Source of the DNA: Candidatus Woesearchaeota archaeon
Lineage (GTDB): Archaea; Nanobdellota; Nanobdellia; Woesearchaeales; JACPBV01
Direction: 5' to 3'
Length of the DNA stretch: 64,000 nucleotides
NCBI GenBank assembly: GCA_016180135.1
Contig: JACPBV010000007.1
Span: forward strand, 41,248-105,247
Shown here: positions 1-64,000 of the stretch, piece after piece
How the letters are laid out: every line of letters starts with the position of its first letter
How positions within the stretch are numbered: the first letter of the stretch is position 1
The notes under the pieces: model-generated
Told to the model about the DNA's origin: nothing
What the model saw: only the letters and a program-made list of their open reading frames with translations
Database searches by the model: none
Position numbers and translations under genes: made by a program

Positions 1-291
1 TTCAATTGTGTATTTTCTGAGGGGAATCAGCTCAATTTCTGCGCCAAGAGCTTTGCAATGATCCAAGCACCTTTTCAGCAATTCTTCTGAATTAGAATTT
101 TCTAAAGCAAGGTCAAATTCCTCTCTTGCTGAGCCCGATACGCCTAAAACCCTGATCTTTCTGCTTTTTTTTGAAGCCATTTCTTTAGCTTCTTTTATGG
201 TGGCTGCCCTTACTTTTTTGAATAAATTTAATGTGCTTTTGTCAATTTTCAAAGTTTTAATTATTTCTTCATCTGACATCTCTTTTTTCAT
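1..291 (-). CDS. partial CDS running off the window start; flavodoxin-fold NAD(P)H-dependent FMN reductase-like protein (weak)
   Basis: Reverse translation from ATG at 289-291 gives MKKEMSDEEIIKTLKIDKSTLNLFKKVRAATIKEAKEMASKKSRKIRVLGVSGSAREEFDLALENSNSEELLKRCLDHCKALGAEIELIPL...; the RVLGVSGSAR stretch resembles the N-terminal phosphate loop of Isf/FMN-reductase proteins. Confidence 0.3.
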   Translation of the reverse strand, partial: MKKEMSDEEIIKTLKIDKSTLNLFKKVRAATIKEAKEMASKKSRKIRVLGVSGSAREEFDLALENSNSEELLKRCLDHCKALGAEIELIPLRKYTIE

Positions 292-522
292 AATACTCCA
301 TTTTTCATGGCAATGTATATAAATGTTTTTATTGAAAACAGATTCCATCAAGCAAACTGTCAGGAACATAGCGCTATTGTGGGTGAGTCACCTAAGGTTC
401 ATTGTTGTCTTAGCTCGTTTGCGCACGCGAGTAATGATTGATTTTAACATCTGATTAAGGTACAGATAATAGAACTTGCCATTGAGTTTGCTTTCCCGAT
501 AGTTTTTTAAACACGCATAAAA

Positions 523-1290
523 TTGCAAATTCTGGTGATTTCAATGGAGCAGATGGAAAGAAGAGCAATCAAGGGGATGGTCTTTGCTGCGCTGTTTGCA
601 GCGCTTACTGCGGCTGTAAGCCCTGTCAAGATACCGTTAGGGTTTACTCCTGTGCCGATAACTTTGCAGACGCTTATGGTCCTGCTCTCCGGTGCGATGC
701 TGGGGCCGGGATACGGCGCTTTGTCGATGGTGATTTACTTGCTGTTAGGCGCATTAGGGCTGCCGGTCTTTGCCGGCGGCGGCTCCGGAATTGCTTCGCT
801 GTTCGGCCCTTCAGGCGGCTATCTCTTCAGTTATCCGATCGCAGCGTTTGCTGTGGGGTATCTTGCCAAAAAGAATGCTGTCAACAATGCAGTCAGATAT
901 GCCTCTTTTGCAGTTGTTCAACTGCTAATCTTAATTGTCAGCATCGACGCTCTTTTTGGCCTGGGTATACTTTCCTTCATCACAAAACTATCTCCTGCAT
1001 TCAGGATAGTCCTTGTTGTTGTCGGCTTTTCCCTCATTTTCGGGATTTTGGCGCTGCTTATCTACGGGAAGAAAAACAAGGCCATGTCTTCTGATATCAT
1101 ACTTGCGATGTATGCTGGCACGTTGATAATCTATTTTCTCGGAGCAATCCAGGGAAAATTGGTGACCGGAACGCCATGGCCCGGAATCTTTATCGGATGG
1201 ATATTGCCCTTTATCATCGGCGACACCGTAAAGCTGCTCATTGCCGCTTCGATTGCAAGCAGCGTGAAGATGGGGAAGTATCTGAAGTGA
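523..1290 (+). CDS. bioY: BioY-family biotin transporter, ECF S component
   Basis: PITLQTLMVLLSGAMLGPGYGALSMVIYLLLGALGLPVFAGGGSGIASLFGPSGGYLFSYPIAAF matches the BioY signature; multiple TM helices; the true start may be an internal Met (MERRAIKGMVF). Confidence 0.75.
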   Translation: MQILVISMEQMERRAIKGMVFAALFAALTAAVSPVKIPLGFTPVPITLQTLMVLLSGAMLGPGYGALSMVIYLLLGALGLPVFAGGGSGIASLFGPSGGYLFSYPIAAFAVGYLAKKNAVNNAVRYASFAVVQLLILIVSIDALFGLGILSFITKLSPAFRIVLVVVGFSLIFGILALLIYGKKNKAMSSDIILAMYAGTLIIYFLGAIQGKLVTGTPWPGIFIGWILPFIIGDTVKLLIAASIASSVKMGKYLK

Positions 1291-1396
1291 TAAACTATTG
1301 CGGGGGTTCTCTTCAAACTTAAGCCCGAAAAGCTTATATATTTTCTCACATCTTTTATGTGGATACACATCAAAGACTGATTGTTGGAGGGAGAGT

Positions 1397-1651
1397 ATGG
1401 TAACTATGACTTTATCGGTGCCCAGCGATTTACGGCAGAAAATGGAAGCTTTTGGTGAAATCAACTGGTCTGAAGTAGCCAGGCAGGCATTTAACCAAAA
1501 GATTAACGACAGGGAATTCTTGAAAAGCTTTAAGGAAAACAGCACCATGACGGAATCTGATGCATTAAGGATGGGGAAGGCAGTAAGCAAGGCGCTTAGC
1601 GGCCGGCTTCGGGGGTTTTCCGGCGATAATGGCTCAACTGCTCACTTATAG
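1397..1651 (+). CDS. ribbon-helix-helix (CopG/antitoxin-like) DNA-binding protein
   Basis: GGAGG 7 nt upstream of ATG at 1397; MVTMTLSVPSDLRQKMEAFGEINWSEVARQAFNQKI is a typical RHH N-terminal beta-strand plus helix; the longer ORF from 1298 is probably over-extended. Confidence 0.45.
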   Translation: MVTMTLSVPSDLRQKMEAFGEINWSEVARQAFNQKINDREFLKSFKENSTMTESDALRMGKAVSKALSGRLRGFSGDNGSTAHL

Positions 1652-2483
1652 AAGCGGGGGGCATCAACTTATGCCCCATAATCCATTGCGGCATGAAGAT
1701 AGTCTGCTGTATCTCCTCGACATCTTCACCTACAGCTGCATGAACTGCCTGCGTTCTCTGAAGTATCTGGAGAAATTGCACAAATCCTATAAGAAATTTG
1801 GACTGCAGCTTGTCATCATCCATCCCTTTGAATGGGAGTTTGAGAAAAACGCAAGGAATGTAAGTGAAGCGCTGAAAGAACTGGGCATAAAAGCCCCAGT
1901 AATTCTTGATCCCAAAAGAAAGCTTATCCAAAAGCTTGGGATTCATTTCTGGCCGTCTCAGCTGCTTGTCAAGGGCGGAAAGGTCGTTTACAGGCATGTC
2001 GGGGAGGGGAGATACAGGAATCTGGAGATCAAAATAAAAAAGATTCTCGGCGTTGATGGCCGATTTGTTTTTCGCAGGGAGCCAACTTATTCTAAGATTC
2101 CGGCAGTGTATTGCGGCAAAAGAAAAAACAAAAGATTATTTTGCAAAGATGGCTGCCCGAAAGAATTTGGCTCATTGTTCTTATCCTCCGGCTGGAAACA
2201 GGATGGGGAAGGAATCATAAACATAAAACCAGGGGCATCGGAAAAATTGCTGGCAATGGGAAAAAATTGCTTTATCATCTGCAGTGCTGTCGGAAAGGCA
2301 AAGGCAAGATTAAAAATTAGGGCTTTTGGGGATTTAAGTTTTTCCAACCAATTATTTTGCCGCTTTCTGGAAGTTAAAACGCCTGGCATATATTCTATTT
2401 ACCAGAAAGACCGTAGGGTGAAATCCCTGTCTATAACTGCTGAAAAAGGAACAATAAGAATTTATTCGGCTGCTTTTGAGTAA
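1629..2483 (+). CDS. thioredoxin-fold redoxin (TlpA/ResA-like) with C-terminal extension
   Basis: CMNC CxxC motif in FTYSCMNCLRSLKYL; FWPSQLLVKGGKVVYRHVGEG is the typical redoxin C-terminal segment; start uncertain (alternative Met at about 1671). Confidence 0.5.
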   Translation: MAQLLTYRSGGHQLMPHNPLRHEDSLLYLLDIFTYSCMNCLRSLKYLEKLHKSYKKFGLQLVIIHPFEWEFEKNARNVSEALKELGIKAPVILDPKRKLIQKLGIHFWPSQLLVKGGKVVYRHVGEGRYRNLEIKIKKILGVDGRFVFRREPTYSKIPAVYCGKRKNKRLFCKDGCPKEFGSLFLSSGWKQDGEGIINIKPGASEKLLAMGKNCFIICSAVGKAKARLKIRAFGDLSFSNQLFCRFLEVKTPGIYSIYQKDRRVKSLSITAEKGTIRIYSAAFE

Positions 2484-2548
2484 ATCTATTTAAAAGCCTA
2501 ACTTCTTTCTGGAGCAAGATCAGACCGAATATCAACCAAGGTTTAATT

Positions 2549-3874
2549 TTAAGCAACCCTTTCTGATTCAGCACCGGATATTTCAACACTCTGTTGGGCT
2601 GCATATTTCATGCCAAGCGAGGTAAGGCATAAATCGATTTGAAGGGTAATTCCAGATTTAAAAATACTGCCTAATTCTCCAACACGCATAGAGAATGCAC
2701 TTTCGGGGTCATGAAGCTGAGCAGCAGCCTCTTCCATCTTAATAGGATTATGCCACATCTGGCCGGCTCCTGTCAGGATGGGTGAATAAAAATCTCTTAA
2801 GCAGATGGGGGGTTTTTCGATGTATTCATGAACTGATTGAGCGTGACCTCCGTAATGAGCAATCGTTAGGTTCCCTAAAGAGCCGCCTAAGGCAAAAGGG
2901 AGAAGGAAGGACTCCTGTGGCGATGTTACCCTCTCAGCGACAGTAATGCCTAAATGCCCATAACTTGAAAATACAAATCCTTTCTTTCCGTCCCGTAAAA
3001 GCTCTAAACCGCTTTTTCTTATCTGCCCTAAAAGGCCTTCCTCAGGCATTTGTGAAAATAACAAAACAGCGTGGGCTAAAGTAGTATGGTCATCCTGGCC
3101 CCACGAATCAAAAGGCGGATATTGTTGCGATAATCCCCTTATACTTTGGCGAACATCTTCATAGCGGGGCTCTGATTCAGCCAAAATTTCTTCGCCAGTT
3201 ACTGAGCCGAATTTATGAGTGAGCACTCTTAGCACATCATCGTTTGTCCCGATATTTTTCCCCGGCTTGGAAATTTCAACAAACCTTAATAATTGGCCTG
3301 TGGAACTAAGTCTGGCACAATCGTCAACCAAAGATGCAAAATGGCCACCCAATTCACGGCCTACAAGCTCGACAACTTCATTTTGTTTGAAAGCCTCATA
3401 AAAACTATGCCATCGCTCTTCTGTTCTAGTTAGTTCCTCGATTTGCCTATCATTCACCAGTTTATCTCCATAGGTTTCGGCAATTCTTTGGGATAACAAT
3501 GCGATATCAGCAAATGGGCTACCTGCAAAAGAACATCCTATCAAATGTTCAGCGTATCTTAACATAAATTCTAGCCTATCAGCCCTCTTGCCATAATGGG
3601 GAGGTTCTCCAACAGCTCGATTCAATCCTTCTGCCAGGTTCCTGCGTTGTTCATCATATGATCTATCTAAAAATACAGGAATCATTGCAAGGGCGGCCAG
3701 AGTAGCCTCTAAACCCCTCTGCTCTTGATAAAGCTCCTGAAGATTAGTTTGCGCTCTTCTATAAACTGGCAATTCAGCTACAAAACCATTGATAAATCTG
3801 CTCCGGTCAAATCGGCCTTCAAGAAGGTCTTTTGCGCCATCCGAAGCAATCCTGGCTATTTTATCATCACTCAT
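2549..3874 (-). CDS. hypothetical protein (441 aa), no recognised family
   Basis: Long uninterrupted ORF on the opposite strand between ECF transporter genes; Pro/Gly/His-rich; the HYGGHAQSVHEYIEKPPICL region could be a metal site, but I do not recognise the family. Confidence 0.45.
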   Translation of the reverse strand: MSDDKIARIASDGAKDLLEGRFDRSRFINGFVAELPVYRRAQTNLQELYQEQRGLEATLAALAMIPVFLDRSYDEQRRNLAEGLNRAVGEPPHYGKRADRLEFMLRYAEHLIGCSFAGSPFADIALLSQRIAETYGDKLVNDRQIEELTRTEERWHSFYEAFKQNEVVELVGRELGGHFASLVDDCARLSSTGQLLRFVEISKPGKNIGTNDDVLRVLTHKFGSVTGEEILAESEPRYEDVRQSIRGLSQQYPPFDSWGQDDHTTLAHAVLLFSQMPEEGLLGQIRKSGLELLRDGKKGFVFSSYGHLGITVAERVTSPQESFLLPFALGGSLGNLTIAHYGGHAQSVHEYIEKPPICLRDFYSPILTGAGQMWHNPIKMEEAAAQLHDPESAFSMRVGELGSIFKSGITLQIDLCLTSLGMKYAAQQSVEISGAESERVA

Positions 3875-3979
3875 AGATAACGAAGATATTGCCCAGTTTA
3901 TAAGATTAACTTTTCCGAGCCAACTTTTCCACTATCTTTCCACTATCTTTAAATCCTCTCTCAAATCTACCTTAGCCGT

Positions 3980-4675
3980 ATGATTGAGCTCAAAAAACTA
4001 AGCTTCTCTTACGAGAGCAAAGAGATCCTGAAAGAGCTCTCTCTCAAGATTCAGGAAGGGGATTTCCTTGCAGTCATCGGCCATAACGGCAGCGGGAAAA
4101 CTACTTTTATCAAGCATATAAACGGGCTCCTGCTTCCTGAAACAGGGGAAGTTCTTGTTGATGGCTTATGCACAAAGGATGATGGGCCGGAGCTCAGGAA
4201 TAAAATTGCGATGGTGTTCCAGAATCCTGAGGATCAGCTTGTCTATTCAATCGTCGAAGAAGATGTTGCCTTTGGGCTGGAGAATGCCGGTGTCCAGCCG
4301 GCAGAAATGAAGAAGCGCGTTGCCAACATCCTCAAAGAGCTTAACATCCCGCAGCTTGCCAAAGAAAATGTCAACAGCCTTTCATTCGGGCAGAAACAGC
4401 TTGTTGCACTCGCAGGCGCTCTCGTGATAAAGCCAAAATACCTTATTTTAGACGAGCCCACAACCAACTTGGACCCTAAGAACCGGGCAAATATTTTAAG
4501 CATCCTTACAAAGATAAACAAGGATGGAATCAGTATCCTGCTTGTGACAAACAATCTTGCTGATGTGCAGTATGCCAAAAACGTCCTACTGCTGAAAAAA
4601 GGGGAAATTCTTTTTTATGGGTTGAAGGAGAAATTAACTTCCCAGATGATAGCGGAGGCAGGAATCAATGAATAA
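3980..4675 (+). CDS. ecfA: ECF transporter ATPase component (EcfA/CbiO-like ABC ATPase)
   Basis: Walker A GHNGSGKTT; Q-loop MVFQNPEDQL; ABC signature LSFGQKQLVALAGAL; Walker B LILDEPTTNLD. Confidence 0.85.
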   Translation: MIELKKLSFSYESKEILKELSLKIQEGDFLAVIGHNGSGKTTFIKHINGLLLPETGEVLVDGLCTKDDGPELRNKIAMVFQNPEDQLVYSIVEEDVAFGLENAGVQPAEMKKRVANILKELNIPQLAKENVNSLSFGQKQLVALAGALVIKPKYLILDEPTTNLDPKNRANILSILTKINKDGISILLVTNNLADVQYAKNVLLLKKGEILFYGLKEKLTSQMIAEAGINE

Positions 4676-5309
4676 CTTTGGGCAATACCGTTTTAAGGAC
4701 ACTCTCATCCATAGGATGGATGCGAGAAAAAAGCTCATCGCCATAGTTTTGTTGAGCCTGATTGTTTTTATAGTAAAGGCATATGGGCTGTTATTGTTTA
4801 CAGCGGGAGCGTTTTGGCTGACAGCAGCAGCTAAAGTCCCTCCTAAAAATATTGCGAGAAACATGAAGCCATTTTTGTTTTTCTCGGTCTTCCTTATCAC
4901 AATGTATCTGCTCTTCTCTCCGCAGGAGCTCGTGAAAGGCATTTTAGCAGTCTGGAGATTCTTATTATTGGCAGTTTTTTCGTCAGTCCTCCTTTACACC
5001 ACATCAATTGGCTCGATGATCAATGCAGTTGAATCATTGGCTCAACCGCTTCGCTCAGTCAATGTCAAGCCACGAAACGTCGCGCTTATGCTTGCGATGG
5101 CCATCAGGTTCATCCCTCTGCTGTTTGAAGAATCAGCATCGGTAAAGGATGCCATCATCGCAAGAGGCGGCAGTTTCAGGCAGCCAAAGATTATTGTCTT
5201 ATACACCAAAGCCATGCTGGGAAGGGCATTCCGGCGCGCAGACAGGGTTGCAGATGCGCTGGTATCGAGGAATTATACTGCCGAGGGGCATACAAAGTTT
5301 GCTGGATAA
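4668..5309 (+). CDS. ecfT: ECF transporter transmembrane T component (EcfT/CbiQ)
   Basis: Overlaps ecfA by 8 nt; multi-TM protein; AMAIRFIPLLFEESASVKDAIIARGG matches the conserved CbiQ/EcfT cytoplasmic coupling helix. Confidence 0.7.
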   Translation: MNNFGQYRFKDTLIHRMDARKKLIAIVLLSLIVFIVKAYGLLLFTAGAFWLTAAAKVPPKNIARNMKPFLFFSVFLITMYLLFSPQELVKGILAVWRFLLLAVFSSVLLYTTSIGSMINAVESLAQPLRSVNVKPRNVALMLAMAIRFIPLLFEESASVKDAIIARGGSFRQPKIIVLYTKAMLGRAFRRADRVADALVSRNYTAEGHTKFAG

Positions 5310-5312
5310 TTT

Positions 5313-5390
5313 GAATGCAACCATTCCATCCGGTCTTTGATCGTTCCCGAGCGAAGCGAGCGGAACTAAGAAAATCAACGGATTTTCTGT
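5313..5390. repeat. interspersed repeat family 'AATGCAACCATTCC...CCGAGCGAAGCGAG', copy 1
   Basis: AATGCAACCATTCCATCCGGTCTTTGATCGTTCCCGAGCGAAGCGAGCGGAACTAAGAAAA is near-identical to 56625-56700 and partly to 35875-35920; it lies directly after the ecfT stop; a 14-bp inverted partner GAATGGTTGCAT sits at 5421-5434. Confidence 0.7.
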
Positions 5391-5530
5391 TGGTGGTTGG
5401 AATCAGTTTTCTCTTCCAGAATGGTTGCATGCGTCAAGAACAACCAGATATAATAACCATTGTGGTTGTTCTTGGGCGTGCTCAGGATTTCAAACATTTC
5501 AAAATAGATGCTTGGAAATCCTGACATTTA

Positions 5531-5630
5531 AAAATCCGACCCGAGCGACCGAAGGGATAATCCAGCGTTTCGGTCTGCGGACGGAGGGATAATCCAGCGT
5601 TCCGGTTGCTTCGCAACGGAGGGCGGCCCC
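5531..5630. repeat. repeat family R1 (AAAYCCGACCMGAGCGRCCRAAGGGRTAATC ... CTGCGGACGGAGGG), with an internal imperfect tandem duplication of about 31 bp
   Basis: GGGATAATCCAGCGTT(T/C)CGGT occurs twice in tandem; the whole unit is homologous to 18943-19010; contains hairpins ACCGAA...TTCGGT. Confidence 0.65.
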
Positions 5631-5688
5631 CCGCGACGGACTCAACGTAGGCCCAGAAGCGTTTCTACCTAAGGAGGCTATACACCTA

Positions 5689-6360
5689 CTAATCATTTAA
5701 CCTTCTGATGGTCTCAATTAATTTGTTAAAAATCTTGTCGTCTATCTTTCCAAAAACGCCCTGGAGATTATCTTTATAACCCTGGCTGGTGGCATATTCT
5801 TTGAATTCCTTTAATTTATCACCAAGTCCATGGCTTTCCAGTTCTGTGTGTACCGTGTTGAGGTTAATGTCTCCGCCTAAAAGCATAAACACATCCCTAA
5901 AATCTGATTTCCTGCTTGCCGCCAGCTTCATGATAATGAGAGCCTCAGGGTTAGCTATCCTCACATCAATCCTGACCGGGTTCGCCTTGCCCCGTAATCT
6001 TCTTATTTTTGAATTTTCGAAAATCCATTCTGCTGAAAATCTCGAGTTTGTCTTTCTGTCAACAACATGCTTTATCAGAATGTCAAAGGGTACAGAATAA
6101 CCGCCTACTTTCTTGACAAGGCATGCAAAGTCTCCACAGTATGGAATATCTGGATCAGCTTCCTTTTTTTCATAGCCAGCCTGTTTCAGGGAACTTATCA
6201 CCTTCTTGGCATCTGCTTCATTCAGGACAACGATATCGCAGTCTACAGAAAATCTTGGCTGCGTATAGGCATTTACTGCATAGCCTCCAATAAGCACGAA
6301 ATTCAGCCCTTGCAATTTTTCCAACGTTGCCAAAATCTCCTTTTCCCGCAGCTCAAGCAT
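5689..6360 (-). CDS. nucleotidyltransferase, AbiEii-like (putative type IV toxin)
   Basis: N-terminal LNFVLIGGYAVNAYTQPRFSVDCDIVV fits the AbiEii/DUF1814 NTase motif (hhGG.A...RfS.D.D); overlaps the upstream gene by 1 nt. Confidence 0.5.
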   Translation of the reverse strand: MLELREKEILATLEKLQGLNFVLIGGYAVNAYTQPRFSVDCDIVVLNEADAKKVISSLKQAGYEKKEADPDIPYCGDFACLVKKVGGYSVPFDILIKHVVDRKTNSRFSAEWIFENSKIRRLRGKANPVRIDVRIANPEALIIMKLAASRKSDFRDVFMLLGGDINLNTVHTELESHGLGDKLKEFKEYATSQGYKDNLQGVFGKIDDKIFNKLIETIRRLND

Positions 6361-7001
6361 TACAGCGCCTCCCTGGCTTTTTGAACCAGTTCATTGCTAA
6401 CCTTTACCTTCAATTTGAATTTTTGCTTGACATACGCTAACGTGTATTCAAATAATGGGTTACCCTGGCAAAATCTGACGACTGTATCCAGGTCATCTAC
6501 CGGAAACCCATCATGCATAGTGTATGCTAATTTTTTCAACGGCTCTATGATGGCAAACTCCCCAATAAAGCTTCCTTCTCTGATGAAGAAGGGTATTCCT
6601 TCTTTTGAAAAAAAACTTTTCCAATATACAATATCCTCTTCTTTAACCTCGATGAAATAGGGGCTGCGCTCCCGGCTTCTTTGCAGGTAGGAAAAATCGG
6701 ACCATATTTCGGCAGCGCTCATCTTTGTGTAACAATACTCTTTTTTAGCATTCTTTAAGACTTCCGGGACTTTGAAATCAAATAATGACATGAATATCTC
6801 TTCAGGTTTGTAGCAGGCATAAGCCATTCTTGACTTCTTTTTTATCCATCCTGCATGTAATAAAACAGAAAAAATCTTTTTTCTCATTGCAGAGCTAACA
6901 GCCCAATTCAAGCAGTCCTGATTAAATTCTTCCTGAGAGCCGTATCTATTGTACATTAATCCATATGCCCTTAATGCATATTTTGGTAATTCCTGAGTCA
7001 T
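6360..7001 (-). CDS. putative AbiEi-like antitoxin/regulator (hypothetical)
   Basis: Immediately upstream of and overlapping the NTase gene; 213 aa; the N-terminal region could be a winged helix; assignment rests on genomic context only. Confidence 0.3.
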   Translation of the reverse strand: MTQELPKYALRAYGLMYNRYGSQEEFNQDCLNWAVSSAMRKKIFSVLLHAGWIKKKSRMAYACYKPEEIFMSLFDFKVPEVLKNAKKEYCYTKMSAAEIWSDFSYLQRSRERSPYFIEVKEEDIVYWKSFFSKEGIPFFIREGSFIGEFAIIEPLKKLAYTMHDGFPVDDLDTVVRFCQGNPLFEYTLAYVKQKFKLKVKVSNELVQKAREAL

Positions 7002-7160
7002 ATGGATCCCTATAAGGTAACTTATATTTAAATCTTGTGATTTTGGATACCCCTAAGGTAACTTTAATGTTGGCAAAAGGACAGAAAAGAAACAGAGGTA
7101 AGCCGCTGAGAAAAGCTAAGAAAAACGGCTGGTGGGGCAGGGATTGATTTATAGCAAACG

Positions 7161-7325
7161 AGGCTCCGTTCAAAGTATAGGTTAGCAGCCTAAAGTAAAA
7201 ATCACTTGCCTTCTGAATCCAGCTGACAGGGGGGTCGCCCCAAACGGGGGATGTCAGCAAACGGATAGAATATTTACGATTTTTAAGCTGCTAACCCGAG
7301 CGAAGCGAGATTTTGAACGGAGCCG
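7161..7325. ncRNA. candidate structured RNA or composite repeat: two long-range nested helices enclosing a GC hairpin
   Basis: GCTCCGTTCAAA (7163-7174) pairs with TTTGAACGGAGC (7312-7323); GGTTAGCAGC (7180-7189) pairs with GCTGCTAACC (7287-7296); inner hairpin CTGACAGGGGGGTCGCCCCAAACGGGGGATGTCAG at 7218-7258 has a homolog at 26440-26482. Confidence 0.3.
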
Positions 7326-7448
7326 GCAAACGACACAAGTATTTAGGCAAAATTATGCCGTTTGCTTACCCCTTAGAGGGGTACAAAAAACGTCTTTTCG
7401 TATTACGGACGGACCACAGCTGTATAATTATTTTTGTCCGTAAATATA
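7325..7448 (+). promoter_or_regulatory. conserved bipartite intergenic module, copy 1 (hairpin followed by T-tract, then palindrome-flanked AT-rich box)
   Basis: GCAAACGACAC...GCCGTTTGCT hairpin, then TATTACGGACGGACCACAGCTGTATAATTATTTTTGTCCGTAAATAT; homologous to 14249-14345 and 29341-29432; lies 60-80 nt upstream of the + strand gene at 7508. Confidence 0.45.
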
Positions 7449-7507
7449 ATTCTCAAATCACACCTTGACCATCAACTTTTAAATATACTCCTGCATTCTC
7501 TTCATCA

Positions 7508-7990
7508 ATGAAGGCGGGGGGGATTTTGCTTGTCGCTTTTTTTGGATTAGCATTTGCGCTGCTCATCTCGTTATATGCCTTGATTGAGATTGTGGAAGGG
7601 GGTTTGGCAGGAACTCAAAATGTTCCTAAACCTCAACAGGGGAACCTCAATATTTTTTTTGCGCCGCAAAAACTTTCCGGTATTGACCAGCTGAAGGCAC
7701 TGCAGCAGGAAACCGCTGAGCTCAGGAAAATGAACAACCTAGGGGAAGAGCGCGACCTTGAAGTCGGGAGATGCATCAGGAAGCTGACAAAGAACTGGAG
7801 GAGAAACATTGATGCAAGGTCTTTTGACGGAAAGATCGTGAGGAAGGACTCCAAAAGCAATGTCATCGAAGAATTTGATAAAGCCGTCAATCGCCCAGGG
7901 ACATCCATCTACGGTTTTGATGAAAGCCTCGACCGTGATTTCAGGAAGAGGCTGGAAAAGAAGTTTGATGATGGTGGGAGGGTTTGTTAA
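7508..7990 (+). CDS. hypothetical membrane-anchored protein (N-terminal TM helix)
   Basis: Hydrophobic N-terminus GGILLVAFFGLAFALLISLYALI followed by a charged soluble domain; no recognised family. Confidence 0.4.
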   Translation: MKAGGILLVAFFGLAFALLISLYALIEIVEGGLAGTQNVPKPQQGNLNIFFAPQKLSGIDQLKALQQETAELRKMNNLGEERDLEVGRCIRKLTKNWRRNIDARSFDGKIVRKDSKSNVIEEFDKAVNRPGTSIYGFDESLDRDFRKRLEKKFDDGGRVC

Positions 7991-8095
7991 AATGGGGGCT
8001 ATAAAGTCCATTGTAAGGTGGCATCGGGAGGAAAAGCAGAATCTCCTGGATGCTGGATACGGTAAAAACCAACATTTATAAATAAACTCCAATTT

Positions 8096-8563
8096 TTGTG
8101 TTATACAATGGCAAGGATGCATTCACGCAAGCGGGGAAAGGCAGGTTCGCATAAGCCGGCTAGCCAGAATTTACCGTCCTGGGTGAGATACAGCTCAAAG
8201 GAAGTTGAGATTCTTATCACCAAGCTCGCAAAAGAAGGGAACACGGCTGCTAAGATAGGGCTGATACTGAGGGATACTTACGGTGTTCCTAAGGAATCCC
8301 TTATAACAAAAAAATCCATTTCTGAAATTCTTAAAGAAAAAAGTTTGCTGTCTGAAATCCCTGAAGACCTGAAGTCTCTCATCAGGAAGAGCATCACGAT
8401 CCAAAAGCATCTGGCAGCAAACAGGAAAGACGGGACGGCCAAGCGGGGCATCCTTCTGACGGAATCGAAAATAAGGCGGATGCTGAAATACTACAAAAGA
8501 ACAGGAGCATTGCCGAGCGAGTGGAAATACTCCAGGGAAACTGCCGGGATGCTGGCAGAGTAA
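8096..8563 (+). CDS. rps15: 30S ribosomal protein uS15 (archaeal S15P / eukaryotic S13e type)
   Basis: MARMHSRKRGKAGSHKP...ILRDTYGVP...IPEDL..LIRKSITIQKHL...KRGILLTESKIRRMLKYYKRTGALP is collinear with archaeal S15P. Confidence 0.9.
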   Translation: MCYTMARMHSRKRGKAGSHKPASQNLPSWVRYSSKEVEILITKLAKEGNTAAKIGLILRDTYGVPKESLITKKSISEILKEKSLLSEIPEDLKSLIRKSITIQKHLAANRKDGTAKRGILLTESKIRRMLKYYKRTGALPSEWKYSRETAGMLAE

Positions 8564-8600
8564 GAGGTACGCTGGATTTCTTTTGTTGCACTCAATTTTT

Positions 8601-9452
8601 CTAAACCTTGCTTTTAGCCATAAATGACAAGGGATATATTTTCTTGAAATGCGCAAAAGCTTCCTTAAGATTTTTCTGGCTGTCAAAAATTCCAAAGACG
8701 CTTGAGCCGCTCCCGGACAGGAGTGATTGCACAGCACCCTTCATTTGCAGGCCTTCCTTTATCTTTTTTAACTCGGGATATTTCGTGAAGGTGGCTGGCT
8801 CAAAGTCATTATGAAATTTTGGGCAGCTCAATTCCTGATGAGCATAAACTTCATCTTTGCTTGAGCCATCTTCTAACGCTTCACGGCATTTTTCTTTTCC
8901 GCAATATCTGTCAAATTCAGCATACGCTTCTTTTGTTGGAATGCTGAAGCCGGGGAAGACAATGAGAAAATCCATCTGAGGCAAAGATATCTTTTCAACA
9001 ATCTCGCCTTTGCCGCTGACGGCGCAGCTTCCCCCGACGATAAAGAACGGAACATCGGAGCCGATCGCCGCTGCAATCTTCAGCAGATCCTTTTCAGGAA
9101 GGTTGATGCCCCAAAGGGTGTTCAGGCCCATCAGGACTGCCGCTGCATCGCTTGAGCCACCGCCGAGGCCGGCTCCGATAGGAATGTTCTTCTTTAATGT
9201 TATCTGGGCGCCTTTGGGAATCTGGAACACTTCTTTCAGGAGCATCGCTGCACGATAGCAAAGATTATCTTCGTTCTCAAGCTCCTTAATGTTGCAGGTG
9301 AGGATGACTTTATCTTCAGCCAAAGGCTCGAGCGCAATCTCGTCAAAGAGAGTTACTTCCTGGAATATTGAGCTGATCTCGTGGAAGCCGTCATTTCTCC
9401 GCCGGAGGATATTCAGAGTAAGGTTTACTTTTGCGTGGGCTTTGAGCATCAT
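8601..9452 (-). CDS. ispE: GHMP kinase, 4-diphosphocytidyl-2-C-methyl-D-erythritol kinase (IspE)-like
   Basis: KVNLTLNILRRRNDGFHEISSIFQEVTLFDEIALE N-terminal IspE pattern; GHMP ATP-binding loop PIGAGLGGGSSDAAAVLMGLN. Confidence 0.7.
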   Translation of the reverse strand: MMLKAHAKVNLTLNILRRRNDGFHEISSIFQEVTLFDEIALEPLAEDKVILTCNIKELENEDNLCYRAAMLLKEVFQIPKGAQITLKKNIPIGAGLGGGSSDAAAVLMGLNTLWGINLPEKDLLKIAAAIGSDVPFFIVGGSCAVSGKGEIVEKISLPQMDFLIVFPGFSIPTKEAYAEFDRYCGKEKCREALEDGSSKDEVYAHQELSCPKFHNDFEPATFTKYPELKKIKEGLQMKGAVQSLLSGSGSSVFGIFDSQKNLKEAFAHFKKIYPLSFMAKSKV

Positions 9453-9564
9453 AACCTAACGAGATGGAGGTGGAGAATAAAAAGTTTGCCAATGGAGGGG
9501 ATACCCCCAATCAATCTGGGTGATATGCGCATTTTCAATTACCTTTATATAATCCCTCTTTTTC

Positions 9565-12500
9565 TTGCTTTTGAGAATGGGGGATAACGGTTCAATCCAA
9601 CGGGAAGCGAAGGAATCTGATGACGATTCAGAGGAGTTTTCTGTCAACCTTTCGAAGATCAAAGGATTCTTTGGCAGGCTTAAAGGCAGGGTTTCATCAC
9701 AGAAAGTGGGTCATGAGGCTTCTCCGAAGGAATATATGAAACATAGCCAGATCGGAGAAGATGGGGAACCCGAAAAGGATTTGGAAACTGAAAGAGATAA
9801 AGAGCATCATAAAGGTAAAGGTCATGAGAGAGATGAAGACCATGACGGAGATGGGGAAGACGAGCAGTCAATCAGCCTAAACCCCCAGCTGGCTGCAAAG
9901 GTAAAAAAAGCACTATTCAAATACTGGCCGTATCTTCTTATCATTATTCCCATCCTCATAACGGTTAATGTCCGGGAGCAGACGCTTAATCTTACTATTG
10001 CCGATGACTGGGCAAGGAATGCCGTCTATGACTACTACAGGAACCAGATTACGGGGCAGGTGAGGCAGCAATATCCGAATCTTCCTGATCAGAATATCCA
10101 GGGCATCGTCAATGATGAATTCCAGAAGTTTGTTAACAGCAATCAGGCTTTGGTCCGGGATCAGATGAGGGGAACGGCCCAGAATTTCAAGGAGTATTTC
10201 CAGTATGAGTCCGGGAGTAAGAAATACGCTTACATGGGGGACATCGATTCTTATTATTGGCTGAGAGCTGCAAGAAACCTCGAGCAGAAGGGAACAATCT
10301 GCGATCTTATCGAAGACGGAAACTGCATCGATACGTATACCCTTGCCCCTGCCAAAGAAGGGATGTATCCCAACCTGCACCCGTATGCGATCTTCTACCT
10401 CTACAAAGCGCTCAAGCCGTTCAATAAAGACCTTACGCTGATGCAGGCAGAGCTTTTGGTTCCGACGTTCTTCGCCATCATCGTTGCAATCCTTACGTTT
10501 ATCATGATGTTTGAGGCGTTTGGGCCATTGGCTGCGCTGATATCCTCAGTCCTCATCTCGGTAAGCCCCATGTTTCTGACAAGAAGCCTTGGCTCCGACA
10601 CTGACGTCTATAATGTTCTTTTTCCGGTCATCGCAGTATTCTTTATTTTTGAGGCGTTCCATGCAAAGTCCTTAAAGCCCCGCATCATCCATTCCTCCCT
10701 TGCAGGCATCTTCCTTGGGTTCTACAGCTTCGCATGGGTCGGCTGGTGGTATCTTTTTGACTTTGCCATCCTGGCTCTTGTTATCGATTTTGCCATCAAG
10801 CTCTTTAAGCACGGGCACAAGGCAAAAGATTTCAGCATCAGAGGGCTCCGCAAATTCCCACACACCAAAGAATTTCTTTCCATCCTGCTTCCGCTGGCCG
10901 TGTTTACTCTCATCACCGTCGGAGCAGTCACCGACATCGGCAACATCACCACATTCTACAAAGAGCCGTTTGCCTTCATGAAAGCCAAATCGGCCGCTAA
11001 CCCAAGCTTATGGCCGAATGTCAAAACGACAGTCGCTGAATTCAATGAGTCTTCAGTTGAGACAATCGTTTCAAGCATGGGCGGCATCTGGCCTTTTTTC
11101 TTCGCATCTACAGGATTTTTGATACTCCTGTTCTACCGGTTCAGAAATTTCTCACGGGATTTCTTCTTTTTCTTTGTTACCCTGATCGCGCTTTACCTTG
11201 GGTATAAATGGGCTCCGGCCTATTACCTGCTGCTTGCGGTTATCCCCCTTACTTATTACTTCACCAACAGGTCATGGCCGCCGACAGTGTTTGTGATCTC
11301 AACAGCGCTTCTTTACTACCTTTCGACGCCGACGGGCACCAATTTGAGGCCATCCAGTTATCTGTTTATCTATGCCCTGCCTTTTTTGGCCGGAACAATC
11401 CTCTCCATCCGGTCGGAAGATGAGCATGACCAAAAGCTTTCTTTCCTTTTCTTTCTTTGGGTCGCTGCCTCGATTTTTGCTTCCCTCAAGGGAGTAAGGT
11501 TCATCCTGCTCATGGTTCCGCCTCTTGCAATCGGCGCAGGGATCACCTTCGGGTATATGAGCAGCGTCCTCTCAAGATTGGCAGCAAAGCCATTGAAGAT
11601 AAAAAAAGCAGTCATCTCGGCAATCCTCTTTTTGGTGTTTTCCTATTATCTGGTCGGGCCTGTCGGCGCAGGGATCAGCGTCGCCAAGAATTATCTTCCA
11701 AGTGTCAATGACCAGTGGTGGGATGTTCTTACAAAAATAAAAGACAATTCCCAGCCGAATGCCATCATCAACTCCTGGTGGGACTTCGGGCACTGGTTCA
11801 AGTATATTGCAGACAGGGGCGTTACCTTAGACGGCTCTTCACAGAACGCTCCCCCTCTGCATTGGCTGGGAAAAACTCTTCTCACTCCTGACGAGAATGA
11901 GGCCAGAGGAATCCTGCGGATGCTTTCGTGCGGGAGCAATAATGCTTTCCACGGCGTCAATGCGCAGGGCAATTTCACTCCGAAAGCGGTCGATGCGCTC
12001 CATACCATAACTGCCATCAAGGGCAAAGAGGATGCTGCAAAGGCGCTTCAGAAGCTGGGATACGAAGAAGAGAACATCCGGGCTGCGCTCACCTACAGCC
12101 ACTGCGATGCGCCTGAAGATTTCTTCATCACCAGCCAAGATATGGTCGGGAAGGGGGGCGTGTGGGCGCACTTTGGCAGCTGGGACTTCAACAGGGCATT
12201 CCTCGAAAGGACGTTCAGGGAATCAGGAAGTGAACCTGAATTTGCGATGAAGGTAAAAGAGCATTACAATTATACTGATGAGTTTATCCAGTCCTCTTAC
12301 CGGCAGCTTTCATCACTGAAATCGGATCAGGCGATCAACCAGTGGATCTCACCCTGGCCGAGCTATCTGGGCGGGCCGTCACGATGCAGGAATGAGTCAT
12401 CCAAGGCCACATGCAGGTTCCAGAATGTTGATGTGACTGTCAACCTGAGCAGGATGGATGCCTCAATCCAGACGCCGCAGGGGACCAAATATGTTGATGT

Positions 12501-12819
12501 CCTCAGCTGGACAACTCCTGACTCTGTTGTTTCAAAGAATTTCACCGGTGATACTATCGGCGTCGGTATGGTGCTGCTTATAGAGAAAAGCGGATATAAT
12601 GCCGTGTTCATGACACCGCAGCTTGTCAACAGCACTTTCACCAAGCTCTTTTACCTCGACGGCCACGGGACAAGGTTTTTTGACCTGTTTTCGGACACCC
12701 AGGGCATGAACGGCTTTTCCATCAAGGCATGGAAACTGAACTGGGAAGGGAGAAATGAGTCCATCAAAGTTGACAGGTTTAATGTGACAAACAGGTATTT
12801 CGGAAAGAATCAACCTTGA
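9565..12819 (+). CDS. aglB: archaeal oligosaccharyltransferase AglB (STT3 family) with acidic/His-rich N-terminal extension
   Basis: 13 predicted TM helices in the N-terminal half; WWDFGHW variant of the catalytic WWDYG motif at INSWWDFGHWFKYIADRG; long C-terminal periplasmic domain; the first 110 aa or so are low-complexity (DDDSEEF, HHKGKGHERDEDHDGDGEDEQ). Confidence 0.85.
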   Translation: MLLRMGDNGSIQREAKESDDDSEEFSVNLSKIKGFFGRLKGRVSSQKVGHEASPKEYMKHSQIGEDGEPEKDLETERDKEHHKGKGHERDEDHDGDGEDEQSISLNPQLAAKVKKALFKYWPYLLIIIPILITVNVREQTLNLTIADDWARNAVYDYYRNQITGQVRQQYPNLPDQNIQGIVNDEFQKFVNSNQALVRDQMRGTAQNFKEYFQYESGSKKYAYMGDIDSYYWLRAARNLEQKGTICDLIEDGNCIDTYTLAPAKEGMYPNLHPYAIFYLYKALKPFNKDLTLMQAELLVPTFFAIIVAILTFIMMFEAFGPLAALISSVLISVSPMFLTRSLGSDTDVYNVLFPVIAVFFIFEAFHAKSLKPRIIHSSLAGIFLGFYSFAWVGWWYLFDFAILALVIDFAIKLFKHGHKAKDFSIRGLRKFPHTKEFLSILLPLAVFTLITVGAVTDIGNITTFYKEPFAFMKAKSAANPSLWPNVKTTVAEFNESSVETIVSSMGGIWPFFFASTGFLILLFYRFRNFSRDFFFFFVTLIALYLGYKWAPAYYLLLAVIPLTYYFTNRSWPPTVFVISTALLYYLSTPTGTNLRPSSYLFIYALPFLAGTILSIRSEDEHDQKLSFLFFLWVAASIFASLKGVRFILLMVPPLAIGAGITFGYMSSVLSRLAAKPLKIKKAVISAILFLVFSYYLVGPVGAGISVAKNYLPSVNDQWWDVLTKIKDNSQPNAIINSWWDFGHWFKYIADRGVTLDGSSQNAPPLHWLGKTLLTPDENEARGILRMLSCGSNNAFHGVNAQGNFTPKAVDALHTITAIKGKEDAAKALQKLGYEEENIRAALTYSHCDAPEDFFITSQDMVGKGGVWAHFGSWDFNRAFLERTFRESGSEPEFAMKVKEHYNYTDEFIQSSYRQLSSLKSDQAINQWISPWPSYLGGPSRCRNESSKATCRFQNVDVTVNLSRMDASIQTPQGTKYVDVLSWTTPDSVVSKNFTGDTIGVGMVLLIEKSGYNAVFMTPQLVNSTFTKLFYLDGHGTRFFDLFSDTQGMNGFSIKAWKLNWEGRNESIKVDRFNVTNRYFGKNQP

Positions 12820-12853
12820 CGAGAAGTTGTGTTCGATCTATAACTTACTGATA

Positions 12854-13096
12854 TCACAATGGCTGGAGTTTGCCATCACTTATTGTTATCTCTAGTGAGT
12901 ATCCTTTATAGGAAAGGCCAGGAAATGTTTCATTTAATGCCTTTATAGCATCACATCTCGGATTCCTTTGAATATGTTTTTTTAAATCTACATCCTGGCG
13001 AACAGACAAGCCATAGACAATATGATTACCAACTGGAACCTGTCCAGGCCTTTGAGTAACAAGATACCCAAAATCTTTTATGGCTTCATTTACCAT
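12854..13096 (-). CDS. small hypothetical protein (80 aa)
   Basis: ORF only; no recognisable motif. Confidence 0.2.
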   Translation of the reverse strand: MVNEAIKDFGYLVTQRPGQVPVGNHIVYGLSVRQDVDLKKHIQRNPRCDAIKALNETFPGLSYKGYSLEITISDGKLQPL

Positions 13097-13169
13097 CGGC
13101 CAGGCAATAAATGTGAATAAAATTCCAACGCCCCGTTATGTTTAAAATTATACCGGGCTGATTTCGGAA

Positions 13170-14222
13170 TTATTTATGCATCAGCCTAACAAAAAAAGTG
13201 AAACCGTCTTCTGCAATGATGAGATGTTGATTGTCCTGCCTTGTTTCATAGACTCTTGTTTGTTGAGGTATCAGATTATAAACGCTCTCGGCCGGATTAT
13301 GAGGCTTGTATCCTGCTTCACTCAAAACCCCAGCCCGTTTCTCAGGCGGAATAGGATTTCCGCAGATTTCCATAACAGCTGCGACTGGGGGATCCATAAT
13401 GTAATGCAGCCTCAACCCGTCTTCTGATGAAGCATCACTTATTTGCGAAGGATCTAACCTCAACCAATGCTCAAGGTAATTATGCAAACCAGGAGGAGTT
13501 ATCCTCATCAATGCAATCGTTGAAGGGCCATCACTTTTTTCAGGCTCGGCCTTACCAATTTGCCTGACCACAGCTATGAGATTATACCCTCCACCGCTAA
13601 AACTGTAAATTTGTGTGTAACTTCCTAAAAAGTGAAGGGATCTTTGATAAAAACCTCTTCTTCTTAGTTCTCCAATACCCTTAGCAAAGGGCAGTTGCTG
13701 GCCGCAGATGTCTTCTATCGCTTTTACAATCCTCTCCGGAGCTTTGATAGATTCAATCTCCATATCGCCTCCCTGAGGAGGAAAATATTTTAAATTATTT
13801 CCGTCAAGCTCTATCCCCCATCTGTTGGTAATCCCATCAATCTGTTGAAAGGTAAATCCACTTCTCAGAAAAAAATCAGAAATCAAATTCACAGGCTTTT
13901 CTTCTTGTGGTTCCTGAGGCTCTTGAAGGCTTAAGGCAGGAGGACAATGGGGCATAATCTTTCTTTGCCAAACTCCTTCTTCGCTTAATGCCCATCCTTG
14001 TTTACCCAGCAAAGCAATTGTTTCATCTCTTGAAGGCCTTAAACTGGAATCATAAGGAAAATCAGATTGTTGTTGTTCAATCATCCTTAACCTTGACAAA
14101 TTAATGGGGGGTGAATGATGTGGAATATCCCCATCGGTATCTCCACCATCTGGAACTGTGCCTTCTGGTTCAACAAAATCGTCAAGTGCTCCATTACTAT
14201 GCACTGGTTGATGAATCTTCAT
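13170..14222 (-). CDS. hypothetical protein (350 aa), Pro-rich N-terminus, no recognised family
   Basis: Long ORF with coherent composition; QEPQEPQEEKP linker; no motif I can assign. Confidence 0.45.
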   Translation of the reverse strand: MKIHQPVHSNGALDDFVEPEGTVPDGGDTDGDIPHHSPPINLSRLRMIEQQQSDFPYDSSLRPSRDETIALLGKQGWALSEEGVWQRKIMPHCPPALSLQEPQEPQEEKPVNLISDFFLRSGFTFQQIDGITNRWGIELDGNNLKYFPPQGGDMEIESIKAPERIVKAIEDICGQQLPFAKGIGELRRRGFYQRSLHFLGSYTQIYSFSGGGYNLIAVVRQIGKAEPEKSDGPSTIALMRITPPGLHNYLEHWLRLDPSQISDASSEDGLRLHYIMDPPVAAVMEICGNPIPPEKRAGVLSEAGYKPHNPAESVYNLIPQQTRVYETRQDNQHLIIAEDGFTFFVRLMHK

Positions 14223-14248
14223 CCCCTCCTTGAGAACCTCTTTTTACT

Positions 14249-14345
14249 ATAGCAAAGGACACAATATTTTAAGCATAATGTAACTGTCCTTTGCTTATTA
14301 CGAGTGGACAACTATTGCCCATTTATTTTTGTCCACGAGTATAAA
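14249..14345 (+). promoter_or_regulatory. conserved bipartite intergenic module, copy 2
   Basis: ATAGCAAAGGACAC...GTCCTTTGCT hairpin, then TATTACGAGTGGACAACTATTGCCCATTTATTTTTGTCCACGAGTAT; aligns with copy 3 with compensatory changes (AAGGAC/GTCCTT versus AAAGAC/GTCTTT). Confidence 0.45.
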
Positions 14346-14425
14346 TAGGAATTTGTATGCTCAATATAAAACTACCTGTTTGCTTTCAGTGTTGGCATGC
14401 TTCTGGCATTTTCTTGGCGCAAAAA

Positions 14426-15598
14426 TCATTTTGCCTCTCTTGCATTTTCTCTTTTCTTCAGCAGCACAGCGCAAAAGCACTGGAGCCCTTCACCTTTCCC
14501 CCAGGCAGTCAATTCCTCGCCGGAAGTTGCTGCGATGCCGACCTGCTCTTCATTTAGCAGGCAGAGCCTTGCAATATTTGCTTTGATCCTGCCCTCATAG
14601 CTGAAAAGCCTCGGTTTCTTCCCTTCAACCATCACTGCGATATTGCTGACTGCAAAGCCTTTTTCTTTAGCCATGCCGAGGGCAACCTCAAGATAGACCC
14701 TGCTGGTCTTTATTCCCTGTCTGCAAAGGGGGTCTGCATAGAAGCCCAGGCTTTTGCCGCCTACAGCAGTGCTTATGGCGTTGAACAATGCATGGAGGAT
14801 GACATCACCGTCGGAATTTGCCTCCAAGCCATTTTCATTGGGAATTTCAACCCCTCCAAGGATCAGCCTTTTTGGATTGATGTCAAACTTGTGGGAATCC
14901 TGGCCGAAACCGATGCGGTCAGCCTGGATGACAAGCCTTGCATTCTCCATGTCAATCGGATTTGTTATCTTGAAATTTTCCTTTGAGCATTCGATAAGCT
15001 TTACCTTGGCTCCAATCTTCTCAATCAGCTCCATGTCGTCTGTGCCATAATATTGCTCGTTGTAGGCATGCACCATCGCCTGAGTCATCAGATCAAATCT
15101 TGCTGCCTGCGGTGTCTGCATATGCCATAAGCGGTTCCGGTCAAGGGTCTTTATGACAAATCCTTTATCATCTGCCTCTTTGACAGTGTCTGCTGCCCTG
15201 AATCCTGCCGCAGCAGCCCCGCTCTCCCCTGCTGCCATGATGACCCTTCCGATGAGATTATCGTCGATGAATGGGTTTGCGCCGTTATGGATAAGGACAA
15301 TATCCGAAGGCTCTGCCTTTATTGCTTTGATGCCTTCATAGGCGCTGTCCTGCCTGTTCTCGCCCCCCTTGACAAGCCCAGTTACCTTTGAAAGCTGTTT
15401 TTTGTCGATAAGATACTGTATTTCCCCAAGATTTTCCTCATTTGCGACAATGGTGATGGTGTCAATGAAACTGGAATCCTCAAAAGCCTGCAGGGTGTGC
15501 CCAAGAAGAGGCTCTTTGTTCAGGAGCATCAGCAGCTTATTGATGGGGGAGTGCATCCGTGTCCCTTTCCCTGCCGCAAGGATGATGGCGTGGTTCAT
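14426..15598 (-). CDS. ispDF: bifunctional IspD/IspF (MEP cytidylyltransferase / MEcPP synthase)
   Basis: N-terminal ILAAGKGTRM nucleotidyltransferase motif (IspD); C-terminal RIGFGQDSHKF...GGVEIPNENGLEANSDGDVILHALFNAISTAVG is the IspF metal-binding signature. Confidence 0.85.
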   Translation of the reverse strand: MNHAIILAAGKGTRMHSPINKLLMLLNKEPLLGHTLQAFEDSSFIDTITIVANEENLGEIQYLIDKKQLSKVTGLVKGGENRQDSAYEGIKAIKAEPSDIVLIHNGANPFIDDNLIGRVIMAAGESGAAAAGFRAADTVKEADDKGFVIKTLDRNRLWHMQTPQAARFDLMTQAMVHAYNEQYYGTDDMELIEKIGAKVKLIECSKENFKITNPIDMENARLVIQADRIGFGQDSHKFDINPKRLILGGVEIPNENGLEANSDGDVILHALFNAISTAVGGKSLGFYADPLCRQGIKTSRVYLEVALGMAKEKGFAVSNIAVMVEGKKPRLFSYEGRIKANIARLCLLNEEQVGIAATSGEELTAWGKGEGLQCFCAVLLKKRENAREAK

Positions 15599-15868
15599 TG
15601 CCTCTGGAAAGCATAAAAATTATATAAAGATTTAGGGGGTGGAATAGCTAATTGGGATTAGTGAGGCTTAAGAACATTTCGGCACCCTTTTGGCTGGCGG
15701 CCTAAGATGAAATCTAACAATCCAATTTCTTATTATCTTCCTTTTAAACACTTTCAACAACCCCCGTTTGACTTTACCTTTTTGGTAATACACTTTCTGA
15801 CCGCCGAAAGTTTTATATATAGGTTATACTTAAATATTTAATATAAAGATTAAACAGGGGCAGCTTGT

Positions 15869-16090
15869 ATGGAAACCATCCAGTCAAAAGCAATACAGAT
15901 TGGCGGCTCGATTGCAGTAGTGATACCTCGGGCAGTTGTTATCAAAGAAAGGATCCAGCCTAATGACAGGCTATCAATGAAAATAGAGAAAACGATTGAT
16001 CTATCGCCAGTATGGGGGATCCTCAAAGATGTTAAAACTCCCACACAAAAAATTATGGAAGAAATTGATGAAGGGGAGACTGATGAGTAG
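15869..16090 (+). CDS. vapB: AbrB/MazE-fold antitoxin (VapB-like)
   Basis: AIQIGGSIAVVIPRAVV swapped-hairpin motif; 73 aa; ATGA overlap with the downstream PIN gene. Confidence 0.6.
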   Translation: METIQSKAIQIGGSIAVVIPRAVVIKERIQPNDRLSMKIEKTIDLSPVWGILKDVKTPTQKIMEEIDEGETDE

Positions 16091-16454
16091 GCCTTTATTC
16101 TATGATACTTATGCTATTATTGAGATTCTTAAGGCGAATCCCTTGTATCTACCATTCAAGGCCGGAATGGCAGGATTTACAAGCGAGCTTAACTTGATGG
16201 AAGCTGCCTATTATCTCATGAAAAACGGGAAGGAGAATGAAATTGGGGCGATAGTCGACACTTACTCACCATATGTGGTTCCAGTTGATATGGATGTCCT
16301 TCTTGTTGCAGCAAAGATGAAACTTAAATTCCTCAAAGAGAGGCTTTCCTTCGTTGACTGCATCGGCTATGTTCTTGCGAAAAAGCACAATGCTAAATTC
16401 TTAACAGGAGATGAAAAATTCAGGCACAAGGAAAATGTTGAGTTTGTAAAATAA
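16086..16454 (+). CDS. vapC: PIN-domain ribonuclease toxin (VapC-like)
   Basis: MSRPLFYDTYAIIE (N-terminal acidic D) and SFVDCIGYVLAKKHNAKFLTGDEKF (C-terminal D) match PIN catalytic residues; the ORF-track start at 15996 is over-extended. Confidence 0.6.
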   Translation, partial: SRPLFYDTYAIIEILKANPLYLPFKAGMAGFTSELNLMEAAYYLMKNGKENEIGAIVDTYSPYVVPVDMDVLLVAAKMKLKFLKERLSFVDCIGYVLAKKHNAKFLTGDEKFRHKENVEFVK

Positions 16455-16459
16455 ATCAG

Positions 16460-17332
16460 CTAAAGGACTTTCCCCCTATCCACTAATAAGTCACTCGCAA
16501 TAAAGCTGAAGCCTTTCTTTTTCTTCAGCAATAGATCCCCCAATGCCCCGTTGATATAAGCGGCATTGACGGCGGACTGGAACAAGCTTAATCCCTGCCC
16601 TAAAAAGCCGGCGCATAAGCCCGCAAGAACATCTCCTGTTCCGGCCTTTGCCATCCCCGGGTTGCCCGTTTTGTTGTAGGCAATCTTCTCTTTTGAGATG
16701 ACGGCATCAATCGGGCCTTTCAGAAGAATAACAATATTTTTTAATGGAAACTTTTTTCTAAGGAGTTCCTGTATTTTTATGGCTCTTTTCTGGATATTTA
16801 TTTTTCTGTCTGACACAAAGGCAACCGATTTTTTTGAAATCCCTGAATTTTCGAGCAGGAGCTTTAATTCTCCAAGGTGCGGTGTCAGAAGAGAGGCATT
16901 GCAGTCATGGAGCCCAATTGATTTGATTCCGTCGGCGTCGATGACAAGGGGATTTTTTGAATCCCGGATGAACTTTCTGGCAAACTTTTTTGACCTCAAC
17001 CCAAGCCCGTTCCCTATCAGGACGGCATCAAAGCTTTTTTCAACTTTCAATAAATGGGCTGTGAACTTTTCGGTAAAGTTTTTGCATGGAAACTTTTTGA
17101 CAACTAGATCGGGGCTTAATGCATTGATTGCCCAGCCGACTTTTTCAGGAGCTGCGACGGTTACCCAATCAACACCTGCCCTGAGTGCGGCAATCCCCGC
17201 CAATGCGAGCGCGCCAACATAATCTTCTGAGCCGCCAATTATCAGAACTTTGCCGGAGTCGCCCTTGATGGCTTTTAGAGACCGCTGGGGAATAGCAATA
17301 TCTTTTTTGGCAATATACTCCATACCCCCCAC
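16460..17332 (-). CDS. nnrD: ADP-dependent NAD(P)H-hydrate dehydratase (YjeF C-terminal domain only)
   Basis: GDSGKVLIIGGSEDYVGALALAGIAALRAGVDWVTVAAPE and AAYINGALGD match the carbohydrate-kinase-like YjeF_C fold. Confidence 0.8.
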   Translation of the reverse strand: MGGMEYIAKKDIAIPQRSLKAIKGDSGKVLIIGGSEDYVGALALAGIAALRAGVDWVTVAAPEKVGWAINALSPDLVVKKFPCKNFTEKFTAHLLKVEKSFDAVLIGNGLGLRSKKFARKFIRDSKNPLVIDADGIKSIGLHDCNASLLTPHLGELKLLLENSGISKKSVAFVSDRKINIQKRAIKIQELLRKKFPLKNIVILLKGPIDAVISKEKIAYNKTGNPGMAKAGTGDVLAGLCAGFLGQGLSLFQSAVNAAYINGALGDLLLKKKKGFSFIASDLLVDRGKVL

Positions 17333-17379
17333 TTGTTGGGCAGATTATATAAAAATATCTAAAATCTATCTGGTTTTCT

Positions 17380-18891
17380 TCAATGATATCCTGGAATCCT
17401 GTTTGGATTCATATTCTTGTTCAGGAAATTAATAATATTTTGAAGAACAACGTCGCTGGTTACAGCCACACTCGCCATCTGTTGAAAAGGTTTACTTACT
17501 AAGATGTGGCTGTAGTTTCCCATTATTATACTGGCATTTCCATACGCCCTATAATTATCTTCTAATCTCTTTCTTGAGCCAGGCATAAACGGCCTTAGGA
17601 GCACATCCCATTTGCCATATATAAAAAGTTTTGGGGGATACTTAACATATTTTTTCAGATAGTAATCAATAAATGAGAATTTATTATCCCTTTTAGAAAA
17701 CCTACTGAGAATATTCATTAAGCTTATAAAATCAGCAGGCTCTTTAACCGAACTGAAATACCTGATAAACTCGCTTGGGTTCTCTACTTTCAGATACCAC
17801 CACCTTAATGCGTGAGTTTTTTCTTCCACATAATTAAAGATGTTGCCTTCTTCCATTATCAGCTTGATCTGGAAATTATGCATAATTGTTTCCCATATCG
17901 CTTTAATCCATTTATTGGGTAATCTCTCCAAAAATGAAGCTCCAACAAAAGCCTTTTTGCATTCAGACGGCATAGCCAACAAAACACAACAATCTACAAA
18001 ATCATAGCCCAGTTTATCTCTGCTTTTTAAAGAGTCTAGAATAATTTCCTTTATCTTTTTGAAATAAGCAGCAATCTCACCCAAACAATCCATAAAATTA
18101 TCATCCCGCAACATCGCCTGAAGGGATATCTCATCAGTTCCGGGGCGCAGTTTACTGTATCGTTCTCCCTTTTCAATGGACTTTCTTATTCCTTCCCAAA
18201 GGAAGTATATCTCCCTTTCAGTTTTCGCAGTATACCCTGCGCTAGCAAGCAAAGTTCCAACAGAACCAAGGCTATGTCCAATCACAGCTACATTTCTCAG
18301 CCCCCTACCCCGCCTCAAGTAGGTTACACTATCCCTAATAAGTTCTGCTATATTTCCCATCGTCAAATCCATGCCCTGGTTTAAATTATGTTTTGGCAAG
18401 TCAATCGCCAGCACCAAATACCCTAACCGGGATAATACGCTTGCTAAATTCAGAAGATTATATCTAGAACAAGATATGCCATGGGTCAAAACAATACCAT
18501 TTCTATGCTCTGTCCCAATCTTGAAAATTGTCCCTTTGATATCCCCAATGTTCACATCCTCCTTAACAATACTCTCAAAGGAAACTACCTCGTTTAATTC
18601 TACTTGCTGTATTATCTCATAGAATTCTTTTTGGCTCATTCCATCGCCCATCAATTGAGCGTAAAAGCTCTTTAAATCGGCAAGGAATTCTTTCTTGCGC
18701 AATGACCCCTCAGTATATGATCTATAAAAAGGATATTTCAATAAGATTCTCTCCAAAAGAATAATTCTGGCAATAACATGGTTATAGGTTCCCTGCGATA
18801 CGACCCCGTTATTCAACCTTTCAAGAAAAACCCCAGCCTTTGCCCTGAAAAAATTTACAGAAACCTCTTTTTTTCTATTAAACCAACTCAT
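17380..18891 (-). CDS. alpha/beta-hydrolase-fold protein with large insertions (503 aa), AT-rich and likely foreign
   Basis: GHSLGS nucleophile elbow in VAVIGHSLGSVGTLLASAGY; composition markedly more AT-rich than neighbouring genes. Confidence 0.5.
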   Translation of the reverse strand: MSWFNRKKEVSVNFFRAKAGVFLERLNNGVVSQGTYNHVIARIILLERILLKYPFYRSYTEGSLRKKEFLADLKSFYAQLMGDGMSQKEFYEIIQQVELNEVVSFESIVKEDVNIGDIKGTIFKIGTEHRNGIVLTHGISCSRYNLLNLASVLSRLGYLVLAIDLPKHNLNQGMDLTMGNIAELIRDSVTYLRRGRGLRNVAVIGHSLGSVGTLLASAGYTAKTEREIYFLWEGIRKSIEKGERYSKLRPGTDEISLQAMLRDDNFMDCLGEIAAYFKKIKEIILDSLKSRDKLGYDFVDCCVLLAMPSECKKAFVGASFLERLPNKWIKAIWETIMHNFQIKLIMEEGNIFNYVEEKTHALRWWYLKVENPSEFIRYFSSVKEPADFISLMNILSRFSKRDNKFSFIDYYLKKYVKYPPKLFIYGKWDVLLRPFMPGSRKRLEDNYRAYGNASIIMGNYSHILVSKPFQQMASVAVTSDVVLQNIINFLNKNMNPNRIPGYH

Positions 18892-18942
18892 AATCTCAAA
18901 ACCTAATTTCTCGATAATGTTTCAGGAATCCCTTAATTCTCG

Positions 18943-19010
18943 GAAACCCGACCAGAGCGGCCAAAGGGGTAATCATGTGTTCCCCTCTGCGGACGGAGGG
19001 CGAGCAATCC
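18943..19010. repeat. repeat family R1, copy 2
   Basis: AAACCCGACCAGAGCGGCCAAAGGGGTAATCATGTGTTCCCCTCTGCGGACGGAGGGCGAGCAATCC is homologous to 5531-5600. Confidence 0.6.
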
Positions 19011-19041
19011 CTTAGACTATCAAAGGGTTGTTGGATTTTGT

Positions 19042-19662
19042 TTAAATAATTCCTTTCTGAATCCCAATCCCCTTCACCACAACAAACTCCTTAAACTTCT
19101 CCAATCCCGGCTTGATGTCGTGAAACGTGACGATTATATCTGCATCAAATGCTTTCCCGGGAATCTCTCCTGTATCAGGATTGAGGCCGGTAGGAATATC
19201 AACAGCGACTTTCAGCGCCTTGGAATCATTCATCTGCTCAATGAGCGATTTGATCGATTCAGTCAAATTTCCAGCAACGCCAGCCCCAAGGATCGCATCA
19301 ATGATAATATCATAGCGGCCAAACTCGATGACGTCGGCATTTTCGAATAATTGAATCCGGTCATCGTTGGCAATCTTCTCATAATTTTCTTTTCCTTCAG
19401 GCTTAAATCTTTCCTCATCGCCGATAAAAAGGACATCCACTTCATGCTCCTCAGAAAGATATCTTGCAGCGACAAATCCATCGCCGCCGTTGTTGCCATG
19501 ATAACAAACAACAAGGATATTTTTGTTCTTTTGGCCGCTAAGCTTTTCCCTGACCACTTCAGCAACAGCCTTCCCCGCATGTTCCATCAAGACGGATTTA
19601 GGGATGCCGCAGGAGTCCTCTAAGGCCTTCATCTCTGTCGTTGTAATCATCTTCCAGCGCAT
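19042..19662 (-). CDS. nnrE: NAD(P)H-hydrate epimerase (YjeF N-terminal domain only)
   Basis: ILVVCYHGNNGGDGFVAARYL is the YjeF_N signature. Confidence 0.8.
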   Translation of the reverse strand: MRWKMITTTEMKALEDSCGIPKSVLMEHAGKAVAEVVREKLSGQKNKNILVVCYHGNNGGDGFVAARYLSEEHEVDVLFIGDEERFKPEGKENYEKIANDDRIQLFENADVIEFGRYDIIIDAILGAGVAGNLTESIKSLIEQMNDSKALKVAVDIPTGLNPDTGEIPGKAFDADIIVTFHDIKPGLEKFKEFVVVKGIGIQKGII

Positions 19663-19690
19663 TATCGGGCGGAGGCTTATAAGCTTTGTT

Positions 19691-20633
19691 GTTGGGGGAG
19701 ATAATTGTGCTAAACCATAATTATGTTACGGTAGTATCTCTTTGGCGGTTTATGGAGGTACCATGGCATACACCAAAGAGTTTAAACTTAGGATTATAAA
19801 ACATGTGAGAATGGGAATAACCCCCATTGAGCATATAGCGACGATACGGAAAATTCCAAAGCAAACCATCTACCGGTGGCTTAAATCTATAAGGCGATAC
19901 GGTGAATCTGGGCTTGAAAATGGATGTCCTGGTGCTAAACCGTTTCAAATTAATGTGACAGCCCAGCAGATGATACTTGTCCGCTGGAAAAAGCGCCCAA
20001 GAGGCTCAGCAAAGCTCTGGAGGGAGCTTAAAGAAGAAGGTTTTGGGATCTCTCAGCGACAGATTCAAAAAGCCTACAACCAACACGGTCTTAGAATGAA
20101 CAAGCGAGAAAGGCCCTCTCAGCTGAAATTCGTAAAATACGAATGGCCAAAGCCCAATATGCTCTGGCATACTGACTGGACAATCTGCCCTTTCACCGGT
20201 AACCACCTGATAGCATTCATTGACGACAATAGCCGATACATCGTCCATGCTGAGCTGTTCAACAGCCCAACTACAGAAAACACGCTCCTGGCTTTTCGGG
20301 CCGCAATAGCAAAGCATGGAAAGCCAGAAGCCATCCTTACGGACAATGGAACACAATTCACGCCAGCACGAGCATCAAAAGGCCCGTTTTCCCAATGGTG
20401 TGAAGAGCAGGGGATAAGACATATTATTGGGCGAGTCAATCACCCCCAAACGAATGGAAAAATAGAAAGATGGTTTGGGACGTACAAACAGGAGAAAAAA
20501 CAAGAAGAGCCGCTTGATTCGTTCGTTAAGTACTATAATGACGAACGCTTACATCAGGGAATTAACTATAAAGTACCATCTGAGAGGTACAAAAGTAACA
20601 TTAATGCGGTTTAGTAGAGTTGGGGGAGATAAT
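19691..20633 (+). mobile_element. IS481-family insertion sequence with 15-bp flanking direct repeats GTTGGGGGAGATAAT
   Basis: Direct repeats at 19691-19705 and 20619-20633; imperfect terminal inverted repeats TGTGCTAAACCATAATTATGTT and AACATTAATGCGGTTTAGTAGAG; single transposase ORF inside. Confidence 0.7.
19763..20614 (+). CDS. IS481-family DDE transposase (HTH plus rve integrase core)
   Basis: GGAGGT SD upstream of ATG at 19763; HTDWT...FIDDNSRY...LTDNGTQF...NHPQTNGKIERWFGTYK is a DDE (D,D,35E) integrase core; the ORF-track start at 19742 is a TTG. Confidence 0.8.
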   Translation: MAYTKEFKLRIIKHVRMGITPIEHIATIRKIPKQTIYRWLKSIRRYGESGLENGCPGAKPFQINVTAQQMILVRWKKRPRGSAKLWRELKEEGFGISQRQIQKAYNQHGLRMNKRERPSQLKFVKYEWPKPNMLWHTDWTICPFTGNHLIAFIDDNSRYIVHAELFNSPTTENTLLAFRAAIAKHGKPEAILTDNGTQFTPARASKGPFSQWCEEQGIRHIIGRVNHPQTNGKIERWFGTYKQEKKQEEPLDSFVKYYNDERLHQGINYKVPSERYKSNINAV

Positions 20634-20661
20634 CATCCGGCGGCCCCTCATGTAGAAAAAC

Positions 20662-21453
20662 TTATCGCTGGATAACATCCTTCGCATCCTCATTTCCATC
20701 AAACCTTTTCAGCAATCCCTCAACTTCCGTTTTATTTTTCACTTCAGCCTCAACCAAAAAATCCATCAGATCAACCTTTTCAGCGTTTTCAATCCTTTTC
20801 AGGAGAAATTCGTAAGGGTAATGCATCGCCGGCCTTATCTTTTTTGTTTTCATCAGGTCAATGATAGTCTTGTTTATCCATTCGTGCATAAAGTCAAACT
20901 GGACGACATTGAGGAATTCTGAGCTGAGAGAATGATACAGCTGCTGGACAAGAGTTTCCTTGCTGCTATCATCTAATCTTGGAAGTATCGGCTCCATCCG
21001 GCAGCATGACCCGAACAGGTCTTCCTTCCTGAATCGCTCTCCTGTCTTGAGGAAGGGCCCCCTGTTGAAGGGAAACATCCTGCAGATAAACGCCCGTTTG
21101 GTGTAATAGATTGAGCATTTACCTTCCTTCAGAAAAGGGCAGGAATCATAGTCCATGGAATAAGTAACCACGATCGCTTTGCCAGTGTTCAGATCGAGGA
21201 TAACTCTTGATGGCTGAATCTTTGCATCAACGTCCACTTCTTTTGCCCACTCCCGAAAACGCTTTGCCTCAAAGTCAAAAAGCGGGAAGGACATCTTTTC
21301 TATGGGAATGACCTGGACAAGCGGCAGTTGGCCAAACGCAAACTTCCTGAGAAACTCTTTTTCTTCCTCTGCGATCATGCCCCTGATATGGCTGCAGCAC
21401 TTTCCGCAGGCGGAGCAGGAGAATTTTGGGATGGTGTTTAGTATTGCATTCAT
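20662..21453 (-). CDS. YkgJ-family CxxCxxCC putative Fe-S/zinc-binding protein
   Basis: CSACGKCCS motif, then DSCPFLKEGKCSIY...RAFICRMFP, characteristic of UPF0153. Confidence 0.5.
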   Translation of the reverse strand: MNAILNTIPKFSCSACGKCCSHIRGMIAEEEKEFLRKFAFGQLPLVQVIPIEKMSFPLFDFEAKRFREWAKEVDVDAKIQPSRVILDLNTGKAIVVTYSMDYDSCPFLKEGKCSIYYTKRAFICRMFPFNRGPFLKTGERFRKEDLFGSCCRMEPILPRLDDSSKETLVQQLYHSLSSEFLNVVQFDFMHEWINKTIIDLMKTKKIRPAMHYPYEFLLKRIENAEKVDLMDFLVEAEVKNKTEVEGLLKRFDGNEDAKDVIQR

Positions 21454-21502
21454 AATCCAATGATAATCCTTGTAGTATTTAACTTTTCTCTAAGAACAGG
21501 GG

Positions 21503-21886
21503 CTAAATAGTATCAACATGCAGACTTGGTATCTTACTATAGTGCTTCAAGTTTCGGGTGAGGAGGGTAAGCCCATAGGTTATTCCCGTTGCACCATTGA
21601 GTATATCGAAGTCCCCGATAACATTACCCTGCTTCTTCAGATGGGCTTTTATTTTGCCGAATTGGAAGGCTATTGGAAAGTTAACCGGAAGGATGGTAAA
21701 GGCTGCCAGGAAATTTTCAAGTGCCCTGAAATGTTTTTCTTTGTTTGTGGAATTGAATATCCCAAAAAACAATTCTGCAACGGTAATGGATGATAAATGG
21801 AGATCTTCCAATTGTCTGAGGTATTGAATTACTTTAGCTTCGTTTCTTAAAAACTGAACACAGATATCAGTATCAACTAAATACAT
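21503..21886 (-). CDS. PIN-domain toxin (VapC-like)
   Basis: MYLVDTDICVQFL N-terminal PIN acidic motif; C-terminal ...GDFDILNGATG...; start taken at the internal Met of the 143-aa ORF. Confidence 0.55.
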   Translation of the reverse strand: MYLVDTDICVQFLRNEAKVIQYLRQLEDLHLSSITVAELFFGIFNSTNKEKHFRALENFLAAFTILPVNFPIAFQFGKIKAHLKKQGNVIGDFDILNGATGITYGLTLLTRNLKHYSKIPSLHVDTI

Positions 21887-21887
21887 A

Positions 21888-22160
21888 TTAATCAAGGGAC
21901 ATATCCCATCTTGTCCCTTTTTTCCTCCCTTCATAGATTTCTTTTATGAGGCTTTTGTCAATATCGGACCAACCCCCAGCGGCAGAGAGAAACCTTCTTT
22001 TTTTGTTGAGCTCTTCCAGTGCTTTTTTAATTGCGTAGCTAATGGCGGTGGATAAATTTACTTTATATACTCCTTCAAGAACATCCTCTTTTTCAAGCCT
22101 TTCCCTGAGTTCCTTGGCGTCTTCATATGCCCTTTCGTACAGCTTTATGGTCTTCAGCAT
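21888..22160 (-). CDS. putative antitoxin partner of the PIN toxin
   Basis: 90-aa ORF ending 1 nt before the PIN start; helical/charged; assignment by context. Confidence 0.4.
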   Translation of the reverse strand: MLKTIKLYERAYEDAKELRERLEKEDVLEGVYKVNLSTAISYAIKKALEELNKKRRFLSAAGGWSDIDKSLIKEIYEGRKKGTRWDMSLD

Positions 22161-22279
22161 TTTACCACCTTTTTACTACCAATAATACTCAATAAGGAGA
22201 ATATATTTTTAAATGTTGTTGTTTGGATTGGGCATATTACCTTGTCAACTCAAATTAGGACGCCATCAAATAAAAATAA

Positions 22280-23068
22280 TTATTTTGCTTTAATCCTGCA
22301 CCCACCGCTCGGCAATGCCCTGATAATCTCGTCCAGAGAGCCGCCAATCTTGTGCTGGATCCTTTTTGCTATATCAGATGATTTTTCCCTGCCCTGCTCA
22401 ACCTCAACCAGCTTCTCACAGCGCTTTTTTACAGCAGATAACGGGCCTGCCATCATTTTTCCGTTGAAATTCCCGATGGCGCATGCAACCTCGTTGTCAA
22501 CATAATTCTTCTTTCCGTAGATCATGAACGCCCCTTTTGCCAGGAATTCTCCGGCCTGCGCTTTTTTCGAGACCTGGCCGGGCAATACCCAGAACACAGG
22601 AGTATTTCCCATCCCTAACTTCCAGGCTTTTGAGAATGCAGCTGTAGCAGAGGCAGCTTCTTTTATTGACTGTTCATCAATCTTTTTCCCATCTGCCTTC
22701 ACAACAAAGAACGGGCTGCCTGCAATGTCCGTATGAAAGACGATATCATCTTTGCCGGCATGCTTCTTGATGATGATCTCATTGGTCGTCGCATCCCGGC
22801 CACCTACAACCAGAAAGCCGGCAGAGGAAACAAACCAGCGGAATTTCTCATACCATTCTTTTTTGCCGGCGCTGATGGACTGTTTCTTATCTTCCTGCTG
22901 CTGGTGCTCAACAGCAGCTTCTTTCTCAAGCTTTGCGAGCTTTTTTTTCGCATCTGCGATCGCCTTAAGCGCACCTTCTTTCTTTTTTTTGAGCTTTTTG
23001 GCTTTTTCGTAATAGAGCGAAGCGTTCTCTTCCAGAGATTTTCGCACATCAAGGGTTATGAGCGGCAT
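22280..23068 (-). CDS. NFACT-R (DUF814) domain RNA-binding protein, short Rqc2/NEMF-like
   Basis: WYEKFRWFVSSAGFLVVGGRDATTNEIIIKKHAGKDDIVFHTDIAGSPFFVV matches the DUF814/NFACT-R core; N-terminal coiled coil. Confidence 0.6.
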   Translation of the reverse strand: MPLITLDVRKSLEENASLYYEKAKKLKKKKEGALKAIADAKKKLAKLEKEAAVEHQQQEDKKQSISAGKKEWYEKFRWFVSSAGFLVVGGRDATTNEIIIKKHAGKDDIVFHTDIAGSPFFVVKADGKKIDEQSIKEAASATAAFSKAWKLGMGNTPVFWVLPGQVSKKAQAGEFLAKGAFMIYGKKNYVDNEVACAIGNFNGKMMAGPLSAVKKRCEKLVEVEQGREKSSDIAKRIQHKIGGSLDEIIRALPSGGCRIKAK

Positions 23069-23080
23069 TGAAACCCCGGC

Positions 23081-23392
23081 CTACCTTGCCTTATGGGAAG
23101 AGGCGAACATCGACCTCAGATCGTCAGAAAACAGCAATACCAGGAACAGGACATACCCCAGCGAAAATATCAGCAGGGCTATCATCAGCGGCCTTGTGGG
23201 CAGCGGGGAAAGCAGTTCGCCGGAATACCTTGCAGCCTGAAGGCGAAGGTAAACCATCCAGGAGACGCTTAATGCCAGAGGCATCCCCAGAATAAATTTC
23301 TTCCAGGGCTGCATTAAGGGATGTTTTTTCAGCGGCTCCCGCATTTCACTTTTTTGCCTTTTCATTTTGCTTTCACCGGAAAAATTCAGCAT
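23081..23392 (-). CDS. small membrane protein
   Basis: Two predicted TM helices; overlaps the upstream pilin-like gene. Confidence 0.3.
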   Translation of the reverse strand: MLNFSGESKMKRQKSEMREPLKKHPLMQPWKKFILGMPLALSVSWMVYLRLQAARYSGELLSPLPTRPLMIALLIFSLGYVLFLVLLFSDDLRSMFASSHKAR

Positions 23393-23832
23393 TCACTTAT
23401 GCTCTCAACGGTAAACCCTTTTTTTGCGCAGATATACTCTTTTCCCTGATAAGAAAATGTCGGAGTAAATAAGCCTTTCTGTATCTTCCCAAAGTTTCCT
23501 CCGAGCGGGATGGCAACCTTAACCAGCTCGCCGATAGGGATGTCAAGCTTTGCTGACGAGGCTATGGGCTCCTTATCGGTTGCGAATGCGGCCTTGATGC
23601 CCTGCAAGAAAACTCCGCCGTCATTCTGGGCTGTAAGCTGGACATAACTGTCCTTGAGGCAGATTGCGGGCTTTCCGGAAATAGTTACAATAGACAGCGA
23701 CGCTTTAAGGCAGTCCACTTTTTCGTCAGGAAAATTCGTCTTTCCCCAGCTGATGACTAATCCGCCGAGCCCAATCGCAAAGACCAGAAGTATGATAGTC
23801 GAAAGCAAAGGGGAGATGGCTTTTTTGTCCAT
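23386..23832 (-). CDS. archaeal type IV pilin-like protein (class III signal peptide)
   Basis: N-terminus MDKKAISPLLSTIILLVFAIGLGG is a canonical archaeal class III (prepilin-like) signal peptide. Confidence 0.6.
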   Translation of the reverse strand: MDKKAISPLLSTIILLVFAIGLGGLVISWGKTNFPDEKVDCLKASLSIVTISGKPAICLKDSYVQLTAQNDGGVFLQGIKAAFATDKEPIASSAKLDIPIGELVKVAIPLGGNFGKIQKGLFTPTFSYQGKEYICAKKGFTVESISEC

Positions 23833-23834
23833 GG

Positions 23835-24149
23835 TCAGCGCTTCCTGTAGAGTGCTTCAGCGATCTTCTGGTTGAGCCACTGCTCTTCCCTGTGAGAAAT
23901 GAGGATGTAAGGGAGTGAACTGATGATGAGGATAAAGATGCCTATAACCACAAGGACATTGAGCATGGCTGAGGTGATATATTTGAACGTGAATCCAAAT
24001 ACTCCTACAACGAGGAATGAGAAATAAAGCATAAGGCCTTTATTGAGGGCAATCTGGGCTTTTTCCCTCCTGACCTTGGAGCGCTCTATCTGGAGGAGGG
24101 TAAGCTCAATATTTGACTGGTCTCCGGTATCTGAAGCAGCCTTTGGCAC
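23835..24149 (-). CDS. small membrane protein (first gene of the pilin-like operon)
   Basis: Two TM helices; 2 nt from the downstream gene. Confidence 0.3.
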   Translation of the reverse strand: MPKAASDTGDQSNIELTLLQIERSKVRREKAQIALNKGLMLYFSFLVVGVFGFTFKYITSAMLNVLVVIGIFILIISSLPYILISHREEQWLNQKIAEALYRKR

Positions 24150-24319
24150 AAAGCCCTTTCCAGGAATGAGATATATAAAGGTTGTGATTGAACCCCCGCA
24201 ATGGGCTGGGGGTGTTGGCTAAAGCCTGATACATAAGATTGGCATGAAAGAAATCGCGCAAGAATTTATGAAAAATGATATGCAAACGAATGAGCTAAAA
24301 TCTCCCCCTCAATTACCTC

Positions 24320-24826
24320 TTATTTCCCTTCCTTCCCCAATTCCTCAATCCTGTTCTTGATATTTTCGATAGTCTTGGTATTGTCCTGCATGTTCAGGAG
24401 GCTGCCGCATTCAGGGCATTTGAATGCAAATTCAGTGGCCTGCTCGAAATCAAACCTTGCGCAGGCAGACTTGCAGATGTAAAAATTGCCTTTGTTGGCT
24501 TCCTCTTTCTTCAGCTGCTCCCGGAGCTTGTTGAGCTTCTCTTCCCTGACCTTGCTGACGAGGTCTGAAGCGCGCTTCCTGTCAAACGTCCAGTAGCTGA
24601 TATACCACCCCTTTTTCCTGTCCTTTTTACGTATGTAGGTGCAGACATTGAAAGAATTGAGGTTATAGAGCAGATTCCTGGTAGTCTGCATGTCAAGCTT
24701 GAGCTTGTCAGCGATGATGAACTCGGAAACGTTCTTCTTGTCTTTGATGTAGTCTATAATAGAGAGAGCTTCATTTCCGCCAATCTCAGTGATCAGCCCG
24801 GATATCTTTTTGTTGCTTAAAGCCAT
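24320..24826 (-). CDS. tfe: transcription factor E (TFIIE-alpha homolog)
   Basis: N-terminal winged helix (ALSIIDYIKDKKNVSEFIIADKLKLDMQTTRNLLYNL...KGWYISYWTF) and C-terminal zinc ribbon (CKSAC...CPECG). Confidence 0.7.
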   Translation of the reverse strand: MALSNKKISGLITEIGGNEALSIIDYIKDKKNVSEFIIADKLKLDMQTTRNLLYNLNSFNVCTYIRKKDRKKGWYISYWTFDRKRASDLVSKVREEKLNKLREQLKKEEANKGNFYICKSACARFDFEQATEFAFKCPECGSLLNMQDNTKTIENIKNRIEELGKEGK

Positions 24827-25071
24827 TCGTTCCTCTCATGCGAGAGCCTATCCTCTGGCAAAATTTTAATACCTTACCCCCCAAGAATAGCCCTTCCTGG
24901 CTTATTTCTGACCTAACTTCTATATAAATCTTTCTATTTTTTTCACTGAAGAGTTACAAAACGAGAATTTGACAGCATGCCTAATCAAATCTTACTGACA
25001 ATAAGGAACCTGGCTTATGGGGAACTGCTTCAAGGAATCAGGCTAATGGGGAAACGCTTCAATGAATCTGG

Positions 25072-25281
25072 CTAATGGGTGGCGGCTTTCTTCTGCCCGT
25101 AGCAGTCCTGGCAATAAGTATGAATGGTCACTCCATCGTTTGTGCTCAGTTTGCAGTCATTTGCCGATGAAATCTGCTTGCCGCAGCTTTCGCATTTATT
25201 CCACATGCTTTTCCCACCCCACACCCCTATCAGGAGAAAAGGCAAGGCTTCTATATTAAAGTTTCGATAAGAAAAGGCCAA
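25072..25281 (-). CDS. small zinc-ribbon protein (likely starts at internal Met MWNKCESCGK)
   Basis: CESCGK...CQDCYG, two CxxC pairs. Confidence 0.3.
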   Translation of the reverse strand: MAFSYRNFNIEALPFLLIGVWGGKSMWNKCESCGKQISSANDCKLSTNDGVTIHTYCQDCYGQKKAATH

Positions 25282-25342
25282 AAATCACACAAGAACTCAG
25301 TGATAAAAAATCAAAATAAAAAGAAAAAAGGAATGAAAAAGC

Positions 25343-25494
25343 TTAATTCTTGGCTTTTCCTACAATCCTGAAGACTTTTGTGCCGCATTTGCCGCAGACA
25401 CCCTTCATAGCCTTCATACCATTCTTCATGGTGACTTCCTTGGCGTCTTTAATGTCAACCTGCGCCTGGCACTTCATGCATCTTCCTTGTACCA
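25343..25494 (-). pseudogene. small zinc-ribbon protein gene with an apparent single-base frameshift
   Basis: Frame 1 gives MVQGRCMKCQAQVDIKDARKSP-stop; a +1 frame continues EVTMKNGMKAMKGVCGKCGTKVFRIVGKAKN-stop; inserting one A in GCCAGGAAG would restore a 50-aa CxxC...CxxC protein. Confidence 0.3.
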
Positions 25495-25665
25495 TTGTTT
25501 CAAACCTCCAAAGCTTTAGAGTTTATCTAATCAGTTATAACATCCTGTTGAAATAGGTTTTATTTATAAAGGTTTGCCAAAAATTGCAGGTTTGGCTTGA
25601 TTGGGCATTAAGTTCAGCACATCTGCAATCATTTATAGGGAAGACACACTTGAGGTTACTTGGGG

Positions 25666-26331
25666 TCACTTGACAATCCCTAAAAGCTGCTTGATATCGT
25701 CTATGACAAAATCTGCCTTGACATCTTTTGCTTTAGTGTTGCCGTATCTTGCGAAGCAGGTCTTCATTCCAATTTTTCCTGCACCTTCGATGTCACGATG
25801 AGGCATATCTCCGACCATAAGGCATTCTTCCGGCTTTAGCTTAAGCTTCCTGAGCGCAGCCTGGAAGGGGAAAGCATGGGGTTTCAGCTTTTTGGTATCC
25901 TCAAACGTGACTACTACGTCAAAAAAGTTCCCTAAGCGCATCGCCATAAGCCTGAGCCATGCCTTCAGCTTTGGCGCATCAGTGACAATGCCAAGCTTGA
26001 GGCCTTTTCCTTTCAGCTTCAGCAGGACATAGTCTGTATGGGGGTAAGGGGTCAGATGGCCTTCTCTCGTATTCCTGTAAGCCACAATGGCATTTGCAAG
26101 AATCCTGTAATCTATCTCTCCGGCCTCTTTCCTAAGGAATTTCTGAAATATCTCATGGTCTTCAAGGCCAACCTCAAAATAAATCTTGAAAAGCTTCTCC
26201 ATGGCCTCTTCCCGCTTGATGTCGAGCCCTGCGTCAATCATCGCGTCTATCGCAGCCTCGCAGCTCAGCCGTTTGATCCTCATAAAGTCAATAAGAGTAT
26301 TGTCAAGGTCGAAGAGTATCGCTTTAATCAT
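25666..26331 (-). CDS. HAD-superfamily hydrolase
   Basis: MIKAILFDLDNTLID (DxD motif I); GDMPHRDIEGAGKIGMKTCFARYG (motif IV); the ORF-track start at 26448 is probably over-extended. Confidence 0.7.
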   Translation of the reverse strand: MIKAILFDLDNTLIDFMRIKRLSCEAAIDAMIDAGLDIKREEAMEKLFKIYFEVGLEDHEIFQKFLRKEAGEIDYRILANAIVAYRNTREGHLTPYPHTDYVLLKLKGKGLKLGIVTDAPKLKAWLRLMAMRLGNFFDVVVTFEDTKKLKPHAFPFQAALRKLKLKPEECLMVGDMPHRDIEGAGKIGMKTCFARYGNTKAKDVKADFVIDDIKQLLGIVK

Positions 26332-26439
26332 ATCCCTTGGAAATGAGTGATAGTTTAAATTAATATCGGGAATTGGGCCAACCTGTGGCATATTTTCCCG
26401 TAATTCACGAGATTTGAGATGCTTTCGGTTTTTAGCTAA

Positions 26440-26482
26440 CTGACCCATTCCCCTTTGGGGCGGCCCCCTTGTCAGCTGGATT
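26440..26482. repeat. GC-hairpin repeat (family shared with 7218-7258)
   Basis: The reverse complement reads TCCAGCTGACAAGGGGGCCGCCCCAAAGGGGAATGGGTCAG, homologous to TCCAGCTGACAGGGGGGTCGCCCCAAACGGGGGATGTCAG. Confidence 0.5.
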
Positions 26483-26590
26483 CAAAGGGCAAATGATTTT
26501 TACTTTAGGCTTCTAACCTATATTTTTTGACGGAGCCCATAGCCTATAGTAAACTATTTAAAGGGCCGATTTACCCTCCGGACAGCAAAG

Positions 26591-26929
26591 ATGAACGAAA
26601 AAACTGATGATATCTCCCGTGTTTTACAGTCGGTAAGGTCTGCCGAATCAGAGGCAAAGCAGATTATCGAACAGGCACGGGAAAGAGGAAAGCAAATTGT
26701 TACGGATGGCCATGCTCATTTCTTAAGGCTGAAGGAACAGAAGATAGCAGAGTCCAGGCTAAAAACCGAAGAGAGAAAAAAGAATCTTCTCGACGGACTG
26801 AAGGGGGAGCATGATAAGATTATAAAAGCATCTGTCCAGGAAGCCCAAAAGCTTGAATCTTCCGCCCAAAAGCACATTTCCAGAGCAGTCAATAAAGTTC
26901 TTGAAACCTTTGAAGCTGATATGCCATGA
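26591..26929 (+). CDS. atpH: A-type ATP synthase subunit H
   Basis: 112-aa charged coiled-coil protein immediately upstream of atpI, overlapping by 4 nt; position and size typical of ahaH. Confidence 0.6.
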   Translation: MNEKTDDISRVLQSVRSAESEAKQIIEQARERGKQIVTDGHAHFLRLKEQKIAESRLKTEERKKNLLDGLKGEHDKIIKASVQEAQKLESSAQKHISRAVNKVLETFEADMP

Positions 26930-28911
26930 ACCGCCAAGAGACTCCTGAACCGATGGCAAAACTTGTTATGATTACTCCTGAGTCTAAGCTAAAGCCGGTG
27001 ATCAGGGCGCTTCACGCTCTTGGCGCATTGCACATCGAAGAGCATAAAAAATCTGAAACCATGGATATAGGCTCACCGATGAAAGAGTCCGAACAGATAT
27101 CTTCTTTATTGGTCAGGATACGGTCCCTCCAGTCATCTTTAGCGCTGAGCCTCAAACCCGGCAGGGATTTAGGAGGGGATTTTGGCAGGGAACAAAAAGC
27201 GGATTTACACCGGAATTTAGGAAGGAGTGATAAAATCCAATCTGCCAAACAATCAAGTTCCCAGCAGCCGGGAAAAGATGCTTTTTCAGCCTCAAGAATC
27301 AGAGAGATGGAATCTTTTTACGGAAAGCTTGATAAGCAGCTTTCTATCCTTCAAGCTGAGTCCGATACGCTTAAGCAGGCTGTTTCCCAGCTTTCACTTG
27401 AGCTGAAGAATCTCAAAGAGATCGATGCGCTCGGCATTGACATCCCGTTTTTCTCAGGATTTAGCTCTCTCTCCTCATTTGTTGGGACTGTGAAGGCTGC
27501 TGAAGGGCTGCCTGAAAAGCTCGCCGATGCTATCTCTCAAGTGACTGCTGACTTTTCTCTCAGAATTGCCAATCATGAGCAGCCTCTTGTCGCAGTTTTT
27601 GTGAGAAAAGATGCGGAGAGGGGCGTCGCAGGAATCCTTGCAGAATTTGATTTTAAACCAATGGCAGTCCCTGTCCTGGGAAAGGGGGAGACCTTAAAGC
27701 AGGCCATAAAGGACAAGGCCCGGGAATTGGATCTTGCACAAAAGGGAGTAAAAGAAACACTTCTTGAGATATCCCAAATCGCACACCGGCAAAGTAAAAG
27801 GATGCTTCAGGACGAGGCTGTATTATCGGCAGAGATTGAGCGGCAGGAAGCCCCGTTACGATTCGGCCGGACTGATTTTGCCTATGTGGTGACAGGCTGG
27901 ATTCCGGAAAAGGACTGTAAAAGCTCGATGAAGGAGATCAGGAAAGCAGCTGCCGGAAAAATATTTATCGAAGCTTCTGAGCCCGGGCATCACGACAAAG
28001 TTCCTGTGAAGCTCCATAACAGCCCGGGAACAAGGCCTTTTGAGTTCTTCCTCAACCTTTATTCTCTCCCCTCTTACGGGGAAAAGGATCCCACGAAAAT
28101 AATCTCTATCCTGTTTCCTATCCTTTTTGGCTTTATGCTCGGAGATGTCGGCTACGGGATTGTCACCCTTGCCCTTTCTTATTACCTGAAGAAAAAATTC
28201 GGAGACCAGCAGCTTTTTGGGATCATCAAATATGCCTCAATCTCATCAATCTTCTTCGGAATCCTCTTCGGCGAATATTTTGGCTTCGAGGAATTTGGGC
28301 ATTTTGAGTTCTGGCATATCCTCAGCAGAGCGCATGACCTTACTGAGCTTGGAATCATCGCAATAGCGATCGGCTTCGTCCACCTGAACATCGGCCTTGG
28401 GCTGGGATTTTCAAATGTGCTCAGGCATCATGGCTTAAAGATGGCAATCTTTGAAAAGGGAAGCTGGTGGGTGCTCCAGGCCGGAGCGGCATTGATCGGG
28501 CTTTATCTTGCGAAACTGCTTCCAACAATCAGCCTTTATGCCGGAATATCTCTTATCCTTGCTTTTGCTGTTATGATTGTCAAAGGCGAGGGAATTAAGG
28601 GCCTTGTTGAGATGCCTGCGATCTTCAGCAATATGCTGAGCTATGCGAGGCTTATGGCCATCGGAGTATCGTCTGTAGAGCTTGCTATCGTCATCAACGA
28701 GCAGTCATTGGAGATGTTCCATAAAGGGGCTGCTGGTGTTATCGGCGGAATCCTGGTTTTGCTTGTCGGCCATTCCATCAATCTTGGCCTCGGCCTTCTT
28801 GGCTCATTTTTGCATTCGTTGAGGCTGCATTACGTGGAATTTTTCAGCAAATTTTTTACTGGCGGCGGCATGCGATACCAGCCTTTTGGGAAAAAAGAGG
28901 GGAGTGATTAG
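26926..28911 (+). CDS. atpI: A-type ATP synthase subunit I (a-subunit)
   Basis: Soluble coiled-coil N-terminal half, then a C-terminal domain of about 7 TM helices with the conserved Arg region (NMLSYARLMAIGVSS). Confidence 0.85.
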   Translation: MNRQETPEPMAKLVMITPESKLKPVIRALHALGALHIEEHKKSETMDIGSPMKESEQISSLLVRIRSLQSSLALSLKPGRDLGGDFGREQKADLHRNLGRSDKIQSAKQSSSQQPGKDAFSASRIREMESFYGKLDKQLSILQAESDTLKQAVSQLSLELKNLKEIDALGIDIPFFSGFSSLSSFVGTVKAAEGLPEKLADAISQVTADFSLRIANHEQPLVAVFVRKDAERGVAGILAEFDFKPMAVPVLGKGETLKQAIKDKARELDLAQKGVKETLLEISQIAHRQSKRMLQDEAVLSAEIERQEAPLRFGRTDFAYVVTGWIPEKDCKSSMKEIRKAAAGKIFIEASEPGHHDKVPVKLHNSPGTRPFEFFLNLYSLPSYGEKDPTKIISILFPILFGFMLGDVGYGIVTLALSYYLKKKFGDQQLFGIIKYASISSIFFGILFGEYFGFEEFGHFEFWHILSRAHDLTELGIIAIAIGFVHLNIGLGLGFSNVLRHHGLKMAIFEKGSWWVLQAGAALIGLYLAKLLPTISLYAGISLILAFAVMIVKGEGIKGLVEMPAIFSNMLSYARLMAIGVSSVELAIVINEQSLEMFHKGAAGVIGGILVLLVGHSINLGLGLLGSFLHSLRLHYVEFFSKFFTGGGMRYQPFGKKEGSD

Positions 28912-29088
28912 CGCTCAAGGTTTTATCGTTCAGGCCGGATAGATGAGGATGATGTTTATTAATCCAAACAGCATAAAGAAAATCGATAGGAAGGATATAA
29001 AATAATAACCATAAATAAACAATAAATAAACAATAAATTAATAATAAACATACAATAAATAAACAAAACCAATTGGAGGGAAAAGAAT

Positions 29089-29313
29089 ATGGCAGAAATC
29101 GGAAGCGCAATCATAGCAACAAGCGCTGCAGTTGCTATCGCTACAAGCGCATTTGCAGCAGCATGGGCGGAATACAAGATAGGAACAGCGGCAATAGGGG
29201 CGATGGCAGAAAAGGAGGAACTGTTCGGCAAAGGTTTGATTTTGACCGTCATTCCGGAAACAATTGTCATCTTTGGCCTTGTTGTGGCAATCCTTATCCT
29301 CGGAAAAATTTAG
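29089..29313 (+). CDS. atpK: A-type ATP synthase proteolipid subunit K (c-subunit)
   Basis: 74-aa two-helix hairpin; GAMAEKEE loop; conserved Glu in helix 2 (IPETIVIFGLVV). Confidence 0.85.
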   Translation: MAEIGSAIIATSAAVAIATSAFAAAWAEYKIGTAAIGAMAEKEELFGKGLILTVIPETIVIFGLVVAILILGKI

Positions 29314-29340
29314 CCGGGATAAGCCTATCTTGCTGCCAAT

Positions 29341-29432
29341 ATAGCAAAAGACACGAACATTTAGACAATAAACATGTCTTTTGCTATTACGAACGGACAA
29401 CTACTGTTCAATTATTTTTGTCCGTAAGTATA
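29341..29432 (+). promoter_or_regulatory. conserved bipartite intergenic module, copy 3 (atpK-atpE intergenic)
   Basis: ATAGCAAAAGACAC...GTCTTTTGCT hairpin, then ATTACGAACGGACAACTACTGTTCAATTATTTTTGTCCGTAAGTAT; ends about 22 nt upstream of the atpE ATG. Confidence 0.45.
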
Positions 29433-29453
29433 GTCCATATTATTGGGGAGCCA

Positions 29454-30023
29454 ATGGGACTCGAGAACGTAAGGGTTGAGATCCTTGCATCCGCAAGGAA
29501 GGAAGCTGAAGCTGTCATCGCTAAAGCAAACGCTGAAGTCAGCGAGATCGCTAAGCGGGTGAAGCAGGAGATTGATGCTGAGAAGGAAAAAAGCGCAGCA
29601 AAGATGGATGCTGAGCTGAAACTGCTCAGGGAGAATGATCTCTCGAAGGCAAGGCTTGAGGCCCGCAAGACAGTCCTTCACATGAAGAGCCGCCTTATCG
29701 AAGAAGTATTTGCGAAGGCAAAGAAAGAGCTTGAGCATTCAGGAAAAGAAGCGAGGAAAAAGCACCTGGCATGGTTGTTATCAAAGGCAAAAGAGGAGAT
29801 GAGCATACGATATATTGAGCTGAACAGGCACGATATCGGGCTGCTCCAGAGCGGAGAGATGGGGGGGATTGAGGCAAAGGAATCAAAGATTATCGGAGGA
29901 TTGATCGCCCATAATGCCGAAGGCACCTTGTCCCTTGAACTGAGCTATGAAGCCTGCCTTGCTGACGTGAGGGAAAAATCCGTCGGGGATATTGCCGAAA
30001 TCCTGTTCGGCGGGGGGCGCTGA
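29454..30023 (+). CDS. atpE: A-type ATP synthase subunit E
   Basis: MGLENVRVEILASARKEAEAVIAKANAEVSEIAKRVKQEIDAEKEK...; about 190 aa coiled coil plus globular C-terminus in operon position; the ORF-track extension back to 29073 is not credible. Confidence 0.8.
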   Translation: MGLENVRVEILASARKEAEAVIAKANAEVSEIAKRVKQEIDAEKEKSAAKMDAELKLLRENDLSKARLEARKTVLHMKSRLIEEVFAKAKKELEHSGKEARKKHLAWLLSKAKEEMSIRYIELNRHDIGLLQSGEMGGIEAKESKIIGGLIAHNAEGTLSLELSYEACLADVREKSVGDIAEILFGGGR

Positions 30024-30024
30024 T

Positions 30025-31131
30025 ATGGCAAGCCGACTAAGAAAATTGTTTCAGTTCAGGAGGAGAGTAAGGCTTGGAGAGTTCCCCTATACCTATGTCA
30101 GAGTCAGCGTTATGCGCTCATCTCTATACAAGAAATCTGAATATGACAAGATCCTGAAAATGTCTTTCGGAGAAATCAGCAGATTCATGCAGGATTCCAC
30201 CTACAGCGAGGATGTGTCTGCATTTGGCGTGTCCACTTCCGGACTTGAGCTCATCGAAAAAGCCACAAACAGAAACCTTGTGCGGACCTTTGAAAAACTG
30301 AGAAGAATCTCCCCGCCTGAGCTGCAGAGCCTGATAGGACTTTATCTTGGAAGATTTGACACCTACAATCTCAAATCAATATTAAGAGGGATATACTCCG
30401 GAAAGCCGAAAGAGCAGGTTATGGAAGCTATGGTCTTCGCCGGCGCATTAAAAGAGGGAGATTTCAAAGGGATGCTTGATGCAGAAACAATTCCCGACGC
30501 TATCGCAGGGATGCCTAAGATGGAAAAAAGGCAAAAGGAGACCCTTGCAAAAGCATTCATGGAAAAAGGAAATCTCATCGAAGTTGAGAATTTTCTGGAC
30601 AAACTCTACTTTTCGCATGTCCTTGATTCGATAAGCCTGTTTTCCGGCCAGGGAAAGCTGTTCAGGGAATTTATGGCTGAAGAGATCGGCATCCTCAATA
30701 TGATGACGTTCTTAAAATTAAAGAAGAAAGGGCTTTCAAACAGAGAAATTAAGAATATGCTTGTTGACACCGAATCCATCCTCCAATCCAGCGGCAAAGC
30801 TTCATTACTTTTGGGGCATCTGCTCTCTACCCATTCAGACGAGGGTATCATCAATCTGCTGCAGCAGTCCGAATATGGCAGTTTTTTGACGCCTGAATCA
30901 ATCCAGGGGGGTAAAATATCAGATATCTCCCTGACTTCGCTTGAGGAGCAGCTTCATGCCTACCTCCTGCGGAAATCTATGCTGCTCCAGCACCAGAATC
31001 CCCTAAGTGTGGATGTCATCCTGGGATTTATGTTCGCTAAAGAGATGGAAGTGCGGAACCTGAGGCTGCTGGCAAAGGCAAAAGGGATGGGGCTTCCTGA
31101 AGAGAGGATTTTTAAGCATCTGGTGATGTAA
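30025..31131 (+). CDS. atpC: A-type ATP synthase subunit C (central-stalk d-subunit homolog)
   Basis: ATG 1 nt after the atpE stop; all-helical protein of about 370 aa in operon position. Confidence 0.8.
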   Translation: MASRLRKLFQFRRRVRLGEFPYTYVRVSVMRSSLYKKSEYDKILKMSFGEISRFMQDSTYSEDVSAFGVSTSGLELIEKATNRNLVRTFEKLRRISPPELQSLIGLYLGRFDTYNLKSILRGIYSGKPKEQVMEAMVFAGALKEGDFKGMLDAETIPDAIAGMPKMEKRQKETLAKAFMEKGNLIEVENFLDKLYFSHVLDSISLFSGQGKLFREFMAEEIGILNMMTFLKLKKKGLSNREIKNMLVDTESILQSSGKASLLLGHLLSTHSDEGIINLLQQSEYGSFLTPESIQGGKISDISLTSLEEQLHAYLLRKSMLLQHQNPLSVDVILGFMFAKEMEVRNLRLLAKAKGMGLPEERIFKHLVM

Positions 31132-31283
31132 CAATTACGGTGACCCTGGTAGGGATGATGGCAGTAATGATTGCATTGATAATAGCAGCGACGATGGAAG
31201 GAACATCAAATATGGCGGGAACATAAAATAGGGAAGGAACCTCCAAAAGGGAATGAACACCTAAAAGGGAATGAGCACCAAAA

Positions 31284-31691
31284 ATGGGAGGGACAGAAAT
31301 GGCAGGGACAGGAAGTGGGCAGGGCAATCGTGCTCCAGCTCATCAAATTGGCAAGAAAGGACAACAAGCGCAAACTTCACAATATCGATCTGGAGATTCA
31401 ATAGCGGTCTTCGGCACAAAGGAATTCAACCTGGGTTTTATGCTTGCCGGCATCAAAAAAGTTTTTAACTCGAGCGATGAGCCGGACAATGAGTTCAGGG
31501 CTTTGGCCTCAGACCATTCGATCAACATGGCAGTCATCGAAGATGATGTTGCAAGAAAGCTAAGCCCATTGCGCCGGAGGACAGTTGAAACATCCATCAA
31601 GCCAGTCTTTGTCACGCTGTCAAGATCCATGAGCGATGACGCACTGAAGCAGATGATCAAGCGCTCGATAGGAGTTGATCTGTGGAAATAA
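31284..31691 (+). CDS. atpF: A-type ATP synthase subunit F with low-complexity N-terminal extension
   Basis: Core SIAVFGTKEFNLGFMLAGIKKVF...AVIEDDVARKL matches subunit F; preceded by about 35 aa of Gly/Gln-rich sequence. Confidence 0.75.
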   Translation: MGGTEMAGTGSGQGNRAPAHQIGKKGQQAQTSQYRSGDSIAVFGTKEFNLGFMLAGIKKVFNSSDEPDNEFRALASDHSINMAVIEDDVARKLSPLRRRTVETSIKPVFVTLSRSMSDDALKQMIKRSIGVDLWK

Positions 31692-31730
31692 ACTGCCTAA
31701 TTAAAAAACTAGGGAGATATCATTCAAAAA

Positions 31731-31838
31731 AATTCAACAACATCGGCGAGGCGAGGTCGGGGGTCGCCCCATCGGGGTGACCGAGCAGGGCAAAATTTCT
31801 CAAAGAAATTTTGACCGTCGAGCCCGTTGTTGTTGAAT
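31731..31838. repeat. MITE-like palindromic element A (TIR AATTCAACAACA), atpF-atpA intergenic
   Basis: AATTCAACAACATCGGCGAGGCGAGGTCGGGGGTCGCCCCATCGGGGTGACCGAGCAGGGCAAAATTTCTCAAAGAAATTTTGACCGTCGAGCCCGTTGTTGTTGAATT; the sequence is self-complementary. Confidence 0.7.
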
Positions 31839-31888
31839 TTTTAAATCGGTAAAACTGCAGCTGGAAAATAAGTTTTATTTACAAAAGA

Positions 31889-33763
31889 TTGGATGGTGAG
31901 AATCTTATGAGCAAAGCAACGATCATTAAAGGAGAAGTAAACAAAGGAACAGCCAGCGATGGAACTTCCAGCGATGGAAATCCCGGCAATCGGGAAGACA
32001 GCAAAGGAACAATCTCCAAGCGAACAATAGGAAAAGGAACCATATTCAGGGTAGCAGGGCCGGTGATCGAGGCAAAGAACATTGACGCTAAGATGTATGA
32101 CGTTGTCATTGTCGGCAAGGAGAGGCTGATGGGCGAGGTCATCAGGATTCAGGAAGAGCTGACGACGATACAGGTCTATGAGGATACTTCAAACATCAAG
32201 CCCGGCGAAGATGTTGAAGTGACGGGGATGCCGCTGTCAGTCGAGCTTGGGCCCGGATTATTGTCAAGCATCTACGACGGGATACAGAGGCCGCTGCCTG
32301 TCCTTAGGGACCAGATGGGCGATTTCATCAAAAGAGGGGTTCAGGCGCCGGGGCTTGACCACAAAAAGAAATGGGAATTCAAGGCTGCTGCAAAGAAAGG
32401 CGATGAGGTGAAGGGGGGTGCTGTCATCGGGACTGTCGAGGAGATGCCGGGCATTGTGCACAAGATAATGGTTAAGCCGGACGTTCATGGGAAGATTGAG
32501 TCTATCAAAAGCGGCAGTTTTACTGTCGATGAAGCTGTCGGGGAACTGGAGGACGGCACAGAGCTGAAGCTCTTCCACCAGTGGCCGGTCAGGATACCGA
32601 GGCCTGTTGCAAAAAAGCTGATGCCGGAAACACCGCTTGTCACAGGGCAAAGGGTGATTGACGGATTATTCCCGGTAGCAAAAGGGGGCGTTGCTGCGAT
32701 CCCTGGGCCGTTCGGAGCAGGAAAAACGGTTTCCCAGCAACAATTGGCAAAATGGTCTGACGCTGACATCATCGTCTATATCGGCTGCGGCGAGCGTGGG
32801 AATGAGATGACAGAAGTCCTCACAGAATTTCCCCATCTTACCGACCCAAAATCGGGGAAGCCCCTGATGAACAGGACGGTGCTGATCGCCAATACCTCCA
32901 ATATGCCGGTCGCAGCCCGTGAGGCATCAGTCTATACGGGAATCACCATCGCAGAATATTTCAGGGATATGGGCTATGATGTTGCGCTGATGGCAGACTC
33001 CACTTCACGCTGGGCGGAAGCGATGAGGGAGATCTCGTCAAGGCTTGAGGAGATGCCCGGGGAAGAGGGGTATCCTGCCTATCTTTCGACAAGGCTTGCT
33101 GAATTTTACGAACGGGCAGGGCGAGTCATCCCTTTAGGAACTGACAAGGCCGGCTCAGTCACGGTCATCGGGGCAGTCAGCCCTCCCGGAGGAGATTTTT
33201 CAGAGCCGGTCACCCAGGGAACGCTGAGAGTAATCAAGACATTCTGGGCGCTTGATGCGAAGCTTGCACAGAGAAGGCATTTTCCGTCGATAAACTGGCT
33301 GACAAGCTATTCCCTCTATCAGGATACGCTCTCAGGATGGTTCAACAAAGAAATTGCGCCCGACTGGTCTGACAGGGTCAGGCAGATGAAGACGCTCCTG
33401 CAGGAAGAGGAAAAATTGCTGGAGATCGTCCAGCTTGTCGGCTCTGATGCGCTGCCGGAGAAGCAGCAAATCACGCTTGAGACTGCCCGGCTCATCAGGG
33501 AGTTTTTTCTCCAGCAGAACGCATACCATGAGGTGGATACTTACTGTGATTTAAAAAAGGCATACAGGACGATGGGATTGATACTCCAGTTTGGGCAAAA
33601 GGCGCAGGAGGCACTTGGCAAAGGCGCTGACATCCAGCGGATCCTTGGCATCAAGACAAAAGACAGGATCGGAGAAGTGAAGTTTGACAAGAACCATGAC
33701 GCTCTTCTCAATTTGCTTGAAGCCGAGATGAGGAAAGAGTTTGATGCGGTGGGGGCTGAATAA
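31889..33763 (+). CDS. atpA: A-type ATP synthase catalytic subunit A, with low-complexity N-terminal extension
   Basis: Walker [10 protein letters not shown]; GERGNEM; family-typical [14 protein letters not shown]-terminus, preceded by about 45 aa of KGT/SDG-repeat sequence. Confidence 0.95.
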
Positions 33764-33807
33764 GATGATAGGCTCTGAATCAATAAGCTCTGAATTGGCA
33801 GTTAAAA

Positions 33808-33918
33808 AATTCAACAACAACAATGGGCTCGACGGTCAAAATTTCTCAGAGAAATTTTGCCCTGCTCGGTCACCCCGATGGGGCAACCCCCGACCTCGCC
33901 TCGCCGATGTTGTTGAAT
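33808..33918. repeat. MITE-like palindromic element B, an inverted copy of element A downstream of atpA
   Basis: The reverse complement differs from 31731-31838 at only a few positions; elements A and B flank atpA in inverted orientation. Confidence 0.7.
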
Positions 33919-33964
33919 TTTCTGGATGTTCTTTTTCATATAAACGATGCGTAGGTGGTAACTT

Positions 33965-34098
33965 ATGAAGGCAGACTCACTGTCGTTCGCAGCCTTCATT
34001 TTGAAGGCAATGTTCAGGGAGGTAGTTCAAAATGAAAGCAGACTCACTGTCGTTCGTAGCCTTCATTTTGAAGGCAATGTTCAAGGAGGTAGTTCAAA
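33965..34098 (+). repeat. perfect-to-near-perfect tandem duplication (2 x 67 bp) of the atpB start region
   Basis: Each unit reads ATGAA(G/A)GCAGACTCACTGTCGTTCG(C/T)AGCCTTCATTTTGAAGGCAATGTTCA(G/A)GGAGGTAGTTCAAA; each carries its own SD plus ATG and a TGAAGGC...GCCTTCA hairpin; this creates upstream ORFs of 45 and 26 codons ending at or overlapping the atpB ATG. Confidence 0.8.
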
Positions 34099-35598
34099 AT
34101 GAAAGAGTATAAAACAATCACGAGAATTGAAGGGCCGCTGGTTTTTGTGGCTAAGACTGAGCCTATCGGGTATGGGGAGATCGCTAAGATACGGCTGCCT
34201 AATGGGGAGATCAAGAATGGGCAGGTCCTTGATACTTCTGATGACATCGTTGTTGTCCAGGTGTTTGAAGGCACTCGGGGGATTGACAAGAACGCAACTA
34301 TCAAATTTCTTGGGGATACAATCAAGCTGGCAGTCAGCGAAGATATGCTTGGGAGGATCCTGGACGGGAAGGGGGAGCCTCTTGACAACGGGCCTTCTAT
34401 CATCCCTGAAAAGAAGATGGAGATCATCGGCGCAGCAATCAATCCTTACGCAAGGGACAGCCCGGGGGATTTCATCCAGACAGGGATTTCGACGATCGAT
34501 GCGATGAACACGCTGGTCAGGGGGCAGAAGCTGCCGATTTTTTCCGGCTCGGGGCTGCCGCACAATGAGATTGCGCTCCAGATAGCGAGGCAGGCAAAAG
34601 TGCTTGGCATGAAGGAGAAGTTTGTCGTTGTCTTTGCAGCGATGGGGATCACCAATGAGGAAGCCCAGCATTTCATCAGGGATTTTGAGCAGACAGGGGC
34701 TATCGAGAGGAGCGTCGTGTTTTTGAATCTTGCAGATGACCCCGCTGTCGAAAGGCTGATCACGCCAAGGATGGCGCTTACAACGGCAGAATACTTTGCC
34801 TACGACAAAGACATGCACGTCCTTGTCATCCTGACAGACCTTACCAATTACTGCGAGTCACTGAGGGAGATAGGCTCTGCCCGTGAGGAGATTCCGGGAA
34901 GGAGAGGGTATCCCGGCTATATGTATACTGACCTTGCGACTATCTATGAGCGGGCAGGGATCATCAAAGGGAGGAAAGGCTCAATCACCCAATTCCCCAT
35001 CCTCACCATGGTCGGGGATGATATCACTCATCCTATCGCTGACCTCACCGGCTATATCACTGAAGGGCAGATTGTGCTGAGCAGGGAGCTGCATACCAAA
35101 GGATTCTATCCTCCTGTTGATGTGCTTCCTTCGCTTTCCAGGCTGATGAATCTTGGTATCGGAAAGCAAAAGACCAGAGAAGACCATAAGCAGGTTTCTG
35201 ACCAATGCTATGCCGGCTATGCTGAAGGGCGTGACTTGCGAGGGCTTGTCGCTATCGTCGGTGAAGATGCGCTTTCTGATAAGGACAAAAGGCTGCTGAA
35301 GTTTGCTGAAGCGTTCGAGAAAGAATTTGTGACCCAGGGAAAGCACGAAGACAGAGATATTTCCAGAACCCTTGACCTTGCCTGGGAGCTGCTGGGGATG
35401 CTGCACAAGGAAGACCTCACAAGGATTTCACCTGAGCTGAAGAATAAATATTACAAAGCGCGATGGCTGGACGCTCCCTTAAGTGAGGAATCAAAAGAAG
35501 CGGGCAAAAAGGAAGCTGTTGGGAAGGAAGAATCCAGGACAAAAGTCTCTGTAAGGAAGCCTTTGCAGGGGATGGATGAAGAAGATACCAAAGAGTGA
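34099..35598 (+). CDS. atpB: A-type ATP synthase regulatory subunit B, with charged C-terminal extension
   Basis: Collinear with archaeal AtpB ([19 protein letters not shown]; [22 protein letters not shown]); about 40 extra C-terminal residues are rich in K/E. Confidence 0.95.
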
Positions 35599-35734
35599 TA
35601 AAATATAGGCCGTAAAAAAGGGAAAAATAAAAGGAAAATAACATCATTAATAAAAGGAAAATAACATCATTAAGAATGGATAAATGCCCTAAAGTTAGGG
35701 GTTATACAAGACTCAGACTGCATTTCATAAACGC

Positions 35735-35853
35735 CCAACAACAAAAATGGGCTCAAACACGGTCGTGCTCCGCACGCCCTACTCACAAAGGATTTTCCCG
35801 AACTTCGTAGCGGGAAAATCCTCTGCATTCGAGTTTTCGGCCATTGTTGTTGG
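35735..35853. repeat. MITE-like palindromic element C (related TIR CCCAACAACAAAAATGGGCTC ... GGCCATTGTTGTTGGG)
   Basis: Shares the CAACAACA terminal inverted repeat and adjacent ATGGGCTC with elements A and B; internal perfect hairpin GGATTTTCCCG...CGGGAAAATCC. Confidence 0.6.
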
Positions 35854-35874
35854 GCTGAATGTTTAAAGCGGTTT

Positions 35875-35920
35875 GAATGCAACCATTCCATCAGGTCTTT
35901 GACCGTGGTGGTCGGATTTT
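35875..35920. repeat. 'AATGCAACCATTCC' repeat family, truncated copy
   Basis: GAATGCAACCATTCCATCAGGTCTTTGACCGT matches 5313 and 56625. Confidence 0.6.
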
Positions 35921-36051
35921 TATTGAAAGTTTAAATCTGTGTGAACATTAATGTCATACCATCAAGGCCACACCCTCAGGGCCATACCATTAAGTCCATA
36001 CCATTAACGCCATACCTTTAACTGATGCAACACAACCTCATAAACTAACTC

Positions 36052-36774
36052 ATGTCGCAGAATATCAAGCCTACAAGAAGCGAACTTATCCAGCTTAAGA
36101 GAAAGATAAAGCTTGCCCAGTCAGGCTATAAGCTGCTGAAGAAAAAACGGGAAGGGCTTATCTTTGAGTTCTTTAATGTCATGAAGAAGGCTAAGACTTT
36201 GAGAAGCGATCTGCTGAATGCCTATCTTCCGGCGCTTGATGCGCTGCAGACAGCACGCCTTATGGAGTCTGACCTTGCCATCGAATCTATTGCGATGGCT
36301 GTCTCTTCAGCGCCGGGAATTTCGCTCAAGACCAAAAATATCCTTGGTGTCAAGGTTCCGCAGGTTGAGGCAGGGGATATGAAGAAACAGTATCTCGAGA
36401 GGGGATTTGGCATCATGACTTCTGCTTCTGTCGATGAGGCTGCTGCGCAGTATGAGAAAGTCATTGAAGCAGCGTTGAAGGTTGCTGAGATAGAAACCAC
36501 GATGAAGAAGCTTCTCAAGGAGATTGAAAAGACCAAAAGGAGAGTGAATGCTTTAGAGTTTGTCGTCATTCCCAGGATGATGAAGCAGCAGCAGTTCATC
36601 CGGCTGCGGCTTGAGGAGATGGAGCGAGAGAATACCTTCAGGATGAAGAGGATAAAGAAGAAGGATACTGGGGATGGAGCGGAACAAGGGGAGTTTGGGA
36701 ATGCCAAAGACTGGTTTGGTGCTGCCAAAGGGATACCTCCTTTGGAGAAGGTAGAAAAGATTGATATTTATTGA
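36052..36774 (+). CDS. atpD: A-type ATP synthase subunit D (central stalk)
   Basis: MSQNIKPTRSELIQLKRKIKLAQSGYKLLKKKREGL...; coiled-coil protein of about 240 aa at the operon end. Confidence 0.9.
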   Translation: MSQNIKPTRSELIQLKRKIKLAQSGYKLLKKKREGLIFEFFNVMKKAKTLRSDLLNAYLPALDALQTARLMESDLAIESIAMAVSSAPGISLKTKNILGVKVPQVEAGDMKKQYLERGFGIMTSASVDEAAAQYEKVIEAALKVAEIETTMKKLLKEIEKTKRRVNALEFVVIPRMMKQQQFIRLRLEEMERENTFRMKRIKKKDTGDGAEQGEFGNAKDWFGAAKGIPPLEKVEKIDIY

Positions 36775-37036
36775 TAATGTTCAGGTGGGTGGTTGTGCGC
36801 TAATTCAATAAATCCGCAGGTTTGGAAATATAATCATACTTTTTAAAATGCTGAAAACAAAATTAAATAATGACCGCCAGAAAAAGTTCATCAAATATAT
36901 CCTCATCATCAAGCTTGCAGTATTTGTTTTGTCGATTGGTCTGCTGGTGTGGGCGTTCAGGAGATAATTTAGCCTATCGGAAGGTTAGCCTCATTCAAGG
37001 AATAGCTATTTTTTCCTGAACTAAAAAACTGCGTTT

Positions 37037-39892
37037 TTAACTCATCGAAAGGTTAGTATCATCCAAGGAATAAACCCAATAACCCCACCCGGCGGTAAAG
37101 TTCTGAAGCCTGTTCATCGACGCATCTCTTCCCTTGACATAGGAGAACCAATCACCCCAACGGAAGGAATAGACTCTGGTGATTGGCGCTGAAACCATCG
37201 TTTCGTTGATACCTATGCTTTTTCCTGAGGGGTAACCGATAAGATTCCATCCCCGCTGGAGCTCTATTCCCTGGGATGTGTTAAAAGGAATTCCAGCAAT
37301 CGTCGAATTCATGTCCCTGATCCCATAGGCCCACAGCGCCATTGAGGTATTCACTTCCGAGTCAGGTGAAAGGTTTAGCCAGTGACCGTCTTTAAATGTA
37401 AGGACGGGCTTAATTGGGTCCATTGAGAGCCTGCTGCCGATGCGCCTCACCGTTGCAGGATTGAACCAAGAAGGAAATGAAACGAGGCTCCAGCCTTTGC
37501 TGATGAACATTTGGCAGTCATCTCCAAGGCCATTATTATCGGAATCAGGCTGGCCAGGATTATAAACCTCCGGGCAGTTGTCTGCAAGCCTCGGGAGGAA
37601 ATCCTTATCTAAATCCTGGAATTCCGAAACATTGATGGAAAGGACTGCCGAGCCATTTCCGCCAAGAATATCTATACGCTCAGCATCTATGAAATAAGGC
37701 AGGGTTATTGCGTCTTCTGTGAAGTTTACAGAGGCAAAATCTGATTCATTGGGAACAATAACCTGGGAATCATTCTGATCAAAAAATGAGCGGGGAGGGC
37801 TGAAGACTGGCTCAAGTGCGAGAGAAAAGTTTAATGAATAAAGAGTATCGTTAAGGGAGGAGAAGACAACTGCTCGGTAGGAGGAATTTTCATCATCAAT
37901 ATTTTCTGCCCTCCCCGATGCAAGTGAGACGTTCCTGACAGAAAGATTTCCTTCTTCAAAAATAATTTCAGCCACAAAGCTCAGGTTATATTCTGGGCTG
38001 CTTTCCTCAAATATCCCGAAAAAATTTTTTAGGGAAGCATTGATATCCTTTTCCAGCTCTATCCTGTGGACCTCGCCAAATTCTGCATCGGGCCGATAGG
38101 AGTTCCTCATCAATGAATTTTTATAGGGCCTATACCAGTTGCTATAGAAGCACTCGCTGCTGCAGGTGATGCCGGCCAGGGAAGCCCATTTGGGGCAGCC
38201 TGAAATATCGCAGTTGGGAACCTTGCCCGGATTTTTTGGATTTGCTCCGGCATTTTTGTATTCATCCATCAGTCCACCGAAGGAATGCCCGAACTCATGC
38301 ACCAATGTCCTTACAACCTCGAATTTGTTATCTCCTGCATTGGCGCAATCAAAAAATATTCCTCCATCTCCACGGCAGTTTCCGGGGTCCTGCCCGTCCT
38401 GCGGCCTTGCGATGTCCAGCGGAAATTCGCACATGCCGAGGTATTCGCATCCCGCAACGATGAAAGCCTCTTTTTTTCCGATACCTGAGTATGGCTTGAT
38501 ATAAGCATGAGGCCAGAATCTCGGCTCAAATGAAAGAAAGACCAGCTGATCCCACTGAGGGCAGGCTGATTTTCCCAGTTTCCTTGCCTGCTGCTCATAC
38601 TTTTCGAGGGTAAACGCCGGCAGGGAATTTACGGCCCAAAAATTAAACTTGCCCTTATTTTCTTTAAAAGGGCTGACTGACATAAGGCCGCCAAGGGAAC
38701 CATTGTAATCAACAAAATCGGCTGCAGTCTGAAACCATGAGCTGATATTGGGAAATCCGCTTCCTACAAATACAACATCAATCTTATCCCTGCTTCTCCC
38801 GTTGATGGTGAGCCCATTGCATATCGGGCAACCTTTCTTGCAGATCCATCCGCAGTCAATGCCCTCTTCGAAGCCGTTCTGGAACCCGTCATTGCAGCTT
38901 ACTGTAGCGCAAACGCCGTTGCTGCAGAACTTCCCTTTGCAGCCTGTGTTGGATGCGCATTTCTTTCCGTCGGGGCATGGGCCGCACACTCCTCCGCAAT
39001 CAACATCACTTTCTAAGCTGTCTTTAATACCATTATCGCACGACCCAATATCTTTCCTCAGCCAGGGGTCAAAATTCACTTTCCCTTTGGCGCCCAAGGA
39101 CTCTTCATCGTCATAGATGGCCTGCTCGATATATTCCCCTGAGTTAGTTCCCCAGAAGTTGTTGATGGCGGTGACCTGCGCCTTTGCATTGTTGAAAAGC
39201 CCAAAGGTTGTGCTGGAGGTGATTGAATTCTGAGAAATTATATTTGTCCCATTATCAACATAAATCCCAACTGAATTCCCCTGGAGAAAGTTGTCAGAAA
39301 AAGTATTTCCATAGGAACCCTGGCCCAAATGGGCGCCTCTAGTGTTGTTCCAGAAGCTATTCCTGAGGAGAGTATTGAATAATGAGCCACTTTCAACAAG
39401 GATGCCTCTCGAGTTGTTTGAAATGTTGTTGTTGATAATTTTATTGCCATCACTATCAAAAAGATTAATCCCGTAGCCGACATTGTTCTTGAATTCATTA
39501 TCATTCAGTGTGTTGTTGTTAAGATACTTAAGGGTAATCCCGTCTGCACCATTATTCAGGCCCTTATTTGAAGCAAATGAGCCGTTTCTCGCACGAAAAA
39601 TATAGCCCTGCGCCGCATTATTCCTTGAGATGGTATTCCTGATAATCGGCCTATCTGCAAGAAGCCCAAGGGATGTATCACTTGTAACGGCAATTCCATT
39701 TGAATAATTCTCAACAATGCAGTTCTTAATGAGTATATCATCATCATAAGAGCTTACAATCCCATAGCCTATCCGTTTTCCAACAAGGACTGTATCATCG
39801 CAGTCCAGCACAACCCCATGCGCATCAATCTCGATGCCGCCTGAAAGCTTATATGTTCCCGGGCAGAGCGTCGTGTTTTCGATGACAACCAT
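37037..39892 (-). CDS. beta-helix / Cys-rich / M64-like metallopeptidase surface protein, C-terminal major fragment (951 aa) of a disrupted paralog
   Basis: Parallel beta-helix repeats; Cys-rich CGGVCGPC...GCKGKFCSNGVC module; HEFGHSFGGLMDEYK zinc-peptidase motif; TSP3-like DNCPEVYNPGQPDSDNNGLGDDC; conserved C-terminal KGWSL...GWNLIGYP...FTAGWGYWV; no signal peptide of its own. Confidence 0.7.
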   Translation of the reverse strand: MVVIENTTLCPGTYKLSGGIEIDAHGVVLDCDDTVLVGKRIGYGIVSSYDDDILIKNCIVENYSNGIAVTSDTSLGLLADRPIIRNTISRNNAAQGYIFRARNGSFASNKGLNNGADGITLKYLNNNTLNDNEFKNNVGYGINLFDSDGNKIINNNISNNSRGILVESGSLFNTLLRNSFWNNTRGAHLGQGSYGNTFSDNFLQGNSVGIYVDNGTNIISQNSITSSTTFGLFNNAKAQVTAINNFWGTNSGEYIEQAIYDDEESLGAKGKVNFDPWLRKDIGSCDNGIKDSLESDVDCGGVCGPCPDGKKCASNTGCKGKFCSNGVCATVSCNDGFQNGFEEGIDCGWICKKGCPICNGLTINGRSRDKIDVVFVGSGFPNISSWFQTAADFVDYNGSLGGLMSVSPFKENKGKFNFWAVNSLPAFTLEKYEQQARKLGKSACPQWDQLVFLSFEPRFWPHAYIKPYSGIGKKEAFIVAGCEYLGMCEFPLDIARPQDGQDPGNCRGDGGIFFDCANAGDNKFEVVRTLVHEFGHSFGGLMDEYKNAGANPKNPGKVPNCDISGCPKWASLAGITCSSECFYSNWYRPYKNSLMRNSYRPDAEFGEVHRIELEKDINASLKNFFGIFEESSPEYNLSFVAEIIFEEGNLSVRNVSLASGRAENIDDENSSYRAVVFSSLNDTLYSLNFSLALEPVFSPPRSFFDQNDSQVIVPNESDFASVNFTEDAITLPYFIDAERIDILGGNGSAVLSINVSEFQDLDKDFLPRLADNCPEVYNPGQPDSDNNGLGDDCQMFISKGWSLVSFPSWFNPATVRRIGSRLSMDPIKPVLTFKDGHWLNLSPDSEVNTSMALWAYGIRDMNSTIAGIPFNTSQGIELQRGWNLIGYPSGKSIGINETMVSAPITRVYSFRWGDWFSYVKGRDASMNRLQNFTAGWGYWVYSLDDTNLSMS

Positions 39893-40488
39893 GCCTTGGA
39901 GTTGGTGTAGGAGACAGAAGAATCCTGGATGTCATTGTCCCAGATGTCATTAAAGCTTGCGGTGTCGAGGGAGATGCTGTTCTGGGAGTTGTTGTCTATA
40001 AGGTTTTTTGTTACGGCATTCCCGCTGCTCTGGTCTATGAGTATTCCGCTTTCGCCGTTCCCCACAAACTCATTGCCAACAAGAGTGTTGTTTCTCAGGT
40101 ATTTCAGCAAAATCCCATTTCTGCCGTTGTTTACTGCTTTGCTGCCTGTCACCGTGCCGTTGATGGTCCAGAGCTCAAACCCATTGCCTGCATTGCCCCT
40201 GGAAATAGTATTGCTGATTGTGGGGCGATCTGAAAAGATGCCAAACACCGTGTCACTTTCCATCACAATACCGTCAGAATAGTTCTCGATAATGCAGTCC
40301 CTTATAACGACATCATCATTAAACTGGCTCTGTATGCCGTCATTCAGCCTTGTCCCCCTGAGCGTTGATCCATCGCAGTCCAGCACAACCCCATGCGCAT
40401 CAATCTCGATGCCGCCTGAAAGCTTATATGTTCCCGGGCAGAGCGTCGTGTTTTCGATGACAACCATGCTCATTGTCCCAGATGTCAT
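39769..40488 (-). CDS. beta-helix repeat fragment (239 aa), middle piece of the disrupted paralog
   Basis: N-terminus MSMVVIENTTLCPGTYKLSGGIEIDAHGVVLDCD is near-identical to the N-terminus of the 951-aa ORF; ends with the NNSQNSISLDTASFNDIWDN junction cassette; overlaps both neighbours in different frames. Confidence 0.5.
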   Translation of the reverse strand: MTSGTMSMVVIENTTLCPGTYKLSGGIEIDAHGVVLDCDGSTLRGTRLNDGIQSQFNDDVVIRDCIIENYSDGIVMESDTVFGIFSDRPTISNTISRGNAGNGFELWTINGTVTGSKAVNNGRNGILLKYLRNNTLVGNEFVGNGESGILIDQSSGNAVTKNLIDNNSQNSISLDTASFNDIWDNDIQDSSVSYTNSKAWLSSKTRRSAREHISFQAASRLMRMGLCWTAMIQSLLENG

Positions 40489-41095
40489 TAAAGCTTGCGG
40501 TGTCGAGGGAGATGCTGTTCTGGGAGTTGTTCCTTATGGCGTTCCCTGTAATGATATTACCGCCAGCAGATTGGAGATCTATACCATTGCCACGGTTATT
40601 TGCGATGGTATTGCCCCGAACTGAATTATTGCCCCTGTCTATAATCAAGATACCACCGGCATTATTAAGAACAGAATTTCGCTGTATCGTGCTGTTGAGG
40701 GCCTCAAGGTAAATTCCGGCTGAGGATTGGTTCCTGATTATTGAGTCCTGAACAATAATCTTTGATGAGGCGGTAAACCTCGCTCCGGTTGAAAAGCTTT
40801 CAATGATGCAGTTTTTGAGAGTGATGCCTGACAGGCTGTTTCCAACAATCCCATTTCCAGAACCTTTCCCGGAAATCTTAAAGTCATTGCAGTCAAGCGT
40901 CAGAAAATTCCTTCCGATAGTGAAACAGGTGGATGTTCCAAAAAGACCCGAGCCCAGAGTGTAGTTTGTGATTAAGGTATCGCCGCAGGCGCATGTTTTA
41001 ATGCCATTGCCGCAATTTGCGGCATAGGTAAAGCCTGAAGATATCACTACAACAATAATAACAGATAATATCAAGATTATTTTCGTAATATGCAT
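40424..41095 (-). CDS. signal-peptide plus beta-helix fragment (223 aa), 5' piece of the disrupted paralog
   Basis: N-terminal signal peptide/TM MHITKIILILSVIIVVVISSGFTYA; beta-helix repeats; ends in the same ISLDTASFNDIWDN cassette, then a frame change. Confidence 0.5.
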   Translation of the reverse strand: MHITKIILILSVIIVVVISSGFTYAANCGNGIKTCACGDTLITNYTLGSGLFGTSTCFTIGRNFLTLDCNDFKISGKGSGNGIVGNSLSGITLKNCIIESFSTGARFTASSKIIVQDSIIRNQSSAGIYLEALNSTIQRNSVLNNAGGILIIDRGNNSVRGNTIANNRGNGIDLQSAGGNIITGNAIRNNSQNSISLDTASFNDIWDNEHGCHRKHDALPGNI

Positions 41096-41216
41096 CCCCC
41101 GGAGCGATAAAAAGCTGTCAGTATTTAAGATTTTAGCTTTTTGGGGACTGGAGTATAACCGTAATCACATCGACGCTTTGTGATTTATCGAATCGGGCTT
41201 CTGTCAAAGCTGCATC

Positions 41217-41609
41217 TTACTTAGGGATTACATCGAATGCATAATGGGGGCAAATCGCTGTTCTGCCACCAACTCCGATTTTGATATCTAAAGTTTCCCC
41301 CTTATGAACGGTCCTTTCAATTAAAGTCCTGCCATCACCAGCCCTGACTGCGTTTTCATCGGTAGGGGCATCATGGGAAGGGACCTCGATATAATCAGTG
41401 ATTGAACATGGCCCTTCAGAGAGAACCTGAATGACGGCATATCCCTTCCCGTCAATAATCCTATTTCTTTTCATAAAACGGGCAATGGACTCCCTTGTGG
41501 GAATGAAGGGATTATCGCTTTTTTCCGGAAGGCCTTCAAGGTTTCTTTCTCTATAAACAACAATATCTCCCGGCTTCAGGTTTTTTGCAGCGTCAAAGGA
41601 TATAGGCAT
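41217..41609 (-). CDS. hypothetical protein (130 aa)
   Basis: Well-formed ORF between the two beta-helix loci; no family recognised. Confidence 0.4.
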   Translation of the reverse strand: MPISFDAAKNLKPGDIVVYRERNLEGLPEKSDNPFIPTRESIARFMKRNRIIDGKGYAVIQVLSEGPCSITDYIEVPSHDAPTDENAVRAGDGRTLIERTVHKGETLDIKIGVGGRTAICPHYAFDVIPK

Positions 41610-41717
41610 ACCCCCTCCAAAGGGCGGGAATCATCAAAACTTATCCCCCAATCTCTTGTAATTTTTTGATATTGCACATTCTCAGCACTATCAATCTCCA
41701 CTAGTGCTTATAGCGGA

Positions 41718-44700
41718 TTACTTCCCAACCATCCAGCTTGATGCATTTTCTGAAAACACCCAATACCCAAATCCCGGCGTGAAATTTTGCAGCGTATTCT
41801 GGGTGGAATTTCTCCCTTTTTGAAAAGACAGCCACCTTCCGGCTTGAAAGGAAAAAACCTTTGCGGCTGAAACATTCTCAAGCGACTCATTGACATTGCT
41901 GCTTCGGCCCGAAGGATACCCTACCAGATTCCAGCCCTTTTGGATGGAAATGTTAGCAGGTGAATCAAAGGCGGCCCCTGCGAGAGAGAAATTCCCCCCC
42001 TCAAGAGCGTTTATGAAAAATCCAGATGCCCCATCTAATGAAGAGCTGTTTGTGACTCTTATCCATCTGCCGCCAAAATATGCAATAGGCGGTTTTGCCC
42101 AGTTTATGGGAATTCCTTCCATTCCGCCGGCGATTGTAGCGTTATTTGGCTTCGACGGAAAGGAAATAAGGCTCCAGCCTTTACTCAACTGGATCTGGCA
42201 GGCATCACCTATCTCATTGCCGTCGGCATCATCCTGCCCGCTGTTTCCGGCCATTGGGCAGTTGTCGGCGATTGCCGGCAGCATATCCCCATCCATGTCG
42301 TGGTAAGCAGAAATATTGAAAGAAGTTATGAGGGCATTGCCGGCATTGGCAATCTCCACCCTTTCACCGTCGGGATAATAGGGAAGAGGGATAGCCTCTG
42401 TCGTTTCGTTTACCAAGACTGCCGCAGATTTATCAGGGGTTGAGTTCTGGGTCCCATTGGCGTCAAACCAGTCAAGCGGAGGGGCATAGGCAGCCTCAAG
42501 ATTAAAGCTAAAATTGACTGAGCTCAAAGTCCGGTTGGAAAAGGAAATGACTCTGATAATATACTGCCCGTCTTTGGCATTTGCCGGGGATGAGCTGCCA
42601 GAGGAAAGGGAAACCGCTGCGATTGAGGCATTTCCCATGCTGTAATTTGCGATGATAAGGAAGCTGAGATTATAGCTTTCCGGCTCCAATGACAAAATTC
42701 CGAAGGGGCCTTTGGCTGATGCATTAATGTCTTTTTCAAGCTCTCTCCTGTTTACTTCACCGTAAGATGATGCAAGGTCGTATTGGTTTCTCATGATAGT
42801 GTTATCATAGGCGCGATACCAGTTAGTATAACCGCAGCCCGGAAAGCATCCTGTCGAATTCAATGATGACCATTTGCTGCAATCGCTGCCATCGCAATTG
42901 GGGATCCTGAAGGGAGGAAAGGCTGTTGAACTCCCGAAGTCATATTCATCATAAAGCCCGCCAAATGAATGGCCAAACTCGTGGAGGAATGTCCTCCTGA
43001 GCTGCGCCCTGGTGTTGCCGTAGACTGAGCATTCAGGCTTTGAGCCTGAGCCCTGGCAGCGAGTTGGATCCTCCCCTTTTGAAGGGTTGGCAATATCGAG
43101 AGGAAAGCTGCACGCCCCAACATATTCGCAGCCAGCCATCAGGAAGGCATATTTCCCTCCTTCGCCTGAAAATGGCCTTGAATATGCGTGGGGGATAAAT
43201 CTAGGCTTGACTGACAAAAGAACCATCTGGTCTATCTGCGGGCAATGGGAAGCAGCTGCTGTCTTTGCCTGGGCCTCATAGGGCTGGTGTCCGCTGCCAT
43301 CATCCGAGAAATTCTCCAGCTCAGTGACAGCCCAGAAATTGAACCTGGCTTTCTTTGAGGCAAAAGGCTCTTCCGACATCAGCCCGTCCTGCACACCATC
43401 GTAGTCAATGAACTCTTCAACAGCCTGAATCCACTGATTGGCATCAGAAAATCCGCTCCCGACGAAAACGACATCAATCTTATTTTCCCCATCTCCATTA
43501 ACTTTGACTCCATGGCACGTTCCGCAGGGATTAAGGCATGCCCATCCGCAGTCAATCCCTTCCTCAGCGCCGTTCTTTTCGCTGTCGAAGCAGCTCGGGG
43601 CTGCGCATTTTCCATTTCTGGAGCAGAACCCAGTCCTGCAGTCGCTGCCTGCGTTGCATGCCTGATCCTTGCTGCATACCCTGCAGCTTCCGCCGCAATC
43701 TATATCCCCTTCCTGCTCGTCTTTGTAGCCGTTGTTGCAGGAGCCAACAGCATCCAGCAGCCAGCTGCTAAAGTTGACTTCCCCCCTTATTCCCCCTGAC
43801 TCTTCGTCGTCATAGATGGCAGCGTCAATCTCAGCCGGAGAAAGAGAATTCCACCAGTTGTGTGTTGCGTTAAGGCTTAACCCCTGCTTATTGTAAAGGT
43901 TATAGATGCTGTTGCCAAATATATTATTAGCTAACACATTAATCATACGCTCCTCAGTGTATATTCCATATCGGTTATTAGCGATAGTATTCAGTTTTAT
44001 CCAACTGTTGGGAGATTGGCCCCAAACGCTGATCCCATACGTGTTGTTGATGATAAGGTTGTTTAAGACGGTTGTATTATGGGTGCGGTCATCCAGAACA
44101 ATGCCTAACGTGTTATTGAAAACGGAATTCCCAACAAGTGTGTTATTATTGTTTACAGTTATGAATCCAATCTCTAATACATTAATTCCAATTGTGTAGT
44201 TTTTTACAATGCAGTTTGAAATTCTGCTTGCATTGTTTCTATAGCTTATAAAAACAGATATTCCGGCGCCGCTCCCATTGCCCGATAAGACTGCATTTTG
44301 GCAGTCAAGGCCAGACCCTTCGACACGTATCCCATCAGGAAGCGAATATTGTCCGGGGATTACCATGACTGAAGAATAAATACTCAACCCATTGTAAAGA
44401 TAAATTCCTTCGCAGGTTGGCCCTGTCGCATTATCACCATAGCGGTTGCCGTATCCCTCAGAGCAGTAGATATTGGAGAAGTAGTAGGGGTAATATATTC
44501 TGCTGTGGATGGTATTGTTGACAATGGTATTATTGCTTGCATACTTGACGAGGATGTCGTTGGTATTGTTAAAAAAGGTATTGCCCGTTATGGTATTGTT
44601 GGTGAGGGGCCCGAGGGTAGATCCTGAAGGCAGCAAAGTTCCATTTGAGTAATTCCCGATATTGCAGTTTGCCAGCTTCGCATGACTGGGAGAATTGAGA

Positions 44701-46331
44701 ATGACACCGGTGCCCTGGCCGCTTCCCAAGAGAGTTGCATTATTGCAGTCAAGCGTTCTGTTGCGGAAGAGCTCAATCCCATTGGGAAGCTTAAATATCC
44801 TATTGAGGAGCTTGATATTTGAATTAACTTTTAATCCGTCATAGGGGTAAAAGCCGTCGCACGTCGGCCCCGTCGCATCACCAATATACATATTTCCAGT
44901 GCCGTTGATGCAGTACTGGTTATCATCTGAAAACAGGTAGTAAATCCTGCTGGTGATGAGGTTGTCCCAAATCTTATTGAAGCCGACATTTAACTGCCCC
45001 GGGTTCCATCGCTGTTTCAGGAAGATATCGTTTGTGTTGTTATAAAAAGAATTGCCCGTAATGATATTATTCTTTGGGTATGGCCCCATGAAAATTCCAT
45101 TGGAATAATTTCTAAAGTTGCAGTTGATGATTTTTATATTATTAGCCAGGGTAGTCCAGTCACTGTCGATGGTGATGCCGTTACCGGTGCCATCCCCTAT
45201 GAGGGTGGCATTTCTGCAGTCAAGGGTAAGGTTACCGTCAAAAAAAGATATCCCTTTCGGGATTTTATAAACTCCCGGGAGGACGACAGGGCTGGAGAAA
45301 AGGACAAGGCTATCATAGAGATACATCCCGCCGCACGTCGGCCCAGTTGCGTTCCCAATATAATTATTTCCAACCCCGTCAACGCAGTAAATTTGGGTCG
45401 AGATGGAAGTGTAATACACTGAGCTGGTGATGGTGTTGTCCCACACCCTGTTATAATTATTTCCCGAACTGATGTAAACATCCCTGTTGTTGCTGCGGAA
45501 GCTGTTGTTGGTGATGTTGTTGAACGATGCCCCGCTAGTGTAATAATCAACATTAATCCCAATGCTGTAATTCTCAATATTACAATTCTTTATGGTGTTA
45601 TAGTTTGCCCCCCATCCTGCATATCCGAAAAGCTTGATTCCATTATAGGCTCCCTTGCCAATGAGTGTTGCATTATTGCATTCAACCGTTATCCCGTCCG
45701 TCCACACCGTCATCCCGGAGGGAAGATAATATGTCCCTGGCAAAAGGCTGATATCACTGAGAATTCCCATCCCATTGTAGGGATAAAATCCCTTGCACGT
45801 CGGCCCAGTTGCGTTCCCAATATAATCATTGCCAACACCATCAACACAGTAATTGTTTTCATTTGAATACTGATAATAGATTCTTGAGTGGATAGTATTT
45901 CTCCATATTTTATTTCGCTTAACCCATGTATTAATGAAAATGTCATTGGTGTTGTTTATCAAATAATTATCGGTGATATTGTTATACTGGGTTTTCCCGT
46001 CGCCGTCAACGAGATGGATACCATCGCCATAATTCTTCACGATGCAGTTCTTTATGGTGCTTTGCTCGACTTTGTTCTGGAAGCCCCCATTTACCCTTAT
46101 TCCCGTCCTGTTTCCCACCCCTAAAAGTGTTGATTGGTTGCAGTCAAGGGTGATTCCGGACTTCTTGACGGTAATTCCGTTGGGCAAAAAATAGGTGCCC
46201 GGAGTGAACGTTGTCCTTACCGTAACCGTGCAGCCGTCGGTCGGCACAGAGCCGCATTCAGCCCCATAGCTTATTCCTGCGGCAAGGAGAAAAAGCAATG
46301 CAGAAAATAAAAATCCCCCTGTCTTCCCCAT
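41718..46331 (-). CDS. giant secreted sequon-rich parallel beta-helix protein with Cys-rich modules, M64-like HExxH metallopeptidase domain and TSP3-like repeat (1537 aa)
   Basis: Signal peptide MGKTGGFLFSALLFLLAAGISYGA; at least four internal repeats of about 150 aa (TLDCN.ATLIG ... NKIWDN.I.SRIYY ... YC.DG.GN.YIG.ATGPTC.G.YPY); CGGSCRVCSKDQACNAGSDCRTGFCSRNGKC; HEFGHSFGGLYDEYD; DNCPMAGNSGQDDADGNEIGDACQ; dozens of N-x-S/T sequons. Confidence 0.8.
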   Translation of the reverse strand: MGKTGGFLFSALLFLLAAGISYGAECGSVPTDGCTVTVRTTFTPGTYFLPNGITVKKSGITLDCNQSTLLGVGNRTGIRVNGGFQNKVEQSTIKNCIVKNYGDGIHLVDGDGKTQYNNITDNYLINNTNDIFINTWVKRNKIWRNTIHSRIYYQYSNENNYCVDGVGNDYIGNATGPTCKGFYPYNGMGILSDISLLPGTYYLPSGMTVWTDGITVECNNATLIGKGAYNGIKLFGYAGWGANYNTIKNCNIENYSIGINVDYYTSGASFNNITNNSFRSNNRDVYISSGNNYNRVWDNTITSSVYYTSISTQIYCVDGVGNNYIGNATGPTCGGMYLYDSLVLFSSPVVLPGVYKIPKGISFFDGNLTLDCRNATLIGDGTGNGITIDSDWTTLANNIKIINCNFRNYSNGIFMGPYPKNNIITGNSFYNNTNDIFLKQRWNPGQLNVGFNKIWDNLITSRIYYLFSDDNQYCINGTGNMYIGDATGPTCDGFYPYDGLKVNSNIKLLNRIFKLPNGIELFRNRTLDCNNATLLGSGQGTGVILNSPSHAKLANCNIGNYSNGTLLPSGSTLGPLTNNTITGNTFFNNTNDILVKYASNNTIVNNTIHSRIYYPYYFSNIYCSEGYGNRYGDNATGPTCEGIYLYNGLSIYSSVMVIPGQYSLPDGIRVEGSGLDCQNAVLSGNGSGAGISVFISYRNNASRISNCIVKNYTIGINVLEIGFITVNNNNTLVGNSVFNNTLGIVLDDRTHNTTVLNNLIINNTYGISVWGQSPNSWIKLNTIANNRYGIYTEERMINVLANNIFGNSIYNLYNKQGLSLNATHNWWNSLSPAEIDAAIYDDEESGGIRGEVNFSSWLLDAVGSCNNGYKDEQEGDIDCGGSCRVCSKDQACNAGSDCRTGFCSRNGKCAAPSCFDSEKNGAEEGIDCGWACLNPCGTCHGVKVNGDGENKIDVVFVGSGFSDANQWIQAVEEFIDYDGVQDGLMSEEPFASKKARFNFWAVTELENFSDDGSGHQPYEAQAKTAAASHCPQIDQMVLLSVKPRFIPHAYSRPFSGEGGKYAFLMAGCEYVGACSFPLDIANPSKGEDPTRCQGSGSKPECSVYGNTRAQLRRTFLHEFGHSFGGLYDEYDFGSSTAFPPFRIPNCDGSDCSKWSSLNSTGCFPGCGYTNWYRAYDNTIMRNQYDLASSYGEVNRRELEKDINASAKGPFGILSLEPESYNLSFLIIANYSMGNASIAAVSLSSGSSSPANAKDGQYIIRVISFSNRTLSSVNFSFNLEAAYAPPLDWFDANGTQNSTPDKSAAVLVNETTEAIPLPYYPDGERVEIANAGNALITSFNISAYHDMDGDMLPAIADNCPMAGNSGQDDADGNEIGDACQIQLSKGWSLISFPSKPNNATIAGGMEGIPINWAKPPIAYFGGRWIRVTNSSSLDGASGFFINALEGGNFSLAGAAFDSPANISIQKGWNLVGYPSGRSSNVNESLENVSAAKVFSFQAGRWLSFQKGRNSTQNTLQNFTPGFGYWVFSENASSWMVGK

Positions 46332-46440
46332 GATTGGCTGTTGAAGGGCGTTTTCTTTATAAAATTTCTTCTCAGAATCAAGTTATTTGTAGTTGTTGAA
46401 ACAATAACTTTATTAAACCTCCCCTGTTGATTTATACGCT

Positions 46441-47961
46441 ATGGCACACAAAGAAACCAAAAGAGAATTCCTTGATGAAAGGAAACAAGATTCCAAACAG
46501 AAACACGATTCCAAAAGAGAGACCTCTCTTGGCCTCACCGCCAAAAAGGAAGGCGATATGTCCACTTGGTATACTGAGGTAATCCAGAAGGCGGATTTAG
46601 CTGATTATTCCTCTGTCTCTGGCTGCATCATCCTCAAGCCTTATGCTTATGCCATCTGGGAGAAAATCCAGCATGCTGTCGACACCAGGCTTAAGGCGAT
46701 GGGCGTCAAGAATGCTTATTTCCCGTTGTTCATCCCTGAAAAGCTTCTGAGAAAAGAGCAGGCGCATGTCAAGGGTTTTTCTCCTGAAGTCGCATGGGTG
46801 ACAGAAGCAGGAGGCTCAAAGCTTGATGAGCGGCTTGCCATCCGCCCAACATCAGAAACAATTATGTATGAAAGCTACGCAAAATGGATTAGGTCATGGA
46901 GAGACCTGCCTCTGAAGCTTAATCAGTGGAACAACGTCGTAAGATGGGAATTCAAACATCCTGTCCCATTCCTCAGGACAAGGGAATTCCTCTGGAACGA
47001 AGGGCATACCTGCTTTGCAACAAAGGATGAAGCGGAAAAAGAATGCGTGCAGATACTCAATATGTATTCCCATATCCTTGAAAATTATTTTGCGCTTGCA
47101 GGCGTCAAGGGAAAAAAGACCGAGAACGAGAAGTTTGCCGGGGCTGAGTATACCTTATCTATCGAGCTTTACCTTCCCAACGGAAAGGCTATCCAGGGGC
47201 CTGACGCACACCATGACGGGCAGAATTTTGCGAAAGCATTTGGGATATCTTTTCTCGACAAGAATGAAAAAGAGCAGTTTGTCTATCAGAATACCTGGGC
47301 AATAACCACAAGAATGATCGGCGTCATGATCATGGCGCATGGCGACGACAAAGGGTTAGTCCTTCCTCCGATGCTGGCTCCTCTTCAGGTTGTCATCGTC
47401 CCCATCATCTTCAAGGATTCCAAAGAGAAAGTTATGGAGAAAGCACATGAAATTGCCCAGATACTCTCACTCTCTAAGGCTGCATCTGCCTATCTTGATG
47501 ACCGGGAAGAGTATAATCCCGGCTGGAAGTTCAATCACTATGAGCTTACCGGAGTCCCTATAAGGATTGAGATTGGGCCGAGAGATGTTGAAAAAGGGCA
47601 GGTTATCGCCGTCAGGAGAGATACGCTTATGAAAGAGACAATTGCAATTAAAGACCTTCCCAAAAGGATCCCTGAGCTTCTTGTTGACATCCAAAGCTGC
47701 CTCTACAAGAGATCGCTGAAAAATCTTCAGGAAAATATCGAAGAAGTTAAGACACTGGACGGGCTAAAGCAAGCTGTTGAAAAGAAGAAACTGGCTCTGG
47801 CATTTTTCTGTGGATCAACTTCCTGCGAAGACAGGATCAAAGCAGAATCCAACGGCGCAACTGCAAGAAACATCCCTTTTGACCAGAAGCTTGCGAAAGG
47901 GAAATGCGCCGGATGCGGGAAGGAATCAACTGTCCAGGTGCTGTGGGGGAAGAGTTATTAA
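46441..47961 (+). CDS. proS: prolyl-tRNA synthetase, archaeal/eukaryal type, with charged N-terminal extension
   Basis: Class II motifs (FRPTSET; RTREFLWNEGH; GQNFAKAFGI); C-terminal zinc-binding domain with CAGCGKEST; about 38 aa K/E/D-rich N-terminal extension. Confidence 0.9.
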   Translation: MAHKETKREFLDERKQDSKQKHDSKRETSLGLTAKKEGDMSTWYTEVIQKADLADYSSVSGCIILKPYAYAIWEKIQHAVDTRLKAMGVKNAYFPLFIPEKLLRKEQAHVKGFSPEVAWVTEAGGSKLDERLAIRPTSETIMYESYAKWIRSWRDLPLKLNQWNNVVRWEFKHPVPFLRTREFLWNEGHTCFATKDEAEKECVQILNMYSHILENYFALAGVKGKKTENEKFAGAEYTLSIELYLPNGKAIQGPDAHHDGQNFAKAFGISFLDKNEKEQFVYQNTWAITTRMIGVMIMAHGDDKGLVLPPMLAPLQVVIVPIIFKDSKEKVMEKAHEIAQILSLSKAASAYLDDREEYNPGWKFNHYELTGVPIRIEIGPRDVEKGQVIAVRRDTLMKETIAIKDLPKRIPELLVDIQSCLYKRSLKNLQENIEEVKTLDGLKQAVEKKKLALAFFCGSTSCEDRIKAESNGATARNIPFDQKLAKGKCAGCGKESTVQVLWGKSY

Positions 47962-48575
47962 TCATCGGTCGTTCTGTCAATATGGGCCGATATCTCACGT
48001 TTAAGCCAATATTTTCCCCTACTGAATTCTGGATGCTTTTTCAGCCAGTTGGCAGTTGCCATATTAATGTTAACAGATTTTCCATACAGCTCCCTTAATG
48101 TTCTGAGGCAATCCTGCCCATGGAAAGCCATCTTCAGATAATCCTCATAAGGCCTGAATGCTTCTTTCCATCTTTCCGGCTCATCCAGCGCATCAAGATA
48201 TTCCAATAATCCTTCTCTCACTTCCTGGAGCTTGTTTACCAATGTTTTTGTCTTTAAAAAAAGATAGCTATGCTCCAATCGCTCACCATCCTGCTCTGCG
48301 ACCATCTTCTCGAGCATTTTATATCCAAAAGCCACCCACCGAAAGTAACCTATAACTTCTTTTGGCTTTGGCGGATATTTCTCCATCTCATCCCGGTGCC
48401 ATTGACGGGTTAAGTTACCATCTTTTCCTAAGGGTATTAAGTCAAATTTTCCCAGGGCGGCAGCAGCCAGATTGAGATGAGTCCTGATACCATCAACTGT
48501 TCCGCCAAAGCCATGCATATACTCTTCTGTAAGAAGGTCAAGAGTTCCTCCCAGAGAAATAACCTCAGGCATCAT
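47958..48575 (-). CDS. hypothetical protein (205 aa)
   Basis: ORF overlapping the proS stop by 4 nt; no recognised motif. Confidence 0.4.
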   Translation of the reverse strand: MMPEVISLGGTLDLLTEEYMHGFGGTVDGIRTHLNLAAAALGKFDLIPLGKDGNLTRQWHRDEMEKYPPKPKEVIGYFRWVAFGYKMLEKMVAEQDGERLEHSYLFLKTKTLVNKLQEVREGLLEYLDALDEPERWKEAFRPYEDYLKMAFHGQDCLRTLRELYGKSVNINMATANWLKKHPEFSRGKYWLKREISAHIDRTTDD

Positions 48576-48653
48576 CTAGGGAGGTTGGGATTGTCTTATA
48601 AATCTATTCAGAAATAAGGTATTATATCTTCATCTGTTAAACGATGTAACAAT

Positions 48654-49211
48654 CTATGCGCCAATCCTGAGATTGCTTATCTGCCGCAGCGCCTCTACTT
48701 CAGGCTTCAAATTTTCATGCCGAGCGGAATGAAAAAGATTGGAAAATTGCTCAAGCGGCCCTTTTTGATGCAAACGAAGATAATGCCCTAGCATCTCCAA
48801 ACCCCCATATTCAATAACTGCCCGTAAATTAGCTGAGAAGAATGCCGGGGGGAAACCATCCTGATAGATGGATTCGGGCGATGATTTTTCAAGCTCAGCC
48901 TGCGTTGCCATCTTTTCAAGTGTTCCTAGGGGGATTGTCCTGACGAAGGTAAGCACCTGAGGAGGTGTAAGCTGAAAGGCAGGTTCCCTTATTTGGTGAT
49001 AGGCCTCAAATAGCGTTTCATATGCAACACCGAGAAGCCTTTCATAAGCAGCTTCATTTAAACGTAATGCCATGAAATTAGGTATCCTGCCAAGTTTATT
49101 AATTTTTTGGTTAAGAAGAATTAGGAATTGTTTTCTCTTTTGTCCTCCGAATTTACCGTTCCAAAACGATTTGTTTATCACCAACACCTCTTTAATGTCC
49201 TCAGCATACAT
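48654..49211 (-). CDS. hypothetical protein (185 aa)
   Basis: ORF only. Confidence 0.35.
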   Translation of the reverse strand: MYAEDIKEVLVINKSFWNGKFGGQKRKQFLILLNQKINKLGRIPNFMALRLNEAAYERLLGVAYETLFEAYHQIREPAFQLTPPQVLTFVRTIPLGTLEKMATQAELEKSSPESIYQDGFPPAFFSANLRAVIEYGGLEMLGHYLRLHQKGPLEQFSNLFHSARHENLKPEVEALRQISNLRIGA

Positions 49212-49400
49212 CCTTTTGCTTTCTCTCCCATATCTTCCTCATTCCTTCTTCCACTTTTCTCACCAATACCTTCCTTCCACGTGGTTACTCTTACCTCAAT
49301 GCCAATGCTCCCACCCATACCTTCCCTATTTTATCACCAATACTTTCCCCATATCCCCCTCTCCCCTCACTTGTCCCGCTTATACCTACCTCCACTTCTC

Positions 49401-50675
49401 TCACTCATACCTCAATGCCTCAACAGGATTCTGGCGCGCTGCCTGAAGGGATGGCAAAAGGCCGGAAGCTGCTCCGATAACGGAGGAAAACAGCAGGCAG
49501 CCGGCAATGAGCCACCAGGGAAAGACTGGCTGCAATAAGCCAAGCCCTGCATTCTTTGCGATAGAGCCTCCGAGGCTGGCTATGCTCATGCCCATCAGGA
49601 CGCCAAAAGCGCCGCCGACAAAGCCTAAAAAACCTGCTTCGACCATAAATATCTGGACGATATCTTTTTCTTTTGAGCCGACTGCCTTGATGATGCCGAT
49701 TTCTTTTGTCCTTTCAAGCACCGCAGTATACATCGTGTTCATGATATTGATCGCTGCGATAAGGACTGAAATCAGGGCAATGACTACCAAAACTCCGTTG
49801 AGGACATTGATGACTGTCCCAAAGGTCTCGACTATCTGCTCAAAAGTCTGGACATGGAAATCTTCTTCGCCTTTTTCCTGGCCTTTGCGCTTCCTGAAGC
49901 GTTCAGAAACAGCATCAGCAGCTGAGCGGGCATCGGCTCCTTTTTCCGTCCTCAGCAGGACCATATCAAAAACATCTCCACGGGAAAATATTTCCTGAAA
50001 CCCTTCTTTGGAAAGATAGGCGTTGCTGTCATCCTGCGGATTCCCTATGCTTTTGTAGATGCCGACAACATCAACCTTTTTTCCGTTGAGCAGGATGCTG
50101 TCTCCGGCATTGATCGCTTTGCTAAAAACCTTATCGGGGATGCTGTAGCTGAATCCCAATGCAGCCTTAAGCTTGTCCCCTTTCTTGATGTCTCTGCCGG
50201 ACAATAACTCAAGGCTGAAGACCTGCTGGACAAGCCTCCGCTCCGGCCCGGTAGGGGAGCCTGTGGCATAGACATATTTTGGCTTTGCGCCCTCTTTGAG
50301 CTTCACTTCCGCCTGCGCAAACATCAGCCCTGCCGATTCGTCGATGCTGTGCGTTTTTGCAAGAATCTCCAGATCTTCTTTTGAAAAGGAAACACCTCCT
50401 GCCCCGGGCGGCGCAAATCCTTTTGCCTGGACGATAAGCTTATCGCTCCCCATCTTCTCTGCGGTTTCCTCAAGATAGTGCTGCAGCCCCTGCCCAAAGC
50501 TGACGAGGGTGACGATGGCAGAAACTCCTATGAAAATTGAGATGATGCTCAGGAACGTCCTCATCTTCCGCATCCAAAGGTTGTTCAGCGCATACAGGAA
50601 AAGCTCTTTCCTCATCTTCCATCCCTCAGTGTGTGGGCAATCCGAAAAAAAACCATCTTCATCTTCCGCATCCAA
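49401..50675 (-). CDS. ABC transporter permease, FtsX/MacB-like (4 TM with large extracytoplasmic domain)
   Basis: N-terminal TM, large periplasmic domain, C-terminal FtsX-like TM bundle (INIMNTMYTAVLERTKEIGIIKAVG). Confidence 0.75.
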   Translation of the reverse strand: MDAEDEDGFFSDCPHTEGWKMRKELFLYALNNLWMRKMRTFLSIISIFIGVSAIVTLVSFGQGLQHYLEETAEKMGSDKLIVQAKGFAPPGAGGVSFSKEDLEILAKTHSIDESAGLMFAQAEVKLKEGAKPKYVYATGSPTGPERRLVQQVFSLELLSGRDIKKGDKLKAALGFSYSIPDKVFSKAINAGDSILLNGKKVDVVGIYKSIGNPQDDSNAYLSKEGFQEIFSRGDVFDMVLLRTEKGADARSAADAVSERFRKRKGQEKGEEDFHVQTFEQIVETFGTVINVLNGVLVVIALISVLIAAINIMNTMYTAVLERTKEIGIIKAVGSKEKDIVQIFMVEAGFLGFVGGAFGVLMGMSIASLGGSIAKNAGLGLLQPVFPWWLIAGCLLFSSVIGAASGLLPSLQAARQNPVEALRYE

Positions 50676-50759
50676 AGATTGTTCAGCGCATACAGGAAAA
50701 GCTCTTTCCTCATCTTGATTACCTCATAATAAACGTGATAAAACGAAAAACCCCTATAT

Positions 50760-51983
50760 TCATTTTGCATACCTCAGGGCATCGACAGGGTGCATCTTCG
50801 CTGCCCTCAGCGCCGGGGCAACTCCAAAAATGATGCCAAGCAAAAATGAAAAAGCCAGCGAGCCGAGGAGCAGGAGGGGGCTGAACCTTGCCTGAAAAAG
50901 ATCAGTCCCGACAATGCTTCTCCCTAATGCCGCAAGCATGAGCGTGCCAATAACGCCCAAAGCAATCCCAATAATCCCTCCGAGGAGGCCAAGGATACCA
51001 GACTCAAGAAAAAACAGCGAGAAGATAGATTGGGTGCCTGCGCCGATAGCTTTCAGGATCCCGATCTCTTTTGTCCTTTCAAGCACCGCAGTATACATCG
51101 TGTTCATGATGCCGATGCCTCCAACAACAAGCGAGATTCCTGCGATAAGGAACACGAAGATGTTCACACCAACAAGGACATTGTCAATCTGGGAAATTGC
51201 CGAAGCTGCGGTCTCGACAGAAAAATCCTCTTCGCCTTCCTTCACATTACGCTTTTTCCGCAGGAGCTTTTCAATAGAGCCTTTTACAGCATCAACGTCT
51301 TTCAGATTTGCTGCCCTTACGCCTATAAAATCGTATTGGTCCTTTGGGAGGCCCATCAGCTCCCGGTGCATATCCTCATTGAGCAGGATTGCGCCGTCAA
51401 TCACAAAGCTTCCCTTCTTCTTGAGGATTCCGGCGACGGTAAAAGGCTTTCCCTGGATGGTGGCAGAAGCTCCCGGCACAATCTCTTTGTCAAAAGTCTC
51501 CTTATCAGCAAGGCTTGCGCCGATCACCGCCAGCGATCTGTCACCGTCTTTCAGCATCCGCCCTTTTGCGGCGGAATAGCCAATAAGTTCCTCAATCTCT
51601 TTTCTTTCCCTCCCGTCGGGCATGCTCACTGCCATAGCAAATGAGGTTTTGCCATTAAAGGTCATTTTCACCTGCCTGAGATTCCTTCCGGCAGCCATCC
51701 TCACACCATTGAGCTTTGCGATCTGGTTTATGTTATCGGTTGTCAATGGATTTGAAGGTGTGGATGAGCCTGGCGGGCCGAATGCGCTTCCCACATTGAC
51801 CCTGATGAGATCAGCGCCCAAGAATCCGAACTGGGACGAGACAGCATACCGCAGCCCTTCTCCCAAAGATATCAACGACACCACTGCCGCTATGCCGATG
51901 AAAATGCCAAGCATAGTCAGGTAGCTTCTCAGTTTCCTGCTTTTAAGATTAGAGAATGAAAACTTCAGATAATCTGCTATCAT
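50760..51983 (-). CDS. ABC transporter permease, FtsX/MacB-like (paralog)
   Basis: Same architecture; IGIMNTMYTAVLERTKEIGILKAIG. Confidence 0.8.
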   Translation of the reverse strand: MIADYLKFSFSNLKSRKLRSYLTMLGIFIGIAAVVSLISLGEGLRYAVSSQFGFLGADLIRVNVGSAFGPPGSSTPSNPLTTDNINQIAKLNGVRMAAGRNLRQVKMTFNGKTSFAMAVSMPDGRERKEIEELIGYSAAKGRMLKDGDRSLAVIGASLADKETFDKEIVPGASATIQGKPFTVAGILKKKGSFVIDGAILLNEDMHRELMGLPKDQYDFIGVRAANLKDVDAVKGSIEKLLRKKRNVKEGEEDFSVETAASAISQIDNVLVGVNIFVFLIAGISLVVGGIGIMNTMYTAVLERTKEIGILKAIGAGTQSIFSLFFLESGILGLLGGIIGIALGVIGTLMLAALGRSIVGTDLFQARFSPLLLLGSLAFSFLLGIIFGVAPALRAAKMHPVDALRYAK

Positions 51984-53278
51984 AAAAGCTCTTTGTTCTT
52001 ATGCTTTTTTCTCCTCAGCCTGAAATACACGAATCCAGCCCCTGCAATCAGAATCGCTGCAGCAAAGATCTTCATCCCGACGTTGTTTTTCTTCAGGCCG
52101 AGGGACACTGCCTCAGACGAGGAATACAATGGCATGGAAACTGTAAAGTTCTTTTCAAATTCCCTGTTGTTCGAATCCCTGAACCTGGCTGTCAATGGAA
52201 TAGCTATCGAGCTTTTTGTTTTTGGGGAAACGCTTAAGGAAAATGAGGCTGTCTCATAATCATCAGAATCAATATTTCCCAGGTAGAGAACATGCGAGGA
52301 TACGATGCGGTATCCTTCCCCTGCCGCTGCAGATGCAGTTAGAAATTTTACATCAGTCACTCCTGCATTGACAAGCCTGATGCTTACCCTGCCTGACTCG
52401 CCGGGAGAGAGAATCTCAGAGCTGTCGAGATAAGCGATCAGTTCAGGCTCCCCGCCGACAGCAAGGCCCATCGTATCATTCTTAGTGTAGAAATTGCCAA
52501 GGCGGTCAAAAAAACTGATTTTAAGGGGAATCTTGTAGAGAGAAGATTTTGCATCGGGCAAAGGCGCAAGGGTGAACTTTACTGTTCCGGTAGCATTTGC
52601 GCCGATGTTGGCAAGGAGCTTCTCGTTTGTTGATTCCAGCGCTGCAAAAGGCACATTGGCAAGGTCCAGATTAACTTTAATATCACGGATCAGCGATTTT
52701 CCGATGTTCTCCAGCTGGACAGAAACCTCGCTGGGATTGCCCTGCACCATAGGATAGGGGCTTGAGATCACTTTTCTGACGCCCAAAAGGATAGTGTGGG
52801 GTTTTATCTCGATGATTAAAGGGGCTGTTTTTGTCCAAGGCCCATCTTTTACTTTATATCTGACGTCAATCTCATAGTTTCCTTCGACTGCATCTTCTGC
52901 TGCGCGGAGTCGGTAGTCGAGGATAACCCCAATCTTTCCGATCTGCTTTCCGTAGACCGAACCTGTTTTCTGGAGTGAAGGCTCTCCCGGGACAAGGGAA
53001 AAAGGAAATTCAGGCAGCAGTTCAACCTGGACATCTTCGGCATTCTCCCTTCCGGCATTTTCAACTTTCAATCTGACTAAAACAATCTCACCGGCCTCAG
53101 CAGGATCAGGCTCCTGATTGACGAGGGTGGCCTTGATGCTTGCTGCATCAACCATATTATCCCCGATGCTTTGGGCAAACGGGAGGATAAGGAATAATGC
53201 GGAAAAAATAACCGTAAGGAGAAAAGGCAGCCTTGCAATAGAATCCTGAGCAAACAGTTTCTTTTTTTTCTTTGACAT
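51980..53278 (-). CDS. secreted Ig-like/CARDB-like repeat protein with C-terminal TM anchor
   Basis: N-terminal signal/TM; repeated beta-rich segments; C-terminal IFAAAILIAGAGFVYFRLRRKKHKNKELL anchor; overlaps the permease gene by 4 nt. Confidence 0.5.
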   Translation of the reverse strand: MSKKKKKLFAQDSIARLPFLLTVIFSALFLILPFAQSIGDNMVDAASIKATLVNQEPDPAEAGEIVLVRLKVENAGRENAEDVQVELLPEFPFSLVPGEPSLQKTGSVYGKQIGKIGVILDYRLRAAEDAVEGNYEIDVRYKVKDGPWTKTAPLIIEIKPHTILLGVRKVISSPYPMVQGNPSEVSVQLENIGKSLIRDIKVNLDLANVPFAALESTNEKLLANIGANATGTVKFTLAPLPDAKSSLYKIPLKISFFDRLGNFYTKNDTMGLAVGGEPELIAYLDSSEILSPGESGRVSIRLVNAGVTDVKFLTASAAAGEGYRIVSSHVLYLGNIDSDDYETASFSLSVSPKTKSSIAIPLTARFRDSNNREFEKNFTVSMPLYSSSEAVSLGLKKNNVGMKIFAAAILIAGAGFVYFRLRRKKHKNKELL

Positions 53279-53293
53279 ACTTTCTCCGATGGT

Positions 53294-53857
53294 TCAGCCC
53301 CTTTTTATAATTTTCCCATCTTTCAGATATATAATCCTTTCTGCCTCTTTGGCAAGCCGCTCGTCATGGGTGACCATCAGAATCGTCTTTTTCTCTTTTT
53401 TGTGCAGTTCCTTTAGGAAGTCTATGACCTTATGCCCCATTGTGCTGTCAAGGTTGCCTGTCGGCTCGTCGGCAAGAATTATCTTAGGGTCGTTGGCAAG
53501 CGCCCTGGCTATAGCGACACGCTGCTGCTGGCCACCGCTCAATTCTGACGGCTTATGGTGGACCCTGTCTCCCAGCCCAACCATGCCGAGAAGCTGTGAT
53601 GCTCTTGCATTCCTTCTTTCTGAGGGAACACCCTGGAACATCATAGGGATAGCGACATTTGCCAATGCGCTTAACGTGGGGATAAGGTTGAACTGCTGGA
53701 AGATAAAGCCGATAAGCTTTCCCCTCATGGCAGCAAGGCCTGAAGGCGCAAGGGCGGCAATATTCTTTCCCATGAGGAGAATCCTTCCTTTTGTCGGGAT
53801 GTCTAAACAGCCGATAAGGTTCATCAGCGTCGATTTGCCGCTGCCGGAAGCGCCCAT
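53294..53857 (-). CDS. ABC transporter ATP-binding protein (MacB/LolD-like), apparently 5'-truncated
   Basis: Walker A GASGSGKST at residues 2-10; LSGGQQQRVAIARAL; ILADEPTGNLD; the in-frame upstream sequence encodes ...ALNRFKADVFLGKDKSFFEGEFVAV but is closed by two TGA codons. Confidence 0.75.
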   Translation of the reverse strand: MGASGSGKSTLMNLIGCLDIPTKGRILLMGKNIAALAPSGLAAMRGKLIGFIFQQFNLIPTLSALANVAIPMMFQGVPSERRNARASQLLGMVGLGDRVHHKPSELSGGQQQRVAIARALANDPKIILADEPTGNLDSTMGHKVIDFLKELHKKEKKTILMVTHDERLAKEAERIIYLKDGKIIKRG

Positions 53858-53992
53858 GACGGCAACAAACTCCCCTTCAAAAAACTTTTGTCTTTCCCAA
53901 GAAAGACATCGGCTTTAAATCTATTTAATGCTTGCGGTCATCAAATCTTTTTTGAGCGAAAGCTATAAAAACAATCAATCAACTTAAAACCT

Positions 53993-54598
53993 ATGGCAGA
54001 TATTTCTGAAACAATAGTGCCGGAACCTTCTGAACCCCCTGTATCTTCAAAACCCTCTTTATCCTCAAAACCCCCTGTATCCTCTGAGCATCCTTGCCCT
54101 ATCTGCGGGCAGAAATCGCTGCAATTGACTGAGGCAGAGAGAGACATCCCTTTCTTTGGGAAAGCCTTTTTGTTTTCTATGACGTGCCCATCCTGCAAAT
54201 TCCATAAGTCTGACATCGAATGCGCCGAGCAGAAAGAGCCTTCACGCTTCACGTTTGAGATCACCTCTGAAGAAGACCTTAAGGTAAGGGTGGTGAAGTC
54301 AGCAGAAGCGACAGTGAAGATTCCCTACATCACCGATATCACTCCCGGATCCGCTTCCCAGGGTTATGTGACAAATATCGAAGGCATCCTTCAGCGTGTA
54401 AAAAGGGAAATTGAGTCAGTCAGAGACACTGCGGAAGATGATGAAGACAGGACAAAGGCAAAAAACCTGATAAAAAAGCTTATCAACATCATGTGGGGAA
54501 AGCAGAAGCAGAAAATTATCATCGAAGACCCCACAGGGAACAGCGCAATCATCTCTGATAAGGCGGTTGTGGAGAGGATGAAAGCAGCTGTAAAATAA
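53993..54598 (+). CDS. ZPR1-type zinc-finger protein
   Basis: CPICGQ...CPSCKF C4 zinc finger, then the beta-rich ZPR1 A-domain (FTFEITSEEDLKVRVVKSAEATVKIPYI). Confidence 0.6.
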   Translation: MADISETIVPEPSEPPVSSKPSLSSKPPVSSEHPCPICGQKSLQLTEAERDIPFFGKAFLFSMTCPSCKFHKSDIECAEQKEPSRFTFEITSEEDLKVRVVKSAEATVKIPYITDITPGSASQGYVTNIEGILQRVKREIESVRDTAEDDEDRTKAKNLIKKLINIMWGKQKQKIIIEDPTGNSAIISDKAVVERMKAAVK

Positions 54599-54689
54599 CT
54601 TCCTTTGGGTTTTTTCTGTAAATATTTCCAACTGGCTCCGAAAACTTCTTAAAGAGTTTCACTCTTAAACAACAGAGGGAATTGTTTCA

Positions 54690-55478
54690 ATGGTAAAAAT
54701 CGGAATCATCGGCGGCTCTGGGCTTGAAGACCCGAAAATTCTCAAAGATGCTAAAGAGATTATTGTTAATACGCCTTTTGGAAATCCTTCTTCTCCGCTT
54801 ACTTTGGGAAAGATCAATGGTGTTGATGTTGCAATCCTTTCCAGGCACGGGAGGAAACACGAACTCATGCCCACCAATGTCCCCAACCAGGCTAATATCC
54901 ATGCGCTCAAAGAACATGGCTGCACCCATATCGTCGCAACGTCGGCCTGCGGCAGCCTTCGGGAAGATATCAAGCCGGGAGATTTTGTTTTGGCCGACCA
55001 GTTCATCGATATGACGACGAAAAGAAAGTCAACGTTCTATGAGAAAGATCATGTCTGCCATATCGCTGTGGCTGAGCCATTCTGCAAAGGCCTGCGGAAC
55101 AGGCTTTTTGATGCAGGGAACAAGTTAGGCTATGGAATGCACGAAAAAGGGACTGTAGTGACTGTCGAAGGCCCAAGATTTTCCACACGGGCAGAAAGCC
55201 ATCTCTGGAGGCTCATGAAGGCAGATATCATCAATATGTCCACTGTTCCAGAGTGCGTTTTAGCGAGAGAAGCAGGATTATGCTATGCAGTGGTCTGCAT
55301 GGCAACGGATTATGACTGTTTTCTGGAAGGTAGGGAAGTGAACATCGGTGAAGTTATGGCGGTCTTTAAAAAAAATGCCGAATGGGTAAAGAAGCTTCTC
55401 TGCGAAGTGATCCCTGCTATAAAATTTAATCCAGACTGCAGATGCAGGACTGACATTAGGGGAGCGGTGATAAGTTAG
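54690..55478 (+). CDS. mtnP: 5'-methylthioadenosine/purine nucleoside phosphorylase
   Basis: MVKIGIIGGSGLEDP...TPFGNPSSPL...SRHGRKHELMPTNVPNQANIHALKEHGCTHIVATSACGSLRE matches the PNP/MTAP family. Confidence 0.85.
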   Translation: MVKIGIIGGSGLEDPKILKDAKEIIVNTPFGNPSSPLTLGKINGVDVAILSRHGRKHELMPTNVPNQANIHALKEHGCTHIVATSACGSLREDIKPGDFVLADQFIDMTTKRKSTFYEKDHVCHIAVAEPFCKGLRNRLFDAGNKLGYGMHEKGTVVTVEGPRFSTRAESHLWRLMKADIINMSTVPECVLAREAGLCYAVVCMATDYDCFLEGREVNIGEVMAVFKKNAEWVKKLLCEVIPAIKFNPDCRCRTDIRGAVIS

Positions 55479-55571
55479 GAATGTTTGGCAATCGCCATAT
55501 TAAAGAATTCTCATCTCTTGAGGCGCCAAGCATAAAAAGGTTTTTATAGAAGGTCAGCTCTTTCAGGGAAA

Positions 55572-55778
55572 ATGAGGCAGGTTATTTTGTTTAAAGGTGA
55601 AGATGGATTTTGGGTAGCTGAATGCCCAAGCCTGCCTGGCTGTATTTCTCAGGGGAAGACTAAAGAAGATGCAATCAACAATATCAAAGAGGCTATTGAT
55701 GGGTATATTGAATCTCTGAAAGAAGATAATCTTCCTATACCTCAGGAGAAGTTTGAAGCAATTGCATTGGTTGTATAG
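55572..55778 (+). CDS. hicB: HicB-family antitoxin (UPF0150)
   Basis: DGFWVAECPSLPGCISQGKTKEDAINNIKEAIDGYIE. Confidence 0.6.
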   Translation: MRQVILFKGEDGFWVAECPSLPGCISQGKTKEDAINNIKEAIDGYIESLKEDNLPIPQEKFEAIALVV

Positions 55779-56000
55779 ATGGATGGTCTTCCAATTATTT
55801 CCGGAAAAGAAGCAATAAGAGCGCTGTCTAAATCAGGTTTTTATCTAAAAAGGCAGAAAGGCAGCCACATTATACTGAGAAAAGATATGCCTTTTGCCCA
55901 AGTGACCGTCCCAAATCATGATACCCTTGACAGAGGCACCTTAAGGTCAATCATCAAACAAGCAGGACTAAGTGTTGAAGAGTTTAATGATCTGTTATAA
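55779..56000 (+). CDS. hicA: HicA-family mRNA interferase toxin
   Basis: ISGKEAIRALSKSGFYLKRQKGSHIILRKD...VTVPNHDTLDRGTLRSIIKQAGL; starts at the hicB stop. Confidence 0.65.
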   Translation: MDGLPIISGKEAIRALSKSGFYLKRQKGSHIILRKDMPFAQVTVPNHDTLDRGTLRSIIKQAGLSVEEFNDLL

Positions 56001-56050
56001 ATTAGCTAAAAGGTATTAAATCGTCTCAGGCCAATCAACAAGGGATTAAT

Positions 56051-56572
56051 ATGAACCTCAAAGAAAAGATCAGGACAGTGCCGCATTGGCCGATTGAAGG
56101 AGTCATGTTCAGAGATATCACGACTCTTCTGCAGGATGGGCCGGCTTTTCAGTATGCCTGCGACGAGCTTTATAGGAGATACAAAGAGAAGAAGATTGAT
56201 GTTGTTGTCGGCATTGAAAGCAGAGGGTTTATCTTCGGGAGCGTGCTTGCCTACAAATTGGGTGTCGGCTTTGTCCCCGTCAGAAAGTCAGGGAAACTTC
56301 CCCATATGACTATTTCTGAAGAATATGAGCTGGAATACGGCAAATCAAAGATTGAAGTGCATGCTGATGCTATCAAGAAAGGGCAGCGTGTGCTTGTTGT
56401 TGACGACCTCATCGCTACCGGCGGAACCATAGCGGCTGCAGTGAAACTTATTGAGAAGCTTGGCGGGAAAGTGATTGAATGCGCTTTCATCATCGAGCTT
56501 CCCGGGCTGAAAGGCAGGGAAAAGCTGAAAGGCTATGAGATCTTTACGATGATGGAATTTGAGGGGGATTAA
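56051..56572 (+). CDS. apt: adenine phosphoribosyltransferase
   Basis: PRPP-binding motif VLVVDDLIATGGTIAAAVKLIEKLGGKV. Confidence 0.85.
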   Translation: MNLKEKIRTVPHWPIEGVMFRDITTLLQDGPAFQYACDELYRRYKEKKIDVVVGIESRGFIFGSVLAYKLGVGFVPVRKSGKLPHMTISEEYELEYGKSKIEVHADAIKKGQRVLVVDDLIATGGTIAAAVKLIEKLGGKVIECAFIIELPGLKGREKLKGYEIFTMMEFEGD

Positions 56573-56624
56573 CTTTGAACTCCTGACTTTAATGAGTTTC
56601 TCTGATCAGGCAGATTCTAATTAA

Positions 56625-56700
56625 ATGCAACCATTCCATCGGGTCTTTGACCGTTGCCGAGCGAAGCGAGCGCAACTAGGAAAACAGGAGTTTTCCGTGG
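56625..56700. repeat. 'AATGCAACCATTCC...CCGAGCGAAGCGAG' repeat family, copy 3
   Basis: AATGCAACCATTCCATCGGGTCTTTGACCGTTGCCGAGCGAAGCGAGCGCAACTAGGAAAA matches 5313-5390. Confidence 0.7.
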
Positions 56701-56723
56701 GGGGTGGCCGGATTTCTTTTGAA

Positions 56724-57428
56724 TTAATGATGCTCCCCCCCATGGCTGCCTTCTGCTTTTCCTTCTCCACCAGAACTGAAGACATACGAAACGAGAGTCA
56801 CAATGATCAGGACAAAGATGATGACTCCCTGGTAAGTGGGATCGGTGAGCCAGTCCGGCAGCTCCCGGAACCAGCCTCTTTCTGTCCCGAAGACAAACAG
56901 CACAATGAGGAATGCGATGATAGTGATTGCACCCTGGACAAAAGTCTCCATCGTAGAGCCTGAGGTGAAGAAATTGATGATGAGGAGGCTGATAAGGATG
57001 CCTATCATCAAAGGAGAAAGGCTGGGATAAGCAGACAATGCATAGACTGTTGCTGCTGTAAGGACTACACCTCCGGTGGCATACATCGGCTTGTTCTCAA
57101 CCTGGCCGCCAAGGAGCCCGATGATGAGCAGAGCGCCTATCGCTGCGACTGCCACAATAGAGATGCTGGGGATTGAATCATTGATGATCTGAACCGGATC
57201 CATATTCTCAGGATACAGGCCGGTGACGTGGGGGATGACGACAAAAAGCCCCATGACTAGTGCAACGGTGAGGTTAAGCTTGTCTTTACCGTCGCCAAAA
57301 ACCTTGACTCTTTGGAGCGCAGCAAAGATGACGACGAAAACAAGAAGAAAAGGCAGCATGACGTCCCTCAGCCCCCATCCATCAAGGATCCTGATGAACT
57401 CTTCAAGGTTATATGCCCGTGATGCCAT
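56724..57428 (-). CDS. polytopic membrane protein (hypothetical)
   Basis: About 7 predicted TM helices; no recognised family. Confidence 0.4.
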   Translation of the reverse strand: MASRAYNLEEFIRILDGWGLRDVMLPFLLVFVVIFAALQRVKVFGDGKDKLNLTVALVMGLFVVIPHVTGLYPENMDPVQIINDSIPSISIVAVAAIGALLIIGLLGGQVENKPMYATGGVVLTAATVYALSAYPSLSPLMIGILISLLIINFFTSGSTMETFVQGAITIIAFLIVLFVFGTERGWFRELPDWLTDPTYQGVIIFVLIIVTLVSYVFSSGGEGKAEGSHGGEHH

Positions 57429-57574
57429 AACACCTTCTGCAGGAAATGGGTTTAAATACTTTACTTCTTTTGTAAGTTAACGATTGCATAATACGATAAT
57501 CTAGAAACAATGTTTATCTCTCAAACCCCTATACTAGAAACCATCATCACTTATTAAACAATTACTCATTAAAC

Positions 57575-57723
57575 GTATGTATTAAGCTCCGGCAAGAGCG
57601 GCTCTGCCATCCTAAGGTCAAAACTCATCTGCCCAACTGAATCGCGCTCGTCGTGGGGGGATGCCCCCTCGGTCAAGAGTTTTGAAGATGGCAGAGCCGC
57701 TCCGAGAGGAGCTTAATACATAC
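57575..57723. mobile_element. MITE (149 bp) with 8-bp target-site duplication CATTAAAC and imperfect terminal inverted repeats of about 48 bp
   Basis: CATTAAAC at 57567-57574 and 57724-57731; ends GTATGTATTAAGCTCCGGCAAGAGCGGCTCTGCCATC... and ...GATGGCAGAGCCGCTCCGAGAGGAGCTTAATACATAC; internal GGGGGATGCCCCC hairpin. Confidence 0.6.
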
Positions 57724-57733
57724 CATTAAACAA

Positions 57734-57949
57734 TCACTTCTTAAACCTATACAGATACACAATCCTTCTTCCTGCAGGCTCAACGACCTGATAAGCCCTC
57801 TTGAACAGGACAATGCCGGCTTTGCGCAGCCTTTTCAGGTTTCCGACGACTGTGTTGAAAGAAGCATCCAGCAATTTTGCGATGTCACGGGCATTGAACC
57901 ATTTATCCTTGTATTTCTTGAGTAAGTCGTAAACGTCCTGTTGTGACAT
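57734..57949 (-). CDS. small winged-helix DNA-binding protein
   Basis: 71 aa; ARDIAKLLDASFNTVVGNLKRLRKAGIV is a helix-turn-helix; basic. Confidence 0.4.
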   Translation of the reverse strand: MSQQDVYDLLKKYKDKWFNARDIAKLLDASFNTVVGNLKRLRKAGIVLFKRAYQVVEPAGRRIVYLYRFKK

Positions 57950-58400
57950 AGTAACAGGTAAAGAATGGGCTGAGTTTAAAAACGTTACTGATTTTGGAAG
58001 GAAATTGAGAAAGTTAGGGTTGTTTTTCTATTTCCTGATGACCGCAGAATTGGGGCGTTATTTTTCCTGTATACCGCTCAAGCTTTTTGTTTCTGCCGCC
58101 GGAAGCTCACATCCCCGCTTCCTTTTTGAGAGCGTCGGAATTAACTGCCTTTCCCTCCCTTGAACACGACTTTTGGGTATTGCTGCTGTTCCCGTTTCCA
58201 GCGAGTTACTAATACATGATGGAAATTATCCTCCTTGCAGACTTCATTCATTCGACTCTGTTCGATTTGCTGGAGAATCTCAAGCTTAAAATTCCTATCA
58301 AATGTTCCTCTTTTTTTCATGGAATTCCTCCTTAAATTACCAGACTTCTAAAACTTAACTATTTGAGAACTTTCAGGGTGCAGCCCATAATGTTATTTTA

Positions 58401-59345
58401 TCAAACCCATATTGCCCTTTGTTTTTGAGGGTGATGTGCAGATCTCGCCCCCATCTTCTCAATATATTTTTGATTAATAACAAGAATTAATCTCCCCTTA
58501 TCGTCCATTCTAACCGAGCCATTTTCAATAACTATCTCCCCATTATCTCGAACATTTTTAATGGCCTCATTATATAATCGGGAAAAGGAGGGCAAAAAAG
58601 ACTCATCAAATATTGCCAGAAAACCAGGTAGAAACTTTTGGTCATCGGATAGTTTAACTGACTTATCACCTTTTTCAGCGGCCTGGTATGCTAATGCGCC
58701 TAAACCATCATTAAACTCTGCACGTGCCAAATCCAATTCCCAATCACCCCTTATCTCTTGTTTTGCTTCAGGATCACTATACTTTTTTAAGAATTTTGGA
58801 AACCAATCGAAATAAAGTAAATCTCTTTTGTCTAATAATTCTCGTTTGGCACTGCGATATCTATCCAAAAAAGCAATAAACAGATCTGCTGCTTCTGGAA
58901 CAAAGCATTCTTCAAGTGATGGAATCTTTGAGGTATCTTCTCCCCTATCAAGCTCATCAAGAAAATCTTTAATACTTGGGTATGGGCAGGCGGATGCACA
59001 GACTATTCTGCTAACTCCTGCATCAACACATACCCCTATATCGTCAGGAAAGAGGGAAGTATACAAAACAATTGGATCTCTTTTGCGGCCATCATGAATC
59101 TCAGCTGGATTAGGCGGTAAACCATTCTGAACTAATAATCTGGTGGATGCATAACTAGGCCAGTTTCTATGCTCAGCACATACAAAAATAGGAAACTCAT
59201 CGGTTTGATTTGTTTCAGACCCCTTGATTTCTCCCCCCACGGAGAGTACTGCCCCCATCGGGTATCTTCCATACTGTTCAAAAGATAGTTTAGCCTGTTT
59301 AACAGCAGTACCTAAACGTTGAGAATCAAATTCTGTTAATATCAT
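58401..59345 (-). CDS. cytidine/deoxycytidylate-deaminase-like domain protein with degenerate zinc motif plus unknown C-terminal domain
   Basis: N-terminal region aligns with the CDA fold: AVLSVGGEIKGSETN...FVCAEHRNW (C-A-E) ... LYTSLFPDDIGVCVDAGVSRIV where the PCxxC is replaced by PDDIGVC. Confidence 0.35.
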   Translation of the reverse strand: MILTEFDSQRLGTAVKQAKLSFEQYGRYPMGAVLSVGGEIKGSETNQTDEFPIFVCAEHRNWPSYASTRLLVQNGLPPNPAEIHDGRKRDPIVLYTSLFPDDIGVCVDAGVSRIVCASACPYPSIKDFLDELDRGEDTSKIPSLEECFVPEAADLFIAFLDRYRSAKRELLDKRDLLYFDWFPKFLKKYSDPEAKQEIRGDWELDLARAEFNDGLGALAYQAAEKGDKSVKLSDDQKFLPGFLAIFDESFLPSFSRLYNEAIKNVRDNGEIVIENGSVRMDDKGRLILVINQKYIEKMGARSAHHPQKQRAIWV

Positions 59346-59458
59346 TTAAGGATGGGGGAATAACGGAGGTTTTAAAAGGTTTCCTATTTTGGAGGCAGTC
59401 GGATCTTTTTGAAAAACAAAATGGGAAAACAGGGAAAAAATATTTTCTCTTCAGAAGC

Positions 59459-60634
59459 TCAAATCCCCGCTTCCTTTTTGAGAGTGTCTGACTTGTATGT
59501 ATTCTCCCACGTGAAGTCAGGGTCATCCCTACCGAAATGGCCGTATGCTGCTGTCTTGAGGTAAATTGGCCTTCTTAATTTAAGATGCTCGATGATTGCC
59601 CTTGGGCGAAGGTCAAAATGCTTTTCAACAAGCGCAAGAATTTTTTCATCCGGGATTTTTCCGGTGCCGAAGGTTTCGACATTCAGTGAAGTTGGCTTTG
59701 CGACGCCGATAGAATAGCTGATCTGGACTTCGCACTTATCCGCTAAGCCTGCTGCAACAATATTTTTTGCGACATATCTTGCCATATAAGCCCCTGAGCG
59801 GTCCACTTTTGACGGGTCCTTGCCGCTAAAAGCACCTCCACCATGCCTCCCTACTCCGCCATAAGTATCAACAATTATTTTTCTTCCGGTCACGCCGGTA
59901 TCGCCTTCAGGGCCGCCGATGACGAACCTTCCTGTTGCGTTGATGTGGATCTTTGTTTCAGAATCCATCATACTGCCGCAGACCGGCTTGATGACATGCT
60001 CAATGATGTCCTGCCGGAGATGGTCTTCGTGGACCTCTTCAGTATGCTGCTGGGCGATGACTATTGCAGTAATCTTGTCAGGCTTACCGTCAAGATATCT
60101 TACAGACACCTGCGATTTTCCGTCGGGGCCTAAACATTTAATAATACCTTTCTTTCTGACTTCAGCCAGCCTTCGTGTGAGCTTATGCGCTGTGATGATA
60201 GGAAAGGGCATCAATTCCGGAGTTTCATTGGTCGCATAGCCATACATCATCCCCTGATCGCCTGCGCCCTGGTCCTTGTTGGCGTCGGGATTTTCGTTGA
60301 CACCCATCGCAATGTCCGGGCTCTGCCCATGGATGCTCACCCAGACTCCTGCATCTTCGCAGTCAATGCCGTATCTTGGGTCAGTGTAGCCGATGCCTTT
60401 CAGGGTTTTCCTGACGATTGACTGGATATCTGCAAAGCCTTTCGTGGTGACTTCGCCTGCAACATGCACACTGCCCGTTGTTGTCAGCGTTTCAATGGCA
60501 ACACGGGAATAAGGGTCCTGTGAGAATAAGCTGTCAAGGATTGCATCGCTGACCTGATCGCAGATCTTGTCCGGATGCCCCTCGGTGACGCTTTCTGAGG
60601 TTACGTAATGGATTTTTTTTGTTTGTTGAGCCAT
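59459..60634 (-). CDS. metK: S-adenosylmethionine synthetase, bacterial/eukaryal type
   Basis: [16 protein letters not shown]; [21 protein letters not shown]; [34 protein letters not shown]; collinear with E. coli MetK, not the archaeal MAT type. Confidence 0.9.
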
Positions 60635-60704
60635 ATTAATCCCCCCTTTGATGATATCTATTCAGGGATAACTCTGAGTTTAAATAGTTTATTGGCCTAA
60701 AAAG

Positions 60705-61046
60705 TTACCTGCACAAATCGCATAATCTTGGTGCAGATTTATGGCTTGGGAATGCTGTCGGATAACTGGCAAACAATTCATTTAGTCTTTTATCCAGGGT
60801 TGCTTGAACTGCCTTAACTTCATCTGCTGCCCTGCAATCTTTATTAGCTGATGCCGAGGTCCCTGCTGCCTTAAGCTCTTTGGCTGCAACCCTTATTTGC
60901 CCAATAAGCTGGTCAACCTGTTGGCTGCCCCTTAAGTTTGTATCAACACCTAAAACTGTACTTAAGTATTGTTCGGCGCTAAAATTTGGAATGTCGGCAA
61001 TCCGTAATTGAGAATATATTCCATTTCCTGAATCTGAGTAAGCCAT
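60705..61046 (-). CDS. hypothetical protein (113 aa)
   Basis: ORF only. Confidence 0.3.
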   Translation of the reverse strand: MAYSDSGNGIYSQLRIADIPNFSAEQYLSTVLGVDTNLRGSQQVDQLIGQIRVAAKELKAAGTSASANKDCRAADEVKAVQATLDKRLNELFASYPTAFPSHKSAPRLCDLCR

Positions 61047-61401
61047 TTTTTCAACCTCCGATTATCTATCCTATCAAATTAGGATGACTGAACGCTGTTT
61101 TAAAAACCCTCCTGCCAAAATTATTCTGATTGGAATAATCGGAAATCTCCCTAATCTGCCAACTCAATATTTGCTTTCGTTAATGACCACCTCAGAGTGA
61201 CAGGCAAATAATATAAATGAGTAAGCCTTAGATGACTTAAAATCGACTGGCAAGGACAGTTCGGTTATCCTGAAAAGGATGCTATCACAACAGCCTCTGT
61301 CAGATGTTCAGCTATGAATATGGTGACTGGACTATGGGAACTTTAACACCGAGTCCAGATGCCGGTTTATTGGCTTAAAAAAGAGGTTAGGTGATTTAAG
61401 C

Positions 61402-61614
61402 GTGGCGAAGAAAAAAAGAGGAAAAAGCGTTACTTCTAAGGTTCAGAAGCACATAAGGAAGGTTCACAAGCAGGCCAAGAAGGTCATTAAGCATATCTCT
61501 AAAGTGCCCAGGAAAGCCCTGAAGCACCTTGCCGGAAGGAAGCCGAGCAGGAAGTCAAAAGCATCCAAAGTGAGGAAGCTTATCCGGCTGGCTCTGCAGA
61601 GAAGGAGAAAGTAA
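61402..61614 (+). CDS. small lysine/arginine-rich basic protein (70 aa), GTG start
   Basis: MAKKKRGKSVTSKVQKHIRKVHKQAKKVIKHISKVPRKALKHL...; GGTTAGGTG upstream; possible nucleic-acid-binding protein. Confidence 0.3.
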   Translation: MAKKKRGKSVTSKVQKHIRKVHKQAKKVIKHISKVPRKALKHLAGRKPSRKSKASKVRKLIRLALQRRRK

Positions 61615-61799
61615 TCTTTCTTTTGCTGCCATTTTTGTTCCTAAGTATTTGTTGCCTTTTTTGTTCTTAGGTTTTATTAATTGTGATGGGTCGATGGTAT
61701 AATTCTCTGTTCAAATGCGCTTTGAATGAGCTATCTTTATACTTAGGTATATGATTATTCCAAAAAGGATAAATACCACCTCTGATTATTCCTTTCTCT

Positions 61800-62342
61800 A
61801 TGTATCCAGAACTCGCAGAAATTAAGCAGGTGAGGAGAAAGCTTGAGCTTACTCAGGCAAAGTTTGCACAGCAGGTTGGGGTTTCCCAGAGCCTTATCGC
61901 AAAGATCGAGGCAGGGAGGCTGGATCCCAGCTATTCTGTCGCCAAGAAGATATTCTCTGCCATCGACCTGCTGGGGAAGAAGCAGGAGCAGAAAGCCAGC
62001 CAGCTCATGACGAAGCACATCATCTCGGTAAAGCCCAACGACGATATCGGGGAGGCAATCCAAAAGATGAAAAAGGCAAATATATCCCAGATGCCCGTTA
62101 TTGAAGACCATAAGAGCATTGGGCTGATCTCAGAAGCGACGATATTGGAGGCGCTGCTGAACAAAAAAGGAAGCAGGATAAGAGATATCATGGAAGACCC
62201 TGCGCCCATCATCCCGGCGAACACCACAGTCAGCGCAGCCCTAAATCTTTTGAGGTATTGCCCGATGGTGTTGGTCTCTGAGAGCGGAGAGATCAAAGGA
62301 GTCATCACCAAAGCAGATTTATTGGGGAAGGCGTTTGGGTAG
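61800..62342 (+). CDS. HTH (XRE-type) plus CBS-pair domain transcriptional regulator
   Basis: LTQAKFAQQVGVSQSLIAKIEAGRLDPS helix-turn-helix; two CBS motifs (MTKHIISVKPNDDIGEAIQKMKKANISQMPVI; PMVLVSESGEIKGVITKADLL). Confidence 0.7.
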   Translation: MYPELAEIKQVRRKLELTQAKFAQQVGVSQSLIAKIEAGRLDPSYSVAKKIFSAIDLLGKKQEQKASQLMTKHIISVKPNDDIGEAIQKMKKANISQMPVIEDHKSIGLISEATILEALLNKKGSRIRDIMEDPAPIIPANTTVSAALNLLRYCPMVLVSESGEIKGVITKADLLGKAFG

Positions 62343-62472
62343 AGTTTTGCTCGGGTTGAGTTGGCCTGAAGTATGCTTTAATGCTTAAGGATCACCGATT
62401 CATCAGTTTCCCTGCATCTTCCAAATCAAAACTTCCATATTCTTTATATACCTCAGCCCCATCCTACCGACT

Positions 62473-64000
62473 ATGGACAAGAAAGTATCTTTTTTTCCCT
62501 TCGATGCTATGCATAAGATCATCAACAACAAGGCTGTCGCCTATCTGTTTGGGAGGACTGCTTCGGGAGAGCAAATCTGCGTCACCGACCGCCATTTCCA
62601 GCCCTATTTCTATATCATTCCCAAGAAAGGCATGGACATCGAAGAGCGGATCAAAAAAATAATCATTAAGCATGACGAAGGGGCATCTCAGGTTACCAAA
62701 GTTGTTCATGTAAAAAAACATTTTCTGGGAAAGGAGGTGGATGCCCTGCAGGTTTTTGTCCCTTTGCCGAGAGATGTTGTTGTGCTGAGGGAAGCTGTAA
62801 AAGACTGGGAAGGGATCGAGTCCTGCAACGAGTATGACCTCCCGTTCAAGAAGAGATTTCTCATCGACAAACAGATAATTCCTCTTGCTCTTGTCTCTGC
62901 TGAAGGGGATTTTGTGAACGAGACCAGCAGGGTGCCTGTCTTTGAGGCAAAGTCTATCATTAAGGAGAAAGACGAATTTCTTGAAGAGCCCAAGGTGCTT
63001 GCCTTTGACATTGAAACCTATTCATCTGACGGTGGCCCGATTGATATGGCAAAAAATCCCATTCTCATGGCTGCTTTCTACGGGAAGCATTTCAAGAAGG
63101 TGATATGCTCGAAGCATTTCAAGACAGACCTCCCTTATGTGGAGTTCGTCAGCAGCGAAGAAGACCTTATCAAAAGGTGGAAGGAAGTTGTAGAGATCCA
63201 GAAGCCGGACATCCTCTGCGGCTACAACTCCGACGGATTTGATCTCCCGTATCTCAAGGCAAGAGCGGAGAAATACCGCATCAAGCTTGACATCGGGCTT
63301 GATTATTCTGAAGTCTCGATAGAGCGGAGGAAAGACACGAATGCCGACATCGTGGGGATAGCCCATGTAGATGTTTATCGGTTCGTGAGAAGGACCCTTG
63401 GGCCGACGCTGGATTCCTCAGGGCTTACCCTCAAAGCAGTCTCAGCCCAGCTTTTGGGAGAGACAAAAACTGATGCGAAGGTGGATGAGCTTTCAGGCGT
63501 CTGGGACAATCATCCCGAAAAACTCGGGCCATTTATCGAATACAACCTCCAGGACGCTTATCTTGTCTTTGCGCTGATGGAAAAGCTCCTTCCCAACATG
63601 CTGGAGATGAACAAGATTGTCGGGCTCCCCCTGCCTGACCTTGCGAGGATGGGATATTCCCAGCTTGTTGAGTCCTTCATCCTGAGAGAAGCATTCCGGC
63701 AGAATGAACTTGCTCCTGAACTGCCCCACCATGGCGAATTGAGAAAGCGGATGGCAAGGACTTATATCGGCGGATTTGTTTATGAGCCTGAGCCAGGGAT
63801 GTATGACAATATTGTTGTCTTTGACTTCAGGAGCCTCTATCCCAGCATCATCTCTTCCCATAATATCGATCCAGGGACGCTCAACTGCGCGTGCTGCGAA
63901 GGAAAAGAAGAAGTTCCCCTTGGAGGGAAAAGCAAGCTTTGGTTCTGCCGGAACAGGAAGGGCTTTCTTCCGACACTAGTCGGAGATATTATCTCCAGGA
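62473..64000 (+). CDS. polB: family B DNA polymerase, 5' portion (CDS runs off the window end)
   Basis: Exo I FDIETY; Exo II YNSDGFDLPYL; Exo III YNLQDAYL; polymerase motif A DFRSLYPSII; ATG at 62473. Confidence 0.9.
   Translation, partial: MDKKVSFFPFDAMHKIINNKAVAYLFGRTASGEQICVTDRHFQPYFYIIPKKGMDIEERIKKIIIKHDEGASQVTKVVHVKKHFLGKEVDALQVFVPLPRDVVVLREAVKDWEGIESCNEYDLPFKKRFLIDKQIIPLALVSAEGDFVNETSRVPVFEAKSIIKEKDEFLEEPKVLAFDIETYSSDGGPIDMAKNPILMAAFYGKHFKKVICSKHFKTDLPYVEFVSSEEDLIKRWKEVVEIQKPDILCGYNSDGFDLPYLKARAEKYRIKLDIGLDYSEVSIERRKDTNADIVGIAHVDVYRFVRRTLGPTLDSSGLTLKAVSAQLLGETKTDAKVDELSGVWDNHPEKLGPFIEYNLQDAYLVFALMEKLLPNMLEMNKIVGLPLPDLARMGYSQLVESFILREAFRQNELAPELPHHGELRKRMARTYIGGFVYEPEPGMYDNIVVFDFRSLYPSIISSHNIDPGTLNCACCEGKEEVPLGGKSKLWFCRNRKGFLPTLVGDIISR

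Follow-up and report, generated by a model that had tools for sequence, protein, structure and literature searches.

MITEs of bacteria are generally defined by a small size, TA at the termini, and stable stem-loops (PMC5896051), and a Woesearchaea genome is among the most MITE-dense of the archaea, with 105 per Mb (PMC11602168). The described systems that come closest to the repeat studied here are the prokaryotic MITEs with TA termini, which derive from IS630/Tc1-mariner elements and include Neisseria Correia, RUP, and MITEEc1, the REP/BIME sequences and REPINs associated with RAYT, and the IS200/IS605 PATEs of archaea and cyanobacteria. The repeat is present three times in the 64-kb window, that is, the whole stretch of woesearchaeal DNA analyzed, and these modules are very probably copies of a MITE-like non-autonomous transposable element specific to Woesearchaeota-type DPANN archaea. 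The family is previously undescribed, MITE-like, and mosaic in build, carrying extra hairpin modules between two hairpin-forming ends, and is probably mobilized in trans by a putative TA-duplicating transposase. By comparison of features, it fits the general bacterial MITE definition.

Like the TA-terminus MITEs, the element is ~90–300 nt long, non-coding, and dispersed in many intergenic copies; it is inserted at TA with TA on both sides, has stable stem-loops and ends that resemble imperfect inverted repeats, and is prone to nested insertion. As with those MITEs, it might incidentally act as a promoter or terminator. It differs from them in that each end is itself a covarying hairpin, in the mosaic build brought about by the additional modules, and in its hosts, which are DPANN archaea. 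With REP/BIME sequences and REPINs, it shares palindromes that are short and imperfect, palindromic units arranged in mosaics and facing both ways, a high copy number in intergenic spacers and also within operons, and a mobile unit made of two inverted hairpin units. Unlike them, it has a clear TA...TA insertion signature and units of ~45 nt with large AT-rich loops, and neither a RAYT-like gene nor a GTAG-type conserved head was seen among its copies. The resemblance to PATEs lies in the subterminal hairpins at both ends, the lack of coding capacity, and a 3′ boundary that is sharp and follows the last hairpin by only a few nucleotides, whereas the ends of the element are related, if imperfectly, as inverted repeats and are both next to TA, neither TnpA nor TnpB is encoded close by, and no strand or orientation asymmetry was detected.

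The basic unit of ~91 nt starts with TAGCAAAnGACA and ends with TTGTCCGTGAGTA, with TA at each side. One half is probably a diverged, inverted copy of the other, and both form hairpins, the 5′ half hairpin A and the 3′ half the "box" hairpin. As terminal inverted repeats, the ends are imperfect (15 of the terminal 25 nt match) and weak relative to those of TA-terminus MITEs; the alignment score of half against half is reached by 41 of 2000 shuffles. Dyad symmetry is also seen with the covariance model, which scores 35–50 bits on the reverse strand of each full copy. In longer versions of 150–300 nt, hairpin A and the box are separated by additional small hairpin modules that may face either way, and other repeats are often nested inside the copies. 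The boundaries of all copies are sharp at TATAG... and ...GTATA. From the 91-nt core to composites of up to ~300 nt, no internal ORF was found in any of ~200 copies. The sequence of the box loop differs among subfamilies, with the stems retained.

The original prediction of three copies of a bipartite repeat, a hairpin followed by a palindromic box, was borne out, and all three lie on the plus strand. The motifs TTATTTTTGTCC and TATTACGNNNGGAC each occur in the window at exactly these three sites, a count reached in none of 100 shuffles, and at a cut-off of E<1, the window yields only the same three when searched with a covariance model based on 34 related copies. The highest score, 103.2 bits, belongs to copy 3 (29340..29432, plus strand), which consists of TA, an 89-nt element (TAGCAAAAGAC...GTCCGTAAGTA), and TA, and is located in forward orientation between atpK (29089–29313) and atpE (29454–30023) of the A-type ATPase operon. 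Its hairpin A (29343..29385, plus strand) has an 11-bp stem, AGCAAAAGACA/TGTCTTTTGCT, and its box hairpin (29387..29430, plus strand) comprises an outer stem TAC/GTA, a 2x2 internal loop in which GA faces AA (both sides are GA in the family consensus), an 8-bp stem ACGGACAA/TTGTCCGT, and an AT-rich loop of 17 nt, the last part of which is a T5 run. What had been read as a T-tract after the hairpin consists largely of the stem's own 3′ arm, and the only free T5 run is the one inside the box, TTATTTTTG.

Copy 2 (14248..14343, plus strand) scores 102.5 bits and consists of TA, a 92-nt element (TAGCAAAGGAC...GTCCACGAGTA), and TA. The minus-strand gene 13170–14222, to which it is in reverse orientation, has its start codon 25 nt downstream of the copy, and a TATA-like box, TTTATATT, is found ~27 nt upstream of the copy. 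Both of its neighbors are minus-strand genes, and it is opposite in orientation to both. Copy 1 is composite and degenerate, and its start, first placed at 7325, is now set at 7150 (7150..7448, plus strand). An element of 163 nt from a different repeat family (7162..7324, no strand assigned) is nested in its 5′ arm and splits it. The order is TA plus TAGCAAACGA, the nested foreign element, the remainder of hairpin A (7325–7366), a module ACCCCTTAGAGGGGT (7367–7383), a degenerate module CAAAAAACGTCTTTTCG (7384–7402), and the box (7403–7448), an architecture that is also that of three copies of the sister genome JACPBU01 (L010, L018, and L066). The nested element has inverted-repeat ends reading GGCTCCGTTCAAA, is flanked by the 8-nt direct repeat GCAAACGA (7154–7161 and 7326–7333), and has homologs at two other loci, L024 and L028; the split copy scores 41 + 25 bits. 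All three window copies are old and have diverged from one another, and they belong to two subfamilies.

Both hairpins are strictly preserved through compensatory changes between subfamilies. The changes first noticed in the stem of hairpin A, AAGGAC:GTCCTT in copy 2 and AAAGAC:GTCTTT in copy 3, hold, and copy 1 has AAACGAC:GCCGTTT with one A·C mismatch. Copies 1 and 3 share the box arms ACGGACAA/TTGTCCGT, from which those of copy 2, GTGGACAA/TTGTCCAC, differ by a double compensatory change. In two independent copy sets, 98.9% and 99.1% of the hairpin cells are paired and 7 and 8 pairs, respectively, are changed on both sides; none of 500 shuffles attains the observed values for percentage paired, number of such pairs, or covariation score, and stem covariation is far above both shuffled and slid controls. 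Fold prediction gives z-scores of −5 to −6.6 for either strand. Since the non-Watson–Crick cells contain G·T and A·C mismatches at equal frequency (12 versus 8, without asymmetry), no RNA strand is favored.

Insertion takes place precisely at the TA dinucleotide and leaves TA on both sides, as is evident from four independent pairs of filled and empty sites, in which a single TA at the empty site corresponds to TA–element–TA at the filled one. One pair involves the window itself: copy 2 is absent from the orthologous site of the sister genome JACPBU01 (L075), where only one TA is present. The other three pairs are L028 versus L024, L030 versus L118, and L121 versus L158, L166, and L144. Because the target is always TA, a 2-bp duplication is indistinguishable from a terminal TA borne by the element.

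The element was seen ~200 times in public Woesearchaeota/Nanoarchaeota MAGs and groundwater metagenomes. The box pattern matches 71 loci of GTDB genomes, 70 of which are in archaeal MAGs and one, from a Muribaculaceae bacterium (L003), is a chance match, in addition to at least 120 metagenome loci; no match was found in IMG/VR contigs, in which a viral origin was sought. L083 and L108 count as chance matches too, and none of these three loci (Muribaculaceae-like, GC 50%) is hit by the covariance model. An apparent spread across phyla through loci labeled "Methanosarcinales" was discounted, as these labels are probably wrong, given that L070 is 96% identical to a Woesearchaeota locus. Single fragmented MAGs carry ~17 to 30 copies with almost no differences among them, for instance ~30 loci from CAYWNO01 and ~17 from JACPJQ01. 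The copies sit in unrelated intergenic spacers beside unrelated housekeeping genes, in both orientations to genes, and often at contig ends or inside other repeats. Element ends are sites of nesting, truncation, inverted modules, and broken synteny. Assemblies and contigs break at the element, including same- or sister-strain contigs at copy 3, and the contigs of relatives stop inside or beside it at the sites of copies 1 and 3.

For such an element to spread, a transposase supplied in trans would recognize both ends and cut and paste what lies between them, and the simplest candidate enzyme would be a TA-duplicating DDE transposase of the IS630/Tc1-mariner type. The hairpins and the invariant TTACGA...GAGTA frame may be a requirement of the transposition machinery or of a single-stranded DNA intermediate, such that propagation would be limited to copies retaining both. 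Propagation restricted in this manner would explain the covariation and also why the box is nearly identical between genomes that share only ~75% identity in their genes. To our knowledge, ordinary DDE transposases need no hairpins within each end, and for this reason the strong covariation of the stems is left unexplained by the simplest IS630-type model. Effects on neighboring genes are possible but incidental, and would be by-products, as with copy 2, which may lie in the 5′ leader of the gene 13170–14222, and the T5 run of copy 3, placed between atpK and atpE.

A further difference from TA-terminus MITEs is that neither an autonomous IS with the same ends nor a transposase recurring near the copies was found among ~200 copies and ~1.1 Mb of flanking DNA. 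No copy among the ~200 has hairpin A and the box separated by a gene, and apparent "orphans" encountered in this search are just variant hairpin A sequences. All-against-all clustering of the ORFs in the loci returned housekeeping families only, such as aRF1, glycosyltransferases, transketolase, and CDP-alcohol phosphatidyltransferase, and no DDE (DDE_3-type) transposase was seen among the proteins of the retrieved loci. A Pfam scan of ~50 ORFs of the window revealed one IS481-like rve transposase (19763–20614), but this IS was rejected as a partner, its ends being unrelated and its duplication 14 nt long.

The enzyme could instead be an HUH tyrosine transposase of the RAYT or TnpA type, which would read the hairpins as single-stranded DNA, the terminal TA then belonging to the element or the cleavage site rather than being a duplication, as in REP/BIME sequences or IS200/IS605 PATEs. 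That each end is a hairpin whose pairing is held by compensatory changes speaks for it, as do the mosaic of small palindromic modules in both orientations, like that of bacterial BIMEs (PMC2817692), the equal frequency of G·T and A·C mismatches, which fits a palindrome at the DNA level, and the ambiguity of the TA...TA signature. However, no Y1/HUH gene or other small ORF recurs near the copies in the loci, no conserved REP-type 5′ tetranucleotide or GTAG-like head was seen in the alignments, orientation to genes is near-random, and mutually inverted ends with TA on both sides are the signature of DDE transposases and MITEs, not of the asymmetric left and right ends of IS200/IS605. This reading is unlikely. 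Quite improbable, too, is an archaeal counterpart of REPINs and BIMEs, in which hairpin units would be moved by a structure-dependent enzyme acting on single-stranded DNA, and the mosaics kept because they serve the host. Were it true, DPANN episymbionts would maintain the mosaics despite their tiny genomes, using them perhaps to terminate or insulate transcription inside operons or as hairpins at mRNA ends, and the 47-nt box would be nearly identical across genera because archaea living together still exchange it.

Archaeal promoters with TATA elements and oligo-T terminators are well established. The module was originally taken for a terminator–promoter cassette with a palindromic operator, or else for a small RNA. 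As a cassette selected by the host, hairpin A and the T-rich stretch would end the upstream transcript, and the AT-rich loop of the box would be a TATA element with an operator palindrome driving the downstream gene. Two copies had been placed upstream of plus-strand genes, and this is true of copies 1 and 3, whose 3′ ends lie 59 and 21 nt before the start codons; the box has a TATA-like TATAATTA/AATTATTTTT ~25 nt before the 3′ end of the element, its T5 run could terminate archaeal transcription, and bacterial MITEs such as Correia elements supply promoters, as cited in PMC5896051. Nevertheless, copy 2, between its two minus-strand genes, points away from both neighbors and is missing from the sister genome, and the loop varies between subfamilies while the stems are kept. 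Among ~170 copies examined, the box end is toward a gene start in 51 of 126 scorable cases, pooled co-directional spacers contain 21 forward and 29 reverse elements (not significant), and the distance to start codons ranges from 6 to >500 nt, so neither orientation nor distance is consistent. An orientation bias in the co-directional spacers of the GTDB set (18 reverse versus 5–6 forward, p ~0.01–0.02), once read as selection against the T5 run, was not replicated in the metagenome set (11 versus 17, respectively), and that interpretation was dropped. The cassette is very doubtful: stem pairing is preserved, but the positional bias to gene starts that a regulatory site would show is absent, and the preserved pairing turns out to be a property of the mobile element family, not of a host regulatory site. 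Finally, it is scarcely credible that the two hairpins act at the RNA level, with the copies being genes for small structured RNAs or else RNA leaders or trailers acting in cis, despite the two stable covarying hairpins, the 2x2 internal loop of the tandem G·A/A·G type that is closed by conserved pairs of the box stem, and the probable location of copy 2 inside a 5′ leader, since Rfam 15 gives no match at the gathering score and none on the elements even at E<=1, G·U is not in excess over A·C, both strands fold equally well, orientation to genes is not fixed, the number of modules varies, other elements are nested inside, and copies are present or absent at orthologous sites.

Taken as a mobile MITE-like element, the repeat explains the inflated intergenic spacers of a very small archaeal genome, including one within the ATP synthase operon, as well as the fragmentation of assemblies. 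It also provides a searchable marker, TTACGAACGGACAAC...TTTTTGTCCGTGAGTATA, which ties contigs to Woesearchaeota and exposes mislabeled MAGs. Stem covariation in genomic repeats is not by itself a sign of a host regulatory RNA or operator, as mobile elements with folding ends give the same signal. The covarying hairpins, together with the missing transposase, are a reasonable entry point to DNA movement in DPANN archaea.

Judging from the sequence comparisons, the three window modules are insertions of a dispersed, TA-flanked, MITE-like element. The common unit of ~95 nt occurs at three plus-strand sites and is composed of two parts. The 5' half, hairpin A, consists of TA-TAGCAAAnGACAC, an AT-rich loop of 20-30 nt, and GTCnTTTGCT; the 3' half, the box, consists of TTACGA-(A/G)(C/T)GGACAA, a 17-nt AT-rich loop with a terminal T5, and TTGTCC(G/A)(T/C)-(G/A)AGTA-TA, the whole beginning with TA-TAGCAAAnGACA and ending with TTGTCCGTGAGTA-TA. 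The short motifs are confined to these sites, a count reached in 0 of 100 shuffles, which confirms the bipartite three-copy module of the original prediction, and a scan with a covariance model built from 34 related copies finds no fourth copy in the 64-kb window.

With the flanking TA on each side counted, copies 1, 2 and 3 occupy 7150-7448, 14248-14343 and 29340-29432, all on the plus strand of a stretch taken from a 113,705-nt contig of a Candidatus Woesearchaeota MAG (locus tags HYU14_); groundwater sequencing runs with this genome include SRR4343429 and SRR4343430. Copy 1, in a 507-nt spacer with divergent genes on either side, has a composite build: within its 5' arm sits a 163-nt element from a different family of repeats (7162-7324), which has inverted ends GGCTCCGTTCAAA and is bordered by an 8-nt direct repeat (GCAAACGA), and two additional small hairpin modules precede the box of this copy. 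In other MAGs (loci L024 and L028), homologues of this nested element have the MITE-like element inserted into them. Copy 2 is oriented opposite to both of its neighbors, since the IspD/IspF fusion gene (14426-15598) and a conserved hypothetical gene (13170-14222) are both on the minus strand. The deposited annotation puts the start of the latter 46 codons further in (304 aa); the longer, 350-aa reading is favored by the sister-genome orthologue (347 aa) and a conserved GGAGG-ATG, and places copy 2 just 25 nt from the start codon. Copy 3 lies within the A-type ATPase operon, between atpK (29089-29313) and atpE (29454-30023).

The orthologous spacer of copy 2 in the sister genome JACPBU01 (locus L075) aligns through the junction at 87% identity and is empty, reading ...ctgcT-TA-Gtaaaaagagg..., whereas the filled site reads, on the gene strand, ...ctatT-TA-[92-nt element]-TA-Gtaaaaagagg.... 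Slightly upstream of the empty site, L075 also carries a ~14-nt tandem repeat (GGGTTATCATCTAA x4, 2855-2920) that the window does not have. Three more filled/empty pairs of loci (L028 vs L024; L030 vs L118; L121 vs L158, L166 and L144) likewise have a single TA when empty and TA on both sides of the element when filled. A duplicated TA and one borne by the element are inseparable, the target being TA in every case. Contigs of related strains repeatedly terminate at or inside copies, as expected of a dispersed repeat.

Beyond the window, an exact-pattern scan matched the box at 71 loci in GTDB species-representative genomes and at at least 120 metagenome loci, mainly from groundwater or aquifer assemblies, with no match among IMG/VR viral contigs. 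The genomes are Woesearchaeota/Nanoarchaeota MAGs and MAGs labelled 'uncultured Methanosarcinales', and single fragmented MAGs account for 17 to 30 loci each, with near-identical copies. The latter label is carried by CAZRRL01 (locus L070), CAYWNO01, CAYIKX01 and CAZXRI01; given that at least one of them, L070, is 96% identical across 1 kb to the Woesearchaeota locus L054 (JACPJQ01), we treat these labels as unreliable, and on sequence identity they look wrong. Boundaries are sharp in all copies (5' TATAG..., 3' ...GTATA), and in longer versions of 150-300 nt, hairpin A is separated from the box by additional small hairpin modules, some of which are found in either orientation; the loop of hairpin A hosts other small nested repeats. 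The synteny of L070 and L054 stops exactly at the box end of their shared copy (L070 1192 / L054 1117), the internal modules of which differ between the two genomes, suggesting recombination between copies.

The compensatory stem changes described originally are borne out on this larger scale. In 34 distinct GTDB copies, 98.9% of cells in the two-hairpin structure are paired and 7 of 22 pairs have changed on both sides, with all four Watson-Crick pairs at one position; in 44 distinct metagenome copies among the matches listed, the values are 99.1% and eight pairs. In neither set does any of 500 shuffles match the percentage paired, the covariation score or the number of pairs with changes on both sides, whereas 2 (GTDB) and 16 (metagenome) shuffles attain the observed count of further pair types. 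The signal is lost when the 3' partners are slid. Paired changes could also arise without selection, through template-switch correction within quasi-palindromes. Folded as single strands, both strands are predicted to form these two hairpins (z-scores -5 to -6.6). Every copy's reverse complement also scores 35-50 bits against the model, and the termini match as inverted repeats at 15 of 25 positions; the element thus consists of two diverged, inverted hairpin units.

These data fit a non-autonomous transposon that would be mobilized in trans. A TA on each flank characterizes IS630/Tc1-mariner-type elements and, more broadly, most bacterial MITEs (PMC5896051). No ORF is enclosed by any copy examined, and no transposase recurs near copies in ~1.1 Mb of flanks. 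The sole IS in the window, an IS481-like element (19706-20619; HTH and rve transposase at 19763-20614), is not a likely partner, as its ends, 39-nt imperfect inverted repeats, are unrelated to those of the MITE-like element and its flanking direct repeat is 14 nt (TTGGGGGAGATAAT). To our knowledge, the usual DDE model does not require covarying hairpins within each end; their presence makes a mechanism that depends on structure, as in REP/RAYT or IS200/IS605 systems, a possible alternative.

As the primary explanation, a terminator-promoter cassette with a palindromic operator is not supported. Genes around ~170 distinct copies (the metagenome ones among the matches listed) were called simply from ORFs; of the 126 cases that could be scored, 51 have the box end facing a gene start, and co-directional spacers hold the element 21 times forward and 29 times reverse. 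The pairing persists across genome and metagenome copies, but the orientation bias relative to gene starts is absent; distances to start codons are broad. An orientation bias in a first data set was absent on replication and is not used as evidence. Individual copies may still touch on expression: a TATA-like TTTATATT, conserved in both genomes, precedes the insertion point by ~27 nt, which from archaeal promoter geometry suggests that copy 2 is probably part of the downstream gene's 5' leader, and copy 3 places a T5 run and a TATA-like stretch, a putative terminator or promoter, between atpK and atpE. A small structured RNA is not supported in that role either, there being no Rfam family match and, at 12 G·T vs 8 A·C non-canonical cells, no hint of one RNA strand as the selected molecule.

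Further interspersed or tandem repeat families occupy intergenic spacers of the window (5311-5374, 35873-35936 and 56621-56684; 5532-5606 and 18944-19000; 31788-31816 and 33834-33862; also 33965-34098 and 25003-25089), including, in the ATPase operon, those of atpF-atpA, atpA-atpB and atpB-atpD, which are unusually long. Bacterial-type genes are also present in this DPANN host, namely the IspD/IspF fusion (MEP-pathway enzymes) and a MetK-type S-adenosylmethionine synthetase gene (59459-60634), which suggests acquisition from bacteria.

Of known elements, this one most closely resembles TA-flanked MITEs of prokaryotes, Correia elements for instance, and in architecture bacterial BIMEs/REPINs (PMC2817692). 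A bulk census has already placed one genome of Woesearchaea with those archaea that have the highest MITE density (PMC11602168). We found no description of this particular TA-flanked Woesearchaeota family in the literature; the element itself is of a MITE-like kind already known.

Follow-up and report, generated by a model that had tools for sequence, protein, structure and literature searches.

Several families of small palindromic repeats that land in operons have been described in bacteria. The Correia elements of Neisseria and the RUP and BOX elements of Streptococcus are 100–150 bp long and have terminal inverted repeats; once located in an operon, their hairpins are co-transcribed and can alter the processing or the termination of the mRNA. 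The ERIC (or IRU) sequences of enterobacteria are imperfect palindromes of approx. 127 bp with a core conserved across genera, longer variants that resulted from internal insertion, and a hairpin that is kept by compensatory changes. The attC sites of integrons are also structured, strand-specific palindromes, of 60 to 140 nt. The archaea of the DPANN group, with their small genomes, are usually credited with little space for selfish DNA, and to our knowledge small palindromic mobile intergenic repeats have barely been described in them. In the case of REPIN/RAYT and of attC, the enzymes involved act in trans on one folded strand (PMC3116915, PMC3733652, PMC9668308), and a census of MITEs counts a Woesearchaea genome as one of the archaeal genomes with the highest MITE density (PMC11602168).

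Elements that can be compared with all these systems are found in a Candidatus Woesearchaeota, in its A/V-type ATPase operon. The elements are similar to ERIC in size, in their location in operon spacers and in occurring in either orientation; nevertheless, there is no sequence kinship between them, the host is a DPANN archaeon, and a three-way junction is formed instead of a simple hairpin. They also resemble Correia, RUP and BOX in size, terminal repeats and operon location, but Correia duplicates a TA target and has defined IHF sites and promoters, and the elements showed nothing of the kind. By analogy, the elements would work most like operon repeats of the ERIC or Correia type, with a single-strand signature that resembles that of the REPINs. 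When all the evidence is considered together, the elements probably represent an undescribed family of Woesearchaeota repeats, of approx. 105–160 nt, that is mobile and is carried in the transcript as passive hairpins, and not a programmed switch of atpA. A single essential operon of a DPANN archaeon has three or more copies of the same repeat family, together with copies of three others.

The inverted pair around atpA

The ATPase operon, identified with Pfam, occupies the + strand of the window, i.e., the complete stretch of 64 kb that was analysed, of which approx. 15% is non-coding. The operon includes atpI (26926–28911), atpE (within 29073–30023), atpC (29992–31131), atpF (31284–31691, where the listed ORF start may be too far upstream), atpA (31907–33763), which encodes the catalytic subunit A of 618 residues, atpB (34099–35598) and atpD (36052–36774). 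An ORF of 74 residues (29089–29313) is located in the slot that atpK has in relatives, and, in an alignment of 47 residues, its product shares 94% identity with the Pfam-annotated AtpK of L006 (GCA_016188175.1), the closest relative, in which AtpA is 84% identical.

An earlier note on this DNA described two near-identical, self-complementary elements in inverted orientation that exactly bracket atpA. The pair is real: a repeat search detected inverted arms of 112 nt (31724–31835 and 33815–33926) that are 95% complementary and 1979 nt apart. Copy 1 is located at 31728–31842 (115 nt) on the + strand, in the atpF–atpA spacer, and copy 2 at 33805–33922 (118 nt), in the atpA–atpB spacer, with its forward strand on the - strand. 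Both belong to subfamily A, score 112.6 and 122.8 bits, respectively, with a covariance model, and have three substitutions and an indel of 3 nt between them. The note placed them at 31731–31838 and 33808–33918; the best limits are the wider ones given here, since the terminal stem has an A/T extension that they include. The bracketing of atpA also holds, although it is not exact, given that 64 nt separate the end of copy 1 from the ATG of atpA and 41 nt separate its stop codon from the start of copy 2.

The terminal inverted repeat and the internal palindrome that had been claimed for each element were both far above the chance expectation. The terminal motif AATTCAACAACA has four exact matches in the window (31731, 31828, 33808 and 33908) and a fifth with one mismatch; when up to one mismatch is allowed, approx. 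0.5 matches are expected, and five were reached in none of 100 shuffles. For the internal palindrome, found at 31791–31813 and 33837–33859, the number expected by chance is 0.00. The terminal inverted repeats of the pair are perfect, with 14–15 bp, and read AAAA(A)TTCAACAACA / TGTTGTTGAATTTT(T). In copy 1, on the + strand, the arms of the terminal stem are at 31728–31742 and 31828–31842; hairpin 1 (GGTCGCCCC-ATC-GGGGTGACC), which lies within a G5-N3-C4-N3-G4 module that could pair in either of two ways, is at 31762–31782, and hairpin 2 corresponds to the palindrome (CAAAATTTCT...AGAAATTTTG) at 31791–31813. In copy 2, on the - strand, hairpin 1 is at 33868–33888 and hairpin 2 at 33837–33859. 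The elements of the window, of 115–123 nt, are non-coding: ORFs cross them on both strands, and none is contained inside.

Given this arrangement, the note had suggested that atpA lies in an invertible or excisable segment. The pair would in that case be a substrate on which recombination, either programmed or frequent, acts to invert or delete this gene. The geometry by itself (arms of 112 nt, 95% complementary and 2 kb apart) would allow it, and arms of this kind may physically undergo homologous recombination, so that a chance inversion is conceivable. Nevertheless, no integrase, invertase, or tyrosine or serine recombinase was detected with Pfam among the 61 ORFs of the window, and the segment consists of an entire essential gene with no promoter logic. 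The orientation of atpA is kept in every relative examined, so that it follows that of the operon in seven out of seven Woesearchaeota operons, and the bracket becomes incidental in view of the third copy and of the other repeats that adjacent spacers contain. The suggestion is therefore unsupported, and we consider a programmed or frequent recombination to be extremely improbable. A capture of atpA by a composite transposon, or its separate acquisition, was rejected: AtpA, AtpB and AtpD are each 83–84% identical to those of L006, and this equal divergence implies that atpA was neither captured nor replaced.

Further copies and the mobility of the family

A search for further copies, which the earlier note had proposed, revealed a third one in the window and six outside it, so that nine copies from approx. 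six lineages are known (those of the window being counted within its 64 kb). Inside the window, BLAST did not find any copy beyond copies 1 and 2; copy 3 scored 17.8 bits in a scan with the covariance model, which was built from six family members and used with the filters off. This copy is located in the atpB–atpD spacer (35733–35855), with its forward strand on the - strand, and represents a diverged subfamily B; its hairpins 1 and 2, also on the - strand, are at 35785–35826 and 35764–35776, respectively. The ends of copy 3 (GCCCAACAACAATGGC...GAGCCCATTTTTGTTGTTGGGC) match those of the pair and its interior differs; indeed, the sequences of the hairpins are wholly different between this copy and copies 1 and 2 of the same genome. 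On the other side, copy 3 can be aligned over its length with the element of L004, which is of the same subtype.

Outside the window, the copy of L006 is in the atpD–proS spacer (11139–11244, 137 bits) and that of L097 (GCA_016219835.1), whose AtpA is 75% identical, in the atpB–atpD spacer (35 bits). The element of L004, found with a pattern search for terminal repeats and a gap, is located in the dxr–ispD spacer of an operon of the MEP pathway; two Flavobacterium matches to the same pattern were rejected, given that they show no likeness beyond it. A pattern search with a 21-nt core in metagenome contigs gave three chance matches and three true copies, L007, L008 and L011, which come from the metagenome Ga0209541. 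The ORFs that flank these three copies differ from contig to contig, all three copies sit within a longer outer palindrome, and the core of L008 and L011 contains a nested palindromic insertion of 53 nt. No family members were found in three scans of viral contigs, nor in the operons of L096, L099, L100 and L101 for which DNA was scanned.

The way in which copies are present in some relatives and absent from others, in contexts that vary, shows that the family is mobile, in agreement with the MITE-like nature that the note had attributed to it. In L006, the spacers that correspond to those of copies 1 and 2, i.e., atpF–atpA (117 nt) and atpA–atpB (137 nt), have no element and a copy is present at another site; four of the six other operons sampled also lack elements at these sites, and other copies are found in unrelated contexts. 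The recent transposition that the note had proposed, with gene conversion as the other option, from the near-identity of the pair also fits the 95% identity of copies 1 and 2, as does local hopping. Copies 1 and 2 would then be recent insertions, either independent or locally hopped, with their opposite orientation due to chance.

The likeness to MITEs, including those of archaea, extends to several other features: the elements are small, non-coding and intergenic, have perfect terminal inverted repeats of 12–15 bp, form subfamilies with common ends and different interiors (copy 3 and L004 as opposed to copies 1 and 2), and the relatives have element-free spacers. In other words, the size (MITEs being shorter than approx. 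500 bp), the terminal repeats, and the multiple dispersed copies with empty spacers in relatives are those of a MITE. The target-site duplication of MITEs is missing: in the flanks of the nine copies no consistent duplication was found, and a direct repeat (TTGG) was seen only in L006. No autonomous partner with matching ends was detected in the 64 kb of the window, and its sole transposase belongs to an IS481-like element (IS 19706–20620, gene 19742–20614) whose ends (TGTGCTAAACC) are unrelated to the elements and which carries its own direct repeat of 12–13 bp. Furthermore, a classical MITE moved by a transposase that recognizes the terminal inverted repeats would show the reverse of the pattern observed, since the elements vary in their outermost positions and have an interior that is invariant in the six closest copies. 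Also in contrast with MITEs, these outermost bases co-vary, and one strand is favoured for folding.

The fold of the elements and the strand that adopts it

When each element was folded, as the note had advised, a long hairpin that contains a three-way junction was obtained for both copies 1 and 2, and the same three-way junction is predicted for the nine copies known. For copies 1 and 2 the fold has z-scores of -4.7 to -6.4 as compared with shuffled sequences. The energies predicted for the elements are in the range of -44 to -60 kcal/mol. The shared architecture includes a terminal stem of 12–20 bp around CARCARCA/TGYTGYTG, with a tandem G.A internal loop in its extension, and two variable hairpins that meet at the three-way junction. 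In the closest copies the junction consists of GGCGAGGCGAGGTC / ..GAGYAGGGC.. / GACCGTCGAGCCC, and its blocks GGCGAGGCGAGGTCGGGGG, GGGGTGACCGAGCAGGGCAAA and TTTGACCGTC show no change among the six closest copies.

The conservation of the pairing was evaluated on a hand alignment of these six copies in which gaps were written as N, since MAFFT misaligned the 3' stem. In this alignment 92% of the cells are paired, versus 32–48% with the partners shifted by one, two or three columns, and the covariation score observed was reached by none of 500 shuffles. Nine pairs changed on both sides; some belong to the outer part of the terminal stem, with TT/AA, CC/GG or GG/CC, and the others to the stem of hairpin 2. 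In L097, CAGCAGCA/TGCTGCTG replaces CAACAACA/TGTTGTTG. RNAalifold over the nine copies was little informative. The covariation statistics are thin because there are only nine copies from approx. six independent lineages; hence this small sample is suggestive of structural conservation.

The two strands are not equivalent. Two G.U pairs are kept in all six of the aligned copies and several others are sporadic, all of them on the forward strand, and this strand folds better than its complement in each of the nine copies, by 1.8 to 11.9 kcal/mol. At the same time the outermost bases vary among copies (AAATT, AAACC, GCC, AGG, ACGG). Because the pairing, the junction and the wobble pairs on one strand are kept while the outermost bases vary, it may be proposed that the mobilizing enzyme probably recognizes one folded strand, either single-stranded DNA or RNA, and not the double-stranded terminal repeats; this enzyme would be encoded elsewhere in the genome and would mobilize the family in trans. 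The family would thus be a clean case of a mobile repeat that conserves its structure rather than its terminal sequence, and the conserved structure suggests that the substrate for transposition in archaea can be single-stranded. A broader possibility is that the elements define a new class of DPANN mobile elements that folds on one strand, with a conserved core at the three-way junction and co-varying terminal stems, and makes no target duplication. Such a class would move by way of a folded single-stranded intermediate, prefer operon spacers, above all those of the A-type ATPase, and maybe set the relative expression of the ATPase subunits; we consider this possibility to be unlikely.

Recognition of a single folded strand brings to mind the REP sequences and REPINs. 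We know of no RAYT shown in these archaea. Like REP/REPIN sequences mobilized by RAYTs, the elements lack a target-site duplication and show paired changes that preserve the structure (PMC3116915, PMC3733652), and the G.T pairs that mark one strand suggest, in both, a single-stranded substrate. In some copies a tag similar to GTAG (GTAG, ATAG or GCAG) is found just 5' of hairpin 2, as GTAG in copy 3 and L097, and as GCAG in copies 1 and 2. On the other hand, the elements have a long terminal stem that distinguishes them from REPINs, and do not form an inverted REP doublet, given that their two hairpins are not inverted copies of each other. In the window, no Y1 transposase of the IS200/IS605 type was detected with Pfam among its 61 ORFs.

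The strand-specific folding of the copies also raises the question of whether they are recombination sites similar to the attC of integrons. The elements are like attC sites (e.g., the VCRs of 123–126 bp) in their length and in this folding, and the R-box consensus RYYYAAC...GTTRRRY fits ATTCAAC/GTTGAAT, ACCCAAC/GTTGGGT and GCCCAAC/GTTGGGC, i.e., the ends of five of the nine copies (copies 1–3, L004 and L006). Moreover, integrons have been reported in archaea, as well as clusters of attC without an integrase, Nanoarchaeota included (PMC9668308). However, the ends of L007, L008, L011 and L097 fall outside this consensus, the terminal stem is continuous along 15 bp and does not have the unpaired spacer of attC, and the orientations in the window are mixed (+, -, - for copies 1, 2 and 3), so that no array on the same strand is formed. 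The window has neither an IntI integrase nor any tyrosine recombinase, and the genes flanked by the elements are vertically inherited genes of a core operon, not cassettes. An attC-like nature is, for these reasons, very unlikely.

The conserved structure could also be accounted for if each copy were a small RNA gene of approx. 115 nt, with its own promoter, transcribed from the forward strand and able to reside in any spacer. The covariation and the invariance of three junction blocks among the six closest copies would agree with this idea, as would the asymmetry of the strands, with G.U pairs on only one of them, and the TATA-like AT-rich boxes that precede several copies, together with the runs of T downstream of the copies in the window. 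Nonetheless, an own promoter is unsupported because the distance from the AT-rich boxes to the elements is inconsistent, and no box precedes L097. The presence of the elements differs between close relatives, the nested insertion interrupts the core of L008 and L011, and the sequences of the hairpins are completely different between copies of one genome. Rfam 15 gave no match on the elements at E<=1 over 31000–34600, and none at the gathering score on the elements, the window, or L004, L006, L007, L008 and L011. This explanation was thus considered improbable. As for known RNAs, ARAGORN found no tRNA, and a 5S rRNA, a hammerhead or twister ribozyme and a bulge-helix-bulge intron were rejected given that no Rfam match was obtained and no such motifs are visible.

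Location in the ATPase operon and possible effects on its transcript

The elements occupy intergenic spacers, and in the window they fill three consecutive ones of the same operon, i.e., those between atpF and atpA, atpA and atpB, and atpB and atpD. Other repeat families are found in the operon as well: at 26450–26526, upstream of atpI, there is a repeat related to 7162–7324; at 29370–29432, in the atpK–atpE spacer, one related to those at 7386 and 14281; and at 35873–35936, in the atpB–atpD spacer, one related to those at 5311 and 56621. Because three consecutive spacers hold members of the family, and other families fill atp spacers, the bracket around atpA is regarded as incidental. The three element spacers, once the elements are subtracted, represent approx. 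7% of the non-coding DNA of the window, and the location of the three window copies in them has a p of approx. 3e-4 versus a uniform placement in non-coding DNA, a value that was calculated post hoc. The simplest causes of this placement are local hopping and the tolerance of operon spacers that have no promoters. Nevertheless, when 174 kb of DNA around atpA in Woesearchaeota are considered, each of the five copies present lies within an atp operon or at its margin, which could be a sign that the elements have a local role and are not neutral.

The spacers that hold the elements are co-transcribed, provided that the operon is read as a single unit, and on this mRNA the elements would be passive local hairpins, with -44 to -55 kcal/mol for copies 1 and 2. 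At most, they might cause partial termination, or stabilize segments of the polycistronic mRNA or mark sites for its processing. Copies 1 and 2 could in principle also form pairs between themselves, with atpA in the middle, but local co-transcriptional folding should prevail. The role as terminator, attenuator or processing hairpins that the earlier note had offered as an alternative is plausible, given the high stability of the predicted folds and the U4–U5 runs that follow, and the most likely effects on the operon would be neutral or mild, with transcription terminated in part or 3' ends protected.

A stronger version of this role is that the hairpins, once derived from a mobile element, were exapted as 3' stabilizers or processing sites that would raise the output of atpA and atpB over that of the genes around them, or as partial terminators that would make atpA a unit of expression of its own. 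AtpA and AtpB are present in three copies per ATPase complex. The predicted folds are very stable (the energies given above), the elements are found just 3' of atpF, atpA and atpB, and on the sense strand a U5 follows directly after copy 1 and a U4 after copy 2. The five copies of the sampled Woesearchaeota atp loci are all in or beside operon spacers, and the post hoc p value of the placement in the window would point in the same direction. Precedents of mRNA hairpins with effects that do not depend on orientation exist for REP and ERIC, described in part in PMC3733652. Against exaptation, the operon of L006 and four of the six other operons sampled work with no elements at these sites, and the orientation of the five copies is mixed (two sense and three antisense), which is evidence against a sequence-specific cis-regulatory RNA. 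In addition, different subfamilies and unrelated repeats fill the same spacers, and this variety implies tolerance rather than selection. Exaptation is accordingly unlikely, and passive hairpins of a mobile family continue to be the preferred explanation. If the enrichment in ATPase spacers holds genome-wide, the family would become a case of mobile hairpins that shape the stoichiometry of expression of an archaeal operon.

The pair also has a practical consequence. In an independent Logan assembly (SRR4343430) the same sequences were found, and its contigs break inside copies 1 and 2, as assemblies usually do when they meet a true repeat. Inverted repeats such as these break short-read assemblies and can mimic the geometry of a switch.

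Leader units upstream of atpB

The region directly upstream of atpB is occupied by a leader unit of approx. 62–68 nt, which in the window is present as two tandem copies that are 96% identical (33965–34098). Two units are also found in the closest relative, L006 (8466–8601), where the first begins 1 nt past the atpA stop codon, and a single unit is located just 5' of atpB in each of the Woesearchaeota operons L096, L097 and L099; L100 and L101 have none. Each unit opens with ATGAAAGC, which resembles the start of atpB (ATGAAAGAG), includes the motif GCYTYCAT, complementary to the atpB start region, and ends in the ribosome-binding site and ATG of atpB. Each also contains an upstream ORF of 20–23 codons that usually terminates by overlapping the atpB start in the sequence ATGA; in the window this ORF extends to 45 codons because the leader units have a period of 67. 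The unit may be a regulatory leader acting by translational coupling or as an anti-start, or it may code for a micro-protein. The non-element DNA on both sides of element copy 2 (33764–33807 and 33923–33964, approx. 86 nt in total) has GATGATAGGCTC at its start and GGTGGTAACTTATG at its end; it resembles a degenerate third unit of the leader, interrupted by the element.

Other repeat families and their common hairpin modules

The window carries other repeats besides the elements that flank atpA. A second palindromic family, GGCTCCGTTCAAA...TTTGAACGGAGCC, is represented at 7162–7324 and 26450–26526 by copies that are 90% identical over 77 nt, one of them just 5' of atpI; its apex carries GGGGGGTCGCCCCAAACGGGGG, a module almost identical to hairpin 1 in the atpA elements. 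Copies of a third family (TTGAATGCAACCATTCCATC.GGTCTTTGA.CG...) are located at 5311–5374, 35873–35936 and 56621–56684, and include a truncated one in the atpB-atpD spacer that adjoins element copy 3. The fourth repeat (approx. 63–100 nt; 7386–7448, 14281–14343 and 29370–29432) has internal inverted repeats and a TATA-box-like end, TTTTTGTCCGTAAATATA; one copy lies in the atpK-atpE spacer, and the repeat could function as a promoter module or represent a further mobile repeat. A further palindromic element of approx. 190 nt (57554–57744), with 58-nt arms that are 76% complementary and GGGGGGATGCCCCC at its apex, sits in a large non-coding gap.

Within the window, otherwise unrelated families have hairpin modules in common. 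The pattern GGGGG-N3-CCCC-N3-GGGG occurs at four loci (7229, 26450, 31759 and 33873) versus 0.13 expected, and GAGCGAAGCGAG at three (5349, 7298 and 56659) versus 0.01 expected; the latter includes GCGAAGC, known as a very stable mini-hairpin. GAGCGTAGCGAG forms the apex of hairpin 2 in the L006 element. These common modules suggest that the families form a modular superfamily or share a recognition hairpin.

Composite copies, an insertion sequence and the L004 contig

The copies in two metagenome contigs, L008 (1146–1304) and L011 (903–1059), share a 53-nt palindromic insertion, AAAAACTTTTTGGTC...GACCTAAAAGTTTTT, located at the terminal stem's tandem G.A loop. Both copies are enclosed by a longer outer palindrome, GGTTAAGTC...GACTTAACC, and the composite seems to propagate as one unit.

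The window also contains an IS481-like insertion sequence (19706–20620) coding for a transposase of 290 aa with HTH and rve domains. It has imperfect terminal repeats (TGTGCTAAACC...), and the direct repeat at its flanks, TGGGGGAGATAAT, is unusually long at 12–13 bp.

The contig L004 (CAZTWQ010000004.1) is labelled as a Methanosarcinales MAG. It has a GC content of 34%, and its region 4500–8000 carries a bacterial-type MEP operon in the order dxs-ispG-dxr-[element]-ispD; the Woesearchaeota window likewise codes for IspD/IspF (14426–15598). L004 may be DPANN DNA that was mis-binned; therefore, we make no claim of cross-phylum spread of the element family.

Further features of genes and spacers

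AtpA has a low-complexity N-terminal extension of approx. 40 residues, in which G, T, S, D and K are abundant (31907–32040; residues ~8–45) and which is absent from most relatives (574–580 aa); the Pfam N-terminal barrel begins only at residue 46. Elsewhere, two adjoining genes for beta-helix/NosD surface proteins have direct repeats at their 5' ends, first of 99 nt with 100% identity (39796–39894 and 40371–40469), and then of 94 nt with 85% identity (39932–40025 and 40470–40563); these stem either from recent duplication of part of the region or from collapse of the assembly. Much enlarged spacers also occur in other Woesearchaeota ATPase operons, one AT-rich between atpF and atpA in L099 (9676–10000, 325 nt) and the other GC-rich between atpK and atpE in L097 (5605–5981, 377 nt); both are devoid of the element family.

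Follow-up and report, generated by a model that had tools for sequence, protein, structure and literature searches.

A 67-nt intercistronic module, tandemly arrayed ahead of atpB in Woesearchaeota, as a candidate translational-coupling cassette

MITEs, ERIC, REP/BIME, Correia elements and the Rickettsia palindromic elements are small non-autonomous intergenic repeats, some of which carry ORFs or alter the expression of neighbouring genes (PMC10969869). Coupling of the translation of adjacent genes through RNA unfolding has been reviewed, with examples that include E. coli atpHA, phage MS2 coat/lysis and f1 genes VII/IX (PMC12548453). Coupling through termination-reinitiation, at overlapping ATGA stop/start codons, is found in both archaea and bacteria (PMC6728339, PMC10666635). 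It is abolished by a gap of ~20 nt, and short overlaps are enriched among the subunits of heteromeric complexes (PMC10666635).

Here we describe a 64,000-nt stretch of DNA (the window) from a Candidatus Woesearchaeota archaeon (DPANN), in which two 67-bp units lie head to tail in front of atpB. The best explanation is that the unit is a rare module of ~67 nt, confined to some Woesearchaeota and located at the stop/start junctions of co-transcribed genes. On balance we lean towards the view that it is a small intercistronic cassette, gained and lost over time, that keeps the downstream gene translated via RNA unfolding and/or termination-reinitiation.

The array between atpA and atpB

The atpB product carries the Pfam domains ATP-synt_ab_N, ATP-synt_ab and ATP-synt_VA_C, and is 100% identical to P0002, listed by NCBI as 'V-type ATP synthase subunit B [Candidatus Woesearchaeota archaeon]'. 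The atpA stop lies 201 nt from the first unit (Table 1); the usual archaeal atpA-atpB spacer measures −4 to +30 nt, as judged from ~80 species/loci with AtpA C-termini located. At loci L089-L095 a whole GATase gene sits between the two. The window spacer also holds a MITE bounded by 15-nt terminal inverted repeats (AAAATTCAACAACA / TGTTGTTGAATTTT), with 0/300 shuffles as good, a second copy of which occurs in inverted orientation at 31724-31845. The possibility that the MITE had split a degenerate 'unit 0' ahead of unit 1 was considered and discarded, as local alignment scores did not exceed those of shuffles.

Table 1. Features of the atpA-atpB region, in window coordinates
Feature	Position	Strand	Source
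atpA (A-type ATPase catalytic subunit A)	31889..33763	+	ORF listing
125-nt MITE between atpA stop and unit 1	33802..33926	+	Repeat search, TIR test
SD-like AGGTGG, 6 nt upstream of unit-1 ATG	33953..33958	+	Sequence
Module copy 1, 67 nt	33965..34031	+	Repeat searches; nhmmer E = 2e-20
Mini-ORF 1, 45 codons	33965..34102	+	ORF listing
Anti-start 1 (GCCTTCATTTTGAA)	33992..34005	+	Complementarity analysis
Module copy 2, 67 nt, matching copy 1 at 64/67 positions	34032..34098	+	nhmmer E = 3e-21
Mini-ORF 2, 26 codons, stops 14 nt inside atpB	34032..34112	+	ORF listing
Anti-start 2 (GCCTTCATTTTGAA)	34059..34072	+	Complementarity analysis
SD AGGAGG for atpB, within helix B loop	34084..34089	+	Sequence
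atpB start region TTCAAA/ATGAAAGA	34093..34106	+	2.1-copy repeat call, complementarity
atpB, A/V-type ATPase subunit B, 499 aa	34099..35598	+	ORF listing, Pfam, NCBI match

Tandem Repeats Finder reported positions 33965-34105 as a repeat of period 67 (2.1 copies, 95% matches, score 261), and a repeat search of the window aligned the two units at 96% identity, giving the head-to-tail arrangement, single period and high identity of a VNTR. A 46-nt core has just two sites in the 64 kb, both in the array, against a chance expectation of 0. An earlier sequence-only reading had described two near-identical units that each open a short ORF from their own start codon and carry an SD-like motif, the first of these ORFs ending in a TGA that overlaps the atpB ATG and the second ending just inside atpB; the repeat searches and the ORF listing bear this out. 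Copy 1 runs from an ATGAAG start through a conserved 19-nt loop region, a segment here termed the anti-start, and a variable tail with GGGAGG, to a TTCAAA end. Mini-ORF 1 crosses copy 2 in the +1 frame and reaches its overlap (ATGA) at 34099. GGGAGG and AGGAGG lie 9 nt upstream of the unit-2 ATG and the atpB ATG, respectively, and the atpB start region forms a third, partial copy of the unit boundary.

Tandem repeats shorter than a read pair are open to mis-assembly, by which the repeat could have been collapsed or expanded. An assembly artefact is nevertheless unlikely, indeed extremely so: a Logan contig (SRR4343430, present in 2 samples), the product of a separate assembler, agrees with the window at every base of both units and reproduces the three positions at which they differ, and tandem copies are also present in other species.

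Distribution, a second locus and an empty site

The same module precedes atpB in four further Woesearchaeota lineages, making five with the window, and nhmmer E-values across the family range from 1e-11 to 1e-21. Copy number, which the sequence-only reading had proposed to compare among relatives, varies from one unit (L086), through one unit plus a partial core repeat (~1.6 copies in the 107 nt before atpB of L102), to two (the window, and L004, where the atpA TGA overlaps the unit-1 ATG) and at least two (L082). The further AtpB relatives sampled (P0004, P0005, P0075 and P0117) have no module, no extra copy occurs in 800 kb searched, and within the 64-kb window only the atpB locus carries it. 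Exact-pattern scans for the core returned only 3 true matches in a metagenome collection and 0 in viral contigs; a further metagenome match (L083) was set aside as a GC-rich chance match. Both kinds of module locus (the second is described below) were found in one metagenome, and the independent module-bearing lineages number only ~5-6. A search for units read in frame, as N-terminal extensions of AtpB homologues, found none, and the 704-aa P0001 proved to be an unrelated internal duplication.

Between module-bearing lineages the 40-nt core of the module is 82-93% identical, as compared with 31-42% at the four-fold sites of atpB, which points to either constraint or recency. The two copies in L004 keep 80% core identity and an intact core and ORF each, while their tails have diverged. 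These data bear on the possibility that the array is a neutral, recent replication-slippage duplication (a VNTR), functionless in itself. The window copies are exactly head to tail and nearly identical, the 13-20 nt repeated at the unit boundary (GGTAGTTCAAAATGAAAG) are ideal for slippage, and copy number differs among relatives. Slippage would account for the doubling but not for the unit, which is conserved across lineages with saturated silent sites, is present at another locus, carries a covarying helix and, in L004, persists as two diverged copies; taken to explain the entire feature, it is contradicted, and we regard it as very unlikely. The two window copies are young or homogenised, in line with the recent slipped duplication for which the sequence-only reading had allowed, but the unit duplicated is a 67-nt module with family members elsewhere.

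The second kind of locus is represented by L084 and L085, where the module lies between co-directional genes of 191 and 70 aa that are unrelated to atpA/atpB. At the orthologous loci L098 and L099 the two genes meet in an ATGA overlap without the module (an empty site), and at L100 they abut, again without it. Over 1508 nt downstream of the junction L084 agrees with L099 at 99.8% identity (299/300 in a second comparison), and the modules of L084 and L085 match at 66 of 67 positions, tail included, within flanks that are only ~81% identical. The occurrence at an unrelated gene junction, together with that in other Woesearchaeota, overturns the suggestion that the unit is merely a duplicated atpB initiation region.

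In both L084 and L085 the insert has ATGAA on either side, a short direct repeat that may be a true TSD or microhomology. Identity between L084 and L099 changes at the junction, from 90.8% upstream to 99.8% downstream; homologous recombination, and not a fresh insertion, may thus have carried the module allele. The best terminal inverted repeats of the module are 3-4 nt, no better than shuffles, in a test for which the 15-nt repeats of the neighbouring MITE served as positive control; a canonical MITE identity was therefore rejected. Excision as a bulge-helix-bulge intron, which would restore the ATGA junction, was rejected by reasoning, since removal of one period within TTCAAAATGAAAG needs a self-complementary 4-mer that is absent there.

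This distribution also weighs on a different account, in which the array is a conserved atpB leader, passed down vertically, that acts in cis as an mRNA switch or attenuator: its start, anti-start and next start would form mutually exclusive helices and so adjust the synthesis of subunit B, the copies at the other locus being a one-off ectopic duplication. Its presence before atpB in five lineages, a core far more conserved than neutral sites and the core identity retained by the old copies in L004 would all fit. Against this, the module is patchy on the AtpB tree, where a neighbour-joining analysis places its bearers in at least 3 separate positions and the closest relatives of L004 have none; it is near-identical in two lineages with diverged flanks; and it is absent from a strain otherwise 99.8% identical downstream. 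We consider such a leader unlikely.

Anti-start pairing and the mini-ORFs

The anti-start (GCYTTCATTTTKAA) is an internal 14-nt segment, the reverse complement of the unit boundary TTCAAA/ATGAARGC, that occupies codons 10-14 of the mini-ORF and can pair with positions −6 to +8 of the next start, with 11-13 of 14 positions matched across 9 units. This pairing (helix B) is 88.9% paired, and in 6 cells two of its pairs (GC/AU/UA and UA/CG) are compensatory. The covariation score of 0.141 (shuffles, 0.071 ± 0.017; 0/500 match on three measures) reflects two pairs and ~3 independent events, and related sequences can beat every shuffle without structure. All slid controls scored lower, and of the 6 last-unit contexts 5 have helix B as their minimum-free-energy fold (z, −2.4 to −4.8).

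In the window, anti-start 1 is complementary to its own start region over 8 bp and to the unit-2 start region at 13/14 positions, while anti-start 2 matches at 12/14 the atpB start region, which supplies the 3′ arm of helix B; anti-start 2 also takes part in a local hairpin with 34069-34075 (TGAAGGC). Helix B has an ensemble probability of ~6% here; the start-masking helix is thus predicted to be weak, and the atpB start mostly accessible, a prediction to set beside the conjectured effect on subunit B stoichiometry in the sequence-only reading. The complementarity could also serve a process at the DNA level, such as mobility or recombination, instead of mRNA folding.

The pairing of the anti-start with its own start (helix A) shares the anti-start arm with helix B but lacks covariation support. 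The sequence-only reading had proposed a TGAAGGC(N19)GCCTTCA hairpin of this kind in both units. It is exact in unit 1, whereas unit 2 reads TGAAAGC...GCCTTCA, with one A.C mismatch, and has a different minimum-energy fold; across the family the hairpin folds in 4/7 units and breaks in 3/7, has zero covariation support, and is equalled by 302/500 and 239/500 shuffles, so it was abandoned. There is some merit in the broader notion that the start codons sit within alternative pairings, but the helix that covaries joins the internal segment to the next start. For the atpB leader, a shared arm and a covarying helix B are points in favour, and the failure of helix A to covary is one against, as is the want of any sensing element, Rfam family or terminator-like site. 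Searches with Rfam 15 and for tRNA/tmRNA gave no match at gathering thresholds in the 64 kb, those near the array being sub-threshold and at chance level; no terminator-like site occurs in 33760-34110, and a search for sigma-70 or terminator-like sites gave nothing relevant. Classical attenuation, which had also been suggested, accordingly found no backing in Rfam matches, terminator-like sites or identifiable regulatory codons. Taken together, the interpretation offered by the sequence-only reading is partly supported.

Each of the 9 units has an ATG accompanied either by an SD-like motif or by a stop/start overlap, and in every unit the mini-ORF spans the anti-start. No unit length is a multiple of 3. 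At 6 of 7 loci the stop of a mini-ORF falls between −4 and +2 nt from the ATG of the real gene; placement this close at 5 or more of the 7 arises in 13.5% of tail-shuffled controls and is not significant, and the relay geometry was dropped as a statistical signal. The first 13 codons of the mini-ORF are conserved, its C-terminal tails differ fully and its length ranges from 17 to 45 aa; its codons contain no single-amino-acid runs or known stalling motif.

These ORFs might alternatively be micropeptide genes (MK-x-x-SL-x-F-x-AFIL...), duplicated in the window, with the nucleotide features secondary; the product might act as a regulatory nascent peptide, or it might be a small peptide that is membrane-active or associated with the ATPase. 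Of 136 pairwise codon differences in the ATG frame, 54 are synonymous, as against 18/123 and 13/115 in the other frames, the replacements are mainly conservative (A/T, S/T/A, A/V/I, L/F), and a Leu codon varies between CTG, CTT and CTA but is never replaced. The conserved 19-nt loop falls in codons 3-9, initiation signals are present in every unit, and gene callers annotated two copies (P0223 and P0224). However, base pairing explains equally well a number of the 'synonymous' sites, which fall within the start and anti-start arms, and the variable columns split 4/4/7 by codon position, which is not significant. Constraint over the whole product and a stable length, as expected of a conserved micropeptide, are not seen, only the 13 codons being shared among tails that differ in sequence and length, and the hydrophobic stretch of ~10 residues is probably too short to span a membrane. 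An exhaustive peptide search added one true relative, P0224, the other two matches being repeat proteins, and no homologue outside the element was found among 1.84 billion representatives. We therefore judge the micropeptide reading to be quite unlikely.

A proposed coupling cassette among known systems

The module opens with ATGAA(A/G), so that the TGA stop of an upstream gene in an ATGA overlap is preserved, and continues with the mini-ORF, the anti-start, a variable tail with an SD-like GAGG, and TTYAAA directly before the next ATGAA. Under the cassette model that we favour, it would be gained or lost as a unit, by a transposition-like or a microhomology/recombination process, and arrays would form readily because it regenerates its own boundary sequence. 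An array may grow when a second module inserts, or else through slippage or unequal recombination; the 96% pair in the window would represent a recent doubling. Ribosomes would initiate on the mini-ORF via its SD, or reinitiate from the upstream stop; their transit through the anti-start would melt the helix that masks the downstream start, and mini-ORF translation would terminate at or beside the downstream ATG, such that the insert preserves translation of the downstream gene instead of breaking it. In the window, atpA is probably already uncoupled by the MITE-containing spacer. Local GCCUUCA/UGAAGGC pairings are predicted to prevail over the masking helix there, so that the atpB start would be accessible and the array would probably work chiefly as a pair of SD-led mini-cistrons upstream of it. 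This account does not cover the 19-nt segment, strongly conserved, that lies between start and anti-start.

More tentatively, and with considerable doubt, the module could represent a new class of very small DPANN mobile element, a 67-nt 'coupling cassette' homing to ATGA(A) overlaps in operons. The internal anti-start might then guide it by complementarity to the target, the host would be spared because the mini-cistron, the SD and the start-masking helix re-create coupling across the insert, and regeneration of the target at each insertion would explain the tandem arrays.

If the cassette model holds, the tight stop/start overlaps that couple subunits of complexes can be invaded by a tiny element, and the operon is left unbroken because the element brings its own coupling device. 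It would be a natural, portable module for translational coupling in archaea, of interest for mobile elements, archaeal translation and synthetic operons, and it would also mark recent gene flow between uncultured Woesearchaeota. On a more modest level, the module explains the abnormally long atpA-atpB spacer in the ATPase operon of the window, and annotators are warned that mini-ORFs in such arrays belong to a repeat element.

With the small repeat elements the module shares a size of tens to hundreds of nt, the lack of an encoded transposase, a partly palindromic sequence, a location in transcribed intra-operon spacers, presence/absence polymorphism and a short direct repeat. It differs in having no terminal inverted repeats and a very low copy number, in sitting exactly on an ATGA(A) overlap with its own start codon, mini-ORF and SD-like motif, and in an inverted repeat that links the target or boundary with an internal segment of the module, not one terminus with the other. 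Nor was a transposase seen in linkage with it. IS200/IS605-derived (PATE-like) elements have subterminal hairpins at both ends, are inserted 3′ of a fixed tetra- or pentanucleotide, and go with a Y1 transposase in the genome; the fixed ATGAA adjoining the module, and its internal complementary segment, are suggestive only. Translational bypass inserts, such as the phage T4 gene 60 gap and the mitochondrial 'byps', have identical take-off and landing sequences, a 5′ hairpin and a 3′ SD-like element; byps are mobile, and bypass inserts sit inside coding sequences and are hopped over. The module is likewise a short insert with identical end sequences, a 5′ hairpin and an SD-like element near the 3′ end, but as it lies between genes bypass is unneeded.

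Leader-peptide attenuators of the trp and erm types resemble the module in their short upstream ORF and in mutually exclusive helices with a common arm, one of which covers the downstream start. The module, in contrast, has no terminator/antiterminator, no regulatory or stalling codons and no covariation in the first helix; it also behaves as an insertion, and is found at a gene pair with no relation to atpA/atpB. As in termination-reinitiation, ATGA overlaps or 1-2 nt gaps are seen, either where the upstream gene meets the mini-ORF (L004, L084 and L085) or where the mini-ORF meets the downstream gene (window unit 1, L082, L086, L102, L004 unit 2 and L085). Here, however, the relay would pass via an inserted mini-ORF instead of a direct gene overlap, in a geometry indistinguishable from chance on the present sample.

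In RNA-unfolding coupling the downstream start is paired with a segment inside the preceding ORF, and the same is predicted for the module, in which a start-covering structure has its 5′ arm within the mini-ORF, so that translating the mini-ORF should open the downstream start. E. coli atpHA offers a further parallel, being likewise part of an ATP synthase operon that needs fixed subunit ratios. What sets the module apart is that its upstream ORF is not the preceding structural gene but a mini-cistron of 17-45 codons carried on the insert itself, in what would be a portable and tandemly repeatable device.

The 67-nt module and its surroundings in the ATPase operon

The window carries an A-type ATPase operon of the archaeal type (atpE, atpC, atpF, atpA, atpB and atpD in the ORF listing), whose AtpB matches an NCBI 'Candidatus Woesearchaeota archaeon' entry at 100% identity. 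Tandem Repeats Finder gave a 67-bp period over 33965-34105 (2.1 copies, 95% matches), and a repeat search established that the two near-identical units noticed in an earlier sequence-only reading are real, with 64 of 67 positions identical. An assembly artefact is an unlikely source of this array, as a Logan assembly made independently and seen in two samples reproduces both units exactly, their three differences included. The core of the unit was absent from the 64-kb window outside the two units.

The sequence-only reading had treated the array as a local duplication; the tandem pair stands, but the unit is not private, being a member of a family found directly 5' of atpB in four further Woesearchaeota lineages. 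The comparison of copy number with related operons that had been proposed gives one unit in the closest relative (L086, 83% AtpB identity), one unit plus a partial core repeat in L102 (107 nt), two diverged units in L004, and at least two, with a shorter tail, in L082. The L102 module reads as a single 36-codon ORF ending in an ATGA overlap with atpB. A unit profile recovered all of these modules (E = 1e-11 to 1e-21), with no matches beyond them in 800 kb of compared DNA. The module is absent from most Woesearchaeota sampled, and an AtpB NJ tree (single gene, no support values) scatters its carriers over at least three separate positions. Identity between carriers is 31-42% at four-fold sites of atpB, which are saturated, versus 82-93% in the 40-nt core; the first ~40 nt and last ~8 nt of the module are conserved, and the mid-tail is variable. 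Relative to L004 the window units look chimeric, with a core resembling its unit 1 and a tail resembling its unit 2, a pattern that would fit contraction followed by re-expansion. One AtpB homologue, P0001 (704 aa, locus L087), has an internally duplicated nucleotide-binding region and scores above the self-match; the duplication may be real, or the product of a chimeric assembly.

The atpA-atpB spacer measures 335 nt in the window versus -4 to +30 nt in ~80 archaeal species, and 201 nt, MITE included, separate atpA from the array. The operon is heavily invaded by small insertions, listed below with other repeats of the window.

Coordinates of the operon features and repeats (window positions unless a locus is named)
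Feature	Position	Strand	Remark
atpA	31889-33763
atpB	34099-35598
Unit 1	33965-34031		full 67-bp copy
Unit 2	34032-34098		full 67-bp copy
MITE copy	33802-33926	+	125 nt, 15-nt terminal inverted repeats; in atpA-atpB spacer
MITE twin	31724-31845	-	inverted orientation, opposite side of atpA
atpB-atpD spacer	35599-36051		453 nt; relatives' atpD 0-100 nt after atpB
23-bp x2 tandem repeat	35626-35671		perfect; atpB-atpD spacer
14-bp x5.4 repeat	35946-36021		atpB-atpD spacer
Terminator-like hairpin	35898-35916		atpB-atpD spacer
GC-rich dispersed repeat family	5310-5606, 18944-19011, 35873-35936, 56621-56684; L086 1-160		e.g. AAATCCGACCCGAGCGACCGAAGGGATAATCCAGCG...
63-nt repeat family	7386-7448, 14281-14343, 29370-29432		…TATTACGRACGGACMAC…TTATTTTTGTCCGTAARTATA
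In-frame 18-bp and 15-bp tandem repeats	31196-31324 and 31946-31979		atpC 3' end / atpF 5' end; near atpA 5' end
99-nt segment pair	39796-39894 and 40371-40469	-	100% identical; 5' ends of two adjacent genes
Segment after 99-nt pair	39932-40025 / 40470-40563		85% identical
77-nt inverted repeat pair	7172-7248 and 26450-26526		90% complementary, 19 kb apart

The two MITE copies, 95% identical, end in the inverted repeats AAAATTCAACAACA/TGTTGTTGAATTTT and have GGTCAAAATTTCTC.GAGAAATTTTGCCC as internal palindrome. In a polycistronic RNA a long-range stem of 112 bp between them could enclose the whole of atpA; alternatively they could act as a composite unit. The atpB-atpD spacer also holds a fragment of the GC-rich dispersed family (AAATCCGACCCGAGCGACCGAAGGGATAATCCAGCG...), which is common to the window and L086 (98% over 61 nt); the L086 copy lies directly 5' of the module, at the contig end. 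One copy of the 63-nt family lies just 5' of the likely atpE start, and the family may be a promoter-associated or operator-like element. Through the in-frame repeats, the listed ORFs gain N-terminal extensions of low complexity, rich in G/T/S/N. Elsewhere, the 99-nt segment is shared by genes for a 951-aa cysteine-rich surface-type protein and a 239-aa protein, which suggests recent gene conversion or partial duplication, and the 77-nt pair is probably a further dispersed element family.

In L004's nearest relatives, L089-L095, a complete gene for a 241-aa glutamine amidotransferase-like protein (PF00117; ~1767-2492 in each) has been inserted between atpA and atpB, in tight overlap with its neighbours, which again points to this junction as an insertion hot spot in Woesearchaeota. 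Long atpA-atpB spacers without the module occur in two other archaea: that of L002 (1096-1212) holds an unrelated 38-codon ORF, running from the atpA stop to an ATGA overlap with atpB, with small hairpins inside, and that of L066 (3887-4001) is 113 nt and A/G-rich.

An ATGA junction with insertion-type polymorphism

Scanning metagenomes for the core brought up L084 and L085, where it lies between genes for a 191-aa membrane-anchored protein and a 70-aa membrane protein. In L085, module ATG and next gene's ATG are exactly 67 nt apart, as at atpB, and the tail is homologous to those of atpB-linked modules. Three orthologous loci, obtained via the 191-aa protein, are module-free: the two genes overlap by ATGA in L098 and L099, and abut in L100. 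The empty site reads GTAAC-ATGAA-GAAAAGG and the occupied site GTAAC-ATGAA-[AACATACTC...GTTTAAA-ATGAA]-GAAAAGA, so that the upstream TGA and downstream ATG are kept and ATGAA flanks the insert at either end. The same geometry is found at the atpA-atpB junction of L004, where the atpA TGA overlaps the unit-1 ATG inside its ATGA.

With a nested 53-nt insert of L084 removed, the L084 and L085 modules are identical at 66 of 67 positions, in flanks only ~81% identical; occupied L084 and empty L099 share 99.8% identity over 1508 nt 3' of the junction, and 90.8% upstream. From this combination it follows that recent gain, loss or exchange of the module has taken place in these populations. Because flank identity changes stepwise at the L084/L099 junction, transfer of an occupied allele by homologous recombination is a serious alternative there to a new insertion. 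The nested insert (ACACGCGAAAATGCTATGCATTTTCGATGTCCTGAAAATCTCTGATTTTCATG), which follows unit position 40 and is absent from the L085 module, consists of two small hairpins; a hairpin in the L002 spacer (AAAATGC..GCATTTT) resembles it.

Mini-ORFs and the helices of the anti-start

Every unit's ATG has an SD-like motif upstream or a stop/start overlap with the preceding gene. The upstream ORFs described for the window do exist, one of 45 codons with its TGA overlapping the atpB ATG and one of 26 codons ending within atpB. In all units the mini-ORF spans the anti-start, a 14-nt internal segment, and unit lengths are never a multiple of three. The mini-ORF stop falls -4 to +2 nt from the real gene's ATG in six of seven loci, which is not significant (13.5% of tail-shuffled controls). 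Pairwise codon differences are synonymous in 54/136 cases in the ATG frame versus 18/123 and 13/115 in the other frames, with several counted sites falling within paired arms; replacements are conservative. Only 13 codons are conserved, the tails varying in length and sequence, and exhaustive searches returned P0223 and P0224 as the only called relatives. A 19-nt stretch between start and anti-start (CTCACTG.CGTTCG) is strongly conserved. Judged from these sequence features, ribosomes are likely to enter the mini-ORFs; a functional peptide, though possible, is unsupported.

The anti-start, GCYTTCATTTTKAA at unit positions 28-41, reads as the reverse complement of TTCAAA|ATGAARGC, the unit boundary. 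Pairing backwards with its own unit's start gives helix A, which extends the hairpin previously ascribed to each unit (TGAAGGC-N19-GCCTTCA), exact in unit 1 only. Forward pairing, with -6 to +8 of the next start, gives helix B and places the SD-like motif in its loop. Across nine units, helix A was no different from shuffled controls. Helix B is 88.9% paired, with compensatory changes at two pairs (G-C/A-U/U-A and U-A/C-G) that track the ATGAAA versus ATGAAG start of the downstream gene. Its covariation score, drawn from five or six independent lineages only, is 0.141 versus 0.071 +/- 0.017 for shuffles; none of 500 shuffles matched the observed percent paired, both-side-changed cells or covariation, and all slid controls were lower. 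The complementarity could, alternatively, serve a DNA-level process. Of six contexts running from the last unit to the gene start, five have helix B as their minimum-energy fold (z -2.4 to -4.8), and in L082 its 12-bp stem is perfect and a 5-nt loop holds the SD.

The anti-starts of the window precede their own complement (GCCTTCA-TTT-TGAAGGC), and the local hairpin, at -10.0 kcal/mol, is a rival to helix B at -8.6 kcal/mol. Folding prediction gives helix B an ensemble probability of ~6% and leaves the atpB start ~57% unpaired; the array is probably at work here as a pair of SD-led mini-cistrons, with the atpB start behind them largely accessible.

A proposed coupling cassette and known systems

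The module is probably an intercistronic cassette, complete in itself. With a plain insert of 67 nt in an ATGA overlap, termination-reinitiation coupling would be expected to fail, because a gap of ~20 nt already suffices to abolish it (PMC10666635). Since the insert starts with ATGA, ribosomes ending the upstream gene could restart on the mini-ORF, whose translation would open helix B and whose termination would land on or beside the downstream ATG. Such a cassette would unite coupling by RNA unfolding with coupling by reinitiation (reviewed in PMC12548453). As the end sequence of a unit equals its beginning, arrays could grow by a second insertion, by slippage or by unequal recombination. 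In the window this model appears weaker, with atpA already separated and the local hairpin rivalling helix B.

The sequence-only reading is confirmed in its observation and partly supported in its interpretation. The module is not a classical attenuator. It matches no Rfam family, and neither comparable elements in DPANN archaea nor repeats targeting stop/start overlaps were found in open-access literature text. Small non-autonomous intergenic repeats (MITE, ERIC, REP, RPE; PMC10969869) are the closest genomic object, but their defining terminal inverted repeats were sought in the 67-nt module and none found, which rules out a canonical MITE, and its copy number is very low. In proposed action the module is most like RNA-unfolding coupling, as described for the E. 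coli atpHA pair (PMC12548453), and ATGA termination-reinitiation pairs; in contrast to both, its device sits on a portable insert.

Follow-up and report, generated by a model that had tools for sequence, protein, structure and literature searches.

A probably inactivated gene for a secreted beta-helix/M64-like protein in a Woesearchaeote, with both frame breaks inside a duplicated junction cassette

Three overlapping reading frames next to an intact gene for a large secreted protein raise the question whether they represent one broken gene, a variable locus or a fault of the assembly. The sequence-only reading of this locus had set these side by side as a decaying paralog, a recombination-driven variable locus or an assembly collapse across repeats. 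We analysed the locus within its window, the whole 64,000-nt stretch of DNA from Candidatus Woesearchaeota archaeon. The decaying paralog was favoured by the colinearity with the intact paralog, the single-ORF relatives, the missing signal peptides of the second and third ORF and the loss of the linker; the case for assembly collapse was weakened, and no support was obtained for a variable locus.

The locus lies on the minus strand and comprises three ORFs of 223, 239 and 951 aa, each frame-shifted relative to the next. ORF calling agreed with the sizes, coordinates and overlaps in different frames (about 65 and 124 nt) that had been described earlier. ORF A (223 aa, 40424..41095) encodes the signal peptide and beta-helix module 1, and an SD-like 'ccggggg' is found upstream of its ATG. 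ORF B (239 aa, 39769..40488) encodes beta-helix module 2 in a frame different from that of A and C, and ORF C (951 aa, 37037..39892, NCBI MBI2139613.1) encodes beta-helix module 3 followed by a Cys-rich region, an M64-like metalloprotease, a TSP3-like repeat and a C-terminal domain. A and B overlap by 65 nt (40424-40488), B and C by 124 nt (39769-39892). The frames of A, B and C are 1, 2 and 1, so that A and C are in a common frame, and the distance from the ATG of A to the stop of C is 4059 nt, which is divisible by three. A hydrophobic N-terminus was detected only in ORF A, with a Kyte-Doolittle maximum over 12 residues of 3.84, compared to 1.15 for B and 1.28 for C, and the earlier claim that the first ORF alone carries a signal peptide thus held. 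Apart from the two junction lesions described below, the whole 4 kb is open.

All three ORFs matched the Pfam families Beta_helix and NosD (PF13229, PF05048), with PF13229 scores of 57.3, 55.5 and 70.3 bits for A, B and C (Pfam gathering cutoff 25.9). The match to Peptidase_M64 (PF09471) was weak and partial, with 30.7 bits for ORF C and 31.5 bits for the intact paralog (cutoff 26). The HEFGH motif is intact in ORF C (residues 532-536), which we predict from its sequence to be an M64-like zinc metalloprotease. The AlphaFold single-sequence model of ORF B reached a pLDDT of 34.6, too low to serve for structural conclusions. Among NCBI proteins none matched ORF A or ORF B, and only one accession number lies between ORF C and the 130-aa gene. 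The contig index gave no exact match to ORF A, to ORF B (three starts) or to ORF C, and A and B were also absent from the protein collection.

The tandem paralog (MBI2139616.1, HYU14_01720) is an intact gene of 1537 aa on the minus strand at 41718..46331. It encodes a signal peptide and five beta-helix modules, between which stand four linkers of the form YCxxGxGNxYxxxATGPTC, and its C-terminal architecture is that of the split locus. Two single-base edits convert A, B and C into one continuous ORF of 1352 aa, and this repaired protein aligned end to end with the paralog at 39% identity. In relatives from Pacearchaeota, Iainarchaeum and other DPANN the same architecture is encoded by single ORFs with lengths of 994-1200 aa, and the pattern HEFGHSFGGL.DEY (ORF C residues 532-545) is invariant in 11 family members. 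No orthologue above 42% identity was found in the searched collections, and the GTDB family-profile scan returned distant relatives at or below 42%. The cassette DNA was not found in the genome or metagenome contig collections, and no candidates were retrieved when a 90-aa junction peptide served as query. One further locus, L008, was considered as a second frameshifted homologue and rejected, being a natural two-gene arrangement. The separate downstream ORF of the family in L008 keeps its own signal peptide, unlike B and C.

Both junctions between the ORFs carry the same cassette of 161 nt, composed of a 62-nt piece (R1) and a 99-nt piece (R2), each 100% identical between its two copies. At junction 1, R1 (40470..40531, minus strand) encodes the module end NNSQNSISLDTASFNDIWDN and abuts R2 (40371..40469, minus strand), which encodes the module start MVVIENTTLCPGTYKLSGGIEIDAHGVVLDCD. 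At junction 2, R1 (39932..39993, minus strand) and R2 (39796..39894, minus strand) are separated by a 37-nt segment present at this junction only (39895..39931, minus strand), which encodes (D)IQDSSVSYTNSK. The peptides, the second in another frame than the first, were as described in the sequence-only reading. Its observation that the cassette at 40371-40531 recurs with a 37-bp insertion was likewise confirmed, and the coordinates it gave for the second copy (39797-39992) were corrected to 39796-39993, being one base short at each end. Junction 1 is exactly junction 2 minus 37 nt. The (D)IQDSSVSYTNSK of the 37-nt segment is similar to TITSSVYYTSIST, which the paralog has at its junctions, and the segment is therefore taken to be ancestral, with junction 1 carrying a deletion. 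The direct repeats are spaced 538 and 575 nt apart. Directly outside the cassette the identity of the flanks falls to 45-58%, and the cassette substitutes the homologous segment in register. The two perfect repeats were returned by a repeat search and by exact pattern searches, and not one of 100 shuffled controls contained a match.

The two breaks require opposite shifts. At junction 1 (AATGAGCATGG, R1-GAGC-ATG) the 4-nt linker GAGC (40468..40471, minus strand) stands between an AAT (Asn) codon and the ATG, and a +1 shift would be needed to pass from A to B; ORF A stops 15 codons past this break. At junction 2 (CCAAGGCATGG) the break (AAG|GC) is located at 39893..39897 on the minus strand within a 41-nt linker, and a -1 shift would be needed; one added G results in ...YTNSKGMVVIENTT in frame. 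The C-terminal approx. 41 codons of ORF B are the cassette and the start of ORF C read out of frame. The motif YCxxGxGNxYxxxATGPTC, which the paralog has at all four of its junctions, was absent from the split locus in any frame, and the frame break of junction 2 coincides with the site where this linker motif is missing. Tandem Repeats Finder detected no simple-sequence repeats in 39700-40600, and no inverted repeats were found at the locus.

We consider it probable that a large secreted DPANN surface protein is encoded here by two genes in tandem and that the second of them, the split locus, was inactivated very recently beside its intact twin; an ordinary, very young pseudogene is the most likely description. 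The frame is interrupted by two breaks, compared to single ORFs in the paralog and the relatives, and required elements are lost, as B and C are without signal peptide and the linker motif is gone at both junctions. In the proposed course of events one inter-module junction would first have lost its Cys-rich linker by a deletion of a length not divisible by three, after which a linker of 41 nt remained. Intragenic gene conversion between tandem modules would then have placed a copy of this lesion-bearing junction (approx. 198 nt), in register, at the junction next to it, and the copy at junction 1 would finally have lost a further 37 nt, leaving the 4-nt linker. Translation from the sole start with a signal peptide would stop at 223 aa, modules B and C, the protease among them, would no longer be made as a secreted protein, and the function would presumably be supplied by the intact 1537-aa neighbour. 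The anatomy, the frames, the colinearity with the paralog, the missing linker motif and the reality of the repeats in independent assemblies are shown by the data; the succession of steps, the role of gene conversion in the copying and the loss of function are inferred. The inactivation would have to be very recent, since the junction lesions are the only ones in the 4 kb and HEFGH is intact. Against a pseudogene it can be said that no decay is visible elsewhere in the gene, and that the common frame of A and C is a 1-in-2 coincidence under the model.

The alternative that survives best is that in reality the gene is a single uninterrupted ORF and that both breaks are consensus errors or a short-read mis-join across the 62- and 99-nt repeats. 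The sequence stems from a short-read MAG, the two lesions are both situated in perfect repeats, where assemblers are at their weakest, and only two single-base changes restore the ORF. To investigate the repeats we followed paths through the repeat graph, and all seven traversals tried were out of frame, with a stop after 223 or 262 aa. As every path contains a linker of 4 or 41 nt and is out of frame, an intact gene cannot lie concealed behind a collapse or a wrong threading of the repeats; it would take two separate and independent indel errors at the base level, and neither site lies in a long homopolymer. Every junction k-mer in a de Bruijn assembly must occur in the reads, and for the same reason we rejected the idea that the assembler had shifted a G from junction 2 to junction 1. 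The longest exact repeat, 99 nt, is shorter than the default 141-mer maximum of MEGAHIT, an argument that holds only if the MAG stems from the groundwater study PMC7906910. The window contains no Ns, and the remaining window genes scanned appear intact. Logan k=31 contigs of other runs (SRR4343430, SRR12113431) were 100% identical to the window and extended into R1 and R2 by exactly 30 nt (k-1), with their ends at 40502 and 39825, as expected at a true repeat for k=31. Because the flanks are reproduced at 100% and the contigs end 30 nt into the repeats, repeat collapse is unlikely. These independent assemblies cover the flanks and the repeat edges, and the 4-nt and 41-nt linkers are as read in the one MAG contig, which counts for an artefact and against the pseudogene reading. 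The guessed products of the Logan junction and B-body unitigs, repaired in-frame versions included, were not present in the protein collection, a result that speaks neither way. Taken as a whole we regard an artefact as unlikely.

Very unlikely, in our judgement, is that the gene is still expressed, either by recoding, with a ribosomal shift of +1 between A and B and of -1 between B and C, or by B and C starting from internal ATGs. The breaks coincide exactly with domain boundaries, so that every ORF consists of whole modules, B and C begin with an ATG within the cassette, and both the shared frame of A and C over a span divisible by three and the 4 kb free of further lesions would fit such an arrangement. 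However, neither a slippery heptamer X XXY YYZ nor a shift-prone stop context was found at the breaks (AAT GAG CAT GGT; TCC AAG GCA TGG), and shifts in opposite directions would have to be driven by identical downstream sequence. The cassette RNA folded no better than its shuffles (z +0.54, +0.72 and +1.53) and had no match in Rfam. The internal ATGs are not preceded by the GGAGG/GGGGG motif found upstream of many window genes including ORF A, and the stops, 42 and 121 nt beyond the next ATG, are too far away for termination-reinitiation. B and C are also without signal peptide, although they are Cys-rich, sequon-rich and of extracellular type. The excision of B by an RNA intron or bypass was rejected: joining A and C in frame needs the removal of 576 nt (the repeat spacing + 1), and there is no inverted repeat for a bulge-helix-bulge.

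In host-attached DPANN archaea it is plausible that surface proteins are subject to variation, and the perfect 62- and 99-nt direct repeats, 538 and 575 nt apart inside a surface-protein gene, could serve as recombination sites at which beta-helix modules are gained, lost or exchanged while the 37-nt indel toggles the frame in the population; MacB-like paralogs in the window add other local duplications and identical patches. We find such a locus highly improbable, since a recombination event between the repeats would remove 575 or 538 nt and yield A joined directly to C or A-37-C, both frameshifted, so that the elements present offer no ON state; there is moreover no simple-sequence tract and no inverted repeat for an invertase, the 100% identity of the repeats leaves no DGR template/variable pair with differences at adenines, the contigs of several runs are identical, the only recombinase-type gene encodes an IS integrase and lies at a distance of 17 kb, and no reverse transcriptase of a DGR was found (both among approx. 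34 of the 56 window ORFs of at least 150 aa). The specific version in which the cassettes work as a recombination/indel switch with linker variants of, for example, 3, 39 or 42 nt and module gain or loss, the contig showing the dominant OFF state, is likewise highly improbable; if true, a host-attached Woesearchaeote would have a variable surface protease, either on/off or length-changing.

Should the locus indeed be a recently inactivated paralog, the value of this finding is chiefly for annotation. MBI2139613.1 (ORF C), deposited as a stand-alone protein, would be the tail of a broken 1352-aa gene to which A and B belong as well. The locus would also be a clean small case of gene conversion carrying a frameshift from one module of a repeat protein to another, in a DPANN archaeon with a reduced genome, and would point to turnover in the beta-helix/M64-like surface-protein family of this genome.

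The putative, recently inactivated paralog can be compared with several known systems. With a frameshifted pseudogene beside an intact tandem paralog it shares the colinearity with the paralog and the single-ORF relatives, the small deletions and the loss of the signal peptide downstream. It differs from an ordinary pseudogene in that decay is not visible otherwise and that both lesions lie in one recently duplicated segment, and thus one lesion was probably copied and did not arise twice. As in the concerted evolution of tandem surface-protein modules, an in-register tract of approx. 160-200 nt is 100% identical between modules that are otherwise approx. 50% identical, and its boundaries are sharp. 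Here the homogenised tract bears a frameshift, so that conversion, a mechanism inferred from the pattern, would have spread a defect.

Slipped-strand contingency genes are known from Neisseria and Haemophilus. The split locus resembles such phase-variable genes as a surface-protein gene that is off by frameshift, but it has no homopolymer or short tandem repeat, and its indels are 1 nt (in a GG context) and 37 nt without microhomology. Programmed frameshifting is exemplified by the +1 shift of bacterial prfB, the -1 shift of dnaX and the -1 shift of archaeal fucA1 of Saccharolobus solfataricus. With these the locus has in common that overlapping ORFs can be joined by single-nucleotide shifts into one homologous protein; it differs by two opposite shifts on one sequence, with neither a slippery sequence nor a stimulatory structure. 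The encoded protein itself agrees with the Peptidase M64 (IgA peptidase) and NosD proteins of DPANN archaea in its Pfam matches, in HEFGH with the downstream DEY, and in Cys-rich and TSP3-like parts as in its relatives. From the characterised M64 enzymes it is very distant, the only solved relative being 3p1v (E=0.0016), and its multi-module beta-helix N-terminus is specific to this archaeal group.

The second beta-helix/M64-like gene is split on the minus strand into three ORFs, A (41095..40424, 223 aa), B (40488..39769, 239 aa) and C (39892..37037, 951 aa; NCBI MBI2139613.1). The overlaps are 65 nt for A/B (junction 1) and 124 nt for B/C (junction 2), and a six-frame scan placed A and C in a common frame and B in another. 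By repeat search, pairwise alignment and exact pattern search two perfect direct repeats were detected at both junctions: R1 of 62 nt (40470-40531 = 39932-39993) and R2 of 99 nt (40371-40469 = 39796-39894). R1 abuts R2 at junction 1, 37 nt (39895-39931) lie between them at junction 2, and taking these 37 nt out of junction 2 gives junction 1 exactly. The shuffled-sequence control gave zero matches. Directly outside the two cassette copies the flanks are 37–58% identical and the module bodies approx. 56% (nucleotide). The ORFs, overlaps and cassette described in the sequence-only reading were thus reproduced within one base by the ORF listing, the six-frame scan and the repeat and pattern searches.

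Pfam matched Beta_helix/NosD in all three ORFs, and Peptidase_M64 and a TSP3-like repeat in C. The intact paralog directly upstream of A (46331..41718, minus strand, 1537 aa, MBI2139616.1, HYU14_01720) has the identical domain set to A, B and C together. MBI2139613.1 and MBI2139616.1 are on one Candidatus Woesearchaeota MAG contig of 113,705 bp, with archaeal housekeeping genes nearby (A-type ATPase subunits, ProRS, TFIIE-alpha and AglB). Joined at the cassette, A, B and C gave a conceptual protein of 1352 aa that aligned end to end with the paralog at 39% identity. With the C-terminal 710 aa as query a DPANN family was recovered (Pacearchaeota, Iainarchaeum, Nanoarchaeota and others; identity at most 42%), in which the relatives that begin with a beta-helix part are each encoded by one ORF (994–1200 aa) and mostly carry a signal or anchor at the N-terminus. 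An orthologue of the split gene was not found in protein collections, GTDB genomes or JGI metagenomes. Between C (MBI2139613) and the 130-aa gene (MBI2139615) there is a single accession, MBI2139614, and the protein collection contains neither A nor B as read here; in the deposited annotation this stretch is thus treated otherwise than in the plain three-ORF reading.

R1 codes for the final rung of a module (NNSQNSISLDTASFNDIWDN) and R2 for the opening part of the following one (MVVIENTTLCPGTYKLSGGIEIDAHGVVLDCD), both aligned in register with the equivalent paralog positions. At junction 1 the AAT (Asn) and the ATG are 4 nt apart (GAGC), at junction 2 they are 41 nt apart, thus A to B requires a +1 shift and B to C a -1 shift. 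The 37-nt segment codes for (D)IQDSSVSYTNSK, similar to the TITSSVYYTSIST-type stretch after IWDN at the paralog junctions, which argues that the 37 nt are ancestral. In the C frame a GGC codon precedes the ATG, so that G-M is read just as in the paralog (NGM and GGM), and this places the junction 2 frame break within AAG|GGC. Addition of one G there and deletion of one base at junction 1 gave a single ORF of 1352 aa. The paralog (41718-46331) comprises five beta-helix modules with a 444–474-nt period, joined by four linkers. The linker motif YCxxGxGNxYxxxATGPTC is present at 4/4 of these junctions and in no frame of the split locus, and the junction 2 break coincides exactly with the loss of approx. 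30 residues including it. The paralog linker regions are its best-conserved inter-module DNA, yet only 64–84% identical and never 100%.

From these comparisons the split locus is probably a recently inactivated paralog in which a lesion-bearing junction was copied by gene conversion. The ancestor would have been a multi-module gene resembling its neighbour, in which a 3n+1-nt deletion at one junction removed the Cys-rich linker and broke the frame. Gene conversion between tandem modules would then have copied this junction in register onto the adjacent one, and junction 1 would afterwards have lost 37 further nt. That the cassette copies are perfectly identical, and that 4 kb show zero other lesions, suggests that this was very recent. 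Export would now be limited to the 223-aa signal-peptide fragment A. A decaying paralog, one of three earlier alternatives, is accordingly the one favoured by the 39% end-to-end identity, the single-ORF relatives, the lost linker motif and the lack of signals in B and C.

That an assembly or sequence artefact hides an intact gene is unlikely. It would need two separate indel errors, and a long homopolymer is found at neither site; the window contains zero Ns. All seven repeat-graph threadings tested (A or B joined to B or C, directly or through the 37-nt linker, with B kept, skipped or doubled) terminate after 223 or 262 aa, as the length of neither linker is divisible by three. An intact gene can therefore not be concealed by a collapse or by wrong threading. 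The 130-aa neighbour and AtpD proteins were also found in Logan assemblies of SRA runs, and Logan contigs from SRR4343430, SRR12113431, SRR12113422, SRR12113432 and SRR12113383 were 100% identical to the window. Their support covers the flanks and the repeat edges, up to 30 nt into R1 and R2: two A-side contigs terminate at 40502 and the C-side contig at 39825, in each case exactly 30 nt past the repeat edge, as a k=31 graph behaves at a true repeat. Independent read sets, put together by another assembler, thus show the duplication to be real, and the proposed assembly collapse was not borne out. Within the intact paralog, too, Logan contigs are interrupted (one starts at 45362, two at 43554), which could be due to short internal repeats or strain variation. 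With MEGAHIT defaults the largest k is 141 and exceeds the 99-nt repeat, a point that applies only if the MAG belongs to one particular groundwater study. Assembly in that study was done with MEGAHIT defaults (PMC7906910).

Expression of the split gene by recoding or as separate products is quite improbable. Neither junction has a slippery heptamer or shift-prone stop context, one and the same downstream sequence would need to drive opposite shifts, predicted downstream RNA structure was not above shuffles (z +0.5 to +1.5), and an Rfam search gave zero matches. Many genes here, ORF A included, are preceded by a GGAGG/GGGGG motif that is missing in front of the internal ATGs, and the stop codons lie 42 and 121 nt past the next ATG. 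A signal peptide had been noted in the first ORF only; in agreement, the Kyte-Doolittle maxima of B and C (1.15 and 1.28) show no hydrophobic N-terminus, as compared to A (3.84) and the paralog (2.67). In an Aenigmatarchaeota MAG (locus 5674-7969) an M64-like ORF (5674..7275) overlaps a next-domain ORF (7259..7969) by 17 nt, and this separate downstream gene has its own signal peptide, indicating a natural split of the family architecture. A population-level switch is likewise quite improbable, as simple and inverted repeats were not found at the split locus and direct-repeat recombination deletes 575 or 538 nt with the frameshift remaining either way, which also disfavours the suggested recombination-driven variable locus.

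Other features were observed in the window. At 50606-50726 (minus) a 71-nt copy, 92% identical, of the first approx. 19 codons and the ribosome-binding region of a MacB/FtsX-like permease gene lies 98 nt upstream, a further case of short local duplication in the genome. The copy gives rise to a 33-codon upstream ORF (ATG 50713), the TGA of which shares an ATGA overlap with the real start codon at 50615. The two tandem MacB-like permease paralogs have only 35% protein identity, yet over the IMNTMYTAVLERTKEIGI motif 44 nt of their DNA match exactly (49704-49747 and 51069-51112), which may be a micro gene-conversion. An ORF with HTH and rve integrase-core domains (IS-type transposase, 19742-20614), approx. 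17 kb from the split locus, is the sole mobile-element gene among the ORFs scanned. A fused IspD/IspF gene (14426-15598) and a 283-aa GHMP kinase, possibly IspE (8601-9452), are bacterial-type MEP isoprenoid pathway genes, unexpected in an archaeon. At 5689-7001 an AbiEii-type nucleotidyltransferase toxin gene (5689..6360) and an unannotated 213-aa ORF (6360..7001) overlap by one base and are probably a type IV toxin-antitoxin pair.

For the probably inactivated paralog the practical upshot is that the annotation needs correcting, as the database entry for C presents it as a protein of its own; the locus is of little interest unless in-frame variants show up in population reads. In the defining features tested, the split locus differs from programmed frameshift sites, slipped-strand contingency loci and DGR targets; it is a paralog with frameshifts from a DPANN family of beta-helix/M64-like surface proteins, bears the signature of gene conversion and is of an already known kind.
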